A DNA stretch of 64,000 nt from Neoechinorhynchus agilis (lineage: Eukaryota > Animalia > Acanthocephala), in NCBI GenBank assembly GCA_051530055.1, contig JBMGUZ010000006.1, positions 35,635 through 99,634 of the forward strand. The letters run 5' to 3'. Positions 1 through 64,000 of this stretch are shown one piece after another. Every line of letters starts with the position of its first letter. Position 1 is the stretch's first letter. Both the position numbers and the translations under genes were made by a program. Below the pieces are notes generated by a model. That model ran no database searches, was not told where the DNA came from, and saw nothing but the letters and a program-made list of their open reading frames with translations.

Positions 1-626
1 CCTTGCCGAGTACATTCGTGTCTCGGTTTGACAGGCAAGGAAACTGTTTATAATGCTGGTAAGCATTCTTCAGAATGAAAGTCACAAAGAGTTTTGACCA
101 CGTTGTTGAGGCCCGAGGTTTTAATCCACGATGTAGCTGCTTGCTGCGAAGGAACGAATTTTTTCTTAGAGACAACGCGATACCATTGAGAAGAGTTGGG
201 AAGGAGTGATTTGATCCTACCTCTATCCTTGTTCAGTTGGAAACGAGCCCTACAAGGCCAGTGTAATGCTGACCAGAATTTAATTCCTCCCGTAAAGGGA
301 AAAAGCACGCGGGGTTTCATCGAAGCAATTAATTTGCCTAACTATAGTTAGGAGTCTACACCCGGTAAATGAGTATTTATTAAAGACGTTTCGAAGCTCG
401 TCGGGTTCATCATCAGTTTGTTAGTAATAGACGGTTAATCACATTCCCCGGTACCTCACATATCGACATTTTTAAGCTTAGGATGTTCGCCGAGATTCTA
501 CGAGCCTTGCTTCCAATGGCCAGAGGTGTTTGAGCCCAATGTCCCCATTTTTGACACTCCGAGGAATCAGTTTCCCACGTAGTAAAGACTTTAAGAAGAA
601 TAACAGCTTACATCCGAACTTCTCGA
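1..626 (-). mobile_element. Repeat module, probable Penelope-like family C remnant: ORF C-terminus, 3' UTR with hammerhead, then ORF start MKPRVL
   Basis: The same module recurs at ~6540-7350 (+), ~21565-22065 (+), ~34085-35080 (+) and ~42560-43685 (-). The C-terminus KLLFFLKSLLRGKLIPRSVKNGDIGLKHLW loosely resembles PLE GIY-YIG C-termini, and a hammerhead follows about 65 nt after the stop, as in the clearer PLEs of this window. PLE identity is inferred. Confidence 0.4.
378..429 (-). ncRNA. Minimal type I hammerhead ribozyme, family C
   Basis: Minus strand TATTactaacAAA-CTGATGA-T-GAAcccgacgagcTTC-GAAA-CGT-C-TTTAATA: core, short stem II, ACGT palindromic stem III, GUC cleavage triplet, bulged stem I. 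Confidence 0.6.
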
Positions 627-759
627 AAGCGACCCTGTCTTCATTATCTATCTCCGGTGAGAGGTCGGAAACGATGAACGTAGATGTATAGCTTGAATCC
701 GTGTATTGCAGACCAGCATCTTCCTTAAATCTAGTGAGGAAACTCCTGAATTGTTTCCT

Positions 760-1968
760 AAATATATTGGAGATGAAGTGAATTTTCAAAACTCCACCAT
801 TGAGCGAAATTGACTTAATATGATTGTAATCGTCTTTGAGTGATTTGAGCTACGGCACTTCGTAAGCCTTGTTAAGGGATTCCCTGGGTTGAACAGGTAA
901 TCGTCTTATCGAGTTTAATTAATCGTTTGAACATTATTTTCTGGTCGACATGAAAAAATGCAAAAATATTTATTTGGTTTCGATTTGTAGAAGGAACATA
1001 ACGCGTTTTATTAATAATGCGTTCAAATGGGCATAAATTTTTGTTCATTGGTACACTCGAAAGTGTTCGACCGGTTAAGATAATGTATTTTTTTAACAGT
1101 TGAAGAAACAAAGTCAAATGAAACGTTAATGTAATCTTTCTGGCGAAAAGCTAAAGTTATAAAACCTTTTGCGTAAATGCTAGAATTGGTATTTGGAAAT
1201 ATGAATTCATTTCCTTCAGGATGTCGATCCTTCGCGGTCACATTGGCACCTTCAATGTCCATTTTCATACCGAATTGTGGAATTGAAACAAACAGAAATC
1301 TTCATCGATGGATACAAAAATTTTCTTTAATTTTTTTCGTTGCCCTCTGAAGCGTCCTAACGGACACTGTACTCGTCATTGGGCTTTGGCCTGAGGCCGC
1401 AACTTACTGTAAATTGTTTCGAGATAGAAGTGAAAGTTAGAAAGCTGTTTTTCGCAGTGAGAGTTCGTTAGCGAAAATCGATACTCTTTTGATGTTCTTT
1501 GAAAAGTGAGCCTTACCTTAACTCACGGAGAAAAACTTCTTGCGCTCTTCGCTATCTATGATCTCGTCAATAAACACCTTACCTTGAAAGTTGCGATGAA
1601 TCCAACAGAGCTTAAACGACTAAAATTATACTTAATTTTTACCTTTCAATACAAGTATATTTGAATCTTTGCAAAAAACCAAAGGGAATGAAATATAAAA
1701 GTCGTTAAAATAGTCAAGAGTTTCCATCGCAAATTCTACTTAGTATACAACGCCTATGCTTTTTCGAGGCAATAAAAAGAGTTAACGATATTCTTCAGGT
1801 CATTTCAAGCCAATGGTCGTCTTTCAAGGAAAATAACTACAAGACCGCTTTTTAGACATATTGGAATATTTCACAGCGAAACACGAAAGCTTGAAAATCT
1901 TTTTCTACGATCTTTGGACAGCATTTTATTAAAAAACGATAGAGACTTCTTGTTCGAAGAATGAAAGG
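760..1968. repeat. Segment with an inverted copy at ~19220-20660
   Basis: Near-identical ORF translations 1023..1268(-) and 19958..20203(+), and 872..1117(-) and 20109..20303(+). Part of it also recurs at ~5650-6010. Confidence 0.85.
1735..1968 (+). repeat. Dispersed 'hub' repeat module (about 0.4 kb full length), function unknown
   Basis: Sequence tctacttagtatacaacgcc...gaagaatgaaa...ggatgagcaataaaaagc...gtattgcc recurs at 3686-3800, ~19085-19460(-), ~28985-29355(-), 48639-48867, 48868-49100 and ~53955-54170. Confidence 0.85.
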
Positions 1969-2010
1969 ATGTTTGAGATATGGGAATTTGAAGTAAAGAA
2001 TTAATTTATT

Positions 2011-2054
2011 GAATTGAATATTTCGATCCAAACTAGGATCTTCTTCAGCAATTC
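2011..2054 (-). ncRNA. Minimal type I hammerhead ribozyme, family A (3' pLTR)
   Basis: GAATTG-CTGAAGA-A-GATCC tagttt GGATC-GAAA-TAT-T-CAATTC: 6-bp stem I, 5-bp stem II, ATAT palindromic stem III, AUU triplet. Predicted cut between 2017 and 2016. Confidence 0.8.
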
Positions 2055-2086
2055 TAAAAAAGAGAGGCAGGGAATGTCAAAAACTA

Positions 2087-2337
2087 TCACACGTTGATCT
2101 TATCGGGTGGAATCCGAAGCTTCAATCTGTAATCCGGCTTGTTTCCATCAAAAATGGATGACGACTGGATATACACAGCTTCCATGACCACACGACTGAA
2201 TCGATCGTGACTTCGTAATAACACTTGCGTGTTATCAAAATCGATATGATGTCCAGTATTCACAACGTGTGAGACCACTGCAGAACTCAAGTCATTCTTT
2301 CTGTTTATCGATCGCCTGTGCTCCTGAATTCTCCTAT
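2087..2337 (-). pseudogene. PLE GIY-YIG endonuclease C-terminal remnant
   Basis: RRIQEHRRSINRKNDLSSAVVSHVVNTGHHIDFDNTQVLLRSHDRFSRVVMEAVYIQ matches the PLE GIY-YIG pattern R..EH...SA.A.H....GH.IDF...R...EA..I. The GIY/YIG motifs themselves are deleted. Confidence 0.8.
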
Positions 2338-3495
2338 TTAGATCGTTCGTTTGTCCGATCGAAGTCTTGATATGAAATCCTTACCATTATCAATAGTATT
2401 ATCGGAAGATCCCATTATACTACGCAGCATATCTGCTATTTTTCGGGACATATCAGTACAGAATGCCGAGTGGGCAGCCACTATAGGTCGAAACCTAATA
2501 GGGTTTTTGTGTACCTTGGCGAGAAGGTATAGTCTGGGCGTTTTTGCATCAGTAGAGCGAAGTGCTTTATAATCATCAGGAGGAAGCTTCCCTTGATTTT
2601 TCAATCTCAAAATAAATGAGTTGAATTCCCTTTCACGACTTTTTGTTTGGCATGTACTGAGCTGCTCAAACTCATTACCGTTGAGGATTTCAAGGCCTGC
2701 TTCTCGATATTGTTGTGAATTCGTAATACAATATCCATACCCCTTATCGATCTTGACCAAAACTACATCATTGATGTCCCTGAGAAGGTCCATTCCACGC
2801 TGCATTCTCCGGGAGATGTTAGAGTTAACATTCCTATTTTTAATAAATGAATCATAGTACTGTTCTATCTTCCAAGTTGGTATATTCAGATTATCATATT
2901 CGAGTCGCGTTGCAAGTTTCTCTAGCTTGATTCTGTATTCAAACTTCTTAGGTGGCGTATAAGGAATGAAATCGGGACCATAACTAAGTAGCTCCAGTAC
3001 TTCGTCTGGCAGAATAATGTTCGACATATTATATACCTCATTCTTGTGATCAGAAGCAGTATAAAATCTATTCTGGGTCAGTCGATTAAGCTTTCGAATA
3101 TGGCGATTCAAAATACCTTTTTCTTCGATATCCATGTGATCTTTGACACAGAACTCTACAAGTTGGCAATATTCTGAACTTATCCATCTATTGACATTCT
3201 CTATGCAGTTATTATAGGAGATCGAATTGTTTTTGACATTGTTGACCATACATGAAATAGTATTATCAAGCATGCGCTCCATCATGTACTTTTTCCGTAG
3301 CGAATTGTCAAAACCAAGAGCAGGTGATCTTAGATGAAGGAAACTTGGAAAAACACCATAGTTTTTGCAGTCCCTTAAGAAATCAAGAGCCATCAGTGAT
3401 CTCATATTCCTCAGACCAAATTTGTCCAATTCCCTTACCGCTTGAAGAGCAGACTCCCCATATATCTGCTTTATACTGTTGAAGATAAAATCCAT
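2338..3495 (-). CDS. PLE polyprotein N-terminal domain plus the start of RT (385 aa); RT palm missing
   Basis: PLE motifs VYNMSNIILPDEVLELLSYGPDF, VLVKIDKGYGYCI, PRLYLLAKVHKNPIRFRPIV. The ORF ends before the catalytic aspartates and abuts the GIY-YIG remnant. Confidence 0.85.
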   Translation of the reverse strand: MDFIFNSIKQIYGESALQAVRELDKFGLRNMRSLMALDFLRDCKNYGVFPSFLHLRSPALGFDNSLRKKYMMERMLDNTISCMVNNVKNNSISYNNCIENVNRWISSEYCQLVEFCVKDHMDIEEKGILNRHIRKLNRLTQNRFYTASDHKNEVYNMSNIILPDEVLELLSYGPDFIPYTPPKKFEYRIKLEKLATRLEYDNLNIPTWKIEQYYDSFIKNRNVNSNISRRMQRGMDLLRDINDVVLVKIDKGYGYCITNSQQYREAGLEILNGNEFEQLSTCQTKSREREFNSFILRLKNQGKLPPDDYKALRSTDAKTPRLYLLAKVHKNPIRFRPIVAAHSAFCTDMSRKIADMLRSIMGSSDNTIDNGKDFISRLRSDKRTI

Positions 3496-3536
3496 ATGTT
3501 TGAGATATGGGAATTTGAAGAAAGAATTAATTTATT

Positions 3537-3580
3537 GAATTGAATATTTCGATCCAAACTAGGATCTTCTTCAGCAATTC
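3537..3580 (-). ncRNA. Minimal type I hammerhead ribozyme, family A (5' pLTR)
   Basis: Identical core and stems to 2011-2054. Predicted cut between 3543 and 3542, 47 nt upstream of the ORF ATG at 3495. Confidence 0.8.
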
Positions 3581-3804
3581 TAAAAAAGGAGGGGCAGGGA
3601 ATGCCAAAAACTATCACACGTTGATCTTATCGGGTGGAATCCGAAGCTTCAATCTGTAATCCGGCTTGTTTCCATCAAAAATGGAATGGATGAGCAATAA
3701 AAAGCTTTTTCCAAAAATAATATCTGGAAAATATTATTGCTAACATCAAAATTCGCATTCGATGCCCTAAGGTGTTGAATGGAGGTTTCGAGCATCGTTG
3801 TAGG

Positions 3805-4770
3805 ACTTGGCAATGAAAGATTGTATTTTATCAACTTGAATTTTCGGCCTGCTCGCTGGCCTTCTTCAGAATCTAAAATACATTCACACGGTCACTGTTG
3901 AATCTTTTGCCCCCTCGTGAATATATCGGGCGGTACCCGTAGGTTGAGGGTGTAATCGGCCTTATTATGCGTGGATGTGTTTAATTGTTGAATAAAAGTG
4001 GCCTCCATCGCAGTCCTGTCCCTACGGTTTCCGTTCCTCGCAAGGATTTCAGCCCTCTCAAAATTGATCCTATGTCCATTATCTATGATGTGATGAACTA
4101 TTGTCGAGTTCGTATTCGTAATTTTGCTGACTGCTTTTCGATGCTTCGTCAATCGTCTCTTGATATTATATGTTTGTCCGATATAAGATTGATCGCAGTC
4201 TAGGTGTGGGAATTGATCATTTCCTCTTTTTCGGGTCCTAAGAGACTGTTTTGTGTACGCCCTTTTTTGTCCAATATAATTTGCATTCCTTTTTTGTGTC
4301 AAGTCGTTTGATTAGAGATTCCATCTTTGAATTCCAATCCCCATTTATGCATGGGACTACAATGTATCTTTTTTCCTCATTTGCCATTGATTCCCTTGTT
4401 TTAATTAGCCTTGCATCCTTCCTCGCTCTTGCGATGTATTTCTTTGGGTACCCACCTCTTCTGAAGATATTCCATAGTCGATCCGGTTCGTTCTTGAGGG
4501 GTACCATCGTCTGAGCAGTATCGATATGCCCTGATAAATAGCGATCGAGTCTTTGATATCTTGTATTTTTGTGGTTGGGCAGAGATCCAAGGAACAACCT
4601 GATGTGGGCACCTTGTTTAATGGGGAGCACGGTCCCCAACTGAACAAAGAACTTATTGGGATGAACAAGCACATACAATGGACACACGAACAAGAATAAT
4701 GGGTTGCCTTACAATTCCTAGATGTCAACATTAAGATTAACTTGGATGGCACTTTCTGGAGTAATGCCAA
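3805..4770 (-). mobile_element. Penelope-like element family B, 5'-truncated (RT thumb plus GIY-YIG), frameshifted
   Basis: ORFs 4238..4693 (DRLWNIFRRGGYPKKYI; YIVVPCING) and 3892..4302 (DCDQSYIGQTYNIKRRLTKH...HIIDNGHRINFERAEIL...EATFIQ). Confidence 0.85.
3822..3882 (-). ncRNA. Minimal type I hammerhead ribozyme, family B
   Basis: TGTATTTTagaTT-CTGAAGA-A-GGCC agcgagca GGCC-GAAA-ATT-C-AAgttgatAAAATACA: AATT palindromic stem III, UUC triplet, stem I with an internal loop. Starts about 10 nt after the GIY-YIG stop at 3892. Confidence 0.75.
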
Positions 4771-5089
4771 TTATTAGACTAAATGTGTTCAGTGCGCACA
4801 AGAACAGATTCGAGTCGTCTACATTGGGAAGATGGACGTATTTGTGAACAGTTTCGTAATGCTTTACCTAAAGAATGCCACTTCCTTTTCAGTTGGCTTC
4901 GCGGCTCAGTACCTTCAAGATGCATTAACCCGCTTGGTCGATCGACAGTGAGAGCGAGGGCTCAAATTCTAGATCAGAAATCCATGGGACACGATCTTAT
5001 TTTATTTGAATTTGGACAGTTCGATCTAAAGACTAAAGTGGTTTTCAATGACAAGAATATCAGATGGGTGGGTTATAAGATGTTGGGTT

Positions 5090-5640
5090 AGTTCGTCGTT
5101 CTCAACCCCCAAGAAATTACGCTATTGATCTCGGAACGACGTGAGAACCTTCCTCCTGACTTTTGGCAAACGAGACCGTGTCGCCCGGAAACATCAACCA
5201 AAGAACCACATCGACAGCGATGGAGCGTGCAGATCGGGAGACCAAGTCTCAAGGAAACTGCGATCCTCGTTACCTCATCAGTGAGAAGAGTTCCCATGGA
5301 TGCCAGAGGAACTGCCTCCAACCACGCCCCGATTTTCGTGTCGAAATTGCCGACAATCTGGCTCGGACGACCCCATCGCGAAAACCTGAAAGTAGTGAGC
5401 TGTGAGCTCTCGCGGCGAGAGGTATTTCCCAGATCAACTGTCTGACGCCATTCACGGGAACATGGTTAGCGCCTGTCTGCTGGCACCATTCTTCAACTGC
5501 CACCACAAATTCTTGGTCGAGACAAAACTTTTCCCTCAGAATTTTCTTCGCTATTGGTTGACTCCCCTCAAACAATCCAAGAAAGGATGGCAAGGTCTAC
5601 TAGCGCCCGAATGCCCATTCCCCCAGATGACACAGACAAT
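5090..5640 (-). mobile_element. CRE-like non-LTR retrotransposon fragment (family A), C-terminal region
   Basis: LEAVPLASMGTLLTDEVTRIAVSLRLGLPICTLHRCRCGSLVDVSGRHGLVCQKSGGRFSRRSEINSVI is the CRE-clade zinc knuckle and RH motif upstream of the RLE domain. Confidence 0.8.
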
Positions 5641-6096
5641 GAAGATTGTCGCCACGAAAACAATGAATTAAACTCGTTAAGACGACCAAGTGACGGAATT
5701 AATGGATATGGACGAAGACATGGGTTGACCTTTCATTCCTAGAGTGAGTCATGAACACCTCGGGAACATACAACAAAAACCTCAACATCGTGCGAATTCA
5801 AGCGATTCACAGTACCTCGATACCAAGTTAAAAAAAGCCATTTTCGATCTCAATAACGACGAACCCCGTTCAACCCAGGGAATCCCTTAACAAGGCTTAC
5901 GCAGCGCCGTAGCTCAAATCACTCAAAGACGATTACAGTCATATTAAGTCAATTTCGCTCAATGGTGGAGTTTTGAAAATTCACTTCATCTCCGATTTAT
6001 TTAAGAAACAATTGAGGAGTTTTTCCTTACTAGATTTCAGGAAGATCCTAGCCTGCAATACACGGATTCAAGCTATACATCTACGTTCATCGTTTC

Positions 6097-6540
6097 TCCA
6101 TACTCCTTTAAGATACCGCCAATCATCGTTCGATTTACCGAATCGAAAGCTCGACGGAAATCAACAAATACCAGCGTCACATCCGTTTGATGAATTCGTG
6201 CCTCCTCGAGGATCCTCCTCAAAGCAAATATGTGCTCTGTGGTGCCTCGACCTTTCCTGAAGCCGTTCTATTCAATTCTTAGAAACGGTTCTAGGATTGG
6301 CTGAATTCGGCGTCTCAAAATGCTGCTGAAAAGTTTTGCCGTGTTGGACATCAAGGATATACTTCTATAGTCCTCCACATTTGTCGAGCAGCATTTCTTG
6401 GGGATCATTGTTAAATGCGCCGTTTGCCAGATTTGAGGTACTGAGCCACCATTCATTATGCCATTCATTATCGGTATGATTTTTCTGACAATAGATTCAA
6501 ACCTCAGTCCCTCTGCCATTATCCCATCTGGGCCTATCGA
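6097..6540 (-). pseudogene. RTE-like LINE reverse transcriptase fragment
   Basis: GPDGIMAEGL...WQTAHLTMIPKK...YRSISLMS...IE*NGFRKGRGTTEHIFALRRILEE...FVDFRRAFDSV, with one in-frame TAG. Confidence 0.8.
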
Positions 6541-7560
6541 TATGTGAGATACCGGGGAATGTGATTAGCCGTCTATTACTAACAAACTGATGATGAACCC
6601 GACGAGCTGAGGTAGAATCAAATAACTCCTCCCAACTCTTCTCAATGGTATCGCGTTGTCTCTAAGAAAAAATTCGTTCCTTCGCAGCAAGCAGCTACAT
6701 TGTGGATTAAAACCTCGGGCCTCAACAACGTGGTCAAAACTCTTTGTGACTTTCATTCTGAAGAATGCTTACCAGCATTATATGCAGTTTCCTTGCCTAT
6801 CAAACCAAGACGCCATGATCTTTAAGCCTTTGATATTGTTCAATTGTGGAGATCAAGGGATAAGATTTTCGATAACGGCTCATCAATATGTTTGAAAGCC
6901 ACGAATGTACTCGACAAGGCCAACATCACCGATATCGCTAAAGCTATGGTCAGTGCGTCTCCGGACGAATGGGCTCATATGAACCTCTCGAAGCGTATTT
7001 TTCTCATCAAAGAGAAAGGAAAAAGGTTGTAGCTGGTGGAGATGGTCGTCTGTTTTACCTAAAAGTTATCTGTGCTCGAAGTTCCACATAATCAAATCAT
7101 CTACCGTGCGAAGATAAACCACTGATTGGGCTTATGCTAAAAGCTTGAGCCATCACGCTCTCGGCCTGAGGCACAGATCCAAATAAGTCGTCGAATTATT
7201 CGAGGAGAAAGTGGGGTATTGAGATGAAATAATCTCGATCGAGACAGTAGACCTGATTGCTCCTTTCAAGCACTTTGATGAAGGATCATTAAGGTCAACG
7301 AAGACGAAATCTACTCCTGAATTCAAAATATTTCTTTAGAGCTCTTTCGTTTGTGGTATATGAAATTTACGAAGCCGGATTTAGATATTGTGGACCGAAA
7401 CGTTCCTTCCACAGTACAAGAACCAAAATAAAAAGCATGGGAAGTCGAAGGAGTCTAATTGGGAGATTAGTCGGGGATTGAAAATTAGTTTGAAAAGCGA
7501 TAAAATTCCATGTGACTATCAGCGACTGAGGGTGTAATAGAAATCCCGAAATGATCTTAT

Positions 7561-7683
7561 AATTACACTTTCGGTGAGAATAAACCCGGTCATTACATGT
7601 TTTATTTATTCGAAATATTTCGCGAGGTATTTTTAGATGACTGAAGAGGCGTGGATACCTCGCGAAATATTTCGGATAAATAA
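7561..7683 (+). repeat. Truncated copy of the 164-bp fold-back hairpin carrying hammerhead family D
   Basis: Left arm complete; the right arm is cut at 7683, where gypsy sequence joins. Full copies lie at 35281-35444 and 42218-42381. Confidence 0.85.
7631..7680 (+). ncRNA. Minimal type I hammerhead ribozyme, family D (one stem II mismatch)
   Basis: CTGAAGA-G-GCGTGG ata CCTCGC-GAAA-TAT-T-TCGGATAAA. Confidence 0.6.
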
Positions 7684-8255
7684 CCTGTGCTCGATGTCCT
7701 CTCGTATGGATGGCCACCAACAATAATACCTTTCTAGGTCTTTCATTGTTGTTATCCCGGGGTGTCCAGTATGTAAGACATCAAGTGCTTTATTCCTCAA
7801 TGCCTGGGCGATTATAAGGCGTTGCAACCATAGGATGACTCCGTCCTCTACTGAAAGCTCTTGTCTGCGAGACGAATATTTATGTAGTTCCGGAGGGGCC
7901 AACCACTCACTAAGTTGAAAAACTGCCGGAGCTGAGCTGATTCCAAATGGCAGTCGTTTGTATCGGAAAAATCCTCGATGGGTCGAGATTGTCAAGTATT
8001 TCCTAGAGTCCGCGTTGGCAGGTAGTTGTAGATAAGCATCTTTCAAATCGAGCCTTGAATACTACTCACCTCCCGCTATTTGGTTGACGATCTCTTCCCA
8101 TGTAGGAATGGCGTAGTTATCGATTGTTAGATGTGGATTAATTGTTACTCTAAAGTCTCCGCATATCCTGATATCACCACTGGTTTCCTTGCAATCACAA
8201 TCGGCGCAGCCCAATCGATAGAGTCTTTACGTAGATCCACTTTCTCCAGCACATC

Positions 8256-8831
8256 TCATTCTAACTGCCTTATCAACTCGTTTTCTACTTTGTTCTTCAA
8301 TGTCAGTGGAATTCTTCGACTTGCACATCTTCTCGGTGTGGCATTGGGTTCTATTGCTAGTGATATTTCGGTATTATTGACAGGAGTATTCGATTCATCG
8401 AAAATCGACTTATTCTTCAATAGTAGCTGATCGATTGAGGTAACGACCGAATCGATATCTGATTCTGTTTGCTGGCTATCAAGCCTGTGGCATACGACAT
8501 CAGGCCAAGGAACTTCGAAAACGTCTATCCAAGGACGCCCAAATAGACTATACTTCCCGTTTCGTACCACCATGACTTCTAACTGCTTTTGTCTTTCTCC
8601 CAAACTCGCATTGATATTGCATTTTCCCAGGGTTACTAACCGTTTGCCACCATACGCCTTGAGGGGTTTGGCAGCATTCAAAGTTGGCTGGCCTATTCTA
8701 CGCCAATATGTCATAGTCAACACCGATACACTGGCACCAGTATCATACTCCATCGTTATTTGTATCCCATTTATTTGGACATCTATTCTTGGAATCTGAT
8801 TCTCCACTATCGTTGTGTGGTTTGCATCCAT
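8256..8831 (-). CDS. Gypsy aspartic protease region
   Basis: IDVQINGIQITMEYDTGASVSVL (DTG active site); SLFGRPWIDVF. Confidence 0.85.
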   Translation of the reverse strand: MDANHTTIVENQIPRIDVQINGIQITMEYDTGASVSVLTMTYWRRIGQPTLNAAKPLKAYGGKRLVTLGKCNINASLGERQKQLEVMVVRNGKYSLFGRPWIDVFEVPWPDVVCHRLDSQQTESDIDSVVTSIDQLLLKNKSIFDESNTPVNNTEISLAIEPNATPRRCASRRIPLTLKNKVENELIRQLE

Positions 8832-8847
8832 TATCTTATTTAGTTCT

Positions 8848-9648
8848 TCAATTTGATCTACTGGGTACCTTGATCGGCAACACGATCTGAAATGACCCGT
8901 CCTTTAGCGTTTGAAACAACTCTTGTTCTTTGCTGGACACTGATATTTCGTGCTCTATTCCACATCTTTTACAGCGTTGTTTAGGTCTTTTCTCCCTCTG
9001 ATCACGTGTATTATGCCGTTTTCGAATCATGTCAATTTCAAAAAACTTTCCGTCTTGCATATATTTTGCTGTGTACGAATCATTCGGAAGTTCTTGACCT
9101 ACATACTGCTTCCTCCACGACGTATTCTTTATCATTTCAAACGTTTCACAAATCTTCATCACGCCGCTCAAAGAAGGTGCTGCCATTTGCAAAATTTTGT
9201 TCCTCGCCTCATCGTGTGGCGTTCCAATCGCTATCTGGTCTCTGATCTGGTCTTCGATCGCATCTTTTTCCGAATTGATGGATTTATTGAAAAATTGACA
9301 CAATCCAGCTTCTTCTCGTAGGTCTACAATCCATGATGCATAAGATTGACCATTTTTCATTTCGTATTGACTAAATGCGAAACGCGCAGCGACGATATGG
9401 ATTGGGCGTGAGTGATGGGTATCCAGCAATTCTATTAATTCATGGTAATCATAATGGTTGACATCTTTTCCCGTATTTAGACTTGACAGTAGTTGGTATG
9501 CCGAGGGCCCAATCCATGATAGGAACATGTTTCTCATCATTAGTCGATCGGTGACATTTTGAGCAGCAAAGTGGAACCCGATTTGTTGTTTGTAGCTTCG
9601 CCGGCTTTCTTTTTCCTCAAGAAAGCGCCGGAATCCCGTTGCTCGCAC
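8848..9648 (-). CDS. gag: Mag-like Gag
   Basis: FLSWIGPSAYQLL...ARFAFSQYEMKNGQSYASWIVDLREEAGLCQF...IRDQIAIG; partial knuckle CKRCGIEH. Confidence 0.8.
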   Translation of the reverse strand: MRATGFRRFLEEKESRRSYKQQIGFHFAAQNVTDRLMMRNMFLSWIGPSAYQLLSSLNTGKDVNHYDYHELIELLDTHHSRPIHIVAARFAFSQYEMKNGQSYASWIVDLREEAGLCQFFNKSINSEKDAIEDQIRDQIAIGTPHDEARNKILQMAAPSLSGVMKICETFEMIKNTSWRKQYVGQELPNDSYTAKYMQDGKFFEIDMIRKRHNTRDQREKRPKQRCKRCGIEHEISVSSKEQELFQTLKDGSFQIVLPIKVPSRSN

Positions 9649-9928
9649 ATTATCCTTCCTGGCAGTCGTGTTCGAATTGGCTAGAGACTCATTTATTTGA
9701 CCATATTTTACAATATTCAGTTCTATTCACTTACATGATATAAATTACATTATCATTAAGTAGAGTGGACAAGTTGCTTAAATTGGTTAGGATACTGCTT
9801 ACTTTAGATTGACTATATTCTTACAGCGTATACTCAAGCTTAAGGCGTAGCTCAAACTTGCTTACGTCCGGAAGCAACTGTTCTAATAATTGTTGCTGTT
9901 ATTGGAGAATTGTTCTTAATAAACCACT

Positions 9929-9938
9929 CTCGTCGCCA
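9929..9938 (-). promoter_or_regulatory. Primer-binding site TGGCGACGAG (copy 1)
   Basis: Follows ...CTACCACA-AC upstream of gag. Matches the 3' end of typical eukaryotic tRNA-Ser(GCU), a primer associated with Mag-type elements. Confidence 0.7.
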
Positions 9939-11451
9939 GTTGTGGTAGCCATACAACAACAACTTGTTTATTATTCGAAGTCCGTCTTCCAACTAGCACA
10001 CGCTATCTATATGTGTGTGGTCCGAATCGATATTCAAAGAGTATAAAGGGCAAAATATTTAATTGGCTGGAAACTGTATTCATCGGAAATGATAGTAAAA
10101 TCCTCATCGGTAAGCTCCGGCGCAACCTGTGTTCGTTATTCAGATCGGCCACAGCCGCTGATCTACAGAACATATTGGCTTGCTTTGACGCAAACTTCCT
10201 TGGTATAAAAGATTTTGTGATGAGATGACTAGAAGAGGCGTCAATTAATATTTTATTGAAAACTTCTCAGGAGACCTTCGAAGATGATGACCGAGTTTTT
10301 GATATGAGATAGATGAAGAGATTAATATATGTTCCGTTTAAATTGATTTTATCCTTGATCTTTATACCATTATATGAGAAACAGATCATGGGTAAAACTT
10401 TCTTTAGGAAAAATCCGTCTAAATAGTAAGTATAATTATGAAAGGATGGGAATTTTGGTAGGTGTAGTAAATGGTTGTTAAAAAGTCCCAAGATATTTGC
10501 TATTAAAGTCTGCAATAATTATATCCGTGTCCCAAAAAGGGGGTTTTCATCTGGGTTTTAATAAAAAAGAGACCTTGCGTGGGTTAATGTAAGCGAATAG
10601 GAGAAGTTGGCAAAGTTTGGAGTTTTTGTTTGAAAGAGTAATTTAGCCTCACGATTTTTGCTTAGAACGGATTGTAACCCTCTTGAGAAATCCAAGCGGT
10701 TTCCATTGGGTGATGAACTAAAATTTAAGAGCAAGGAATCATATTTACTGTTATTGACTAGTAAACATGACCCAGTCTCTTGAAAAAATAAATGATCAGG
10801 ATTTGAGAATGCGAAAAAGGGCAAAAGGAGTCTGGGGAGCGATTGGGACGAAATGCATTGTAAGTGACAAATGAAAAATCTAGATTACTATTGGTTGGGA
10901 AATTATTCATTTTTATGAAGGTTTGCCCTTTTTTTATCAAAAGAGGAGTGTGAGGAGAGATGCCATTTTGACGAGGCTGGATCAGAGCCTTCTTGAGTGG
11001 TTACGCTAAGAATATCAATTGCATCTTTTGGGACTATGCTTTCGTTAAAAGGGAGTCCACATTTTTATGCGGCAGAGAGCTTAGTGAGTTGTTATTTACA
11101 ATGTCAAGTGCTGCCTTATCCCAGGCTATATTCGGGGGAATGAATGTTGCTTTAATCATAGGAGATGAAGGGATGTTTGAGACTTCCTTACTTGTAGAGA
11201 AGGAATCCTTTATTATTCGAAAGTTAGAAAGTGAATTTACAAATAGATTGTGGTTGTTTGGAAGGACATATTCGAACGTAAGCGGGTGATTAGGAGTAAT
11301 TACAGAAGCACGGACGAGAAGGGCGGTGAACAGCCTGTTATTCCCGGTGGTACTCCCGGAATTATGAAAGGATCGATATTGCTTACCTGCTCAATAACCG
11401 GAAGTTTAACACACTCACGCTCACGAGATTGAGCTTCATCATAATGACGAT

Positions 11452-13361
11452 CCCCCGGTATGGACCATTCACCAGCGAAGTAAGTAGTGATATTCAATGG
11501 TCAGTTGAGCAAGAGGAAAATGGTCGCATCTCTTTCATGGATCGGGCAAAAAGAGGCACATTCGAAAGGTTGATGTACCATAAACCTAACTCACCTTGAA
11601 GACCCCCAGTATGGACCAGTCATAAGCGAAGTAGTGATATTCAATGGTCAGTTGAGCAAGAGGAAAATGGTCACATCTCTTTCATGGATCGGGCAAAAAG
11701 AGGCACAGTCGAAACGTTGATGTACCATAAACCTAACTTACCTTGGAGACCCCCAGTATGGACCAGTCATTAGCGAAGTAGTGATATTCAATGGTAAGTT
11801 GAGCAAGAGGAAAATGGTCACATCTCTTTCATGGATCGGGCAAAAAGAGGCACAGTCGAAACGTTGATGTACCATAAACCTAACTTACATTGGAGACCCC
11901 CGGTATGGACCAGTCACCAGCGAAGTAAGTGGTGATATTCAATGGTCAGTTGAGCAAGAGGAAAATGGTCACATCTCTTTCATGGATCGGGCAAAAAGAG
12001 GCACATTCGAAAGGTTGATGTACCATAAACCTAACTCACCTTGGAGACCCCCAGTATAGACCAGTCATTAGCGAAGTAGTGATATTCAATGGTCAGTTGA
12101 GCAAGAGCAAAATGGTCACATCTCTTTCATGGATCGGGCAAAAAGAGGCACATTCGAAAGGTTGATGTACCATAAACCTAACTCACCTTGAAGACCCCTG
12201 GTATGGACCAATCACCAGCGAAGTAAGTGGTGATATTCAATGGTCAGTTGAGCAAGAGGAAAATGGTCGCATCTCTTTCATGGATCGGGCAAAAAGAGGC
12301 ACATTCGAAACGTTGATGTACCATAAACCTAACTTACATTGGAGACCCCTGGTATGGACCAATCACCAGCGAAGTAAGTGGTGATATTCAATGGTCAGTT
12401 GAGCAAGAGGAAAATGGTCGCATTTCTTTCATGGATCGGGCAAAAAGAGGAACATTCGAAACGTTGATGTACCATAAACCTAACTTACATTGGAGACCCC
12501 CGGTATGAACCAGTCACCAGCGAAGTAAGTGGTGATATTCAATGGTCAGTTGAGCAAGAGGAAAATGGTCACATCTCTTTCATGGATCTCGCAAAAAGAG
12601 GCACATTCGAAAGGTTGATGTACAATAAACCTAACTTACATTGGAGACCCCAGTATGGACCAGTCATTAGCGAAGTAGTGATATTCAATGGTCAGTTGAG
12701 CAAGAGGAAAATGGTCACATCTCTTTCATGGATCGGGCAAAAAGAGGCACAGTCGAAACGTTGATGTACCATAAACCTAACTTACCTTGGAGACCCCCAG
12801 TATGGACCAGTCATTAGCGAAGTAGTGATATTCAATGGTAAGTTGAGCAAGAGGAAAATGGTCACATCTCTTTCATGGATCGGGCAAAAAGAGGCACAGT
12901 CGAAACGTTGATGTACCATAAACCTAACTTACATTGGAGACCCCCGGTATGGACCAGTCACCAGCGAAGTAAGTGGTGATATTCAATGGTCAGTTGAGCA
13001 AGAGGAAAATGGTCACATCTCTTTCATGGATCGGGCAAAAAAGAGGTACAGTCGAAACGTTGATGTACCATAAACCTAACTCACCTTCGAGACCCCCAGT
13101 ATAGACCAGTCATTAGCGAAGTAGTGATATTCAATGGTCAGTTGAGCAAGAGGAAAATGGTCACATCTCTTTCATGGATCGGGAAAAAAGAGGCACATTC
13201 GAAACGTTGATGTACCATAAACCTAACTTACATTGGAGACCCCCAGTATGGACCAGTCATTAGCGAAGTAGTGATATTCAATGGTCAGTTGAGCAAGAGG
13301 AAAATGGTCACATCTCTATCATGGATCGGGCAAAAAGAGGCACAGTCGAAACGTTGATGTA
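11452..13361 (+). repeat. Tandem array of 13 units of 146-151 bp derived from an RT coding fragment
   Basis: The anchor gatattcaatgg starts at 11489, 11636, 11783, 11934, 12081, 12232, 12383, 12534, 12680, 12827, 12978, 13126 and 13273. The unit translates as DIQWSVEQEENGHISFMDRAKRGTVETLMYHKPN. Confidence 0.95.
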
Positions 13362-13499
13362 TCCAACAGCTCACAAAATAAGGGAGATGCATTGCCGCGT
13401 ATAAGAAGATATTACGATAAATCCTCGAGATTACGCGTGTTTTTTATTTTTCGTAAAGATGAGACATTCGGAATCATGAGGCAAAAGTCATTGAACAAA

Positions 13500-14410
13500 T
13501 TATGGTATTCGGCTACGCTCGGAGGTGATCTCTCCATTGTACTGTGCGATTTGGAGACGCTGATTAGGGAGACCTCGAGAATGGACATAGAGCTCATACT
13601 CCAGAGCAACTCAGCCTCCTGGGTAGTTGCGCATTTGATTCAAATGTGGAAGCTAAGATCGGCCGCATCATACCGAAACTATCGTTGCTGTGTGATAGGG
13701 TCAGCGCTGTCTCCGCTCACGAAGCATTATTTCTGATAAAGAACGCACTCTTTCTCCCGAAATTGTTATTGGCAACAATCTTCAAACATAAAGAAGGATT
13801 GGCCGAGCTCGACGACAAGGTGAGGGCTTGTCTCTAGCGTATTTTAAATGTACAGCTCTCAGATGAGGCGTGGCGACAATCTTCATTGCCTGTGTCATGC
13901 CTTTCTTGGCGAAAAAAATTCTAAGGGAAAAGGTTTTGTCTTGACCAAGAATTTGTGGTGGCAGTTGAGGAATGGTGCCAGCATGCAGGAACTAACCATG
14001 TTCCCGTGAATGGCGTCAGACAGTTGATCTGGGAAAGGCCTTTCGCCGCGAGAACTCACAGCTCTCTACTTTCAGGTTTTCGTGATGGGGTCGTCCGAGC
14101 TCGATTGTCGGCAATTTCGACACGAAAATCGGGGCGTGGTTGGAGGCTGTACCTCTGGCATCCTTGGGAACTCTTCTCACTGATGAGGTAACGAGGATCG
14201 CAGTTTCCTTAAGACTTGGTCTCCCGATGAGCACGCACTATCGCTGTCGATGTGAGTCTTTGGTTGATGCTTTTGGGCGACACGGTTTCGTTTGCCAAAA
14301 GTCAGGAGGAAGGTTCTCACGCCATTCTGAGATCAATAGCGTAATTTCTCCGGCGTCGAGAACGGCGAACTAACCCAACATTTTGGAACCCACCAATCTT
14401 TGTCGACATC
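13500..14410 (+). mobile_element. CRE-like fragment (family A)
   Basis: ATLGGDLSIVLCDLE; HEALFLIKNALFLPKLL; RIAVSLRLGLPMSTHYRCRCESLVDAFGRHGFVCQKSGGRFSRHSEIN. Ends at EPTNL. Confidence 0.8.
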
Positions 14411-15472
14411 TCTTTCTAGATTTTCATTTGCAAGACATTTGTAAAATTCTGCCTTTTAAAATTTACTTAAGGTCATGTTGCCTTGCAATTCACTGATTAT
14501 TGATAATCTCATACGAGAATTTGTTAAATTGGAGGGTCTCTGTTTCTTTAGATGTGAAAAAGTGACCAAGTTATCATTGGGGGCCTTGGACATAATATTA
14601 TTCATTTCAGTTAATTTTATACAGATTAGATTTTATTTGATGGTTTGAAATTAATGATAGTCTTGTCATTGAAAACCACTTTAGTCTTTAGATCGAACTT
14701 TCCAAATTCAAATAAAATAAGATCGTGTCCCATGGATTTCTGATCTAGAATTTGAGCCCTCACTCTCACTGTCGATCGACCAAGCGGGTTAATGCATCTT
14801 GAAGGTACTGAACCGCGAAACCAACTGAAAAGGAAGTGGCATTCTTTAGGTAAAGCATTACGAAACTGTTCACAAATACGTCCATCTTCCCAATGTAGAC
14901 GACTCGAATCTCTTCTTGTGCGCACTGAACACATTTAGTTTAATAGTTGGCATTACTCCTCGTGCAAAGTGGCATTTTTGACGTCAATCGTCCTTGGACA
15001 TTGCTTGCCGGATGCTTTTTCGGAGGGCTCCTGTGAACTGATCGAATTTATAGACCTGTCTCTTTTTGAGCCTCCGGATGTCGCTCTTGGGTTTTTTCTC
15101 TAACGAATGGGATCCTGAGGACCGCTAAGACATCACTATTCATTTCCCTCTTTCTCGAACTTCCACCAGCTGATTCTGTTGGTCGTTGAAACTTCTCGAT
15201 TTCCCGATCCTCATAACCATCGATACCATGCAAATAAATGCAAAGATTATTAAGAACTATAATATTTCTCAATACCAAATCGATCAAGGAACGTCATTAT
15301 TCCAGCGCGTGAACAATATTTATAACGTGCTTTTTAGTATTGCGGAAGGAAAAATGTTGTCATTAAGACATGTCAATTGCTGTTTTTTTATCAAGAGATA
15401 GAATCTACAACCTATTGATTTTTATTGATACTTTTATTAATAGGAAGGGACACTTTCTTTTTGATAGTTACT

Positions 15473-15784
15473 TTACTCTTGAATTTGACATTCATCTTTT
15501 GGCAATTTAATCTCAATAAGCTTATCCAATTCCTCCTTAGGTGTTGATTTGTTCATAGGTGTAATTATATTTCGATACTTCATTTCTACCCTGAGCTTGG
15601 GAGAATCTACACGGATATCGTCTTTTGGATTCATACTATGACGTTCACAAGATAGCTTTTCATTTAATATTTTATAGCAATTCTCTCGATTGCTTTTGTA
15701 TCTCCCATTTAGATGCAGTGGTCCGAAATGCACACTCAGAGTATTAATACTATTAATTTTTTGGCACAATAAACATTTTAGCAT
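15473..15784 (-). CDS. Hypothetical 103-aa protein with an N-terminal C2H2-like motif (copy A)
   Basis: CLLC-x11-H-x4-H. ORF is open in all three copies. It could be an exon or a TE remnant. Confidence 0.35.
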   Translation of the reverse strand: MLKCLLCQKINSINTLSVHFGPLHLNGRYKSNRENCYKILNEKLSCERHSMNPKDDIRVDSPKLRVEMKYRNIITPMNKSTPKEELDKLIEIKLPKDECQIQE

Positions 15785-16842
15785 ATTGGTGAAACTATCA
15801 TCGTCGTTTTTAGTGCTTCTTTTCCTACTATTTCATTCATTATTTAAGTTGGAATTATAAGATTGAGGCCTTTGAGCTTGTTGGAATTGTTTTCGATTCC
15901 GCAAGTTCAAAATTAGCGTCCATATTTGCATTTTACCTGCAGGGGGGCTGAATTCAAATCTTTTTCTTCGTTCAATGACCACAAAACGGTTTCAATTAAA
16001 TTAAATGCTTCAAAAGAGAAGAGATATTGGATAACGGTTTCGAGACCATTTTCGTCCGCGTTCCATCCTTTCAAAAATCTAATGAAATCCAAGCAAGAAA
16101 TTTTTCTATTAAATCGAGGGTGGAAATTTCGGACAAATTTACATCATGAGATCTCGAATTGAATCTGTATTTTTGGGGTATTTTTGGAAGTAAAATTTGA
16201 TGAAATGGGTTAATCGATCAATAGATAGCGAGGTATTAGCACAAACGTTTTTCCCTCCACATATTTCGGAACATCACGTGTATGGTTTCCTCAATGAAAA
16301 GTAGCCAATCAGCATGCTCTAATTACCTGTCTTTGTAAAAAGCATCGAATTTTAATGCTAAAGTAACTGTAAGGTATTAACAACAACTAAGTCGCTTGTT
16401 CCGAAACGAATTTTCACGCCTCATTAGTTGTGTGTCATTAATTTTACGGTTCAATCGACAGATAAAAATCGACTTCTTTAACACGTATCGGTGTTTCAAC
16501 CGTAGACAATCAATACGTTTGTGATATCCGTTGTAATGTCTTGATAAGTGTCGCAAGCGATACAGTAAAGAATTTTCGAATCAGAATGTTGCAATTCAGC
16601 GGAGTTTTAGTGATATGAAATGTCATAAAATTTGCAGAAATTGCATTAGTTTTGATTTGGAATGATTTGAAAATCACCTGCCATTCGAAGCGCTGCGTCA
16701 GGTTTATAGAAACATTTTGCTGTTAAGTAACTGAACTTTTTCGTGGATCATTAGAAAACCTGATAAAGAAAGTAAAGCCTCCAAAATCTCGACTAACCGT
16801 AGTTTCCTAATTTTAGACAGTTCAGAGCTACAGATTTGAAGT

Positions 16843-17688
16843 ATGACGACAAGACAACCATTCAGGATAAGGGCACCACCAATCGAGGAAAGCGCACAAT
16901 TCCTGCGGAACCACATCTCTGGTCAGCCCAATAGTTTCAGTCATCCAGATCCACCAACGTTCAACATTATTCACCAAGGTCACCAAATATATAATCCCTT
17001 CGATGATGATATTTACCTCGATCGAGAAGTCGAAAAAATTTTGGAAAACGCAGATAATACTATAAATAATTGTGCACCTCCGCCCGGCTTTGATGATTTC
17101 ACTTTTATTTTCAATGAGTCACCACCAAGCATAGATGACTTCAGTAATAATCATTCATCGATTGGAAATGAAGAATATTGCTTACCTCCACCAGGTTTTG
17201 AAAATTGCTCATTTTCTTATTACGATTACGAGCCCGAAAACGAAGGATACTTCTCAACTCCACCAGGTTTCGAGAACGTGACTTTTGATTATTACGATTC
17301 ACGATCAGGAATGGACGAATATGGCTCACCTCTTCTCTATTGTGAGAATCCGGCCTTTAATCACGTTTGGAATGGAAACGAAGATTACTACGAATCGTTT
17401 CTCGATTTTCAGGAATCAACCGTTATATTTAATGAGTCGTCGTTGGAATTCGAAAAATACAGCGAGTTTTTCACTTTATTTAGTGAAGTAGAGCCAAAAG
17501 AACCTCAAGGTCGTTATGTACGCCCAGCGACGTGCAAGATAATAGATTTGCAGGAAAGTAGCACGCAAACGGAGCCGAATATCGTATCGAAACCTTGGAA
17601 TGGATTGACAACAATAAAGAATATTATTGATGCCGTCTACCAAGTGGCCGTTGCGGCATTCAACTACTTCAGAAGGATATTTTTCTGA
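16843..17688 (+). CDS. Orphan 281-aa acidic, aromatic-rich protein with three PPGF motifs (copy A)
   Basis: Long ATG-to-stop ORF in AT-rich DNA, intact in three copies, with internal (P/T)PPGF[DE] repeats and no TE motifs. Confidence 0.65.
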   Translation: MTTRQPFRIRAPPIEESAQFLRNHISGQPNSFSHPDPPTFNIIHQGHQIYNPFDDDIYLDREVEKILENADNTINNCAPPPGFDDFTFIFNESPPSIDDFSNNHSSIGNEEYCLPPPGFENCSFSYYDYEPENEGYFSTPPGFENVTFDYYDSRSGMDEYGSPLLYCENPAFNHVWNGNEDYYESFLDFQESTVIFNESSLEFEKYSEFFTLFSEVEPKEPQGRYVRPATCKIIDLQESSTQTEPNIVSKPWNGLTTIKNIIDAVYQVAVAAFNYFRRIFF

Positions 17689-20600
17689 CCGTTCAAAGTT
17701 AAGTATCGATTATTTATAAAATGTGTTATTATTATATAGTTTTGTAACTGTTCGTGAAATTAAAAATGTTTCATATTCGAACAAGGCCTTGGTTCATTAG
17801 CACTTATACAATCATACAAATATTTGGGAGCACTTGATTTTTATATCGCACTATTTCTTTATTTGTGGTAGCCAATCCTCCAATGTTCTAAATTTGAATT
17901 AGTGAGAGCGTTGGTAAGCGTGTACACGAAGTTGCAAATGATAAGAGTAGAAGAGAAAAAGGATGAGGTTCCATAGAAGCGATTCTTAAAAGAGAGAATT
18001 TGCATTACAAAAAGATATTTTTTGTTAGAAAGAGAAGTTTAGAAGAGTGAGATTTAAGAATAAATTTTTGGAGTCCTCCAGAGAAACCAATATGCTGATT
18101 TGTTGAAGAGGAGCAAGAGGAAGAATATGAGAATCATAATTATCAAAAGGAAACAATGTATAAAAGCCGCTTTCTTGAAAACATAACATTTTAACATAAT
18201 TATCAAATACACAAGGAGTAAGAAAAACGGGAAGACGCGAAGCCCTAGAGGCGGATTTAAATTTATCTGCAATTCTGCTTGATATAAGATCCAATGAAGG
18301 CAAGCATTCTTCAAATCAAACATCAGATTTAGAAATTCTATTTTGGCGAATTAAATTGGTAGCGTAAAACTATTTTCTAATCGATTAAAGTAAAACAAGA
18401 TTGTAAAACAAGGATTTATTGATCTCTACGAGTGTAGTTATTCAAAGTAAGTGCTTATGATAAATACCATGGAAAATTGAAAATATTTTAAAAAGTAAAT
18501 CAATTCATCTGTTGATTTGAGTTTCTTTTTAAACAGCCGTAATCAAAATCAGTGCCAAATATAAAACCAAATATCTATGTGTAGCCCTTTTCACGACTGA
18601 TAATTTTCCTTGGGCGCGCAGCCCACCGATATAAACCGTAAAAAGGCCCCACGTAGATACTGGATAAAAGTTACCGGTTGATCAAACTTCAAAAAAAATA
18701 AAATAATTGCAATATCTATGATAAGGGGACACAAGATTTTCTAACGGTTCTACAAAAATTTAATTTTTCAACTACTTGACCTTCCGCGCACGTTTTGTTA
18801 TGCAGAGGCAACGCCGTTCTCAAAGCACGACAAAGCTGGAAATTAGAATTACTTTGTTCTACATCTTAATTTATCATTTGATACCTTTTAATCATTTGCA
18901 ACTATAATTGTGATCGTATAATTTTTACAGTCTTTTAAAGTTACACAAACAATATTGTAATATTTCCAATATTTTATACCGTGGTCAACCTAAAAAGCGT
19001 CGAATAAAAACTATTTACATTTTGTAAGAAAAATGTTTAATGTGAATTATTTTTTAAAGATGACCGGATCGTTTGGTAATTCTTGATCATTAAATCACTT
19101 TAAGTATTGCCATTAAATTCGGATACGACGATGCTCGAAATCTCCATTCAACACTTTAGGGCATCGAATGCGAATTTTGATGGTAGCAATAATATTTTCC
19201 TGAGCTTTCTATTGCTCATCCATCATTTCATTCTTCGAACAAGAAGTCTGTATCGATTTTTAATAAAATGCTGGTCCAAAGATCGTAGAAATTTTCAAGC
19301 TTTCGTGTTTTGCTGTGAAATATTCTAATATGTCTAAAAAAGCGGTCTTGTAGTTATTTTCCTTGAAAGACGACCATTGGATTGAAATGACCTGAAGAAT
19401 ATTGTTAATGCTTTTTATTGCCTCGAAAAAGCATGGGCGTTGTATACTAAGTAGAGTTTGCGGTGGAAACTCTTGACTCGATTTCAATGAAGTTAATTTT
19501 TGAATACACGATTTATTTTAACGACTTTTATATTTATCTCACTTTGGTTTTTAGAAAAGATTCAAATATACTTGTATTGGAAGGTAAAAATTAATTATAA
19601 TTTTAGTCTTTTAAGCTCTGTTGGATTCATCGCAACTTTCAAGGTAAGGTGTTTATTGACGAGTTCATAGATAGCGAAGAGCGCAAGAAGTTTTTCTCCG
19701 TGAGTTAAGGTAAGGCTCACTTTTCAAAGAACATCAAAAGAGTATCGATTTTCGCTAACGAACTCTCACTGCGAAAAACAGCTTTCTAACTTTCACTTCT
19801 ATCTCGAAACAATTTACAGTAAGTTGCGGCCTCAGGCCAAAGCCCAATGACGAGTACAGTGTCCGTTCGGACGCTTCAGAGGGCAACGAAAAAAATTAAA
19901 GAAAATTTTTGTATCCATCGATGAAGATTTCTGTTTGTTTCAATTCCACAATTCGGGATGAAAATGGACATTGAAGATGTCAATGTGACCGCGAAGCATC
20001 GACATCCTGAAGGAAATGAATTCACATTTCCAAAAACCAATTCTAGCATTTACGCAAAAGGTTTTATAACTTTAGCTTTTCGCCAGAAAGATTACATTAA
20101 CGTTTCATTTGACTTTGTTTCTTCAACTGTTAAAAAAATACATTATCTTAACCGGTCGAACACTTTCGAGTGTACCAATGAACAAAAATTTATGCCAATA
20201 TGATCGCATTATTAATAAAACGCGTTATGTTCCCTCTACAAATCGAAACCAAATCAATAACAAATCATTAATTTTGTATTTTTTCATGTCGACCAGAAAA
20301 TAATGTTAAAACAATGAATTAAACTCGTTAAGACGACTAAGTGACGGAATCAATGGATATGGACGAAGACATGGGTGGATTTTCATTCATGGAGTGAGCC
20401 ATGAACACCTCGGGAACATACAACGAAAACCTCAACATCGTGCGAATTCAAGGGATTCACAGTACCTCGATACCAAGTTAAAAAATGACCATTTTGGATC
20501 TCAATAACGACGAACCCCGTTCAACACAGGGAATCCCTTAACAAGGCTTACGCAGCGCCGTAGCTCAAATCACTCAAAGACGATTACAATCATATTAAGT

Positions 20601-20689
20601 CAATTTCGCTTAATGGTTTAGTTTTGAAAATTCACTTCATCTCCGATTTATTTAAGAAAAACGTGATACAATTTTATGCAGTTCCCCAG

Positions 20690-21560
20690 GAGCAGCAGTC
20701 GCAGCTGAATGCGCAGCCTAAGTGATTTGGAGGTATTGAGCTCACCATTCACATCGGTATGATTTTTCTGGCAATAGATCTGTCCCTCAGTAATTTCCCG
20801 CTATTATCCCTATCTGGGCCTGATTCTCACGTCTATAACGCATCATTAAATGGTAAAGTGATCGCTTCTTCATGGACAACTATGGCAAATTCTCGGTGCT
20901 TGGGACGATTGCGTTTTTTGGGAAGCGCCTCATCATCTGACATGAGTGTCGGCAGAGATTTTCGACTGATGCTTATGCTGACATGAAGGATTCGGCTCGC
21001 CAGTATTGTTGCATAGAGGCGTTTTAGTGTCATACGGGGTGATAAACAGCCTACACCATTTCGACTGTCCATTGGTAGATAGGGTAAGACGACCAGCTCC
21101 TCCTAGTACGTTGGACACCCCTTCATGCGGCAATTCCAAAAGATCCATTCTGAAAACTTGCCAATTTGCCAGGTTCACGCCACGTGCATACTCCTACAAT
21201 TCAAGGATCCGATTCGTAGTCCTCTTCTATTTGAAATAGCTGGGTCAAAGGGCTCACGGCTGTCAGCGCCACCTGAACAGTCCGTACCCACCACGGTGAT
21301 GAGCTTCGACTGACGCTTTCGTTTCCTCCAGCGACAGTTTCGCTCATTTCGACGCTCAAGTCGTCGGCGAGAGCAACGATGCCCTCGCTTTTTCCCGTTG
21401 CACTGATGGATTTTGTAGCTCCTATTCGCTGCCGCATCACCAAGTGGAGCGGCACACCGACCCCCGCGTTGACAGGCTACTATCAGTAGCTGTCTGGCCG
21501 TCGGAGCTGCTTCTTTTACGTGACCGACAAGAATCAGTAACATCGAGTCCGATCATCGTG
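20690..21560 (-). mobile_element. RTE-like LINE remnant: 5' region, APE start and RT start joined by deletions
   Basis: RGLRIGSLNCRSM (APE N-terminus), RNGVGCL. Nucleotides ~20750-20820 are homologous to the GPDG region at ~6460-6540. Confidence 0.6.
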
Positions 21561-21643
21561 AAAGAGGCTCGAAGAGTTCTCGGCGAACATCCTAAGCTTA
21601 AAAATGTCGATATGAGAGATACCGGGGAACGTGATTAGCCGTC

Positions 21644-21695
21644 TATTACTAACAAACTGATGATGAACCCGATGAGCTTCGAAACGTCTTTAATA
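21644..21695 (+). ncRNA. Minimal type I hammerhead ribozyme, family C
   Basis: CTGATGA-T-GAAcccgatgagcTTC-GAAA-CGT-C-TTTAATA; predicted cut after 21688. Confidence 0.6.
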
Positions 21696-23285
21696 AATAC
21701 TCATTTACCGGGTGTAGACTCCTAACTATAGTTAGGCAAATTAATTGCTTCGATGAAACCCCGCGTGCTCTTTCCCTTTACGGGAGGAATTAAATTCTGG
21801 TCAGCATTACACTGGCCTTGTAGAGCTCGTTTCCAACTGAACAAGGATAGAGGTAGGATCAAATCACTCCTTCCATACTCTTCTCAATGGTATTGCGTTG
21901 TCTCTAAGAAAAAATTCGTTCCTTCGCAGCAAGCAGCTACATCGTGGATTAAAACCTCGGGCCTCAACAACGTGGTCAAAACTCTTTGTGACTTTCATTC
22001 TGGAGAATGCTTACCAGCATTATATGCAGTTTCCTTGCCTGTCAAACCAAGACGCCATGATCTTGCAATTTCCGATATTGTGCTCCACGAGGACGGACAG
22101 TTTCCGACGGCTCATCAATACTTGGAAGCTTCACGAATGCAATTGACAACGGGTAATTATGAAGACAATGCTGCCGAGTTTCGTCCCATTGGTGCAAAAG
22201 TTCGGTTTGCGATAAGTCTTTAGTTCAAAATATTTTTAGGCTTGGCTTGGCTCACGGCTCCGGACTCCCCGTGGCGGCCCTCCACGACAGATCTCCGGGA
22301 CCTCAGATCACAACTGACTCTATTTGGTCTGATATGGGGTGATAGGTCTCTACCTGAAACGGATCCCAGACATCAGGTCGCCACTGGGCGGATTCCCTTA
22401 ACGATTGCCTAATAAATATCCTCATCACGGCTCTTCCCGCGTCAGTTCTTTGAACCAGTGATGATTTTGAAGTGTCTTGACTTCGAAAAGATAGTTTAAC
22501 AATTTCGAAATGATTTCCGCGGCAAGCCTCGTAGCGGCGCGGGCTTGCCGTCGTCTTGAGATTTGCCTTTAACTCTATCAATAGGAGAATGCATGCTCTT
22601 CGAATACGTACCATAAATTCCAGTAGCTTTTCAATGTCGGACTTTGCTTTTTGAAGACCACCTCATTTGGTACGAAAGAGGAGTGCAGCAAGGAGATCCT
22701 CTCGATCCAATCGCATTCTCCCTAACAGTAAATCCAATAGCGCACTCTCTCTATTCCAGCTTCAGCGCTTGGTATTTGGATGCGGCTACACTCGGAGGAG
22801 ATCCCTCCGTTGTACTGTGCGATTTGGAGACGCTGATTAGGGACACCTCGAGAATGGACATAGAGCTCATACTCCAGAGCAACTCAGCCTCTTGGGTAGT
22901 TGCGTATTTGATTCAAATGTGGAAGCTGAGATCGGCCGGATCATACCGAAACTTTCGTTGCTGTGTGATAGGGTCAGCGCTCTCTCGGCTCACGAGGCAT
23001 TATTTCGGATAAAGAACGCACTCTTTATCCCGAAATAGGCCTTCGATCGCGATCTTATTGGATTAACTGTACTTTTTAATTCCATATTGCAAATAGGACA
23101 TCCTCCAAAAGCTTGGCTGGAGAACAAAACAATTCTCCTACCAAAGAACAATTCGAGCTCTCGATCATATACGGATCCAAAATCTGTGCGGCCGATCACA
23201 ATATCGTCGATTTTACTACGAATTTTCCACCGTATAATACTCGCAAGATTACGAACAGCATGCCCTGTGTCTGAACATCAAACAG

Positions 23286-23355
23286 CGTTTGACAGTACAT
23301 CATGCTTATCAAACATCCTTCGTTTGACAGTACATCATGCTTATCAAACATCCTT
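23286..23355 (+). repeat. 35-bp tandem duplication that frameshifts the R2-like RT
   Basis: cgtttgacagtacatcatgcttatcaaacatcctt occurs twice, at 23286-23320 and 23321-23355. Confidence 0.95.
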
Positions 23356-24547
23356 ATATTAAGGAGTCTTATGAAGCAAAAGCGTTACGAAAAGAAACCG
23401 CTCCATATAGCGGTACTAGACATTACGTCCGCATTTGACACGGTAAGTCATGAAACTGTGTCCAGAACATTACGAGAGCGCGACTGCCCTCCTTATTTAC
23501 GGCGATATCTTATGGAGGTGTTAATGTCTTCGCACACCCGGCTACATCTACCTAACTCGAAACCGTCGGACCCTATTTATTTTCGCCGAGGCGTTAAGCA
23601 AGGTGATCCTCTGTCGCCATTTATTTTTGCATTATGCATTGATGATGCGCTTCAGCAGGTGGACAGGTTAGGTCTGGGTAGCTTAATAAGATCTCGTCGT
23701 CTAAGTCAGCTTGTATATGCAGACGATATTCTCTTGCTTTCAGATCAGAAAAAAGACTTACAATCCATGATTGATCGGCTATCATCTCTTTTAAAGGAAA
23801 AGGATTTACATTTTTCGCCACACAAATGTAGGACTTACTCCCAATCGTACATTAACGGCAACAAAATAATTGCACACGACCCTCAATTCGAAATCGATGG
23901 AATGAAGCTGAACACAATATTAAACGGTGATCCAGTGCAGTATCTCGGAGGCACTCCTTGGATGCCTACAACAATTGACTCCATCAAGAATGATATTACT
24001 CATTTATTCTTAAAAACCAAGGAAGCAGGCCTAAGACCAACACAAGCAGCGCATCTAATTAACGACTACGGACTGCCCCAAATTATAGCAAAACTTCAGG
24101 CAGCTCATGACATTTCCGTATCAAACATTGATACAGTCGAACAATTCTGGCGGACCAAGCTGAGGAAACTTTTATTTTTACCTCACTTTCTGAACGATGG
24201 TGCAATATTCCTGCCCCTGAACAAAGGTGGTCTAGGATACAAATCTATTAAACAATCAGTCATGGATATGCGACTAAAAGTATACAAACGCAAAGAAACG
24301 TTGCTCCGAACTCGAAATTTTATCGGAATATAAAAAAACTGTCCAAAAATATTTCGAAGGACTTGGTTCGACTGAAGAAATTATTGATACCGCGCGCGCT
24401 AAGGCACTGCATATTTCGAGTAACATCAATAAGTGGACGAAAGCGAAGACGCAATCGCAAGGAATTGAATCGTTCACAAATGGAAACTTCGAACGAAAAT
24501 CTTTATCATTCCGATACAGACAAGACAGCCACAAACATTACAAGGAA

Positions 24548-25180
24548 TTGGTAAAGATGCGATTCCAATTGCTCGAAGTAGGCGCGAATTTGGCAACAAT
24601 AGACCACGACAGGACGAGGAAATGTCGACATTGTTCAGCCGAAGCTGAAACACAAATGCATGTGCTAAACAGCTGCCCCTACAGTACGGGCATGATGATA
24701 GAGCGCCATGATGCCGTACAAAATCGATTCATATGGGCTCTAAACAAGAGATGGGGTTCTCGGTATGAAGTACTAACCGAGAATCGTATCCACGATCCTG
24801 GAGGGCAGCTGTACAAACCGGATGCTATATTGGTCGATAGAAACGCGAAAAAAGCAATCATAACTGACTTTGCCGTATACTATGAAACTACAAATGAACG
24901 GGCAGAGGAAATTATGAATGCGAAGGAGGACAAATATAAGGCCATTAAAGAAGAGGTAGCCATAAAGCTGGGATTTGCTCCTCACCGCGTATCGACAATG
25001 GGCCTCGCCGTCGGCTCAAGAGGCACATATTCAAATGGAATAACAAGGCGGCTCAATATCATTGGTCTATCCTCAGGCACCGCACTAAACATGGCTTCAA
25101 CGGCAGCGGAAAAAAGCCTCAAGACATTCCACGTCTTCATGAGCAGAAGCCGAAGGACGAATCATCTTTATACAACTTAA
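24548..25180 (+). CDS. CCHC zinc knuckle plus restriction-like endonuclease of the R2-like element
   Basis: CxxC-x8-H-x4-C, RH, PD..D and K..KY motifs are intact. Confidence 0.8.
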   Translation: MVKMRFQLLEVGANLATIDHDRTRKCRHCSAEAETQMHVLNSCPYSTGMMIERHDAVQNRFIWALNKRWGSRYEVLTENRIHDPGGQLYKPDAILVDRNAKKAIITDFAVYYETTNERAEEIMNAKEDKYKAIKEEVAIKLGFAPHRVSTMGLAVGSRGTYSNGITRRLNIIGLSSGTALNMASTAAEKSLKTFHVFMSRSRRTNHLYTT

Positions 25181-26495
25181 AGAAAAAGAGGAAAGCAACA
25201 TTCTTCAAGCATAAGGAAGGATTGGCTGAGCTCGACGACAAGGTGAGGGCTTGTCTCGAGCGTATTTTAAATGTACAGCTCTCAGATGAGGCGTGGCGAC
25301 AATCTTCATTGTCTGTGTCATCTAAGGGAATGGGCATTCGGGCGCCAGTAGACCTTGCCTTGCCATCCTTTCTTGGATCGTTTGAGGGGAGTCAACCAAT
25401 AGCGAAGAAAATTCTGAGGGAAAAGTTTTGTCTTGGCCAAGAATTTGTGGTGGCAGTTGAGGAATGGTACCAGCATGTTCCCGCGCCGTGACAGTTGATC
25501 CGCTGCTGGTGAGATCTCACAGCTTCGGCGATGGGGTCGTCCGTCGGCAATTTCGACACGAAAATCGGGGCGTGGCCGGATACCTCCGGCATCCCAACTT
25601 TTCCTTCATCGATGAAAACGAGGATCGCAGTTTCCCAAGATTTGTCTCGATGTACGCACCATCGGCCAAATCGATGTGAGTTTTTTACTGATGATTTTGC
25701 ATTTGCCTAATTTGTCAAGAGGAATTGTCGCCACGCCATTCTGAGATCAAATATGCAATTTCCTGGAACGGCGAACTTCAACATCTTGGAACCCACCAAT
25801 TCGATATTCTGTCATTGAAAACCACTTATCTTTAGATCGAATTGTCCAAATTCAAATAAAATAAGATCGTGTTCCTTCGATCTAGAATTTGAATTTCTCA
25901 CTCCACAAGTCGACGACTGCTGGTTCATGTCTTGGAAGGTATTGAGCAGTAACCAACTGAAAGGAAGTGGCATTCCTTGTGTACGAATGTTTAGAAACTG
26001 TTCACAAATATGTCCATCTCACAACGACTCGAATTCGTTTGTGCGCATCGAACACATTTAGTTCAATATTGGCATTACCTCTTGCGTAGCGGTATTTTGA
26101 CGTCGTACTTGGCCGCTTGCCGGATGCTGATCCTGTGAATATGACCGCTAAGGCATCAATATTCATTTCCCTCTTTCTCGAACTTCCACCAGCTGATTCT
26201 GTTGGTCGTTGAAACTTCTCGATTTCCCGATCCTCATAACCATCGACACCATGCAAATAAATGCAAAGATTATTAAGAACTATAATATTTCTCAATGCCA
26301 AATCGATCAAGGAACGTCATTATTCCAGCGCGTGATCAATATTTATAATGTGCTTTTTAGTATTGCGGAAGGAAAAATGTTGTCATTAAGACATGTCAAT
26401 TGCTGTTTTTTTATCAAGAGAAAGAATCTACAACCTATTGATTTTTATTGATACTTTTATTAATTGGAAGGGACACTTTCTTTTTGATAGTTACT

Positions 26496-26807
26496 TTACT
26501 CTTGAATTTGACATTCATCTTTTGGCAATTTAATCTCAATAAGCTTATCCATTTCCTCCTTAGATGTTGATTTGTTCATAGGTGTAATTATATTTCGATA
26601 CTTCATTTCTACCCTGAGCTTGGGAGAATCTACACGGATATCGTATTTTGGATTCATACTATGACGTTCACAAGATAGCTTTTCATTTAATATTTTATAG
26701 CAATTCTCTCGATTGCTTTTGTATCTCCCATTAAGATGCAGTGGTCCGAAATGCACACTGAGAGTATTAATACTATTAATTTTTTGGCACAATAAACATT
26801 TTAGCAT
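26496..26807 (-). CDS. Hypothetical 103-aa C2H2-like protein (copy B)
   Basis: Protein identical to 57367..57678; 3 aa differ from copy A. Confidence 0.35.
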   Translation of the reverse strand: MLKCLLCQKINSINTLSVHFGPLHLNGRYKSNRENCYKILNEKLSCERHSMNPKYDIRVDSPKLRVEMKYRNIITPMNKSTSKEEMDKLIEIKLPKDECQIQE

Positions 26808-27746
26808 ATTGGTGAAACTATCATCGTCGCTTTTAGTGCTTCTTTTCCTACTATTTCATTCATTATTTAAGTTGGAATTATAAGATTGAAGCCTTTGGGC
26901 TTGTTGGAATTGTTTTCGATTCCGCAAGTTCAAAATAAGCGTCCATATTTGCATTTCACCTACAGGGGGGCTGAATTCAAATCTTTTTCTTCGTTCAATG
27001 ACGACAAAACGGTTTCAATTAAATTAAATGCTTCAAAAGAGAAGAGATATTGGATAACGGTTTCGAGACAATTTTCGTCCGCGTTGCATCCTTTCAAAAA
27101 TCTAATGAGATCCTAGCAAGAAATTTTTCTATTAAATCGAGGGTGGAAATTTCGGACAAATTTACATCATGAGATCTCAAATTGAATCTGTATTTTTGGG
27201 GTATTATTGGAAGTAAAATCGGCTATCGATCAATAGATATGTATTAGCACACATTTTTTTTTTCCATATTTCGGAACATCACGCGCATGGTTCTGAAAGT
27301 AGCCAGCAAACGAATTTTCACGCCTCATTAGTTGTGTGTCATTAATTTTACGGTTCAATCGACAGATAAAAATCGACTTCTTTAACACGTATCGGTGTTT
27401 CAACCGTAGACAATCAATACGTTTGTGATATCCGTTGTAATGTCTTGATAAGTGTCGCAAGCGATACAGTAAAGAATTTTCGAATCAGAATGTTGCAATT
27501 CAGCGGAGTTTTAGTGATATGAAATGTCATAAAATTTGCAGAAATTGCATTAGTTTTGATTTGGAATGATTTGAAAATCACCTGCCATTCGAAGCGCTGC
27601 GTCAGGTTTATAGAAACATTTTGCTGTTAAGTAACTGAACTTTTTCGTGGATCATTAGAAAACCTGATAAAGAAAGTAAAGCCTCCAAAATCTCGACTAA
27701 CCGTAGTTTCCTAATTTTAGACAGTTCAGAGCTACAGATTTGAAGT

Positions 27747-28592
27747 ATGACGACAAGACAACCATTCAGGATAAGGGCACCACCAATCGAGGAAAGCGCA
27801 CAATTCCTGCGGAACCACATCTCTGGTCAGCCCAATAGTTTCAGTCATCCAGATCCACCAACGTTCAACATTATTCACCAAGGTCACCAAATATATAATC
27901 CCTTCGATGATGATATTTACCTCGATCGAGAAGTCGAAAAAATTTTGGAAAACGCAGATAATACTATAAATAATTGTGCACCTCCGCCCGGCTTTGATGA
28001 TTTCACTTTTATTTTCAATGAGTCACCACCAAGCATAGATGACTTCAGTAATAATCATTCATCGATTGGAAATGAAGAATATTGCTTACCTCCACCAGGT
28101 TTTGAAAATTGCTCATTTTCTTATTACGATTACGAGCCCGAAAACGAAGGATACTTCTCAACTCCACCAGGTTTCGAGAACGTGACTTTTGATTATTACG
28201 ATTCACGATCAGGAATGGACGAATATGGCTCACCTCTTCTCTATTGTGAGAATCCGGCCTTTAATCACGTTTGGAATGGAAACGAAGATTACTACGAATC
28301 GTTTCTCGATTTTCAGGAATCAACCGTTATATTTAATGAGTCGTCGTTGGAATTCGAAAAATACAGCGAGTTTTTCACTTTATTTAGTGAAGTAGAGCCA
28401 AAAGAACCTCAAGGTCGTTATGTACGCCCAGCGACGTGCAAGATAATAGATTTGCAGGAAAGTAGCACGCAAACGGAGCCGAATATCGTATCGAAACCTT
28501 GGAATGGATTGACAACAATAAAGAATATTATTGATGCCGTCTACCAAGTGGCCGTTGCGGCATTCAACTACTTCAGAAGGATATTTTTCTGA
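27747..28592 (+). CDS. Orphan 281-aa PPGF-repeat protein (copy B)
   Basis: Protein identical to copy A. Confidence 0.65.
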   Translation: MTTRQPFRIRAPPIEESAQFLRNHISGQPNSFSHPDPPTFNIIHQGHQIYNPFDDDIYLDREVEKILENADNTINNCAPPPGFDDFTFIFNESPPSIDDFSNNHSSIGNEEYCLPPPGFENCSFSYYDYEPENEGYFSTPPGFENVTFDYYDSRSGMDEYGSPLLYCENPAFNHVWNGNEDYYESFLDFQESTVIFNESSLEFEKYSEFFTLFSEVEPKEPQGRYVRPATCKIIDLQESSTQTEPNIVSKPWNGLTTIKNIIDAVYQVAVAAFNYFRRIFF

Positions 28593-30149
28593 CCGTTCAA
28601 AGTTAAGTATCGATTATTTATAAAATGTGTTATTATTATATAGTTTTGTAACTGTTCGTGAAATTAAAAATGTTTCATATTCGAACAAGGCCTTGGTTCA
28701 TTAGCACTTATACAATCATACAAATATTTGGGAGCACTTGATTTTTATATCGCACTATTTCTTTATTTGTGGTAGCCAATCCTCCAATGTTCTAAATTTG
28801 AATTAGTGAGAGCGTTGGTAAGCGTGTACACGAAGTTGCAAATGATAAGAGTAGAAGAGAAAAAGGATGAGGTTCCATAGAAGCGATTCTTAAAAGAAAG
28901 TTGCAAATGATAAGAGTAGAAGAGAAAAAGGATGAGGTTCCGTAGAAGCGATTCTTAAAAGAGAGAATTTGCACTGCAAAAAGATCATTAAATCACTTTA
29001 AGTATTGCCATTAAATTCGGATACGAAGATGCTCGAAGCCTCCATTCAACACTTTAGGGCATCGAATTCGAATTTTGATGGTAGCAATAATATTTTCCTG
29101 AGCTTTTTATTGCTTATCCAACCTTTCATTCTTCGAACAAGAAGTCTCCATCGTTTTTTAATAAAATGCTGTCCAAAGATCGTAGAAACAGATTTTCAAG
29201 CTTTCGTGTTTTGCTGTGAAATATTCTAATATGTCTAAAAAAGCGGTCTTGTAGTTATTTTCCTTGAAAGACGACCATTGGATTGAAATGACCTGAAGAA
29301 TATCGTTAATTCTTTTTATTGTCGAAAAAGCATAGGCGTTGTATACTAAGTAGAGTTCTCGATAAGGCATCATATTGCTTATAGCAGAGCTCGTCCCGAA
29401 CCTGTCGCGATCCTTCCACTAAGGCAATTGAAATCGGAAGACCATTTTTTCGAGATTTTAGAAGTTTGACCTTAATGTCAAAACGAAGCTCAAATTCGTT
29501 TCTAGCCCCATCGTTGATTGTAGGCTTAACGCCATTAGCCCAAAATTGGACCTTCTGATACGATTTAGATATTTGAAAGATTTCGTTGGACAAGTGAGAC
29601 TGCGAACAATTCCAGTTTATGGAGCCATTTCTGATCTCTAAGATAAATTATTAATGTTCCACCGAAATAGGTTACTCCATCTACGTGCTTTATTCCTTCG
29701 TTATGGAATGATCGAATGCAAGGAGTTAGAGATTGTGAAATTATCGCATCCTTTCGCATGATCGGATTTGAAGTAATCGTTAATATACCTGGCCACCTTT
29801 TTATGGGAAGAACCAAGTATTCCTCCGCGGTCGAGATTGATGATGATCCTGAGCCTGATAGCAGTGGCTCTCGAACAGCCGAGGATAATGGGATGCGAAG
29901 GGAATTGTGTGACCGCTTACCACCTTTCGCCAAAGACTGAACGTTGGTATACATTTATATTGACAATCATTTAAAAACTCGCGTTAACTATGCTGTCCAG
30001 CTTTATTTATTGATCTGGATAACTCGCGCATTTGTTGAACTCCTTAGCCCATGAATCAATACGATTCAAAAGTTGTATTTCGACTTAAGGAATGCATCGA
30101 CACAGAACAACTCATAATTTGGGTAAGATTTCATGTAAAACATAAACTT

Positions 30150-30800
30150 AAAGAAGAATTGCTGGCACTGATTCCAACACAAAATTTAACAAACGGCAAC
30201 GATATACATAAAAGACACTGAAGGAATTTTTATTAAGCAATGATAACTTTATGAGAAAGTTCTTATCGGTCAATAATGGTTGGACGGAGAAAAGGCCAGA
30301 TTGTGTTCCTGGTAGCCGATAACGATTTTCCGAGCTTATCATTGTATTATTCACCAGCAAACTTTGTGTTAAAAACTTAAAGACGATAAGCTGCAAAATG
30401 TTATGTCTATTGTTGTTAAAATTTTAAACTTTATTCATGCAAATCTTTTAAATCACAAACAGTTTTAAGACATTGCTACAAGAATACGATAGCAATTATA
30501 GTGATTTTGTTCTGCGTGCCGAAGTTCACAAGCTGAGGAAAGAGAAAGTACTGACAAAACTATTGGATCTAATTGAAGAACTCAAAATATTTCTCAACGT
30601 GAAATCCAAGGAGCTGTTGAAATATCTTTAAACGCCAAGGTTTATTCTTTTGCTGGAGTTCTGAAACCATTAGAAAAGTTGAAATTGGATTTTTCCACAA
30701 ATATCAAAATGCTATAAAAAGATATTGACAATGTTCGGAAGCAGCTACGATTTTTAAACTGGATTTTTTTTAGAAAATGACTAACATCAAGTTGAAAAAG
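30150..30800 (+). pseudogene. hAT (Charlie/SPIN-like) transposase remnant; mirror copy at ~47190-47840 (-)
   Basis: Across frameshifts: HCIIHQQTLC..., NVMSIVVKILNFIHANLLNHKQF, YSDFVLRAEVHKLRKEKVLTKLLDLIEELKIFL (compare HC..H...L and EVRWLSRGKVL). Confidence 0.7.
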
Positions 30801-32839
30801 CGAATGTTTTTGACTGACGAACTGATCTTAGTTGTTTCTATACGATTGTGCGCTGAACCGTCACACGGCACATTAACTAGTTTATTTTTATCCCCGCCTT
30901 AACACGCCTTCTCTGGAGTTTTGGACGCCCGATTCCGTGCCACAAGTGCTCACCTCCGCCTTTGTGGCGAATTGCGTGGTGCATCGTAATCCGTTGATCC
31001 TCACTTCAATTTCCATTTTCTTCTTCTTTGATCGATTTGGTTGATTCACCTTTTCCATGTCGAACATATCGCCCTCGCTTTCTTCTCCTTTCCCCTCCTC
31101 GAGGGTATGTAAAAGTGGGCTCTGCTGTTTTTACAGATAAATAATCCGATAATACTTACTATTGATCAGTGATGAAGCGGGCATATCGACTATCAGAAGC
31201 GAGAAGTTGAGAAGTCTCGCGCTTGATTCTTAGCCTTATTGCACTGGATCCCTCTTAAAATATTTCTAAAGACAGCAGAGAAACACTGAGAGATTTGATA
31301 TTAATCCAACATTTAGTCTTGCTCTTCTGCCTTGATCAACGCTTACGGAAATTCTTATAAAATGTATCAGAAAAAGGACGATGTGTGTGTTAATTTTGTT
31401 GTAATGTATGTATGAGGCTTGTTTAAAGTAAAATTAAAAAGCAATAAAATTTTTAAAATGCGACAATCGTAACAAAAGCGACTTAGAAATGTTGTTTGCT
31501 GATGTCGTTCAAGACATAAGAAACACTCACACAAAAAGACCATCGAGTTATCTTAAAAGATTTTAGCTACATTTCTCCTCGAGAAAATCGATCGTTGTAC
31601 GGTGAATCAGTTCGAATCGGAATTTTAACAATAGGATTTTCAAGCAAACCGGCAATTTCAACTGGCGATTCTAAATTTCCGCGTTTAGAAAGCTCGGCGT
31701 CTCTGCGTAGCATTGACAAATTTCCTTCCAGATTTCGGCCCAACTACGTGGAAGTAATCAAAATTACCTACCGCAATAAAAGTTACAAGGGATATGAAGC
31801 ACAAACATTGCCATCTCAGGCGAGCAAAGCAGAGGTACCGTCTCAGAAAAACACAAAGAATATAGTCAAAGGGGTGAGCATTACTGGGATTCCTGCTCAG
31901 CTGAAGACTGAAGGAATAGAGCATAAATCGATACTCAAAGGCGCCGATGTGAAACCAAAGGTTATATTTGACGACCACCGAACGACGAATTTAAGTTTGG
32001 ATATCGAGTCAATTAAAACGACTACGCTAGAGCTTACAGAAATATCGAGAAAACGGAAATTACGACTGAAGCTTCTAAGACGCCAATAGCCTTGGAACCT
32101 TGCCTTGTTGCTCAAAATGGTTCAGTATCGCGGAACTGGCATTGGTGCCTCTCCTTAGAGCTTATTTGCGTTCTTTAGTTCTTCTTTCAAATTTGTTTGG
32201 TTGGCAAACATTCGGTGAGGGTAATTCTGTTAGCTTTCATATTCATCTCGTTTCTTCACCATGGAGCTTAATGATTCAGCTTTCGTCGTGTAGACACAAA
32301 AATTTAGGCAATAAAACTCCTTCACAATTTCCACCATAAACAAACATAACGATAAAAAACCGGAAGCAATAAATTATTTATCCAGTTCAAAAGATTTCAC
32401 CATTAATTTTGGATCGTTAAACGGACGAAGAATATTGCACTGTTGTTCTATTTTATTTGCTGGTGTAAATGGGAAGAAAAAGTCCATAAAATCCGAAACG
32501 TCGAATTTGCCATAGCGGTCCGTATTTATGATTTAAACTTATTCGGCATTCAAAGAATAAAACATCGATTCTCGCTTTGAAATTAGCCAAATGCAATGCG
32601 CCTGAATGTTACGTAAAGAACATAATTATTTTAAGGTTTGAACTGACAAAAAAATTAAAAACCAAAACGTAAACGCTTATTTCTTGGTTATTAGAATCTA
32701 AAAACGATTCCGAAGTTCTTCAAAAGCGCATACGACGACTAACAATAGGTTTTTAAAAAATAAAAAATGGATAATGCGTCCAAAATTCATATTTTTGAGA
32801 AGAAAGCAAGCGCTGAAAGTTTGAAAAGTTCACTAACAG

Positions 32840-33800
32840 TTAGTTTTCGACAACGATGTAAAGTCCGATAGCGACAAACGCGGCAGCAATAGTTCTGGAC
32901 GATTTTAAAATACTCGTAGAAAAAACCAAAGAACTGGGGTTGCAACTCAATTTCACAAAGTGCCAAATTCTGCTGCTAAACATGAATGGAAAAAACGAGT
33001 CAATTATATTGGATGAGTTTTCATCGGTTGCACTAGGAATAGAAACCATTAATCTTAGTAAGCTTCGTCTATTGGGATCTTGCGTGATGAAGGAGAATCT
33101 GCCAAAGGATATTGAAATGACCGCTTCAGAGCTAAAGCTGATATGCAAGAGAACATCGGATTTGAAGAGCCATGAAGCAATCTGGTAAAGCAGCTCCCTG
33201 CATACTGTAGATCACGACGACCTCGATAGCACGGCGGAGCTGGAGAAAATGTTTAATACGTTTTTGACGATACATCATGGGAGACAAAGCTACACTCACC
33301 ACAGTGCAGGTTCCGGACCAGTTCACAGACAGATGTCATTTTGCACCGGCTTACCTATTTGTGTCTTAAGTACTCAACTAATATTTTTCCTGAGGTCAAC
33401 GCGGAGCATTTCGATGGAGCCTTGTGAAATTGACACATGCTGGCAAACACAGATACCCAGAAAGCACGAAATCGCAAGCGTAAGATTCTCCACCAGCCTC
33501 ATCGGGTTCAATTCACTACAAGACCAGATGGATGAAAGTGTGAGTCCCCCTCCGTTGCTTGTTCGACCAAAGAATCATTCACATCCTCAAATTTGGGCAC
33601 TTTGGTTTTATCTTTTCCGTATTGCTTACTGTCTGGTATTCGGGAATGGATTATTTGCGTCGCTTCTCATAAATGTTCACAGTGGACGCGGCTTGCGCTT
33701 CCCGCCATGCTGAAATCAACCATCATAGTATGATGCTGAGATTCATTTTTCTGCATCTCTGGAGCCAAAAAATTTCCGGCTGCTCCGAATGTCCTGATGA
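32840..33800 (+). mobile_element. CRE-like fragment (family B), left-arm copy, 3' half noisy
   Basis: VLDDFKILVEKTKELGLQLNFTKC...HEAI; mirror of 43990-45100. Confidence 0.75.
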
Positions 33801-35280
33801 GTTTTGTAACTGTTCGTGAAAATTAAAAAATGTTTTCATATCTGAACAAAATCGGTTTCACATCATTTTTTATACAATCATACAAATATTTGGGAGCACC
33901 GATTTTTATATCGCACCACTTTTCGGTAGCTAATTCTAAATTTGAATTAATGAGAGCGCGTGTACACGAAGTTGCAAACGAGCAGCAGAAGAGAAAATGA
34001 TGAAGTTCCATAGAAGCGATTCTAAAAGAGAGAATTTGCATTGCAAAAGTTATAAAATCACTTTGTAAGTATTGCCATTCGAGGAGAAGTACGGGGCTGT
34101 TATTCTTCTTAAAGCCACGTGGGAAACCGACTCGGAAGGGCTCCTAGAAGCCGGCGAACATCCTAAGCTTAAAAATGATACGGTACGTGATTAGCCGTCT
34201 ACTAACAAACTGATGATGAACTCGACGAGCTCTCGAAACGCCCCAATAAACACCATCTACGCCGGGTGTAGACTCCTAACTATAGTTAGGCAAATTGTTC
34301 GTTTCGCGTTTCCTTTACGGGAGGAATAAATTCCCAACCGGCCCCGTAAGCTGCTCTCCAACTGAACAAGGATAGAGGTAGAATCAAAATCATCTCCCAA
34401 TTTCAATGGGTATTGCTCTCTTCTACAAAAACGGTAGCAGCATCGTGGATTGTCCCGCTCCGTCGCGGTCGCCATTCTGGAGAATGCTTACCAGCATTAT
34501 ATGCAGTTTCCTTGCCTGTCAAGCCAAGACGCCATGATCTTTAAGCCTCTGATATTGTTCAATTGTGGAGATCAAGGGATAAGATTTTCGATAACGGCTC
34601 ATCAATATGTTTGAAAGCCACGAATGTACTCGACAAGGTCAACATCGCCGATATCGCTAAAGCTATGGTCAGTGCGTCTCCTGTCGAATGGGCTATTATG
34701 AACCTCTCGAAGCGTATTTTTCTCATCAAAGAGAAAGGGAAAAAGGTTGTAGCTGGTGGAGATGGTCGTCTGTTTTACCTAAAAGTTATCTGTGCTCGAA
34801 GTTCTACATAATCAAATCATCTGCCGTGCGAAGATAAACCACTGATTGGGTTTATGCTAAAAGCTTGAGCCATCACGCTCTCGGCCTGAGGCACAGATCC
34901 AAATAAGTCGTCGAATTATTCGAGGAGAAAGTGGGGTATTGAGATGAAATAATCTCGATCGAGACAGTAGACCTGATTGCTCCTTTCAAGCACTTTGATG
35001 AAGGATCATTAAGGTCAACGAAGACGAAATCTACTCCTGAATTCAAAATATTTCTTTAGAGCTCTTTCGTTTGTGGTATATGAAATTTACGAAGCCGGAT
35101 TTAGATATTGCGGACCGAAACGTTCCTTCCACAGTACAAGAACCAAAATAAAAAGCATGGGAAGTCGAAGGAGTCTAATTGGGAGATTAGTCGGGGATTG
35201 AAAATTAGTTTGAAAAGCGATAAAATGCCATGTGACTATCAGCGACGTAGGGTGTAATAGAAATCCCGAAATGATCTTAT

Positions 35281-35444
35281 AATTACACTTTCGGTGAGAA
35301 TAATCCCGGTCATTACATATTTTATTTATTCTAAATATTCCGCGAGGTATTTTTAGATGACTGAAGAGGCGAGGATACCTCGCGAAATATTTCGTATAAA
35401 TGAAATATGTAATGACCGGGAATATTCCCACCGAAAGTGTAATT
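35281..35444 (+). repeat. 164-bp fold-back hairpin (70-bp arms, 24-nt loop)
   Basis: aattacactttcggtgagaa...cgcgaggtat / atacctcgcg...ccgaaagtgtaatt. Confidence 0.9.
35351..35400 (+). ncRNA. Minimal type I hammerhead ribozyme, family D
   Basis: CTGAAGA-G-GCGAGG ata CCTCGC-GAAA-TAT-T; predicted cut after 35391. Confidence 0.65.
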
Positions 35445-36099
35445 TTATTATCCCGAAGGACTTTCTATCGATGATCTTATAATGAATTACGAGAGGGAGA
35501 CCGTTTAATGAATAGGCTGACTCTGTTACCCACGCAGCAATGAAGTACTCAATTTTAAAAGCGTGTTGCATATTCGGAAATTCAAGGACCGACGACCACA
35601 TAATCGCCAACAATCAATCCAACCGCCATAAAATTCTGACAATTCGAAGGCTCAGTTCTCAAAGAAAATCTCGACTTAAAACAAGCAGCAAACTGCGTTC
35701 ATATTTATTTATTAACTCATACTGGTTACAATCATTCATTTTCTAAGAACCTCAATTACAATCCTTTTCTACAATTGCTCGAGATTTAGTCGTTATTGCG
35801 CACACTTTTGCGTCTCTGCGCAATTATCAAAACAAAGAATAAGCGCATTTAGCCGTGTTTGGTTTCGAATACTTCCATTTCCTATAAATGGTCCTAAGAT
35901 CAGTTAAGGTAACTCACCGTTTGTGAAGGGGAATACAAATGATTCTAAAAAATGATCAAGGTTTTTCTTAAGAAAGTCTCGGATTATAATTTCTTTAAAA
36001 TTAGTTGAATAAAACTTTGCTTTCATTAGTTGCAGGCACATTTGATTGTGTGAATTAAAAACAAGTTTTGTGAATTTATATTTACAGCTATAATATTAT

Positions 36100-38640
36100 A
36101 TTTTGGATAAAAATAAAATAGTCAGATCTTTATTCAATGCCATATTTGATTCCGCTGATAAGAACTTGATCTTTTTAACAAATCTAAACTTTGTCAATAT
36201 TGGTTGCCAAAATCGCGGTTCAAATTTTGTCAAATTGTACCAAATAAGGGTTTGAAGTTATATTTATCAGTATTCCAATATTTATACCTAAATTTTCAAT
36301 AAGAGTTTAGTTTTGTAAAACATATTTCGAATTTTTCCAATGTCTCAAAAATCGGGTATTCGGAGTCCTACACCTACATTTTTCCAAACGTTTCGGTCTG
36401 ATAGATAATAAGATATTTTTGGATTTATATCCAGACGAGCTTCTCGTAGTTTTCCTCTATTTTCAGTAAGCAACTTTTTAATATCTCCAAGGTTTTCAGA
36501 AATTTCGTTAAAAAAAAGGAAATATCAATTTCAGATCCATTTTTAAGCCTGAAGTTTTTGAATAAAAAAGGCATAGCTACCACAAAAAAGATTGGTGATA
36601 AAGATGAGCCTTGAGGGACTCCATGAACACGATAGAAAATTCTCTTATCCTTATCAAGCTCAAAAAAAGTCCCCCTTTGTCTCTAATAGGATCATAGTAT
36701 GGTAGATAAGTTTTTTAGGCACTTTGACAAATCTTAAAGCCTTATAGATAAAAAAGCGATCAATTTCATCGAACGCTTTCGTTATGTCTAATTGTAGCAA
36801 CACGTTGACATATCGTTGTCTTTCTCTAGATAAATCCATTAATTGTTCCATCAGACTGTGGACACCTCTCTCTGGAACAAAACCGTGCATGAAAGGCGGA
36901 ATTAAATGATTATCTTGAACGAAATCTAAGAGCTTCCATGCCATCGCTCTTTCAATTATGGAAATGAGGGGTTCTTGAATGGAAATGGGCCTCAGTTTCT
37001 TGGCCTGCGTGATCTTTTTGCAAATATTTTTGGGAATCAAAATACGTTTGACCTTATTAATCTCCATTATTTGATAAATTCTCAAATTAAAACATATTTT
37101 CGAAATCATCACAGACTTAACCTCTTCGCTTATTAGTTTAAATATTGTCGGTGGAGGCGAGAACGTATTATGAGCCCATGAGTGACCCACCGACCAGGCG
37201 TTTATAAAATCAGCACCGGTAGAAAAATAATCACTCTCCTCCAAGTTATCGTTAAAATTAATGAGTCTTAAATATGGCGCGGGTCTGATTTCACCCATGG
37301 GGTAGTTTAACATCGATTTAACTGCTTCAGGATAGGAAGGGCACCCTATCCATGAACTTGCTTTGGACTTACAGTCCACAAATTTCTTATTTAAAATTAT
37401 ATTCCACCATTTTTTAGAGAAAGCTGCACATTTCAATAGATTTTTCCTCTCTTTTTTAATATCCTTCCAATAGAAGAGAAGTATTTTTTTAAATACTTGG
37501 GCAATTGAGTGATGTTCGCTTTCTCTAACTTCAATTTCTAATTTAATAAGAAATCCCAAATTGCGATCTTGACGACGCCTAAAGCCTGCGTTTCTAGTTT
37601 GTTTTAAGATCAACTCTGAGCTAAGCAGCACAGCTGATTAAACCTCATCATCAATGAGTCATGATTAACAATTGCGGTAATTCGTTCCAATAAAAATTTA
37701 TTAAAAAACAAAATAGATTTTGTGTTAATTTTATACGCTTTTTCAGAGACTCGGCCAGTGCTTGTGAAGAACAAAGCATCATGACCCAGACGCCAGCTCA
37801 TTCTCATTTGGATTTCCTAGGTGAATAAAGCATTCAAACCTTTACTTACTATTGCTCCATCTATAAAAGAGTGAAATCCTCGCGACCAATTGTGGAACGA
37901 GGGTTCTTGAGAGATAATGGTGGTATAGTTAGATGAGAATAAGCTTCTAAAGGCATTCAAGTAATTATTATTGAAGTCACCAATCATGATATCAGGCTTC
38001 CAAACTTCTAAGAGCTCTTTCATGACCTCTAATGATTTTCTAATGTTACACTTTGGATTGCGGTAGAAATTCACCCAAATTATTTTAAGGCCCGCAATAA
38101 GCTTCCTTATTTAGAAAGGGATTCAGGGATGATATTATCTGAATAACGTGCTCATTCGTATGAATTTCACAGATCATTTTCGCTTGAATATCGTTTCTCA
38201 AAAATGATTGTAAACCACCGGAGTAGTTTTTGCTATTTGATGGGTAGATGGGCTTAGTTAAAGAACATTCATAAATAGGTAAGCTAAATGATGGAAGGGT
38301 CCCTGTTTCTTTTAAAACCCTCCAAACAAATCATTATTGTCCTTTAACATGGATTCTAATTTATCTAAGTTCCTGGATTTTCCAATATTACATGTAAAAA
38401 ACGAACACTATCTGTTTGCATATACCTTCTTGGTCGGTCCTGAATCGGGTTCGGTAGCTTCCAGACTGGGAATAGACAAAGCTCTTTTTAATGCCTCCTC
38501 AACCTTCAACGTCGCCCCCTCCCATTCTAACCTTTTCTAAGGTTTCAATTAAGCTTTTTAAGGAAGTTTTCAATTCCTTACTCTCATTTCCTATTCCTGT
38601 TATTTTTTGAACCTTCAACGCCTCTTTCAAGCTTTTATGG
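36100..38640 (-). mobile_element. APE-RT LINE, left-arm copy (15-nt deletion removes LVYAD)
   Basis: ORFs 37817..38074 and 36660..37631 are identical to the right-arm copy. Confidence 0.8.
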
Positions 38641-38879
38641 GGAACTCAAATCTGCTCTACGAGCATTTTTTGAGAAATATATGCCGGATCCTGTCTCCAT
38701 TATCCCCATTGAACCATAAGGCATACGATATCACATGCGAGGAGGCAAAAAGTATTTGAATTTTTTCATTAACAGTGGCGAGAGTAGGATAATGGAGACA
38801 AGGGATCAGTAAAATATATTTCTCAAAATGCTCGGCAAGAGCCAGATTTGAAGTTCATCAAATTTTGATTTGCTAAAGA

Positions 38880-41430
38880 AAATGAGGGCTTGAAAGAGGC
38901 GTTGAAAGGTTTTCAAAATATTACAAAGGAGCTTGAAGCTATAGGAAATGAGAGTAAGGAATTGAAAACTTCCTTAAAAAGCTTAATTGAAACCTTAGAA
39001 AAGGTTAGAATGGGAGGGGGCGACGTTGAAGGTTGAGGAGGCATTAAAAAGAGCTTTGTCTATTCCCAGTCTGGAAGCTACCGAACCCGATTCAGGACCG
39101 ACCAAGAAGGTATATGCAAACAGATAGTGTTCGTTTTTTACATGTAATATTGGAAAATCCAGGAACTTAGATAAATTAGAATCCATGTTAAAGGACAATA
39201 ATGATTTGTTTGGAGGGTTTTAAAAGAAACAGGGACCCTTCCATCATTTAGCTTACCTATTTATGAATGTTCTTTAACTAAGCCCATCTACCCATCAAAT
39301 AGCAAAAACTACTCCGGTGGTTTACAATCATTTTTGAGAAACGATATTCAAGCGAAAATGATCTGTGAAATTCATACGAATGAGCACGTTATTCAGATAA
39401 TATCATCCCTGAATCCCTTTCTAAATAAGGAAGCTTATTGCGGGCCTTAAAATAATTTGGGTGAATTTCTACCGCAATCCAAAGTGTAACATTAGAAAAT
39501 CATTAGAGGTCATGAAAGAGCTCTTAGAAGTTTGGAAGCCTGATATCATGATTGGTGACTTCAATAATAATTACTTGAATGCCTTTAGAAGCTTATTCTC
39601 ATCTAACTATACCACCATTATCTCTCAAGAACCCTCGTTCCACAATTGGTCGCGAGGATTTCACTCTTTTATAGATGGAGCAATAGTAAGTAAAGGTTTG
39701 AATGCTTTATTCACCTAGGAAATCCAAATGAGAATGAGCTGGCGTCTGGGTCATGATGCTTTGTTCTTCACAAGCACTGGCCGAGTCTCTGAAAAAGCGT
39801 ATAAAATTAACACAAAATCTATTTTGTTTTTTAATAAATTTTTATTGGAACGAATTACCGCAATTGTTAATCATGACTCATTGATGATGAGGTTTAATCA
39901 GCTGTGCTGCTTAGCTCAGAGTTGATCTTAAAACAAACTAGAAACGCAGGCTTTAGGCGTCGTCAAGATCGCAATTTGGGATTTCTTATTAAATTAGAAA
40001 TTGAAGTTAGAGAAAGCGAACATCACTCAATTGCCCAAGTATTTAAAAAAATACTTCTCTTCTATTGGAAGGATATTAAAAAAGAGAGGAAAAATCTATT
40101 GAAATGTGCAGCTTTCTCTAAAAAATGGTGGAATATAATTTTAAATAAGAAATTTGTGGACTGTAAGTCCAAAGCAAGTTCATGGATAGGGTGCCCTTCC
40201 TATCCTGAAGCAGTTAAATCGATGTTAAACTACCCCATGGGTGAAATCAGACCCGCGCCATATTTAAGACTCATTAATTTTAACGATAACTTGGAGGAGA
40301 GTGATTATTTTTCTACCGGTGCTGATTTTATAAACGCCTGGTCGGTGGGTCACTCATGGGCTCATAATACGTTCTCGCCTCCACCGACAATATTTAAACT
40401 AATAAGCGAAGAGGTTAAGTCTGTGATGATTTCGAAAATATGTTTTAATTTGAGAATTTATCAAATAATGGAGATTAATAAGGTCAAACGTATTTTGATT
40501 CCCAAAAATATTTGCAAAAAGATCACGCAGGCCAAGAAACTGAGGCCCATTTCCATTCAAGAACCCCTCATTTCCATAATTGAAAGAGCGATGGCATGGA
40601 AGCTCTTAGATTTCGTTCAAGATAATCATTTAATTCCGCCTTTCATGCACGGTTTTGTTCCAGAGAGAGGTGTCCACAGTCTGATGGAACAATTAATGGA
40701 TTTATCTAGAGAAAGACAACGATATGTCAACGTGTTGCTACAATTAGACATAACGAAAGCGTTCGATGAAATTGATCGCTTTTTTATCTATAAGGCTTTA
40801 AGATTTGTCAAAGTGCCTAAAAAACTTATCTACCATACTATGATCCTATTAGAGACAAAGGGGGACTTTTTTTGAGCTTGATAAGGATAAGAGAATTTTC
40901 TATCGTGTTCATGGAGTCCCTCAAGGCTCATCTTTATCACCAATCTTTTTTGTGGTAGCTATGCCTTTTTTATTCAAAAACTTCAGGCTTAAAAATGGAT
41001 CTGAAATTTTAGTTTACGCGGATGATATTTCCTTTTTTTATCAGAGAGGTTTCTGAGAAATATCCCAGAGGCAATTAAAAGTTGCTTGCAGAAAATAGGA
41101 AAACTACTGGGGAAAGCTCATCTGGATATAAATCTCCAAAAATGTCTTATTATCCCTAACAACCAGACCAGAGCAACTAATCTTGGAACTTCAACACTTT
41201 TATCTAATTTTAGAGAGTTGCCGAAAGTTTCGAAAAATAGCAAGTTATTAGTATTCCAGGTCCCGTTATTTGGATACCCCAGGTACGAGTTGTTAAGGAT
41301 TCGAAATATGTTTTATAAAGCTAAACTCATATTGAAAAGGGGGAAGCGTTTAGGTATAAATGATAAAATGGTGATAAATATAACTAAAACCCTTATTTTT
41401 GGTACAATTTGTTTTTTATAAGAGGCAGAC
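38880..41430 (+). mobile_element. Divergent APE-RT LINE, right-arm copy, broken by stops and frameshifts
   Basis: Coiled-coil ORF1-like stretch (ENEGLKEALKGFQNITKELEAIG); APE motifs IMIGDFNN and SFIDGAIVS; RT motifs LRPISIQEP, HGFVPERG, LDITKAFD, GVPQGSSLSP, YADD at 41015-41026, LDINLQKC. Confidence 0.85.
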
Positions 41431-42217
41431 CACCAGAACAACGACTAATGATGTTTTTTTAAATCTTCCCGGTTGTTAAAAAGATCAAGTTCTTATCAGT
41501 GGAATCAAATAAGGCATTGAATAAAGATCTGGCGATTTTCCTTTTATCCAAAATATAATATTATAGCAGCTGTAAATACAAATTCGCAAAACTTGTTTTT
41601 AATTCACACAATCAAATGTGCCTGCAACTAATGAAAGCAAAGTTTTATTCAACTAATTTTAAAGAAATTATAATCCGAGAATTTCTTAAGAAAAACCTTG
41701 ATCATTTTTTAGAATCATTTGTATTCCCCTTCACAAACGGTGAGTTACCTTAACTGATCTTAGGACCATTTATAGGAAATGGAAGTATTCGAAACCAAAA
41801 ACGGCTAAATGCGCTTATTCTTTGTTTTGATAATTGCGCAGAGACACAAAACTGTGCGCAATAACGACTAAATCTCAAGCAATTGTACAAAAGGATTGTA
41901 ATGGAGGTTCTTAGAAAATGAATGACTGTAACCAGTATGAGTTAATAAATAAATAAAAAATGAACGCAGTTTGCTGCTTGTTTTAAGTCGAGATTTTCTT
42001 ACAGAACTGAGCCTTCGAATTGTCAGAATTTTATGGCGGTTGCATTGATTGTTGGCGATTATGTGGTCGTCGGTCCTTGAATTTCCGAATATGCAATACG
42101 CTTTTCAAATTGAGTATTTCATTTTTGCGTGGGTAACAGCGTCAGCCTATTCATTAAACGATCTCCCTCTTGTAATTCATTATAAGATCATCGATAGAAA
42201 GTCCTTCGGGATAATAA

Positions 42218-42381
42218 AATTACACTTTCGGTGGGAATAATCCCGGTCATTACATATTTTATTTATCCGAAATATTTCGCGAGGTATCCTCGCCTCTTCA
42301 GTCATCTAAAAATACCTCGCGGAATATTTCGAATAAATAAAATATGTAATGACCGGGATTATTCTCACCGAAAGTGTAATT
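42218..42381 (-). repeat. 164-bp fold-back hairpin, cleanest copy (67/70 arm matches)
   Basis: Arms 42218-42287 and 42312-42381, loop 42288-42311. Confidence 0.9.
42262..42311 (-). ncRNA. Minimal type I hammerhead ribozyme, family D
   Basis: TTTTAGATGA-CTGAAGA-G-GCGAGG ata CCTCGC-GAAA-TAT-T-TCGGATAAA: 6-bp stem II, ATAT palindrome, stem I with tandem G-A pairs. Confidence 0.7.
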
Positions 42382-43482
42382 ATAAGATCATTTCGGGATT
42401 TCTGTTACACCCTCAGTCGCTGATGATGGTTGAATGGAATTTTATCCCTTTTCAAACTAATTTTCAATCCCGACTAATCTCCCAATTAGCCTCCTTCTAC
42501 TTCCCATGCTTTTTCTTTTGGTTCTTGTACTGTGGAAGGAACGTTTTGGTCAGCAATATCTAAATTCGGCTTCGTAAAGTTCATATACCACAAACGAAAG
42601 AGCTCTAAAGAAATATTTTGAATTCAGGAGTAAATTTCGTCGACCTTAATGATCCTTCATCAAAGTCTTTGAAAGGAGTAATCAGGTCTACTGACTTGAT
42701 CGATATTATTTCATCGCATTACCCCACCTTCTCCTCGAATAATTCGACGACTTATTTTGATCTGTGCCTCAGGCCGAGAGCGTGATGGCTCACGCTTTTG
42801 GCATAAACCCAATCAGTGGTTTATCTTCGCACGGAAGATGATTTGATTATGTGGAACTTCGAGCACCACCAACTTTTAGGTAAAAGACGACCATCTCCAC
42901 CAGCTACAACCTTTTTCCCTTTCTCTTTGATGAGAAAAATACGCTTCGAGAGGTTCATAATAGCCCATTCGACAGGAGACGCACTGACCATAGCTTTAGC
43001 GATATCGGCGATGTTGACCTTGTCGAGTACATTCGTGGCTTTCAAACATATTGATGAGCCGTTATCGAAAATCTTATCCCTTGATCTCCACAATTGAACA
43101 ATATCAGAGGCTTAAAGATCATGGCGTCTTGGCTTGACAGGCAAGGAAACTGCATATAATGCTGGTAAGCATTCTCCAGAATGAAAGTCACAAAGAGTTT
43201 TGACCACGTTGTTGAGGCCCGAGGTTTTAATCCACGATGTAGCTGCTTGCTGCGAAGGAACGAATTTTTTCTTAGAGGCAACGCGATACCATTGAGAAGA
43301 GTTGGGAGGAGTGATTTGATTCTACCTCTATCCTTGTTCAGTTGGAAACGAGCTCTACAAGGCCAGTGTAATGCTGACCAGAATTTAATTCCTCCCGTAA
43401 AGGGAAAGAGCACGCGGGGTTTCATCGAAGCAATTAATTTGCCTAACTATAGTTAGGAGTCTACACCCGGTAAATGAGTATT

Positions 43483-43534
43483 TATTAAAGACGTTTCGAA
43501 GCTCGTCGGGTTCATCATCAGTTTGTTAGTAATA
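43483..43534 (-). ncRNA. Minimal type I hammerhead ribozyme, family C
   Basis: Same sequence as 378-429. Confidence 0.6.
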
Positions 43535-43989
43535 GACGGCTAATCACATTCCCCGGTACCTCACATATCGACATTTTTAAGCTTAGGATGTTCGCCGAGA
43601 ACTCTTCGAGCCCACTCCGAGGAATCAGTTTCCCACGTAGTAAAGACTTTAAGAAGAATAACAGCTTACATCCGAACTTCTCCTCGAATGGCAATACTTT
43701 AAAGTGATTTTATGATCTTTTTGCAATGCAAATTCTCTCTTTTAAGAATCGCTTCTATGGAACCTCATCATTTTTCTCTTCTACTCTTATCATTTGCAAC
43801 TTCGTGTACACGCTTACCAACGCTCTCATTAATTCAAATTTAGAACATAGGAGGATTGGCTACCACAAATAAAGAAATGGTGCGATATAAAAATCAAGTG
43901 CTCCCAAATATTTGTATGATTGTATAAGTGATAATGAGCCAAGGCCTTGTTCGAATATGAAACATTTTTAATTTCACGAACAGTTACAA

Positions 43990-45100
43990 AACTCGTCAGG
44001 ACGTTTCCCGTCTGGGCGGCAGAGATTATTTGGCTCCAGGATGCAGGGCACATGAATCGATCTCAGCGCTCGACTTATGATGGCATTGATTTCAGCATGG
44101 CGGGGAAAACGTCCTGGGGACCGCTTACATGGGAGTCCCTTGCTGTCCACTGTGACACCACATCGACATTTATGAGCGACGCAAATGTCCATTCCGAATC
44201 TGAGACAGTAAGCAATACGGAAGGTCTCATCATCCAGTAAAGTGCCCAAATTTGAGGATGGTAGAGCATCAAGCCAGGCTCCAGATTCTTTGGTCGAACA
44301 AGCAGCGAGAGGGATCCTAGCCACTTCATCCATCTGGTCTTGTAATTGAGATTGAACCCGATGAACGAGTGGAGAATCTTACGCTTGCGGTTCGTTGCTT
44401 TCTCTAGGTATCTGTGTTTGCCAGCTTAATGTTGTCCAATTTCACAAAGGCTCCATCGAAATGCTCCGCGTTGACCTCAGGAAAAATATTAGTTGAGTAC
44501 TTAAGACTAGCACAAATGGAGGCAAGGAAAGCCGGTAAAGTGACATCTTTAGTCTGTAGTAGTCCGGAACCCCCACTTAATGTCGGTAATGTAGCTTGTC
44601 TCCATGATGTATCGTCAAAGGCGATGTTTAGCATTTTCTCCAGCTCATCGCGCAATAGGCAGTCCAATTTATCGAGGTCGTCCGTGTTGTCGAAGGCAGG
44701 AACAGTCCTTAGTTTGTGCAGGAGCTTAGGCATGAAGAGGCAGTTCTTTATCAAGAAGATTGCTTCATGGCTCTTCAAATCCGATGTTCTCTTGCATATC
44801 AGCTTTAGCTCTGAAGCGGTCATTTCAATATCCTTTGGCAGATTCTCCTTCATCACGCAAGATCCCAATAGACGAAGCTTACTAAGATTAATGGTTTCTA
44901 TTCCTAGTGCAACCGATGAAAACTCATCCAATATAATTGACTCGTTTTTTCCATTCATGTTTAGCAGCAGAATTTGGCACTTTGTGAAATTGAGTTGCAA
45001 CCCCAGTTCTTTGGTTTTTTCTACGAGTATTTTAAAATCGTCCAGAACTATTGCTGCCGCGTTTGTCGCTATCGGACTTTACATCGTTGTCGAAAACTAA
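43990..45100 (-). mobile_element. CRE-like fragment (family B), right-arm copy
   Basis: HEAIFLIKNCLFMPKLLHKLRT; ESGAWLDALPSSNLGTLLDDETFRIAYCLRFG..CRCG..RFPRHAEIN..EPNNLCRPDGKRPD (truncated at the RLE active site). Confidence 0.85.
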
Positions 45101-48100
45101 CTGTTAGTGAACTTTTCAAACTTTCAGCGCTTGCTTTCTTCTCAAAAATATGAATTTTGGACGCATTATCCATTTTTTATTTTTTAAAAACCTATTGTTA
45201 GTCGTCGTATGCGCTTTTGAAGAACTTCGGAATCGTTTTTAGATTCTAATAACCAAGAAATAAGCGTTTACGTTTTGGTTTTTAATTTTTTTGTCAGTTC
45301 AAACCTTAAAATAATTATGTTCTTTACGTAACATTCAGGCGCATTGCATTTGGCTAATTTCAAAGCGAGAATCGATGTTTTATTCTTTGAATGCCGAATA
45401 AGTTTAAATCATAAATACGGACCGCTATGGCAAATTCGACGTTTCGGATTTTATGGACTTTTTCTTCCCATTTACACCAGCAAATAAAATAGAACAACAG
45501 TGCAATATTCTTCGTCCGTTTAACGATCCAAAATTAATGGTGAAATCTTTTGAACTGGATAAATAATTTATTGCTTCCGGTTTTTTATCGTTATGTTTGT
45601 TTATGGTGGAAATTGTGAAGGAGTTTTATTGCCTAAATTTTTGTGTCTACACGACGAAAGCTGAATCATTAAGCTCCATGGTGAAGAAACGAGATGAATA
45701 TGAAAGCTAACAGAATTACCCTCACCGAATGTTTGCCAACCAAACAAATTTGAAAGAAGAACTAAAGAACGCAAATAAGCTCTAAGGAGAGGCACCAATG
45801 CCAGTTCCGCGATACTGAACCATTTTGAGCAACAAGGCAAGGTTCCAAGGCTATTGGCGTCTTAGAAGCTTCAGTCGTAATTTCCGTTTTCTCGATATTT
45901 CTGTAAGCTCTAGCGTAGTCGTTTTAATTGACTCGATATCCAAACTTAAATTCGTCGTTCGGTGGTCGTCAAATATAACCTTTGGTTTCACATCGGCGCC
46001 TTTGAGTATCGATTTATGCTCTATTCCTTCAGTCTTCAGCTGAGCAGGAATCCCAGTAATGCTCACCCCTTTGACTATATTCTTTGTGTTTTTCTGAGAC
46101 GGTACCTCTGCTTTGCTCGCCTGAGATGGCAATGTTTGTGCTTCATATCCCTTGTAACTTTTATTCCACCTTGATTGATAATTTTGATTGCACCAGTTAT
46201 TTCCACATGGATTTGGGCCGAAATCGTACGACGGAGAATTTATCAATGCTGCACTTGGAGACGCCGAACTCTACTTTTTTTGCCAAAGATTTAGAATCGC
46301 CAGTTGAGCTTTTCATCTCGATTGCTTCGGTTCCTAGCGAAAATCCTACTTTAATTCGCGATTCCATTCCAGGTACTGATTCACCATACGAAGCGATCGG
46401 AGGATCCTTCTCGAGGAGAAATGTAGCTAAAATCTTTTAAGATAACTCGATGGTCTTTTTGTGTGAGTGTTTCTTATGTCTTGAACGACATCAGCAAACA
46501 ACATTTCTAAGTCGCTTTTGTTACGATTGTCGCATTTTAAAAATTTTATTGCTTTTTAATTTTACTTTAAACAAGCCTCATACATACATTACAACAAAAT
46601 TAACACACACATCGTCCTTTTTCTGATACATTTTATAAGAATTTCCGTAAGCGTTGATCAAGGCAGAAGAGCAAGACTAAATGTTGGATTAATATCAAAT
46701 CTCTCAGTGTTTCTCTGCTGTCTTTAGAAATATTTTAAGAGGGATCCAGTGCAATAAGGCTAAGAATCAAGCGCGAGACTTCTCAACTTCTCGCTTCTGA
46801 TAGTCGATATGCCCGCTTCATCACTGATCAATAGTAAGTATTATCGGATTATTTATCTGTAAAAACAGCAGAGCCCACTTTTACATACCCTCGAGGAGGG
46901 GAAAGGAGAAGAAAGCGAGGGCGATATGTTCGACATGGAAAAGGTGAATCAACCAAATCGATCAAAGAAGAAGAAAATGGAAATTGAAGTGAGGATCAAC
47001 GGATTACGATGCACCACGCAATTCGCCACAAAGGCGGAGGTGAGCACTTGTGGCACGGAATCGGGCGTCCAAAACTCCAGAGAAGGCGTGTTAAGGCGGG
47101 GATAAAAATAAACTAGTTAATGTGCCGTGTGACGGTTCAGCGCACAATCGTATAGAAACAACTAAGATCAGTTCGTCAGTCAAAAACATTCGCTTTTTCA
47201 ACTTGATGTTAGTCATTTTCTAAAAAAAATCCAGTTTAAAAATCGTAGCTGCTTCCGAACATTGTCAATATCTTTTTATAGCATTTTGATATTTGTGGAA
47301 AAATCCAATTTCAACTTTTCTAATGGTTTCAGAACTCCAGCAAAAGAATAAACCTTGGCGTTTAAAGATATTTCAACAGCTCCTTGGATTTCACGTTGAG
47401 AAATATTTTGAGTTCTTCAATTAGATCCAATAGTTTTGTCAGTACTTTCTCTTTCCTCAGCTTGTGAACTTCGGCACGCAGAACAAAATCACTATAATTG
47501 CTATCGTATTCTTGTAGCAATGTCTTAAAACTGTTTGTGATTTAAAAGATTTGCATGAATAAAGTTTAAAATTTTAACAACAATAGACATAACATTTTGC
47601 AGCTTATCGTCTTTAAGTTTTTAACACAAAGTTTGCTGGTGAATAATACAATGATAAGCTCGGAAAATCGTTATCGGCTACCAGGAACACAATCTGGCCT
47701 TTTCTCCGTCCAACCATTATTGACCGATAAGAACTTTCTCATAAAGTTATCATTGCTTAATAAAAATTCCTTCAGTGTCTTTTATGTATATCGTTGCCGT
47801 TTGTTAAATTTTGTGTTGGAATCAGTGCCAGCAATTCTTCTTTAAGTTTATGTTTTACATGAAATCTTACCCAAATTATGAGTTGTTCTGTGTCGATGCA
47901 TTCCTTAAGTCGAAATACAACTTTTGAATCGTATTGATTCATGGGCTAAGGAGTTCAACAAATGCGCGAGTTATCCAGATCAATAAATAAAGCTGGACAG
48001 CATAGTTAACGCGAGTTTTTAAATGATTGTCAATATAAATGTATACCAACGTTCAGTCTTTGGCGAAAGGTGGTAAGCGGTCACACAATTCCCTTCGCAT

Positions 48101-48638
48101 CCCATTATCCTCGGCTGTTCGAGAGCCACTGCTATCAGGCTCAGGATCATCATCAATCTCGACCGCGGAGGAATACTTGGTTCTTCCCATAAAAAGGTGG
48201 CCAGGTATATTAACGATTACTTCAAATCCGATCATGCGAAAGGATGCGATAATTTCACAATCTCTAACTCCTTGCATTCGATCATTCCATAACGAAGGAA
48301 TAAAGCACGTAGATGGAGTAACCTATTTCGGTGGAACATTAATAATTTATCTTAGAGATCAGAAATGGCTCCATAAACTGGAATTGTTCGCAGTCTCACT
48401 TGTCCAACGAAATCTTTCAAATATCTAAATCGTATCAGAAGGTCCAATTTTGGGCTAATGGCGTTAAGCCTACAATCAACGATGGGGCTAGAAACGAATT
48501 TGAGCTTCGTTTTGACATTAAGGTCAAACTTCTAAAATCTCGAAAAAATGGTCTTCCGATTTCAATTGCCTTAGTGGAAGGATCGCGACAGGTTCGGGAC
48601 GAGCTCTGCTATAAGCAATATGATGCCTTATCGAGAAC

Positions 48639-49096
48639 TCTACTTAGTATACAACGCCTATGCTTTTTCGAGGCAATAAAAAGAGTTAACGATATTCTTC
48701 AGGTCATTTCAAGCCAATGGTCGTCTTTCAAGGAAAATAACTACAATACCGCTTTTTAGACATATTGGAATATTTCACAGCGAAACACGAAAGCTTGAAA
48801 ATCTGTTTCTACGATCTTTGGACAGCATTTTATTAAAAATCGATAGAGACTTCTTGTTCGAAGAATGTCTACTTAGTATACAACGCCTATGCTTTTTCGA
48901 GGCAATAAAAAGAGTTAACGATATTCTTCAGGTCATTTCAAGCCAATGGTCTTCTTTCAGGAAAAATAACTACAAGACCGCTTTTTAGACATATTGGAAT
49001 ATTTCACAGCGAAACACGAAAGCTTGAAAATCTTTTTCTACGGTCGTTGGACAGCATTTTATTAAAAATCGATAGAGACTTCTTGTTCGAAGAATG
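48639..49096 (+). repeat. 229-bp tandem duplication of the hub module; the second copy continues into the PLE-A terminus to 49156
   Basis: tctacttagtatacaacgcc starts at 48639 and 48868. 48868-49156 matches ~1735-2024. Confidence 0.9.
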
Positions 49097-51122
49097 AAAG
49101 GATGTTTGAGATATGGAAATTTGAAGTAAGAATTAATTTATTGAATTGAATATTTCACGGCGCAAATATTTTATTGTTTTCATGCCTAATTCAGATTCAA
49201 TGAAATGAAGGTGCTCCACTCCCAAGTCTTGTGAAGGGTTCGGCATTAAAAATGTGACCTTTCGTGATAACGTCAGAGTAGGAGATCATTTAATCTTGAA
49301 GCATTTTGAGAAAATGGGTAAAAAGGTACCCAAAGCTTCCTTTTTGGATTTTTATATTGTATTATTCTCCTTACGAGTGGTCCTTTTAAAAATTAAACTA
49401 AACATTCGGCATAAAAGATGCACTTACACTCAAACTTTCACTGCCGCACTGGAACGAGCAATAAAGCTCATTTACTTTGTTAAACCTTCATTTATATTGG
49501 ATTTGAAGGTCTAGAATTCTCATTCATAGTTTTTCCGAAAATTAATGCGCCTTTCGCATGTTTCAAACACTCGTTGGTTATTGTAAAAATAGGCAAAAAC
49601 CCGAGGATGGAATCCATCGTCATTATGATGAAGCTCAATCTCGTGAGTGTGTTAAACTTCCGGTTATTGAGCAGGTAAGCAATATCGATCCTTTCATAAT
49701 TCCGGGAGTACCACCGGGAATAACAGGCTGTTCACCGCCCTTCTCGTCCGTGCTTCTGTAATTACTCCTAATCACCCGCTTACTTTCGAATATGTCCTTC
49801 CAAACAACCACAATCTATTTGTAAATTCACTTTCTAACTTTCGAATAATAAAGGATTCCTTCTCTACAAGTAAGGAAGTCTCAAACATCCCTTCATCTCC
49901 TATGATTAAAGCAACATTCATTCCCCCGAATATAGCCTGGGATAAGGCAGCACTTGACATTGTAAATAACAACTCACTAAGCTCTCTGCCGCATAAAAAT
50001 GTGGACTCCCTTTTAACGAAAGCATAGTCCCAAAAGATGCAATTGATATTCTTAGCGTAACCACTCAAGAAGGCTCTGATCCAGCCTCGTCAAAATGGCA
50101 TCTCTCCTCACACTCCTCTTTTGATAAAAAAAGGGCAAACCTTCATAAAAATGAATAATTTCCCAACCAATAGTAATCTAGATTTTTCATTTGTCACTTA
50201 CAATGCATTTCGTCCCAATCGCTCCCCAGACTCCTTTTGCCCTTTTTCGCATTCTCAAATCCTGATCATTTATTTTTTCAAGAGACTGGGTCATGTTTAC
50301 TAGTCAATAACAGTAAATATGATTCCTTGCTCTTAAATTTTAGTTCATCACCCAATGGAAACCGCTTGGATTTCTCAAGAGGGTTACAATCCGTTCTAAG
50401 CAAAAATCGTGAGGCTAAATTACTCTTTCAAACAAAAACTCCAAACTTTGCCAACTTCTCCTATTCGCTTACATTAACCCACGCAAGGTCTCTTTTTTAT
50501 TAAAACCCAGATGAAAACCCCCTTTTTGGGACACGGATATAATTATTGCAGACTTTAATAGCAAATATCTCAGGACTTTTTAACAACCATTTACTACACC
50601 TACCAAAATTCCCATCCTTTCATAATTATACTTACTATTTAGACGGATTTTTCCTAACGAAAGTTTTACCCATGATCTGTTTCTCATATAATGGTATAAA
50701 GATCAAGGATAAAATCAATTTAAACGGAACATATATTAATCTCTTCATCCATCTCATATCAAAAACTCGGTCATCATCTTCGAAGGTCTCCTGAGAAGTT
50801 TTCAATAAAATATTAATTGACGCCTCTTCTAGTCATCTCATCACAAAATCTTTTATACCAAGGAAGTTTGCGTCAAAGCAAGCCAATATGTTCTGTAGAT
50901 CAGCGGCTGTGGCCGATCTGAATAACGAACACAGGTTGCGCCGGAGCTTACCGATGAGGATTTTACTATCATTTCCGATGAATACAGTTTCCAGCCAATT
51001 AAATATTTTGCCCTTTATACTCTTTGAATATCGATTCGGACCACACACATATAGATAGCGTGTGCTAGTTGGAAGACGGACTTCGAATAATAAACAAGTT
51101 GTTGTTGTATGGCTACCACAAC

Positions 51123-51132
51123 TGGCGACGAG
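51123..51132 (+). promoter_or_regulatory. Primer-binding site TGGCGACGAG (copy 2)
   Basis: Follows ...GGCTACCACA-AC, with AATAAA about 30 nt upstream, consistent with the 3' end of a 5' LTR. No second LTR is present to confirm this. Confidence 0.7.
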
Positions 51133-51412
51133 AGTGGTTTATTAAGAACAATTCTCCAATAACAGCAACAATTATTAGAACAGTTGCTTCCGGACGTAAG
51201 CAAGTTTGAGCTACGCCTTAAGCTTGAGTATACGCTGTAAGAATATAGTCAATCTAAAGTAAGCAGTATCCTAACCAATTTAAGCAACTTGTCCACTCTA
51301 CTTAATGATAATGTAATTTATATCATGTAAGTGAATAGAACTGAATATTGTAAAATATGGTCAAATAAATGAGTCTCTAGCCAATTCGAACACGACTGCC
51401 AGGAAGGATAAT

Positions 51413-52213
51413 GTGCGAGCAACGGGATTCCGGCGCTTTCTTGAGGAAAAAGAAAGCCGGCGAAGCTACAAACAACAAATCGGGTTCCACTTTGCTGCTC
51501 AAAATGTCACCGATCGACTAATGATGAGAAACATGTTCCTATCATGGATTGGGCCCTCGGCATACCAACTACTGTCAAGTCTAAATACGGGAAAAGATGT
51601 CAACGATTATGATTACCATGAATTAATAGAATTGCTGGATACCCATCACTCACGCCCAATCCATATCGTCGCTGCGCGTTTCGCATTTAGTCAATACGAA
51701 ATGAAAAATGGTCAATCTTATGCATCATGGATTGTAGACCTACGAGAAGAAGCTGGATTGTGTCAATTTTTCAATAAATCCATCAATTCGGAAAAAGATG
51801 CGATCGAAGACCAGATCAGAGACCAGATAGCGATTGGAACGCCACACGATGAGGCGAGGAACAAAATTTTGCAAATGGCAGCACCTTCTTTGAGCGGCGT
51901 GATGAAGATTTGTGAAACGTTTGAAATGATAAAGAATACGTCGTGGAGGAAGCAGTATGTAGGTCAAGAACTTCCGAATGATTCGTACACAGCAAAATAT
52001 ATGCAAGACGGAAAGTTTTTTGAAATTGACATGATTCGAAAACGGCATAATACACGTGATCAGAGGGAGAAAAGACCTAAACAACGCTGTAAAAGATGTG
52101 GAATAGAGCACGAAATATCAGTGTCCAGCAAAGAACAAGAGTTGTTTCAAACGCTAAAGGACGGGTCATTTCAGATCGTGTTGCCGATCAAGGTACCCAG
52201 TAGATCAAATTGA
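51413..52213 (+). CDS. gag: Mag-like Gag (copy 2)
   Basis: 1 aa differs from 8848..9648. Confidence 0.8.
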   Translation: MRATGFRRFLEEKESRRSYKQQIGFHFAAQNVTDRLMMRNMFLSWIGPSAYQLLSSLNTGKDVNDYDYHELIELLDTHHSRPIHIVAARFAFSQYEMKNGQSYASWIVDLREEAGLCQFFNKSINSEKDAIEDQIRDQIAIGTPHDEARNKILQMAAPSLSGVMKICETFEMIKNTSWRKQYVGQELPNDSYTAKYMQDGKFFEIDMIRKRHNTRDQREKRPKQRCKRCGIEHEISVSSKEQELFQTLKDGSFQIVLPIKVPSRSN

Positions 52214-52229
52214 AGAACTAAATAAGATA

Positions 52230-52805
52230 ATGGATGCAAACCACACAACGATAGTGGAGAATCAGATTCCAAGAATAGATGTCCAAATAAATGGGATACA
52301 AATAACGATGGAGTATGATACTGGTGCCAGTGTATCGGTGTTGACTATGACATATTGGCGTAGAATAGGCCAGCCAACTTTGAATGCTGCCAAACCCCTC
52401 AAGGCGTATGGTGGCAAACGGTTAGTAACCCTGGGAAAATGCAATATCAATGCGAGTTTGGGAGAAAGACAAAAGCAGTTAGAAGTCATGGTGGTACGAA
52501 ACGGGAAGTATAGTCTATTTGGGCGTCCTTGGATAGACGTTTTCGAAGTTCCTTGGCCTGATGTCGTATGCCACAGGCTTGATAGCCAGCAAACAGAATC
52601 AGATATCGATTCGGTCGTTACCTCAATCGATCAGCTACTATTGAAGAATAAGTCGATTTTCGATGAATCGAATACTCCTGTCAATAATACCGAAATATCA
52701 CTAGCAATAGCACCCAATGCCACACCGAGAAGATGTGCAAGTCGAAGAATTCCACTGACATTGAAGAACAAAGTAGAAAACAAGTTGATAAGGCAGTTAG
52801 AATGA
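52230..52805 (+). CDS. Gypsy aspartic protease region (copy 2)
   Basis: YDTGAS active site; ends at an in-frame TGA before the RT. Confidence 0.85.
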   Translation: MDANHTTIVENQIPRIDVQINGIQITMEYDTGASVSVLTMTYWRRIGQPTLNAAKPLKAYGGKRLVTLGKCNINASLGERQKQLEVMVVRNGKYSLFGRPWIDVFEVPWPDVVCHRLDSQQTESDIDSVVTSIDQLLLKNKSIFDESNTPVNNTEISLAIAPNATPRRCASRRIPLTLKNKVENKLIRQLE

Positions 52806-52846
52806 GATGTGCTGGAGAAAGTGGATCTACGTAAAGACTCTATCTA

Positions 52847-53992
52847 TTGGGCTGTGCCGATTGTGATTGCAAGGAAACCAGTGGTGATATCAAGATATGC
52901 GGAGACTTTAGAGTAACAATTAATCCACATCTAACAATCGATAACTACGCCATTCCTACATGGGAAGAGATCGTCAACCAAATAGCCGGAGGTGAGCAGT
53001 ATTCAAGGCTCGATTTGAAAGATGCTTATCTACAACAACCTGTCAACGCGGACTCTAGGAAATACTTGACAATCTCGACCCATCGAGGATTTTTCCGATA
53101 CAAACGACTGCCATTTGGAATCAGCTCAGCTCCTGCAGTTTTTCAACTTAGTGAGTGGTTGGCCCCTCCGGAACTACATAAATATTCGTCTCGCAGACAA
53201 GAGCTTTCAGTAGAGGACGGAGTCATCCTATGGTTGCAACGCCTTATAATCGCCCAGGCATTGAGGAATAAAGCACTTGATGTCTTACATACTGGACACC
53301 CCGGGATAACAACAATGAAAGACCTAGCAAGGTATTATTGTTGGTGGCCATCCATACGAGAGGACATCGAGCACAAGTTGGGAACGTGCGTGAACTGGCA
53401 GAGCAGGAGAGCAGATGCAGCAGAAACTCCGATGTACCAATGGGATGTGCCAGAGGAACCGTGGACCCAAATCCATTTGGATTTTGCGGGATCAATCAAT
53501 GGACAATCGTTTCTAGTGCTTATAGACACGTATAGCCACTGGCCGGAGATTTTTCCAATACACTCAACATCTGCATTCGAAACCATCGACAAATTAAGAT
53601 CCGTTTTTGCACGATTCGGTGTCCCAGCCGAAATCATATCTGACAATGGCCCACCCTTTCAGTCCGCGCAATTTAAACAGCTTTGTTCAACAAATCGGAT
53701 AAGGCATATCCGTTCATCTCCCTACCATCCTCAAACCAACGGTTTGGTAGAGAGATTCATCAGAACCTTCAAGAGACGAGTACACATCAAAAACGACTGG
53801 TACAAAAATATGCTCTCAATTCACCAATTTCTTTTAACTTACCGGAATACACCACACAAAACTAGCCAAAAAGCACCAGCTGAGACATTACTTGGACGGC
53901 GGTTGAAGACCGTATTTGATCGTATACGTCCGAATTTACGATCGACTAGCTTGAAAGGCTGTTTCTACGATCTTTGGACAGCATTTTATTAA
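52847..53992 (+). CDS. pol: Truncated Pol: RT N-terminal half fused in frame to integrase
   Basis: ICGDFRVTINP, SRLDLKDAYLQ, RLPFGISSAPAVFQ joined directly to ELSVEDGVILW..LHTGHPG..WWP; catalytic IHLDFAG, ISDNGPPF, NGLVERF with D-35-E spacing. Confidence 0.9.
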   Translation: MGCADCDCKETSGDIKICGDFRVTINPHLTIDNYAIPTWEEIVNQIAGGEQYSRLDLKDAYLQQPVNADSRKYLTISTHRGFFRYKRLPFGISSAPAVFQLSEWLAPPELHKYSSRRQELSVEDGVILWLQRLIIAQALRNKALDVLHTGHPGITTMKDLARYYCWWPSIREDIEHKLGTCVNWQSRRADAAETPMYQWDVPEEPWTQIHLDFAGSINGQSFLVLIDTYSHWPEIFPIHSTSAFETIDKLRSVFARFGVPAEIISDNGPPFQSAQFKQLCSTNRIRHIRSSPYHPQTNGLVERFIRTFKRRVHIKNDWYKNMLSIHQFLLTYRNTPHKTSQKAPAETLLGRRLKTVFDRIRPNLRSTSLKGCFYDLWTAFY

Positions 53993-55564
53993 AAAACGAT
54001 AGAGACTTCTTGTTCGAAGAATGAAATCATGGATGAGCAATAAAAAGCTCAGGAAAATATTATTGCTACCATCAAAATTCGCATTCGATGCCCTAAAGTG
54101 TTGAATGGAGGTTTCGAGCATCGTCGTATCCGAATTTATTGGCAATACTTTAAGTGATTTAATGATCAAGAATTACCAAACGATCCGGTCATCTTTAAAA
54201 AATCATTTATATTAAACATTTTTCTTACAAAATGTAAATAGTTTTTATTCGACGTTTTTTAGGTTTACCACGGTATAAAATATTGGAAATATTACAATAT
54301 TTTTTGTGTAACTTTAGATGGCTGTAAAAATTATACGATCACAATTATAGTTGCAAATGATTAAAAGGTATCAAATGATAAATTAAGATGTAGAAGAAAG
54401 TAATTCTAATTTACAGCTTTGTCGTGCTTTGAGAACGGCGTTACCTCTGCATAACAAAACGTGCGCGGAAGGTCAAGTAATTTAAAAATTAAATTTTTGT
54501 AGAACCGTTAGAAAATATTGTGTCCCCTTATCATAGATATTGCAATTATTTTATTTTTTTTGAAGTTTGATCAACCGGTAACTTTTATCCAGTATCTACG
54601 TGGGGCCTTTTTACGGTTTATATCGGTGGGCTGTGTGCTAAAGAAAAATTATCAGTCGTGAAAAAAGGCTACACATAGATATTTTATTTTATATTTGAGC
54701 ACTGATTTTGATCACGGCTGTTTAAAAAAAACTCAAATCAACAGATGAATTGATTTACTCTTTAAAATATTTTCAATTTTCCATGGTATTTATCATAAGC
54801 ACTTACTTTGAATAACTACACTCGTAGAGATCAATAAATCCTTGTTTTACAATCTTGTTTTACTTTAATCGATTAGAAAATAGTTTTACGCTACCAATTT
54901 AATTCGCCAAAATAGAATTTCTAAATTTGATGTTTGATTTGAAGAATGCTTGCCTTCATTGGATCTTATATCAAGCAGAATTGCAGATAAATTTAAATCC
55001 GCCTCTAGGGCTTCGCGTCTTCCCGTTTTTCTTACTCCTTGTGTATTTGATAATTATGTTAAAATGTTATGTTTTCAAGAAAGCGGCTTTTATACATTGT
55101 TTCCTTTTGATAATTATGATTCTCATATTCTTCCTCTTGCTCCTCTTCAACAAATCAGCATATTGGTTTCTCTGGAGGACTCCAAAAATTTATTCTTAAA
55201 TCTCACTCTTCTAAACTTCTCTTTCTAACAAAAAATATCTTTTTGTAATGCAAATTCTCTCTTTTAAGAATCGCTTCTATGGAACCTCATCCTTTTTCTC
55301 TTCTACTCTTATCATTTGCAACTTCGTGTACACGCTTACCAACGCTCTCACTAATTCAAATTTAGAACATTGGAGGATTGGCTACCACAAATAAAGAAAT
55401 GGTGCGATATAAAAATCAAGTGCTCCTAAATATTTGTATGATTGTATAAGTGCTAATGAGCCAAGACCTTGTTCGAATATGAAACATTTTTAATTTCACG
55501 AACAGTTACAAAACTATATGATAATAACACATTTTATTAATAATCGATGCTTAACCTTGAACGG

Positions 55565-56410
55565 TCAGAAAAATATCCTTCTGAAGTAGTTGAATGCCGC
55601 AACGGCCACTTGGTAGACGGCATCAATAATATTCTTTATTGTTGTCAATCCATTCCAAGGTTTCGATACGATATTCGGCTCCGTTTGCGTGCTACTTTCT
55701 TGCAAATCTATTATCTTGCACGTCGCTGGGCGTACATAACGACCTTGAGGTTCTTTTGGTTCTACTTCACTAAATAAAGTGAAAAACTCGCTGCATTTTT
55801 CGAATTCCAACGACGACTCATTAAATATATCGGTTGATTCCTGATAATCGAGAAACGATTCGTAGTAATCTTCGTTTCCATTCCAAACGTGATTAAAGGC
55901 CGGATTCTCACAATAGAGAAGAGGTGAGCCATATTCGTCCATTCCTGATCGTGAATCGTAATAATCAAAAGTCACGTTCTCGAAACCTGGTGGAGTTGAG
56001 AAGTATCCTTCGTTTTCGGGCTCGTAATCGTAATAAGAAAATGAGCAATTTTCAAAACCTGGTGGAGGTAAGCAATATTCTTCATTTCCAATCGATGAAT
56101 GATTATTACTGAAGTCATCTATGCTTGGTGGTGACTCATTGAAAATAAAAGTGAAATCATCAAAGCCGGGCGGAGGTGCACAATTATTTATAGTATTATC
56201 TGCGTTTTCCAAAATTTTTTCGACTTCTCGATCGAGGTAAAAATCATCATCGAAGGGATTATATATTTGGTGACCTTGGTGAATAATGTTGAACGTTGGT
56301 GGATCTGGATGGCTGAAACTATTGGGCTGACCAGAGATGTGGTTCCGCAGGAATTGTGCGCTTTCCTCGATTGGTGGTGCCCTTATCCCGAATGGTTGTC
56401 TTGTCGTCAT
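55565..56410 (-). CDS. Orphan 281-aa PPGF-repeat protein (copy C)
   Basis: Intact; 5 aa differ from copies A and B. Confidence 0.65.
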   Translation of the reverse strand: MTTRQPFGIRAPPIEESAQFLRNHISGQPNSFSHPDPPTFNIIHQGHQIYNPFDDDFYLDREVEKILENADNTINNCAPPPGFDDFTFIFNESPPSIDDFSNNHSSIGNEEYCLPPPGFENCSFSYYDYEPENEGYFSTPPGFENVTFDYYDSRSGMDEYGSPLLYCENPAFNHVWNGNEDYYESFLDYQESTDIFNESSLEFEKCSEFFTLFSEVEPKEPQGRYVRPATCKIIDLQESSTQTEPNIVSKPWNGLTTIKNIIDAVYQVAVAAFNYFRRIFF

Positions 56411-57366
56411 ACTTCAAATCTGTAGCTCCGAACTGTCTAAAATTAGGAAACTACGGTTAGTCGAGATTTTGGAGGCTTTACTTTCTTTATCAGGTTTTCT
56501 AATGATCTACCAAAAAGTTCAGTTACTTAACAGCAAAATGTTTCTATAAACCTGACGCAGCGCTTCGAATGACAGGTGATTTTCAAATCATTCCAAATTA
56601 AAACTAATGCGATTTCTGCAAATTTTATGACATTTCATATCCCTAAAACCCCGCTGAATTGCAACATTCTGATTGGGAAATTCTTTACTGTATCGCTTTC
56701 GACACTTATCAAGACACAACAACGGATATCACTGCGTGAAAATTCGTTTCGGAACAAGCGACTTAGTTGTTAATACCTTACAGCTACTTTAGCATTAAAA
56801 TTCGATGTTTTTTTACAAAGACAGGTAATTAGAGCATGCTGATTGGCTACTTTTCATTCAGGAGACCATACACGTGATGTTCCGAAATAGATGGAGGGAA
56901 AAACGTTTGTGCTAATACCTCGCTATCTATTGATCGATTAACCAATTTCATCAAATTTTACTTCCAATAATACCCCAAAAATACAGATTCAATTTGAGAT
57001 CTCATGATGTAAATTTGTCCGAAATTTCCACCCTCGATTTAATAGAAAAATTTCTTGCTAGGATCTCATTAGATTTTTGAAAGGATGCAACGCGGACGAA
57101 AATTGTCTCGAAACCGTTATCCAATATCTCTTCTCTTTTGAAGCATTTAATTTAATTGAAACCGTTTTGTCGTCATTGAACGAAGAAAAAGATTTGAATT
57201 CAGCCCCCCTGTAGGTGAAATGCAAATATGGACGCTTATTTTGAACTTGCGGAATCGAAAACAATTCCAACAAGCCCAAAGGCTTCAATCTTATAATTCC
57301 AACTTAAATAATGAATGAAATAGTAGGAAAAGAAGCACTAAAAGCGACGATGATAGTTTCACCAAT

Positions 57367-57678
57367 ATGCTAAAATGTTTATTGTGCCAAAAAATTAATA
57401 GTATTAATACTCTCAGTGTGCATTTCGGACCACTGCATCTTAATGGGAGATACAAAAGCAATCGAGAGAATTGCTATAAAATATTAAATGAAAAGCTATC
57501 TTGTGAACGTCATAGTATGAATCCAAAATACGATATCCGTGTAGATTCTCCCAAGCTCAGGGTAGAAATGAAGTATCGAAATATAATTACACCTATGAAC
57601 AAATCAACATCTAAGGAGGAAATGGATAAGCTTATTGAGATTAAATTGCCAAAAGATGAATGTCAAATTCAAGAGTAA
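57367..57678 (+). CDS. Hypothetical 103-aa C2H2-like protein (copy C)
   Basis: Protein identical to copy B. Confidence 0.35.
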   Translation: MLKCLLCQKINSINTLSVHFGPLHLNGRYKSNRENCYKILNEKLSCERHSMNPKYDIRVDSPKLRVEMKYRNIITPMNKSTSKEEMDKLIEIKLPKDECQIQE

Positions 57679-58759
57679 AGTAACTATCAAAAAGAAAGTG
57701 TCCCTTCCAATTAATAAAAGTATCAATAAAAATCAATAGGTTGTAGATTCTTTCTCTTGATAAAAAAACAGCAATTGACATGTCTTAATGACAACATTTT
57801 TCCTTCCGCAATACTAAAAAGCACATTATAAATATTGATCACGCGCTGGAATAATGACGTTCCTTGATCGATTTGGCATTGAGAAATATTATAGTTCTTA
57901 ATAATCTTTGCATTTATTTGCATGGTGTCGATGGTTATGAGGATCGGGAAATCGAGAAGTTTCAACGACCAACAGAATCAGCTGGTGGAAGTTCGAGAAA
58001 GAGGGAAATGAATATTGATGCCTTAGCGGTCCTCAGGATCCCATTCGTTAGAGAAAAATCCAAGAGCGACATGAGAAGGCTCAAAAAGAGACAGGTCTAT
58101 AAATTCGATCAGTTCACAGGAGCCCTCCGAAAAAGCATCCGGCAAGCAATGTCCAAGGACGATTGACGTCAAAAATGCCACTTTGCACGAGGAGTAATGC
58201 CAACTATTAAACTAAATGTGTTCAGTGCGCACAAGAAGAGATTCGAGTCGTCTACATTGGGAAGATGGACGTATTTGTGAACAGTTTCGTAATGCTTTAC
58301 CTAAAGAATGCCACTTCCTTTTCAGTTGGTTGCACTGCTCAGTAACTTCAAGATGCATTAACCCGCTTGGTCGATCGACAGTGAGAGCGAGGGCTCAAAT
58401 TCTAGACCAGAAATCCATGGGACACGATCTTATTTTATTTGAATTTGGAAAGTTCGATCTAAAGACTAAGGTGGTTTTCTATGACAAGACTATCATTAAT
58501 TTCAAACCATCAAATAAAATCTAATCCAAACAAAGGATGTATAAAATTAACTGAAATGAATAATATTATGTCCAAGGCCCCCAATGATAACTTGGTCACT
58601 TTTTCACATCTAAAGAAACAGAGACCCTCCAAATTAACAAATTCTACGAGATTTACTACGAATTAGTGAATCGCAAGGCACAACATGACTCATAAATTTT
58701 AAAAAGCAGAATTTTACAAATGTCTTGCAAATGAAAATCTAGAAAGAGATGTCGACAAA

Positions 58760-60850
58760 GATTGGTAGGTTCCAAGATGTTGGGGAAGTTCGCCGTTCTC
58801 AACCCCAAGAAATTACGCTATTGATCTCAGAATGGCGTGAGAACCTTCCTCCTGACTTTTGGCAAACGAAACCGTGTCGCCCAAAAGCATCAACCAAAGA
58901 CTCACATCGACAGCAATGGTGCGTGCTCATCGGGAGACCAAGTCTCAAGGAAACTGCGATCCTCGTTACCTCATCAGTGAGACGAGTTCCCAGGGATGCC
59001 AGAGGAACAGCCTCCAAACACGCCCCCGATTTTCGTGTCGAAATTGCCGACAATCTAGCTCGGACGACCCCATCGCGAAACTCGGTTAGTGAGCTGTGAG
59101 ATCTCGCGGCGAGAGGTATTTCCCAGATCAACTGTCTGAGGCCATTAACGGGAACATGGTTAGCGCCTGCATGCTGGTACCATTCCTCAACTGCCACCAC
59201 AAATTCTTGGTCAAGACAAAACTTTTCCCTCAGAATTTTCTTCGCCATTGGTTGACTTCCCTCATACGATCCAAGAAAGGCTGGCAAGGCAAGGTCTACT
59301 AGCGCCCGAATGCCCATTCCCCCAGATGACAAAGACAATGGAGATTGTTGCCACGCCTCATCTGAGAGCTGTACATTTAAAATACGCTCGAGACAAGCCC
59401 TCACATTGTCGTCGAGCTCAGCCAATCCTTCCTTATGTTTGAAGAATGTTGCTGTGCCGACCTTATATAACAATTTCGGGGTAAAGAGTGCGTTCTTTAT
59501 CAGAAATAATGCTTCGTGAGCGGAGACAGCGCTGACCCTATCACACAGCAACGAAAGTTTCGGTATGATGCGGCCGATCTCAGCTTCCACATTTGAATCA
59601 AATACGCAACTACCCAGGAGGCTGAGTTGCTCTGGAATCTGAGCTCTATGTCCATTCTCGAGGTCTCCCTAATCATCATCCAAATACCAAGTGCTGAAGC
59701 TGGAATGGAGAGTGCGCTATGAGATTTATTGTTAGGGAGAATGCGATTGGACCGAGAGGATCTCCTTGCTGCACTCCTTTTTCGGACCAAATGAGGTGGT
59801 CTTCGAAAAGCAAAGGAGTCGCGGTCCCGTGAGCATTGAGAAAATACTAGATGGCTTCTGGTACGTGATCTAAAATTGTACAGAACATGCATTCTCTATT
59901 GATAGAGTTAAAGACGTTCTAAAAATCACACTTAAGAATCACGCACGGCTCTGAATTAATCGTAGTAAAGTTTCGGAGCGCGTGGATAATAGCTTCCGCG
60001 CCGCAGGATGTGCAGCAGCCCAGTTGGACTGAGCGAGTTTGCTGGCCGGTTTTCTCTGTATTACGTTTACAGAAAATTTTTCCTGTAAGTCGGCGTATCG
60101 TCGAAGATACGGCGATGGGACGAATCCCGCCTTCTTTTTTGTGAGGGCACATAATGATGTTCCGAAGAATAGGTATTTTGCAACGGAATTCAGATCCTCT
60201 ACAGTCGGACGGTCGACCACCCGAGAAAGCGCACTTTCCAGAGAGAGCTGCTTCACCAGTTATATAATAACACGTTTATTGGATACAAAGAAAGGTTTAG
60301 GAGGACCCATGTACCTTTGAGTCCTCATCCGTTAATATGGTATATGCAGTCGAGAGATGTTCGTTCGGGAGGTAATATCTGATCGGAGGGATGTCTATTC
60401 GGGTTGGAAATTTCAAGTCGGGGACGGTTCGTTCGGGTGAAAGGACATCGTGTCCTTTAGGTGCTGAGGCCTTAGCTCGCCAAGTTCATGACTCGAACCA
60501 TTTGCAAAAGATGAGATGGCCTTTTTAACTCCAAAATTTGAGTTGGTGTCTTGTTTTGTATGGGAGGAGGTGGGTTTTCAAAACTGCCACCACTGCATGG
60601 ATGTTTTGACCGGAGTATTTTTAGTGTCGCGTTGTCTCATTGTGCAAAACTGTCGGAGGATGACAATAACCGAACATCTCCGTCCGCAGTCTCCGAAGAT
60701 ACTCGTTCAGTCAGGGATCGCCTTGAAAAACGGCAACAAAACCCTTGCTTCGTGCGTCCCTCACGAACATCGCGAAATCTCATTTCGAAATTGTGAAATA
60801 TCTGTTCGAAGGAGTCAAAGACACTTCAGAATCATCACTGGTACAAAGGA
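58760..60850 (-). mobile_element. CRE-like element (family A), longest copy, decayed
   Basis: KKAISSFANGS..LRPQHLKD; KKEGGIRPIAVSSTIRRL; QLG...GAEAIIHA; ILKCDF; WYLDD; 263-aa C-terminal ORF 58799..59590. Confidence 0.9.
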
Positions 60851-61599
60851 CTAAGCGCGGGTAGCTACCCGGAGAGTGCGGCAAACTTTCTGCGAAATGT
60901 TAAAACTGTTTTTGAACAAAATTCAGTACGGGCTCGAAGACAATGTTCAAGGCAAGTCGTCAATGTTGAGCGTAACTTAAGATATATAGACATCACGGAT
61001 GAACAAAATCCTTCTCTTTTTCGTCCAGCACCAATCTTCTAAAATATCAATTTATGTCAGGAAGTACGAAATAAATGAAAATGTTACCGATGCGGTTTAC
61101 CCACAACGAAAAGGCTCAGGGCAGTTTACCTCAAATCTGCATGGACGACTTAACATGTGCATTTGAACTGAATTGAATCAAGATTAATAGCGAAAAAGTA
61201 GACAAAGGAATCCGCTACTTTACCTCTTTGAAACGAATTTGAACAATGTAATACAAAGCGAAATTGTTGAAAATTATCGTATTTGGATGCAGTGATAGAT
61301 TGGAAGGCTCAAAAACGCTCAGTGAACGGCGTAACCAGAATCCTCATTAAAACTTTGATCAATCGTGTAACGAATGTTGACTGTTCAATTGCCGAAATTC
61401 GCTCGGTGAATCAAGAAATAGAGCGGTTGGCAAAAGCCAGTGACCTTATTTTGCGACTTCGCGCCGCTTACGATTCTAGACCAGCTACGAGTGAGAATTA
61501 ATCCGACCAGAGGACAACGATATCTCCCCCAGTTTCATTAGTGGTTTGTTGTTTAAATTCGACCCGTTCAAAATGTTATACACGATGTTTCATGCAGTC

Positions 61600-61950
61600 T
61601 CCGGGTCAGGAGTTGGTCACATGTCTGACGATGTGCATAGCGAAAGCGAATAGCCGGTACAAAAAAATCACGGAATCGGTGACGGCCGGCTCGGATACAT
61701 TGGAATGAGCGAATGTCAACATATCCTCATGGCGATGAGTATGTTCATTCGATGAATTGAAAACGAAGCGCTGAAGCCAAAAATCACGTAGGTTGTAGTA
61801 AAAAAGCGAATAAAATTCCGATTCTTCACATTGGGCAGTCCAAACAAACCTATGGCCAATTCCGATGGCGGTCCTGTTGTTAGCAGAATTTAATGACGGT
61901 GGCGCAATGGAGAGATTTCTATCATGTGGCACAACGAGTTACTCAAAAAA
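61600..61950 (+). pseudogene. Possible decayed gypsy integrase fragment
   Basis: FFTLGSPNKPMANSDGGPV resembles F..FG.P..I.SD.GP.F; many stops. Confidence 0.35.
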
Positions 61951-61954
61951 AAGT

Positions 61955-62683
61955 GCCGATGACCTCACAGTCATTACCATCGCATCTCCCTCTCTCTCCC
62001 TCTCCACAACCATGGACGAGCTCAACCATCTCATTTCCTCGCTCTCCACCCTAAAACTCTCCCTAAATTTATCCAAATCTTTTGAGCTTGTCCCCCACAT
62101 TTCCAAACGCAACGTTATCCCCGCGCCTCTCCCTCTCCCCATCCAACGCTCCTCTTCTCTCCGAATACTGGGCCTGATTTTACAAGAAAACCTTAAATGG
62201 GATACCCACATTTCATTTACACTCTCTAAAACAAACCCTCGTCTTTACCTCCTCAAACTCCTCCGGCGTCTCGGCGTATCGCCTAAACACCTTTCCCACT
62301 TCTATCTTTTTGCCATCCTTCCTATCCTTACATACGCCTTCCCCACTTTCCTCGCCCTTTCCGCCAATGCTTTCCATTCCCTCGAGACCTTCTACAAGAG
62401 AGCAGCGAGAATATGCGGGACTTCACTCCCTCCCCTCGACGCCTACCTCCACTACATTTTCTCCAAAAACGCCCTCCGTCTTCTTCAACCTCCTCCACAA
62501 TTTTCTTCCCTCATCTCTAAAGACCCTTCCCTCGTATCTAACCTTTTTCATCCCCCCCTCGCTCGTACCACCCTCTACCAAAAATCTTGCCTCCCCCAAG
62601 TCCAATCTTTCCTTAATAACCGTAGAACAAGGAAGGACTCCCAATCGGTCATCTTCTATACAAAGCCTCCGATTGCACATTAA
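61955..62683 (+). pseudogene. 5'-truncated L2/Rex-like LINE RT C-terminal fragment
   Basis: ADDLTV...LSLNLSKS...LRILGLILQENLKWDTHI..KTNPRLYLLKLLRRLGV..LSHFY..ILPILTY. Sense strand is strongly C/T-rich. Confidence 0.75.
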
Positions 62684-63339
62684 AACTCCTTCAAAGACAA
62701 GTCCCACCTCCCTTGCCTCAACATCCGACATCCAGACACCTTCAGCAAAGATAGATGCTGGCAAGTGTATGGATCGTGCTTTTCTTAAATTAATAAAACG
62801 TGTTTATATAAGTAGCTTTTCTGATTTTATCAATTCGATTTGTGTTGCGTAATAAAAGGAAATCGGATCGCCGCGGAATCGAAAGTAAAGGGATATTCTC
62901 GCTGGATAATATACTGTGGAATCAAAAGATTCAATTACCGACCATACAACACAAATTTGCCTACAGACTACGATGAAACTAATCCAATTATCCACTCGAT
63001 TATGAAGTGAAGACTGGAGTTCGGTTTAACAACAATAAAGAAATAATTCTTGGAAACACTCTCAAGGAGAAGAGAAACATTGATCCGACTAACGGGATAT
63101 ACAGAATAAAGACTTTTTACCGGATAAAACGATGTAGGGCACCAGGAAGGGAATCACCCAAAGATAAGCAGGTCTGCAACCGATTTTAGTACTCTTCCGC
63201 AACATCCAATCACAAAAATACTCGGTAAAACCCCGTAGATTTTCATGGCACGGATTTTATGGAAAGGGAACGGATCCCTAAAAGGCGCCTTGTACCGTCC
63301 AACTCGATGGAAGGAAACAAGACTTGGGCTAAAAACTAT

Positions 63340-63800
63340 CGAATAGCGACTCGTTAAAATTCAACGAAAAACGCAAAAGAAGGTGTACCGGAGCGTTTTT
63401 CTTTGAGCTGAAACTCGTCTGACAGTCACGTTATTGAAGCGTGCAAGTTGTTGTGCAATGAGAGTTGTTCGGTGTTTGGATTTGTAAGATTCATTCGGCA
63501 GGGGAGGGTTATTCCAACTGGAAAAACCAAGTCCTGCAAAAATTTCTTTATTCACCGACCGTAGAACTGGATTTCTCGCCGGATGAAGCTTTCCGGCCAT
63601 GTAGGCTGGGACACTGCAACTTTTAACCCAACTTTTCTATAACCTCTCCTGGATTGGGGGAACATATCGATCCACCTGAATAGGATTCTGGATCCACAGA
63701 GTAACGACCATCGAATCCCTCGCCGCCACTGCGTAGAAGGTGGTTACTGAGAGCATGTAGGTTATCAGCCCTGAACCCGTCCCCTCCTCAGCATCGCCAT
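63340..63800 (-). mobile_element. RTE-like LINE 5' region (5' UTR and APE N-terminus)
   Basis: FSSWN...KHRTTLIAQQLARFN...YTFF resembles RTE ERRTALVA.ELARYNID...YTFFWSG. Confidence 0.6.
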
Positions 63801-64000
63801 TAAACTTTGAAGCGTCCCCAGCTGCTAAATCAGAGTTGGTCTGCGTCGATGGATTTACGGGAAGGTGAATTCGAAAAGATCCATTTCTGATTGCATCCCA
63901 TTTAGTCTCAAGGAAAGGAAATGGTTTGATTTCAACTGGATGCTTCTAGCCGGTAACCCATATGAGGGTCGGTTTCGGGAAGATTTGTATACCCGTCAGC

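Follow-up and report, generated by a model that had tools for sequence, protein, structure and literature searches.

Probable minimal type I hammerhead sequences of Penelope-like elements in the acanthocephalan Neoechinorhynchus agilis

Minimal hammerhead ribozymes (min-HHRs) of metazoan Penelope-like elements (PLEs) are a published type (Cervera & De la Pena 2014, PMC4209133), found in that work with a relaxed RNAmotif descriptor and not with Rfam models. They have a type I topology, a CUGANGA..GAAA..UH core, an unpaired nucleotide between A9 and G10.1, a G10.1-C11.1 pair, a short helix I and no helix III loop, with palindromic positions 15.2-16.2 that imply a dimer; several sequence families occur per genome, in pseudo-LTRs and as many solo or opposite-strand copies. 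The canonical PLEs (Penelope/Poseidon, Neptune and Nematis; PMC8557442) have a C-terminal GIY-YIG endonuclease, a partial-tandem pseudo-LTR, strong 5′ truncation, inverted 5′-truncated partner copies, and a hammerhead near the 3′ end. Non-LTR retrozymes, in which tandem type I hammerhead repeats give rise to circular RNAs, have been proposed to derive from PLE pseudo-LTRs (PMC7229834, bioRxiv 10.64898/2026.07.22.740005). Our literature search found no specific report of min-HHRs in acanthocephalans. Here we analyse a 64,000-nucleotide stretch of N. agilis DNA (the window), in which the listed features of min-HHRs and canonical PLEs recur; unlike a canonical PLE locus, the window holds no intact element. 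The nine hammerhead motifs that it contains are very probably minimal type I hammerhead sequences in the 3′-terminal region of canonical endonuclease-encoding PLEs.

We searched both strands of the window with our own hammerhead descriptor (CTGANGA, 0 or 1 unpaired nucleotide, helix II of at least 3 bp, GAA, a 4- or 6-nt A..T palindrome, and H), which returned exactly nine motifs: two of family A, one of family B, and three each of families C and D. In 200 dinucleotide-preserving shuffles the mean was 0.08 matches per window, falling to 0.005 once helix I also had to span 3 bp or more, and a search that tolerated one mismatch in the core and asked for 4 bp or more in helix II detected no further family in the window. 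The catalytic core (C3 U4 G5 A6 N7 G8 A9 ... G12 A13 A14 A15.1 ... U16.1 H17) is exact in all nine copies; all nine also carry one unpaired base between A9 and G10.1 although the descriptor permits none, and helix II is closed throughout by G10.1-C11.1. Helix III is loopless, and its palindromes (AUAU, AAUU, ACGU) can find a pairing partner only in a second copy. A alone has a strong helix I (6 bp), the other families having 2-4 bp plus interrupted extensions. The sequence-only reading had proposed one shared hammerhead architecture for four motif sets, and our descriptor recovered the same nine sites; every stem, palindrome and cleavage triplet it quoted proved correct, and its predicted 5′-OH positions (3542, 2016, 3837 and 42270 on the minus strand, 21689 on the plus strand) agree with our own count from the core. 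Its assignment to the minimal type I hammerheads of PLEs is likewise borne out, as all published hallmarks of metazoan PLE min-HHRs are present. The architecture is the published min-HHR consensus, already known (PMC4209133), with some differences: helix II spans 3-7 bp here compared to 7-8 bp in the Schistosoma families (PMC4209133), and the A, B and D lineage has a conserved UUUUAGA 5′ flank able to lengthen helix I by pairing with the AUAAA-rich 3′ flank. The Rfam hammerhead models (RF00163 Hammerhead_1 and related) share the catalytic core and the order of helices I and II, but returned no match at either the gathering score or E<=10, including on a 421-nt slice, which may reflect the absent helix III hairpin.

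Family A lies in a partial-tandem, internally deleted PLE (1972..3690, minus strand) inserted into a repeat, X, the insertion being defined by uninterrupted X copies at 53962-54128, 19291-19124 and 29188-29022. A 5′-truncated upstream unit forming the pseudo-LTR (3690-3499) precedes an internally deleted unit (3498-1972), giving a 190-bp direct repeat (1969-2158 and 3496-3685, 98% identity) whose two arms flank an ORF start and each carry hammerhead A; the unit junction, CTCAAA/CATATG, lies 3 nt before the ATG of the ORF. The upstream hammerhead (3537..3580, minus strand) reads GAAUUG/CUGAAGA/A/GAUCC-UAGUUU-GGAUC/GAA/AUAU/U^/CAAUUC, the caret marking the cleavage site, with a predicted 5′-OH product from 3542; the downstream pseudo-LTR copy (2011..2054, minus strand) has the same sequence, and its product would begin at 2016, leaving 45 nt to the element end at 1972. 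The minimum-free-energy fold of the monomer consists of exactly helices I and II. The 385-aa ORF (2338..3495, minus strand) covers the N-terminal region up to putative first reverse-transcriptase motifs (..AKVHKNPIRFRPIV..), where the internal deletion follows; Pfam (including RVT_1), database and PDB searches with this ORF were all empty, and 100 aa of it align at 43% identity with translated sequence from N. agilis locus L031. Downstream lies the C-terminal half of a GIY-YIG endonuclease (2090..2344, minus strand; ..MEAVYIQ..LRIPPDKINV), with its stop codon 33 nt upstream of helix I, matching an endonuclease profile HMM at E=1.5e-44 and the B endonuclease in tblastn at E about 1e-19 to 1e-21. 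A third fragment of the element's 3′ end (49102..49156, minus strand), which begins at GAAAUAUU.. within the hammerhead, shares its junction with X and is thus a segmental duplicate.

Hammerhead B (3836..3871, minus strand; CUGAAGA/A/GGCC-AGCGAGCA-GGCC/GAA/AAUU/C^, predicted 5′-OH product from 3837) belongs to a 5′-truncated PLE 3′ fragment (3803..4757, minus strand), in which linker and GIY-YIG endonuclease ORFs (4693-4238 and 4302-3892, with one frameshift) precede the ribozyme and the element ends about 35 nt past the cleavage site. The endonuclease matches Pfam GIY-YIG at E=0.0048, below the cut-off, and among PDB entries it is closest to T4 endonuclease II (E=0.068). Its relatives number 440, the top three being N. 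agilis proteins; RVT_1 was found N-terminal to the matched region in all nine long relatives scanned, and GIY-YIG scored above the Pfam cut-off within that region in five of ten relatives scanned (four of the nine long ones plus the top match, P0062). Neither element retains the reverse transcriptase core in the window, A having lost it by deletion and B by truncation. Both elements have the C-terminal GIY-YIG endonuclease expected of a PLE host, and each hammerhead lies 25-45 nt downstream of the endonuclease stop codon, supporting the usual PLE hammerhead position for A and B. The two endonucleases are homologous (37-40% amino-acid identity), a 5′ flank of TTTTAGA-N2-4-CTGAAGA is common to A, B and D, and an ATAAA-type 3′ flank is common to all four families, so that the sequence-only description of the families as unrelated does not hold.

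Other N. agilis loci contain stretches up to 100% identical to window repeats over 52 bp, or 96% over 93 bp, and hold 11 more min-HHRs, all 11 good matches having a bulge of one nucleotide; a tandem array and a head-to-head pair are among them. We assembled 15 distinct hammerheads from the window and these loci, and these show compensatory changes in helices I, II and III. In this set, chosen for having the core, 83% of alignment cells are paired, against 59% in shuffled and 19-43% in slid alignments, and 10 of 12 base pairs change on both sides. In helix II, 96.7% of cells are paired and three of four pairs vary on both sides, a result that is partly circular for the first 3 bp, which the descriptor demands; pair 10.2-11.2 occurs as CG, GC, AU and UA, and G10.1-C11.1 is G-C in 15/15. 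The proposed covariation of the helix III palindrome is also upheld: with no palindrome demanded at extraction, all 15 sequences have complementary bases at 15.2-16.2, as UA (9/15), AU (5/15) or CG (1/15). In helix I the three proximal pairs form in 80-93% of sequences and show compensatory changes, and the distal pairs form in 40-73%.

PLEs insert as partial tandems, so that a second copy of the 3′ end, with its hammerhead, comes to lie upstream of the ORF and forms the pseudo-LTR; 5′-truncated copies of very small size, often head to head, are frequent by-products. From the literature a mechanism may be proposed in which a transcript through two units would carry two hammerheads, each folding helices I and II alone, whereas helix III would form only when the 4-nt palindrome after GAA pairs with the same palindrome of the second hammerhead. 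The dimer would then cleave after H17 and free a unit-length RNA, starting 35-82 nt ahead of the 3′ end of the DNA unit. An alternative, which we regard as unlikely, is that the motifs are true homologues of PLE hammerheads in which self-cleavage is not the working function, the fold serving instead as a protein-binding or priming structure, or the motif being a passenger "parasitising" the PLE. Published PLE min-HHRs have low activity in vitro, even as dimers (PMC4209133), an Anolis PLE with hammerhead mutations still inserts in vitro and RNA-seq shows no reads ending at its cleavage site, and Naiad PLEs spread without hammerheads, the parasitism idea having been raised in PMC8557442. Within N. 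agilis, several copies with core mutations adjoin intact-looking endonuclease ORFs (e.g., CUAAAGA in L030 and CCGAAGA in L031). Against this, C3, U4, G5, A6, G8, A9, G12-A14 and A15.1 are invariant in 15/15 hammerheads, in sequences selected for that core, and the helices covary; an invariant core with covarying helices is the pattern that selection for catalysis would predict. Whatever the role of the ribozyme, every copy in the window sits in a deleted, truncated or mutated element, and all window copies are relics or non-autonomous copies.

Hammerhead D (35357..35395, plus strand) reads AUGA/CUGAAGA/G/GCGAGG-AUA-CCUCGC/GAA/AUAU/U^/UCGU and lies in an insertion unit (35284..35473, plus strand) in which an inverted, more severely 5′-truncated copy (35284-35349) is placed head-to-head with a 5′-truncated hammerhead copy (35350-35473). 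The 13-mer ATGATCTTATAAT flanks the unit on both sides (35271-35283 and 35471-35483). A second copy (42268..42304, minus strand) lies in a unit at 42189-42378 flanked by the same 13-mers, and is therefore a duplicate of the same insertion. The third copy (7638..7674, plus strand) has a damaged helix II (GCGUGG vs CCUCGC), and its unit is interrupted at 7681/7682 by a gypsy-like insertion; the stem GCGAGG/CCTCGC given for the family in the sequence-only reading is thus accurate at 35357 and 42268, whereas at 7638 an A-to-T change breaks the fourth pair. In the window D forms a 170-bp imperfect palindrome (unit 170-190 bp) between 13-bp direct repeats, and a similar palindrome at N. agilis locus L028 is flanked by TAAATGATC, an arrangement that would also suit a foldback or MITE-type DNA transposon with a target-site duplication and an incidental hammerhead-like loop. 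We consider such a transposon highly improbable: the junction between the arms varies among independent copies, a solo, non-palindromic copy occurs at L030 (2589-2714), downstream of a C-terminal remnant of the endonuclease, and the 5′ flank UAUUUUUAGAUGA is the same as in hammerheads that follow PLE endonuclease ORFs. D copies show variable 5′ truncation and a common 3′ end (..CTTTCTATCGATG, common to independent copies in L030), and their inverted 5′-truncated partners are a documented PLE feature (PMC8557442). That D represents a severely 5′-truncated head-to-head PLE insertion, and not a new element lacking an ORF, is well supported by these sequence features. The link of D to PLE coding sequence comes from the relative at L030 (2580-3060), which has the endonuclease remnant upstream.

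Three intact copies represent family C: one at 21654..21691 on the plus strand (AAA/CUGAUGA/U/GAA-CCCGAUGAGC-UUC/GAA/ACGU/C^/UUU; predicted 5′-OH product from 21689), and two descriptor matches on the minus strand at 382..419 and 43487..43524. Damaged copies had been reported at about 6587 and 34210, and both starts are confirmed, with the core lost in each: in the plus-strand relic at 6587..6608, a 170-bp deletion inside helix II takes away all sequence 3′ of the loop of that helix; in the relic at 34210..34242 (plus strand), whose copy shares about 70% identity with the others, the 3′ strand of helix II contains one additional C, and U16.1 is changed to C (ACGU to ACGC). C has the weakest helices of the four families (3 bp each in helices I and II), and its hammerhead fold is not the minimum-free-energy fold. 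Neither a PLE ORF nor an endonuclease remnant was found near the C copies, helix II shows no covariation (GAA/UUC is invariant in all relatives), and the core is mutated in 3/3 relatives at N. agilis loci. These points, together with a chance probability of about 0.005-0.08 for one such match per window, would suit a chance hammerhead-like string in an unrelated repeat, with no ribozyme. We nevertheless judge this very unlikely, as C combines the bulged nucleotide and G10.1-C11.1 with a perfect ACGU palindrome and a GUC triplet, and its relatives in N. agilis keep GAUGAUGAA..UUCGAAACGU, end about 39 nt past the cleavage site with variable 5′ truncation, and at one locus form a head-to-head pair, behaving in the same way as A, B and D. 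Copies of C and D differ at their 5′ ends, agree at their 3′ ends and occur in inverted pairs, which fits the PLE insertion signature of PMC8557442, and the link of C to PLEs is an indirect one, by analogy. Of the at least four PLE lineages claimed earlier, A and B are thus demonstrated and D is well supported, while C stands by analogy only. The C copies are embedded in a duplicated composite repeat and run colinearly into the same downstream sequence; this, and the shared 13-mer flanking the D copies, suggest that each family probably arose by later duplication of a single ancestral insertion, and not from several independent events.

Like retrozymes, the window motifs are type I hammerheads that need a nearby second copy (PMC7229834, bioRxiv 10.64898/2026.07.22.740005). 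Unlike them, the window copies lie outside short tandem arrays, no tandem array of hammerhead units being present within the window. At N. agilis locus L029 we observed a tandem array of ~410-bp endonuclease-plus-hammerhead units, with one hammerhead per unit; retrozymes are described as non-coding, whereas these units encode the endonuclease domain or fragments of it. We think it quite unlikely that C is a non-canonical (non-autonomous or endonuclease-less) hammerhead retroelement lineage whose ribozyme is unusually small (3 bp each in helices I and II) and that, separately, arrays of the L029 type give rise to circular, still-coding RNAs; if true, such arrays would stand midway between PLEs and retrozymes. 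The only short satellite in the window (11331-13418, period 147-151 bp) is without a hammerhead.

We searched both strands of the window with a hammerhead descriptor (CTGANGA, zero or one unpaired nucleotide, helix II of at least 3 bp, GAA, an A..T palindrome of 4 or 6 nt, and H), drawn up independently of the motifs listed in the sequence-only reading. It returned nine matches in total and nothing further: family A at 2011-2054 and 3537-3580 (both -), B at 3836-3871 (-), C at 382-419 (-), 21654-21691 (+) and 43487-43524 (-), and D at 7638-7674 (+), 35357-35395 (+) and 42268-42304 (-). Every one of the nine has a 1-nt bulge, although the descriptor also accepted motifs lacking it. In 200 dinucleotide-preserving shuffles the mean number of matches was 0.08, or 0.005 with a helix I of at least 3 bp added; nine sites are far beyond chance, even if taken as four independent families. 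At the coordinates proposed in the sequence-only reading the sequences are exactly as described, its predicted cleavage coordinates are arithmetically correct, and two damaged C copies begin precisely where it placed them, at 6587 (interrupted by a 170-bp deletion) and 34210 (an additional C in helix II and U16.1->C). A search of the window allowing one core mismatch found no additional motifs, the U3-A8 core variant was absent from the window, and Rfam gave no hammerhead match either at the gathering score or at E<=10, the latter run over the whole window and over a 421-nt slice. One further candidate at 53720-53763 (-), with CUGAUGA, a 12-bp stem and GAA within an integrase ORF, was ruled out by the C at position 15.1.

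These non-random motifs match the traits by which Cervera & De la Pena 2014 (PMC4209133) defined the minimal hammerheads (min-HHRs) of metazoan Penelope-like elements (PLEs), and their earlier identification as PLE-type dimeric hammerheads was correct. As in the window motifs, G10.1-C11.1 is conserved and 15.2-16.2 palindromic, with no loop 3; published min-HHRs also occur as several families per genome, in pseudo-LTRs (the PLE 3' end repeated upstream of the ORF), and with many solo or opposite-strand copies (PMC4209133). The motifs exemplify a class already known, not a new architecture, and current understanding is unchanged because the architecture, the PLE link and the dimer model were already published in 2014. 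That study proposed dimeric action and reported low activity in vitro (PMC4209133), later work on an Anolis PLE found that hammerhead mutations had no effect on insertion in vitro, and certain PLE clades are without hammerheads (PMC8557442). The N. agilis genome paper makes no mention of Penelope or hammerheads. We infer that the window motifs would be catalytic; every copy lies within a defective element.

The window DNA is eukaryotic and transposon-rich (~39% G+C), with nested and duplicated repeats. Family A lies within a 190-bp direct repeat (1969-2158 and 3496-3685, 98% identity), and the surrounding block 1972-3690 (element A) is an insertion in a repeat that is unbroken at three other window sites. 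On the minus strand, element A consists of a partial unit (3690-3499) ending at the junction CTCAAA/CATATG, a 385-aa ORF (3495-2338) between this junction and a deletion, and, after the deletion, the C-terminal half of an endonuclease, ..LRIPPDKINV* (2344-2090), followed by the hammerhead; the 3' end of the element is 45 nt past the cleavage site. The layout is that of a PLE inserted as a partial tandem with pseudo-LTRs, from which the reverse transcriptase core is deleted. A 136-aa ORF (4302-3892) stops ~20 nt ahead of hammerhead B; it contains ..SYIGQT..R..H.. and matches Pfam GIY-YIG slightly below the cut-off, and its top PDB match is T4 endonuclease II. The A ORF had no meaningful match in the PDB and no identical protein on record in an exact-protein look-up. 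Word-indexed protein searches with the A ORF and with the stitched B linker-plus-endonuclease gave no matches, after which an exhaustive HMMER search was needed; it recovered 440 relatives of the B endonuclease, the three closest being N. agilis proteins. RVT_1 lies N-terminal to the matched region in all nine long relatives scanned, and the Pfam GIY-YIG cut-off is passed within that region by four of the nine and by the top match, P0062. This is the canonical PLE layout of a reverse transcriptase with a C-terminal endonuclease.

The sequence-only reading had described the families as unrelated, a view that we do not retain. The A and B endonucleases are homologous (37-40% identity, E about 1e-19 to 1e-21), A, B and D have a common upstream UUUUAGA-N2-4-CUGAAGA, and all four families carry an AUAAA-type stretch 7-12 nt past the cleavage site. 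Given these common flanks, the families are diverged relatives, and comparison between them is therefore meaningful. Judging from their sequence, the upstream and downstream flanks can potentially extend helix I past an internal mismatch. The AAUAAA/AUAAA stretches at 2000-2016 (A), 21689-21705 (C) and 35392-35410 (D), found also in several N. agilis copies 7-12 nt after predicted cleavage, may represent no more than the A-rich 3' side of such an extended helix I.

For covariation we used a loop-trimmed, fixed-length alignment (40 columns, 15 distinct sequences from the window and other N. agilis loci) instead of a general covariance model, as MAFFT puts the bulge column of D in the wrong place. 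The descriptor forces the first three pairs of helix II and leaves the fourth pair, helix I and the palindrome free. Standard pairs fill 83% of cells, compared to 59% in column shuffles and 19-43% with slid partners. Helix II is 96.7% paired, with CG, GC, AU and UA all seen at 10.2-11.2, and G10.1-C11.1 is invariant in the 15 sequences. The covariation claimed earlier for the palindrome is borne out, as 15.2-16.2 is complementary in 15 of 15 (UA 9, AU 5, CG 1), and both sides change in 10 of 12 pairs.

Families C and D share one orientation and are separated by 1.15 kb, within a composite repeat that occurs five times in the window. D forms the centre of a 170-bp imperfect palindrome, in which an inverted arm (35284-35349) abuts the hammerhead-bearing direct arm (35350-35473). 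The 13-mer ATGATCTTATAAT flanks D on both sides, and since these flanks are common to all three window copies, the copies descend from one insertion. Rather than a new element lacking an ORF, D is the truncated 3' end of a PLE, because independent N. agilis copies have a common 3' end (..CTTTCTATCGATG) and differing junctions, one solo N. agilis copy retains an endonuclease C-terminal remnant (..FSLKLPASD..) upstream, and PLEs are documented to leave partner copies that are inverted and 5'-truncated (PMC8557442). An endonuclease profile HMM run on the six-frame window matched A and B only, with nothing near C or D. Two reverse transcriptase ORFs considered as a host for D, at 36660-37631 (-) and 39904-40875 (+), were rejected as LINE copies (AP-endonuclease plus reverse transcriptase) in the orientation opposite to the nearby D hammerheads.

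C is a weaker hammerhead case than D. Each of its helices I and II has 3 bp, its minimum-free-energy fold differs from the hammerhead fold, and neither tblastn nor the profile HMM found an endonuclease remnant for it in the window. All three N. agilis relatives of C have core mutations, with helix II GAA/UUC invariant. These relatives end ~39 nt past the cleavage site, vary at their 5' ends and include one head-to-head pair, which is the behaviour of the other families.

We compared the window with four N. agilis loci (L028-L031, 83 kb), which have repeats in common with it (up to 100% over 52 bp, 96% over 93 bp and 94% over 126 bp); in Pomphorhynchus laevis contigs the sole common stretch was gypsy, at 65% identity. 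The four loci contain 11 more good min-HHRs. These include those of a tandem array in L029, three D-like copies, two hammerheads placed head to head in L028 (17184/17271), an A-like motif whose helix II is GUCC/GGAC, and one motif in which helix II reaches 7 bp. The L029 array (CM121342.1, ~9000-14950) is made up of ~15 repeats of ~410 bp, and in every repeat a B-like hammerhead comes after an encoded GIY-YIG endonuclease domain; in the assembly, three separate 'genes' are annotated across it. The array is similar to those of retrozymes, but is still coding. Downstream of PLE endonuclease ORFs in L030 and L031 come ..UUUUUAGAU.. and decayed hammerheads, whose cores read CUAAAGA and CCGAAGA. 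The first (L030:10700-10760) is a natural G5A core mutation and the second (L031:10800-10850) combines U4C with a collapsed helix II, each after an apparently open endonuclease ORF.

A pattern scan of metagenomes for A/B/D-type motifs gave 25 matches, of which 22 are chance (helix II of 0-2 bp). The other three (two independent, on insect-like contigs) resemble real hammerheads, with no PLE ORF close by. Hammerheads on two insect-like contigs from host-associated metagenomes (L005:3218-3257 and L006:3690-3732) have the UUUUAGA..CUGAAGA 5' flank, a 6-nt quasi-palindrome AUAUGU as helix III and the cleavage triplet GUC.

An acanthocephalan genome joins the hosts of PLE min-HHRs, with several co-resident families whose three helices all show clean compensatory changes. 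Partial tandem insertion, internal deletion, 5' truncation and head-to-head pairs, together with the 410-bp tandem array of a related locus, cover the full spectrum of outcomes of PLE insertion, and this could be useful material on what PLE hammerheads do.

Other repeats in the window include a large inverted duplication (34152-43612), whose inner arms (36527-38594 and 38941-41008), 346 nt apart and 100% complementary, carry a LINE with fragments of AP-endonuclease and reverse transcriptase; the duplication may represent either a palindrome of recent origin or an artefact of the assembly. The composite repeat copies 34096-35750 and 43678-41907 are ~70% identical over the first ~560 nt, hammerhead C included, and 92-100% thereafter, a mosaic that suggests gene conversion or chimeric origin. 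A tandem satellite at 11331-13418 (period 147-151 bp, at least 12 units) is without a hammerhead. The C-terminal region of a non-LTR retrotransposon at 23087-25180 (RVT_1, E=4e-29) contains a Cys/His motif together with a ..KPDAILVD..K.. stretch resembling a restriction-enzyme-like (R2-type) endonuclease. Inverted gypsy-like copies at 7682-11446 and 49615-53379 (99% complementary) encode protease, reverse transcriptase and integrase, with their best protein relatives in Pomphorhynchus laevis (44-60% identity), and one of them interrupts a D unit at 7681/7682. A 281-aa ORF with no Pfam match occurs three times (16843-17688, 27747-28592 and 55565-56410) in a ~2-kb repeat, to which stretches of L030 are 69-78% identical in DNA.
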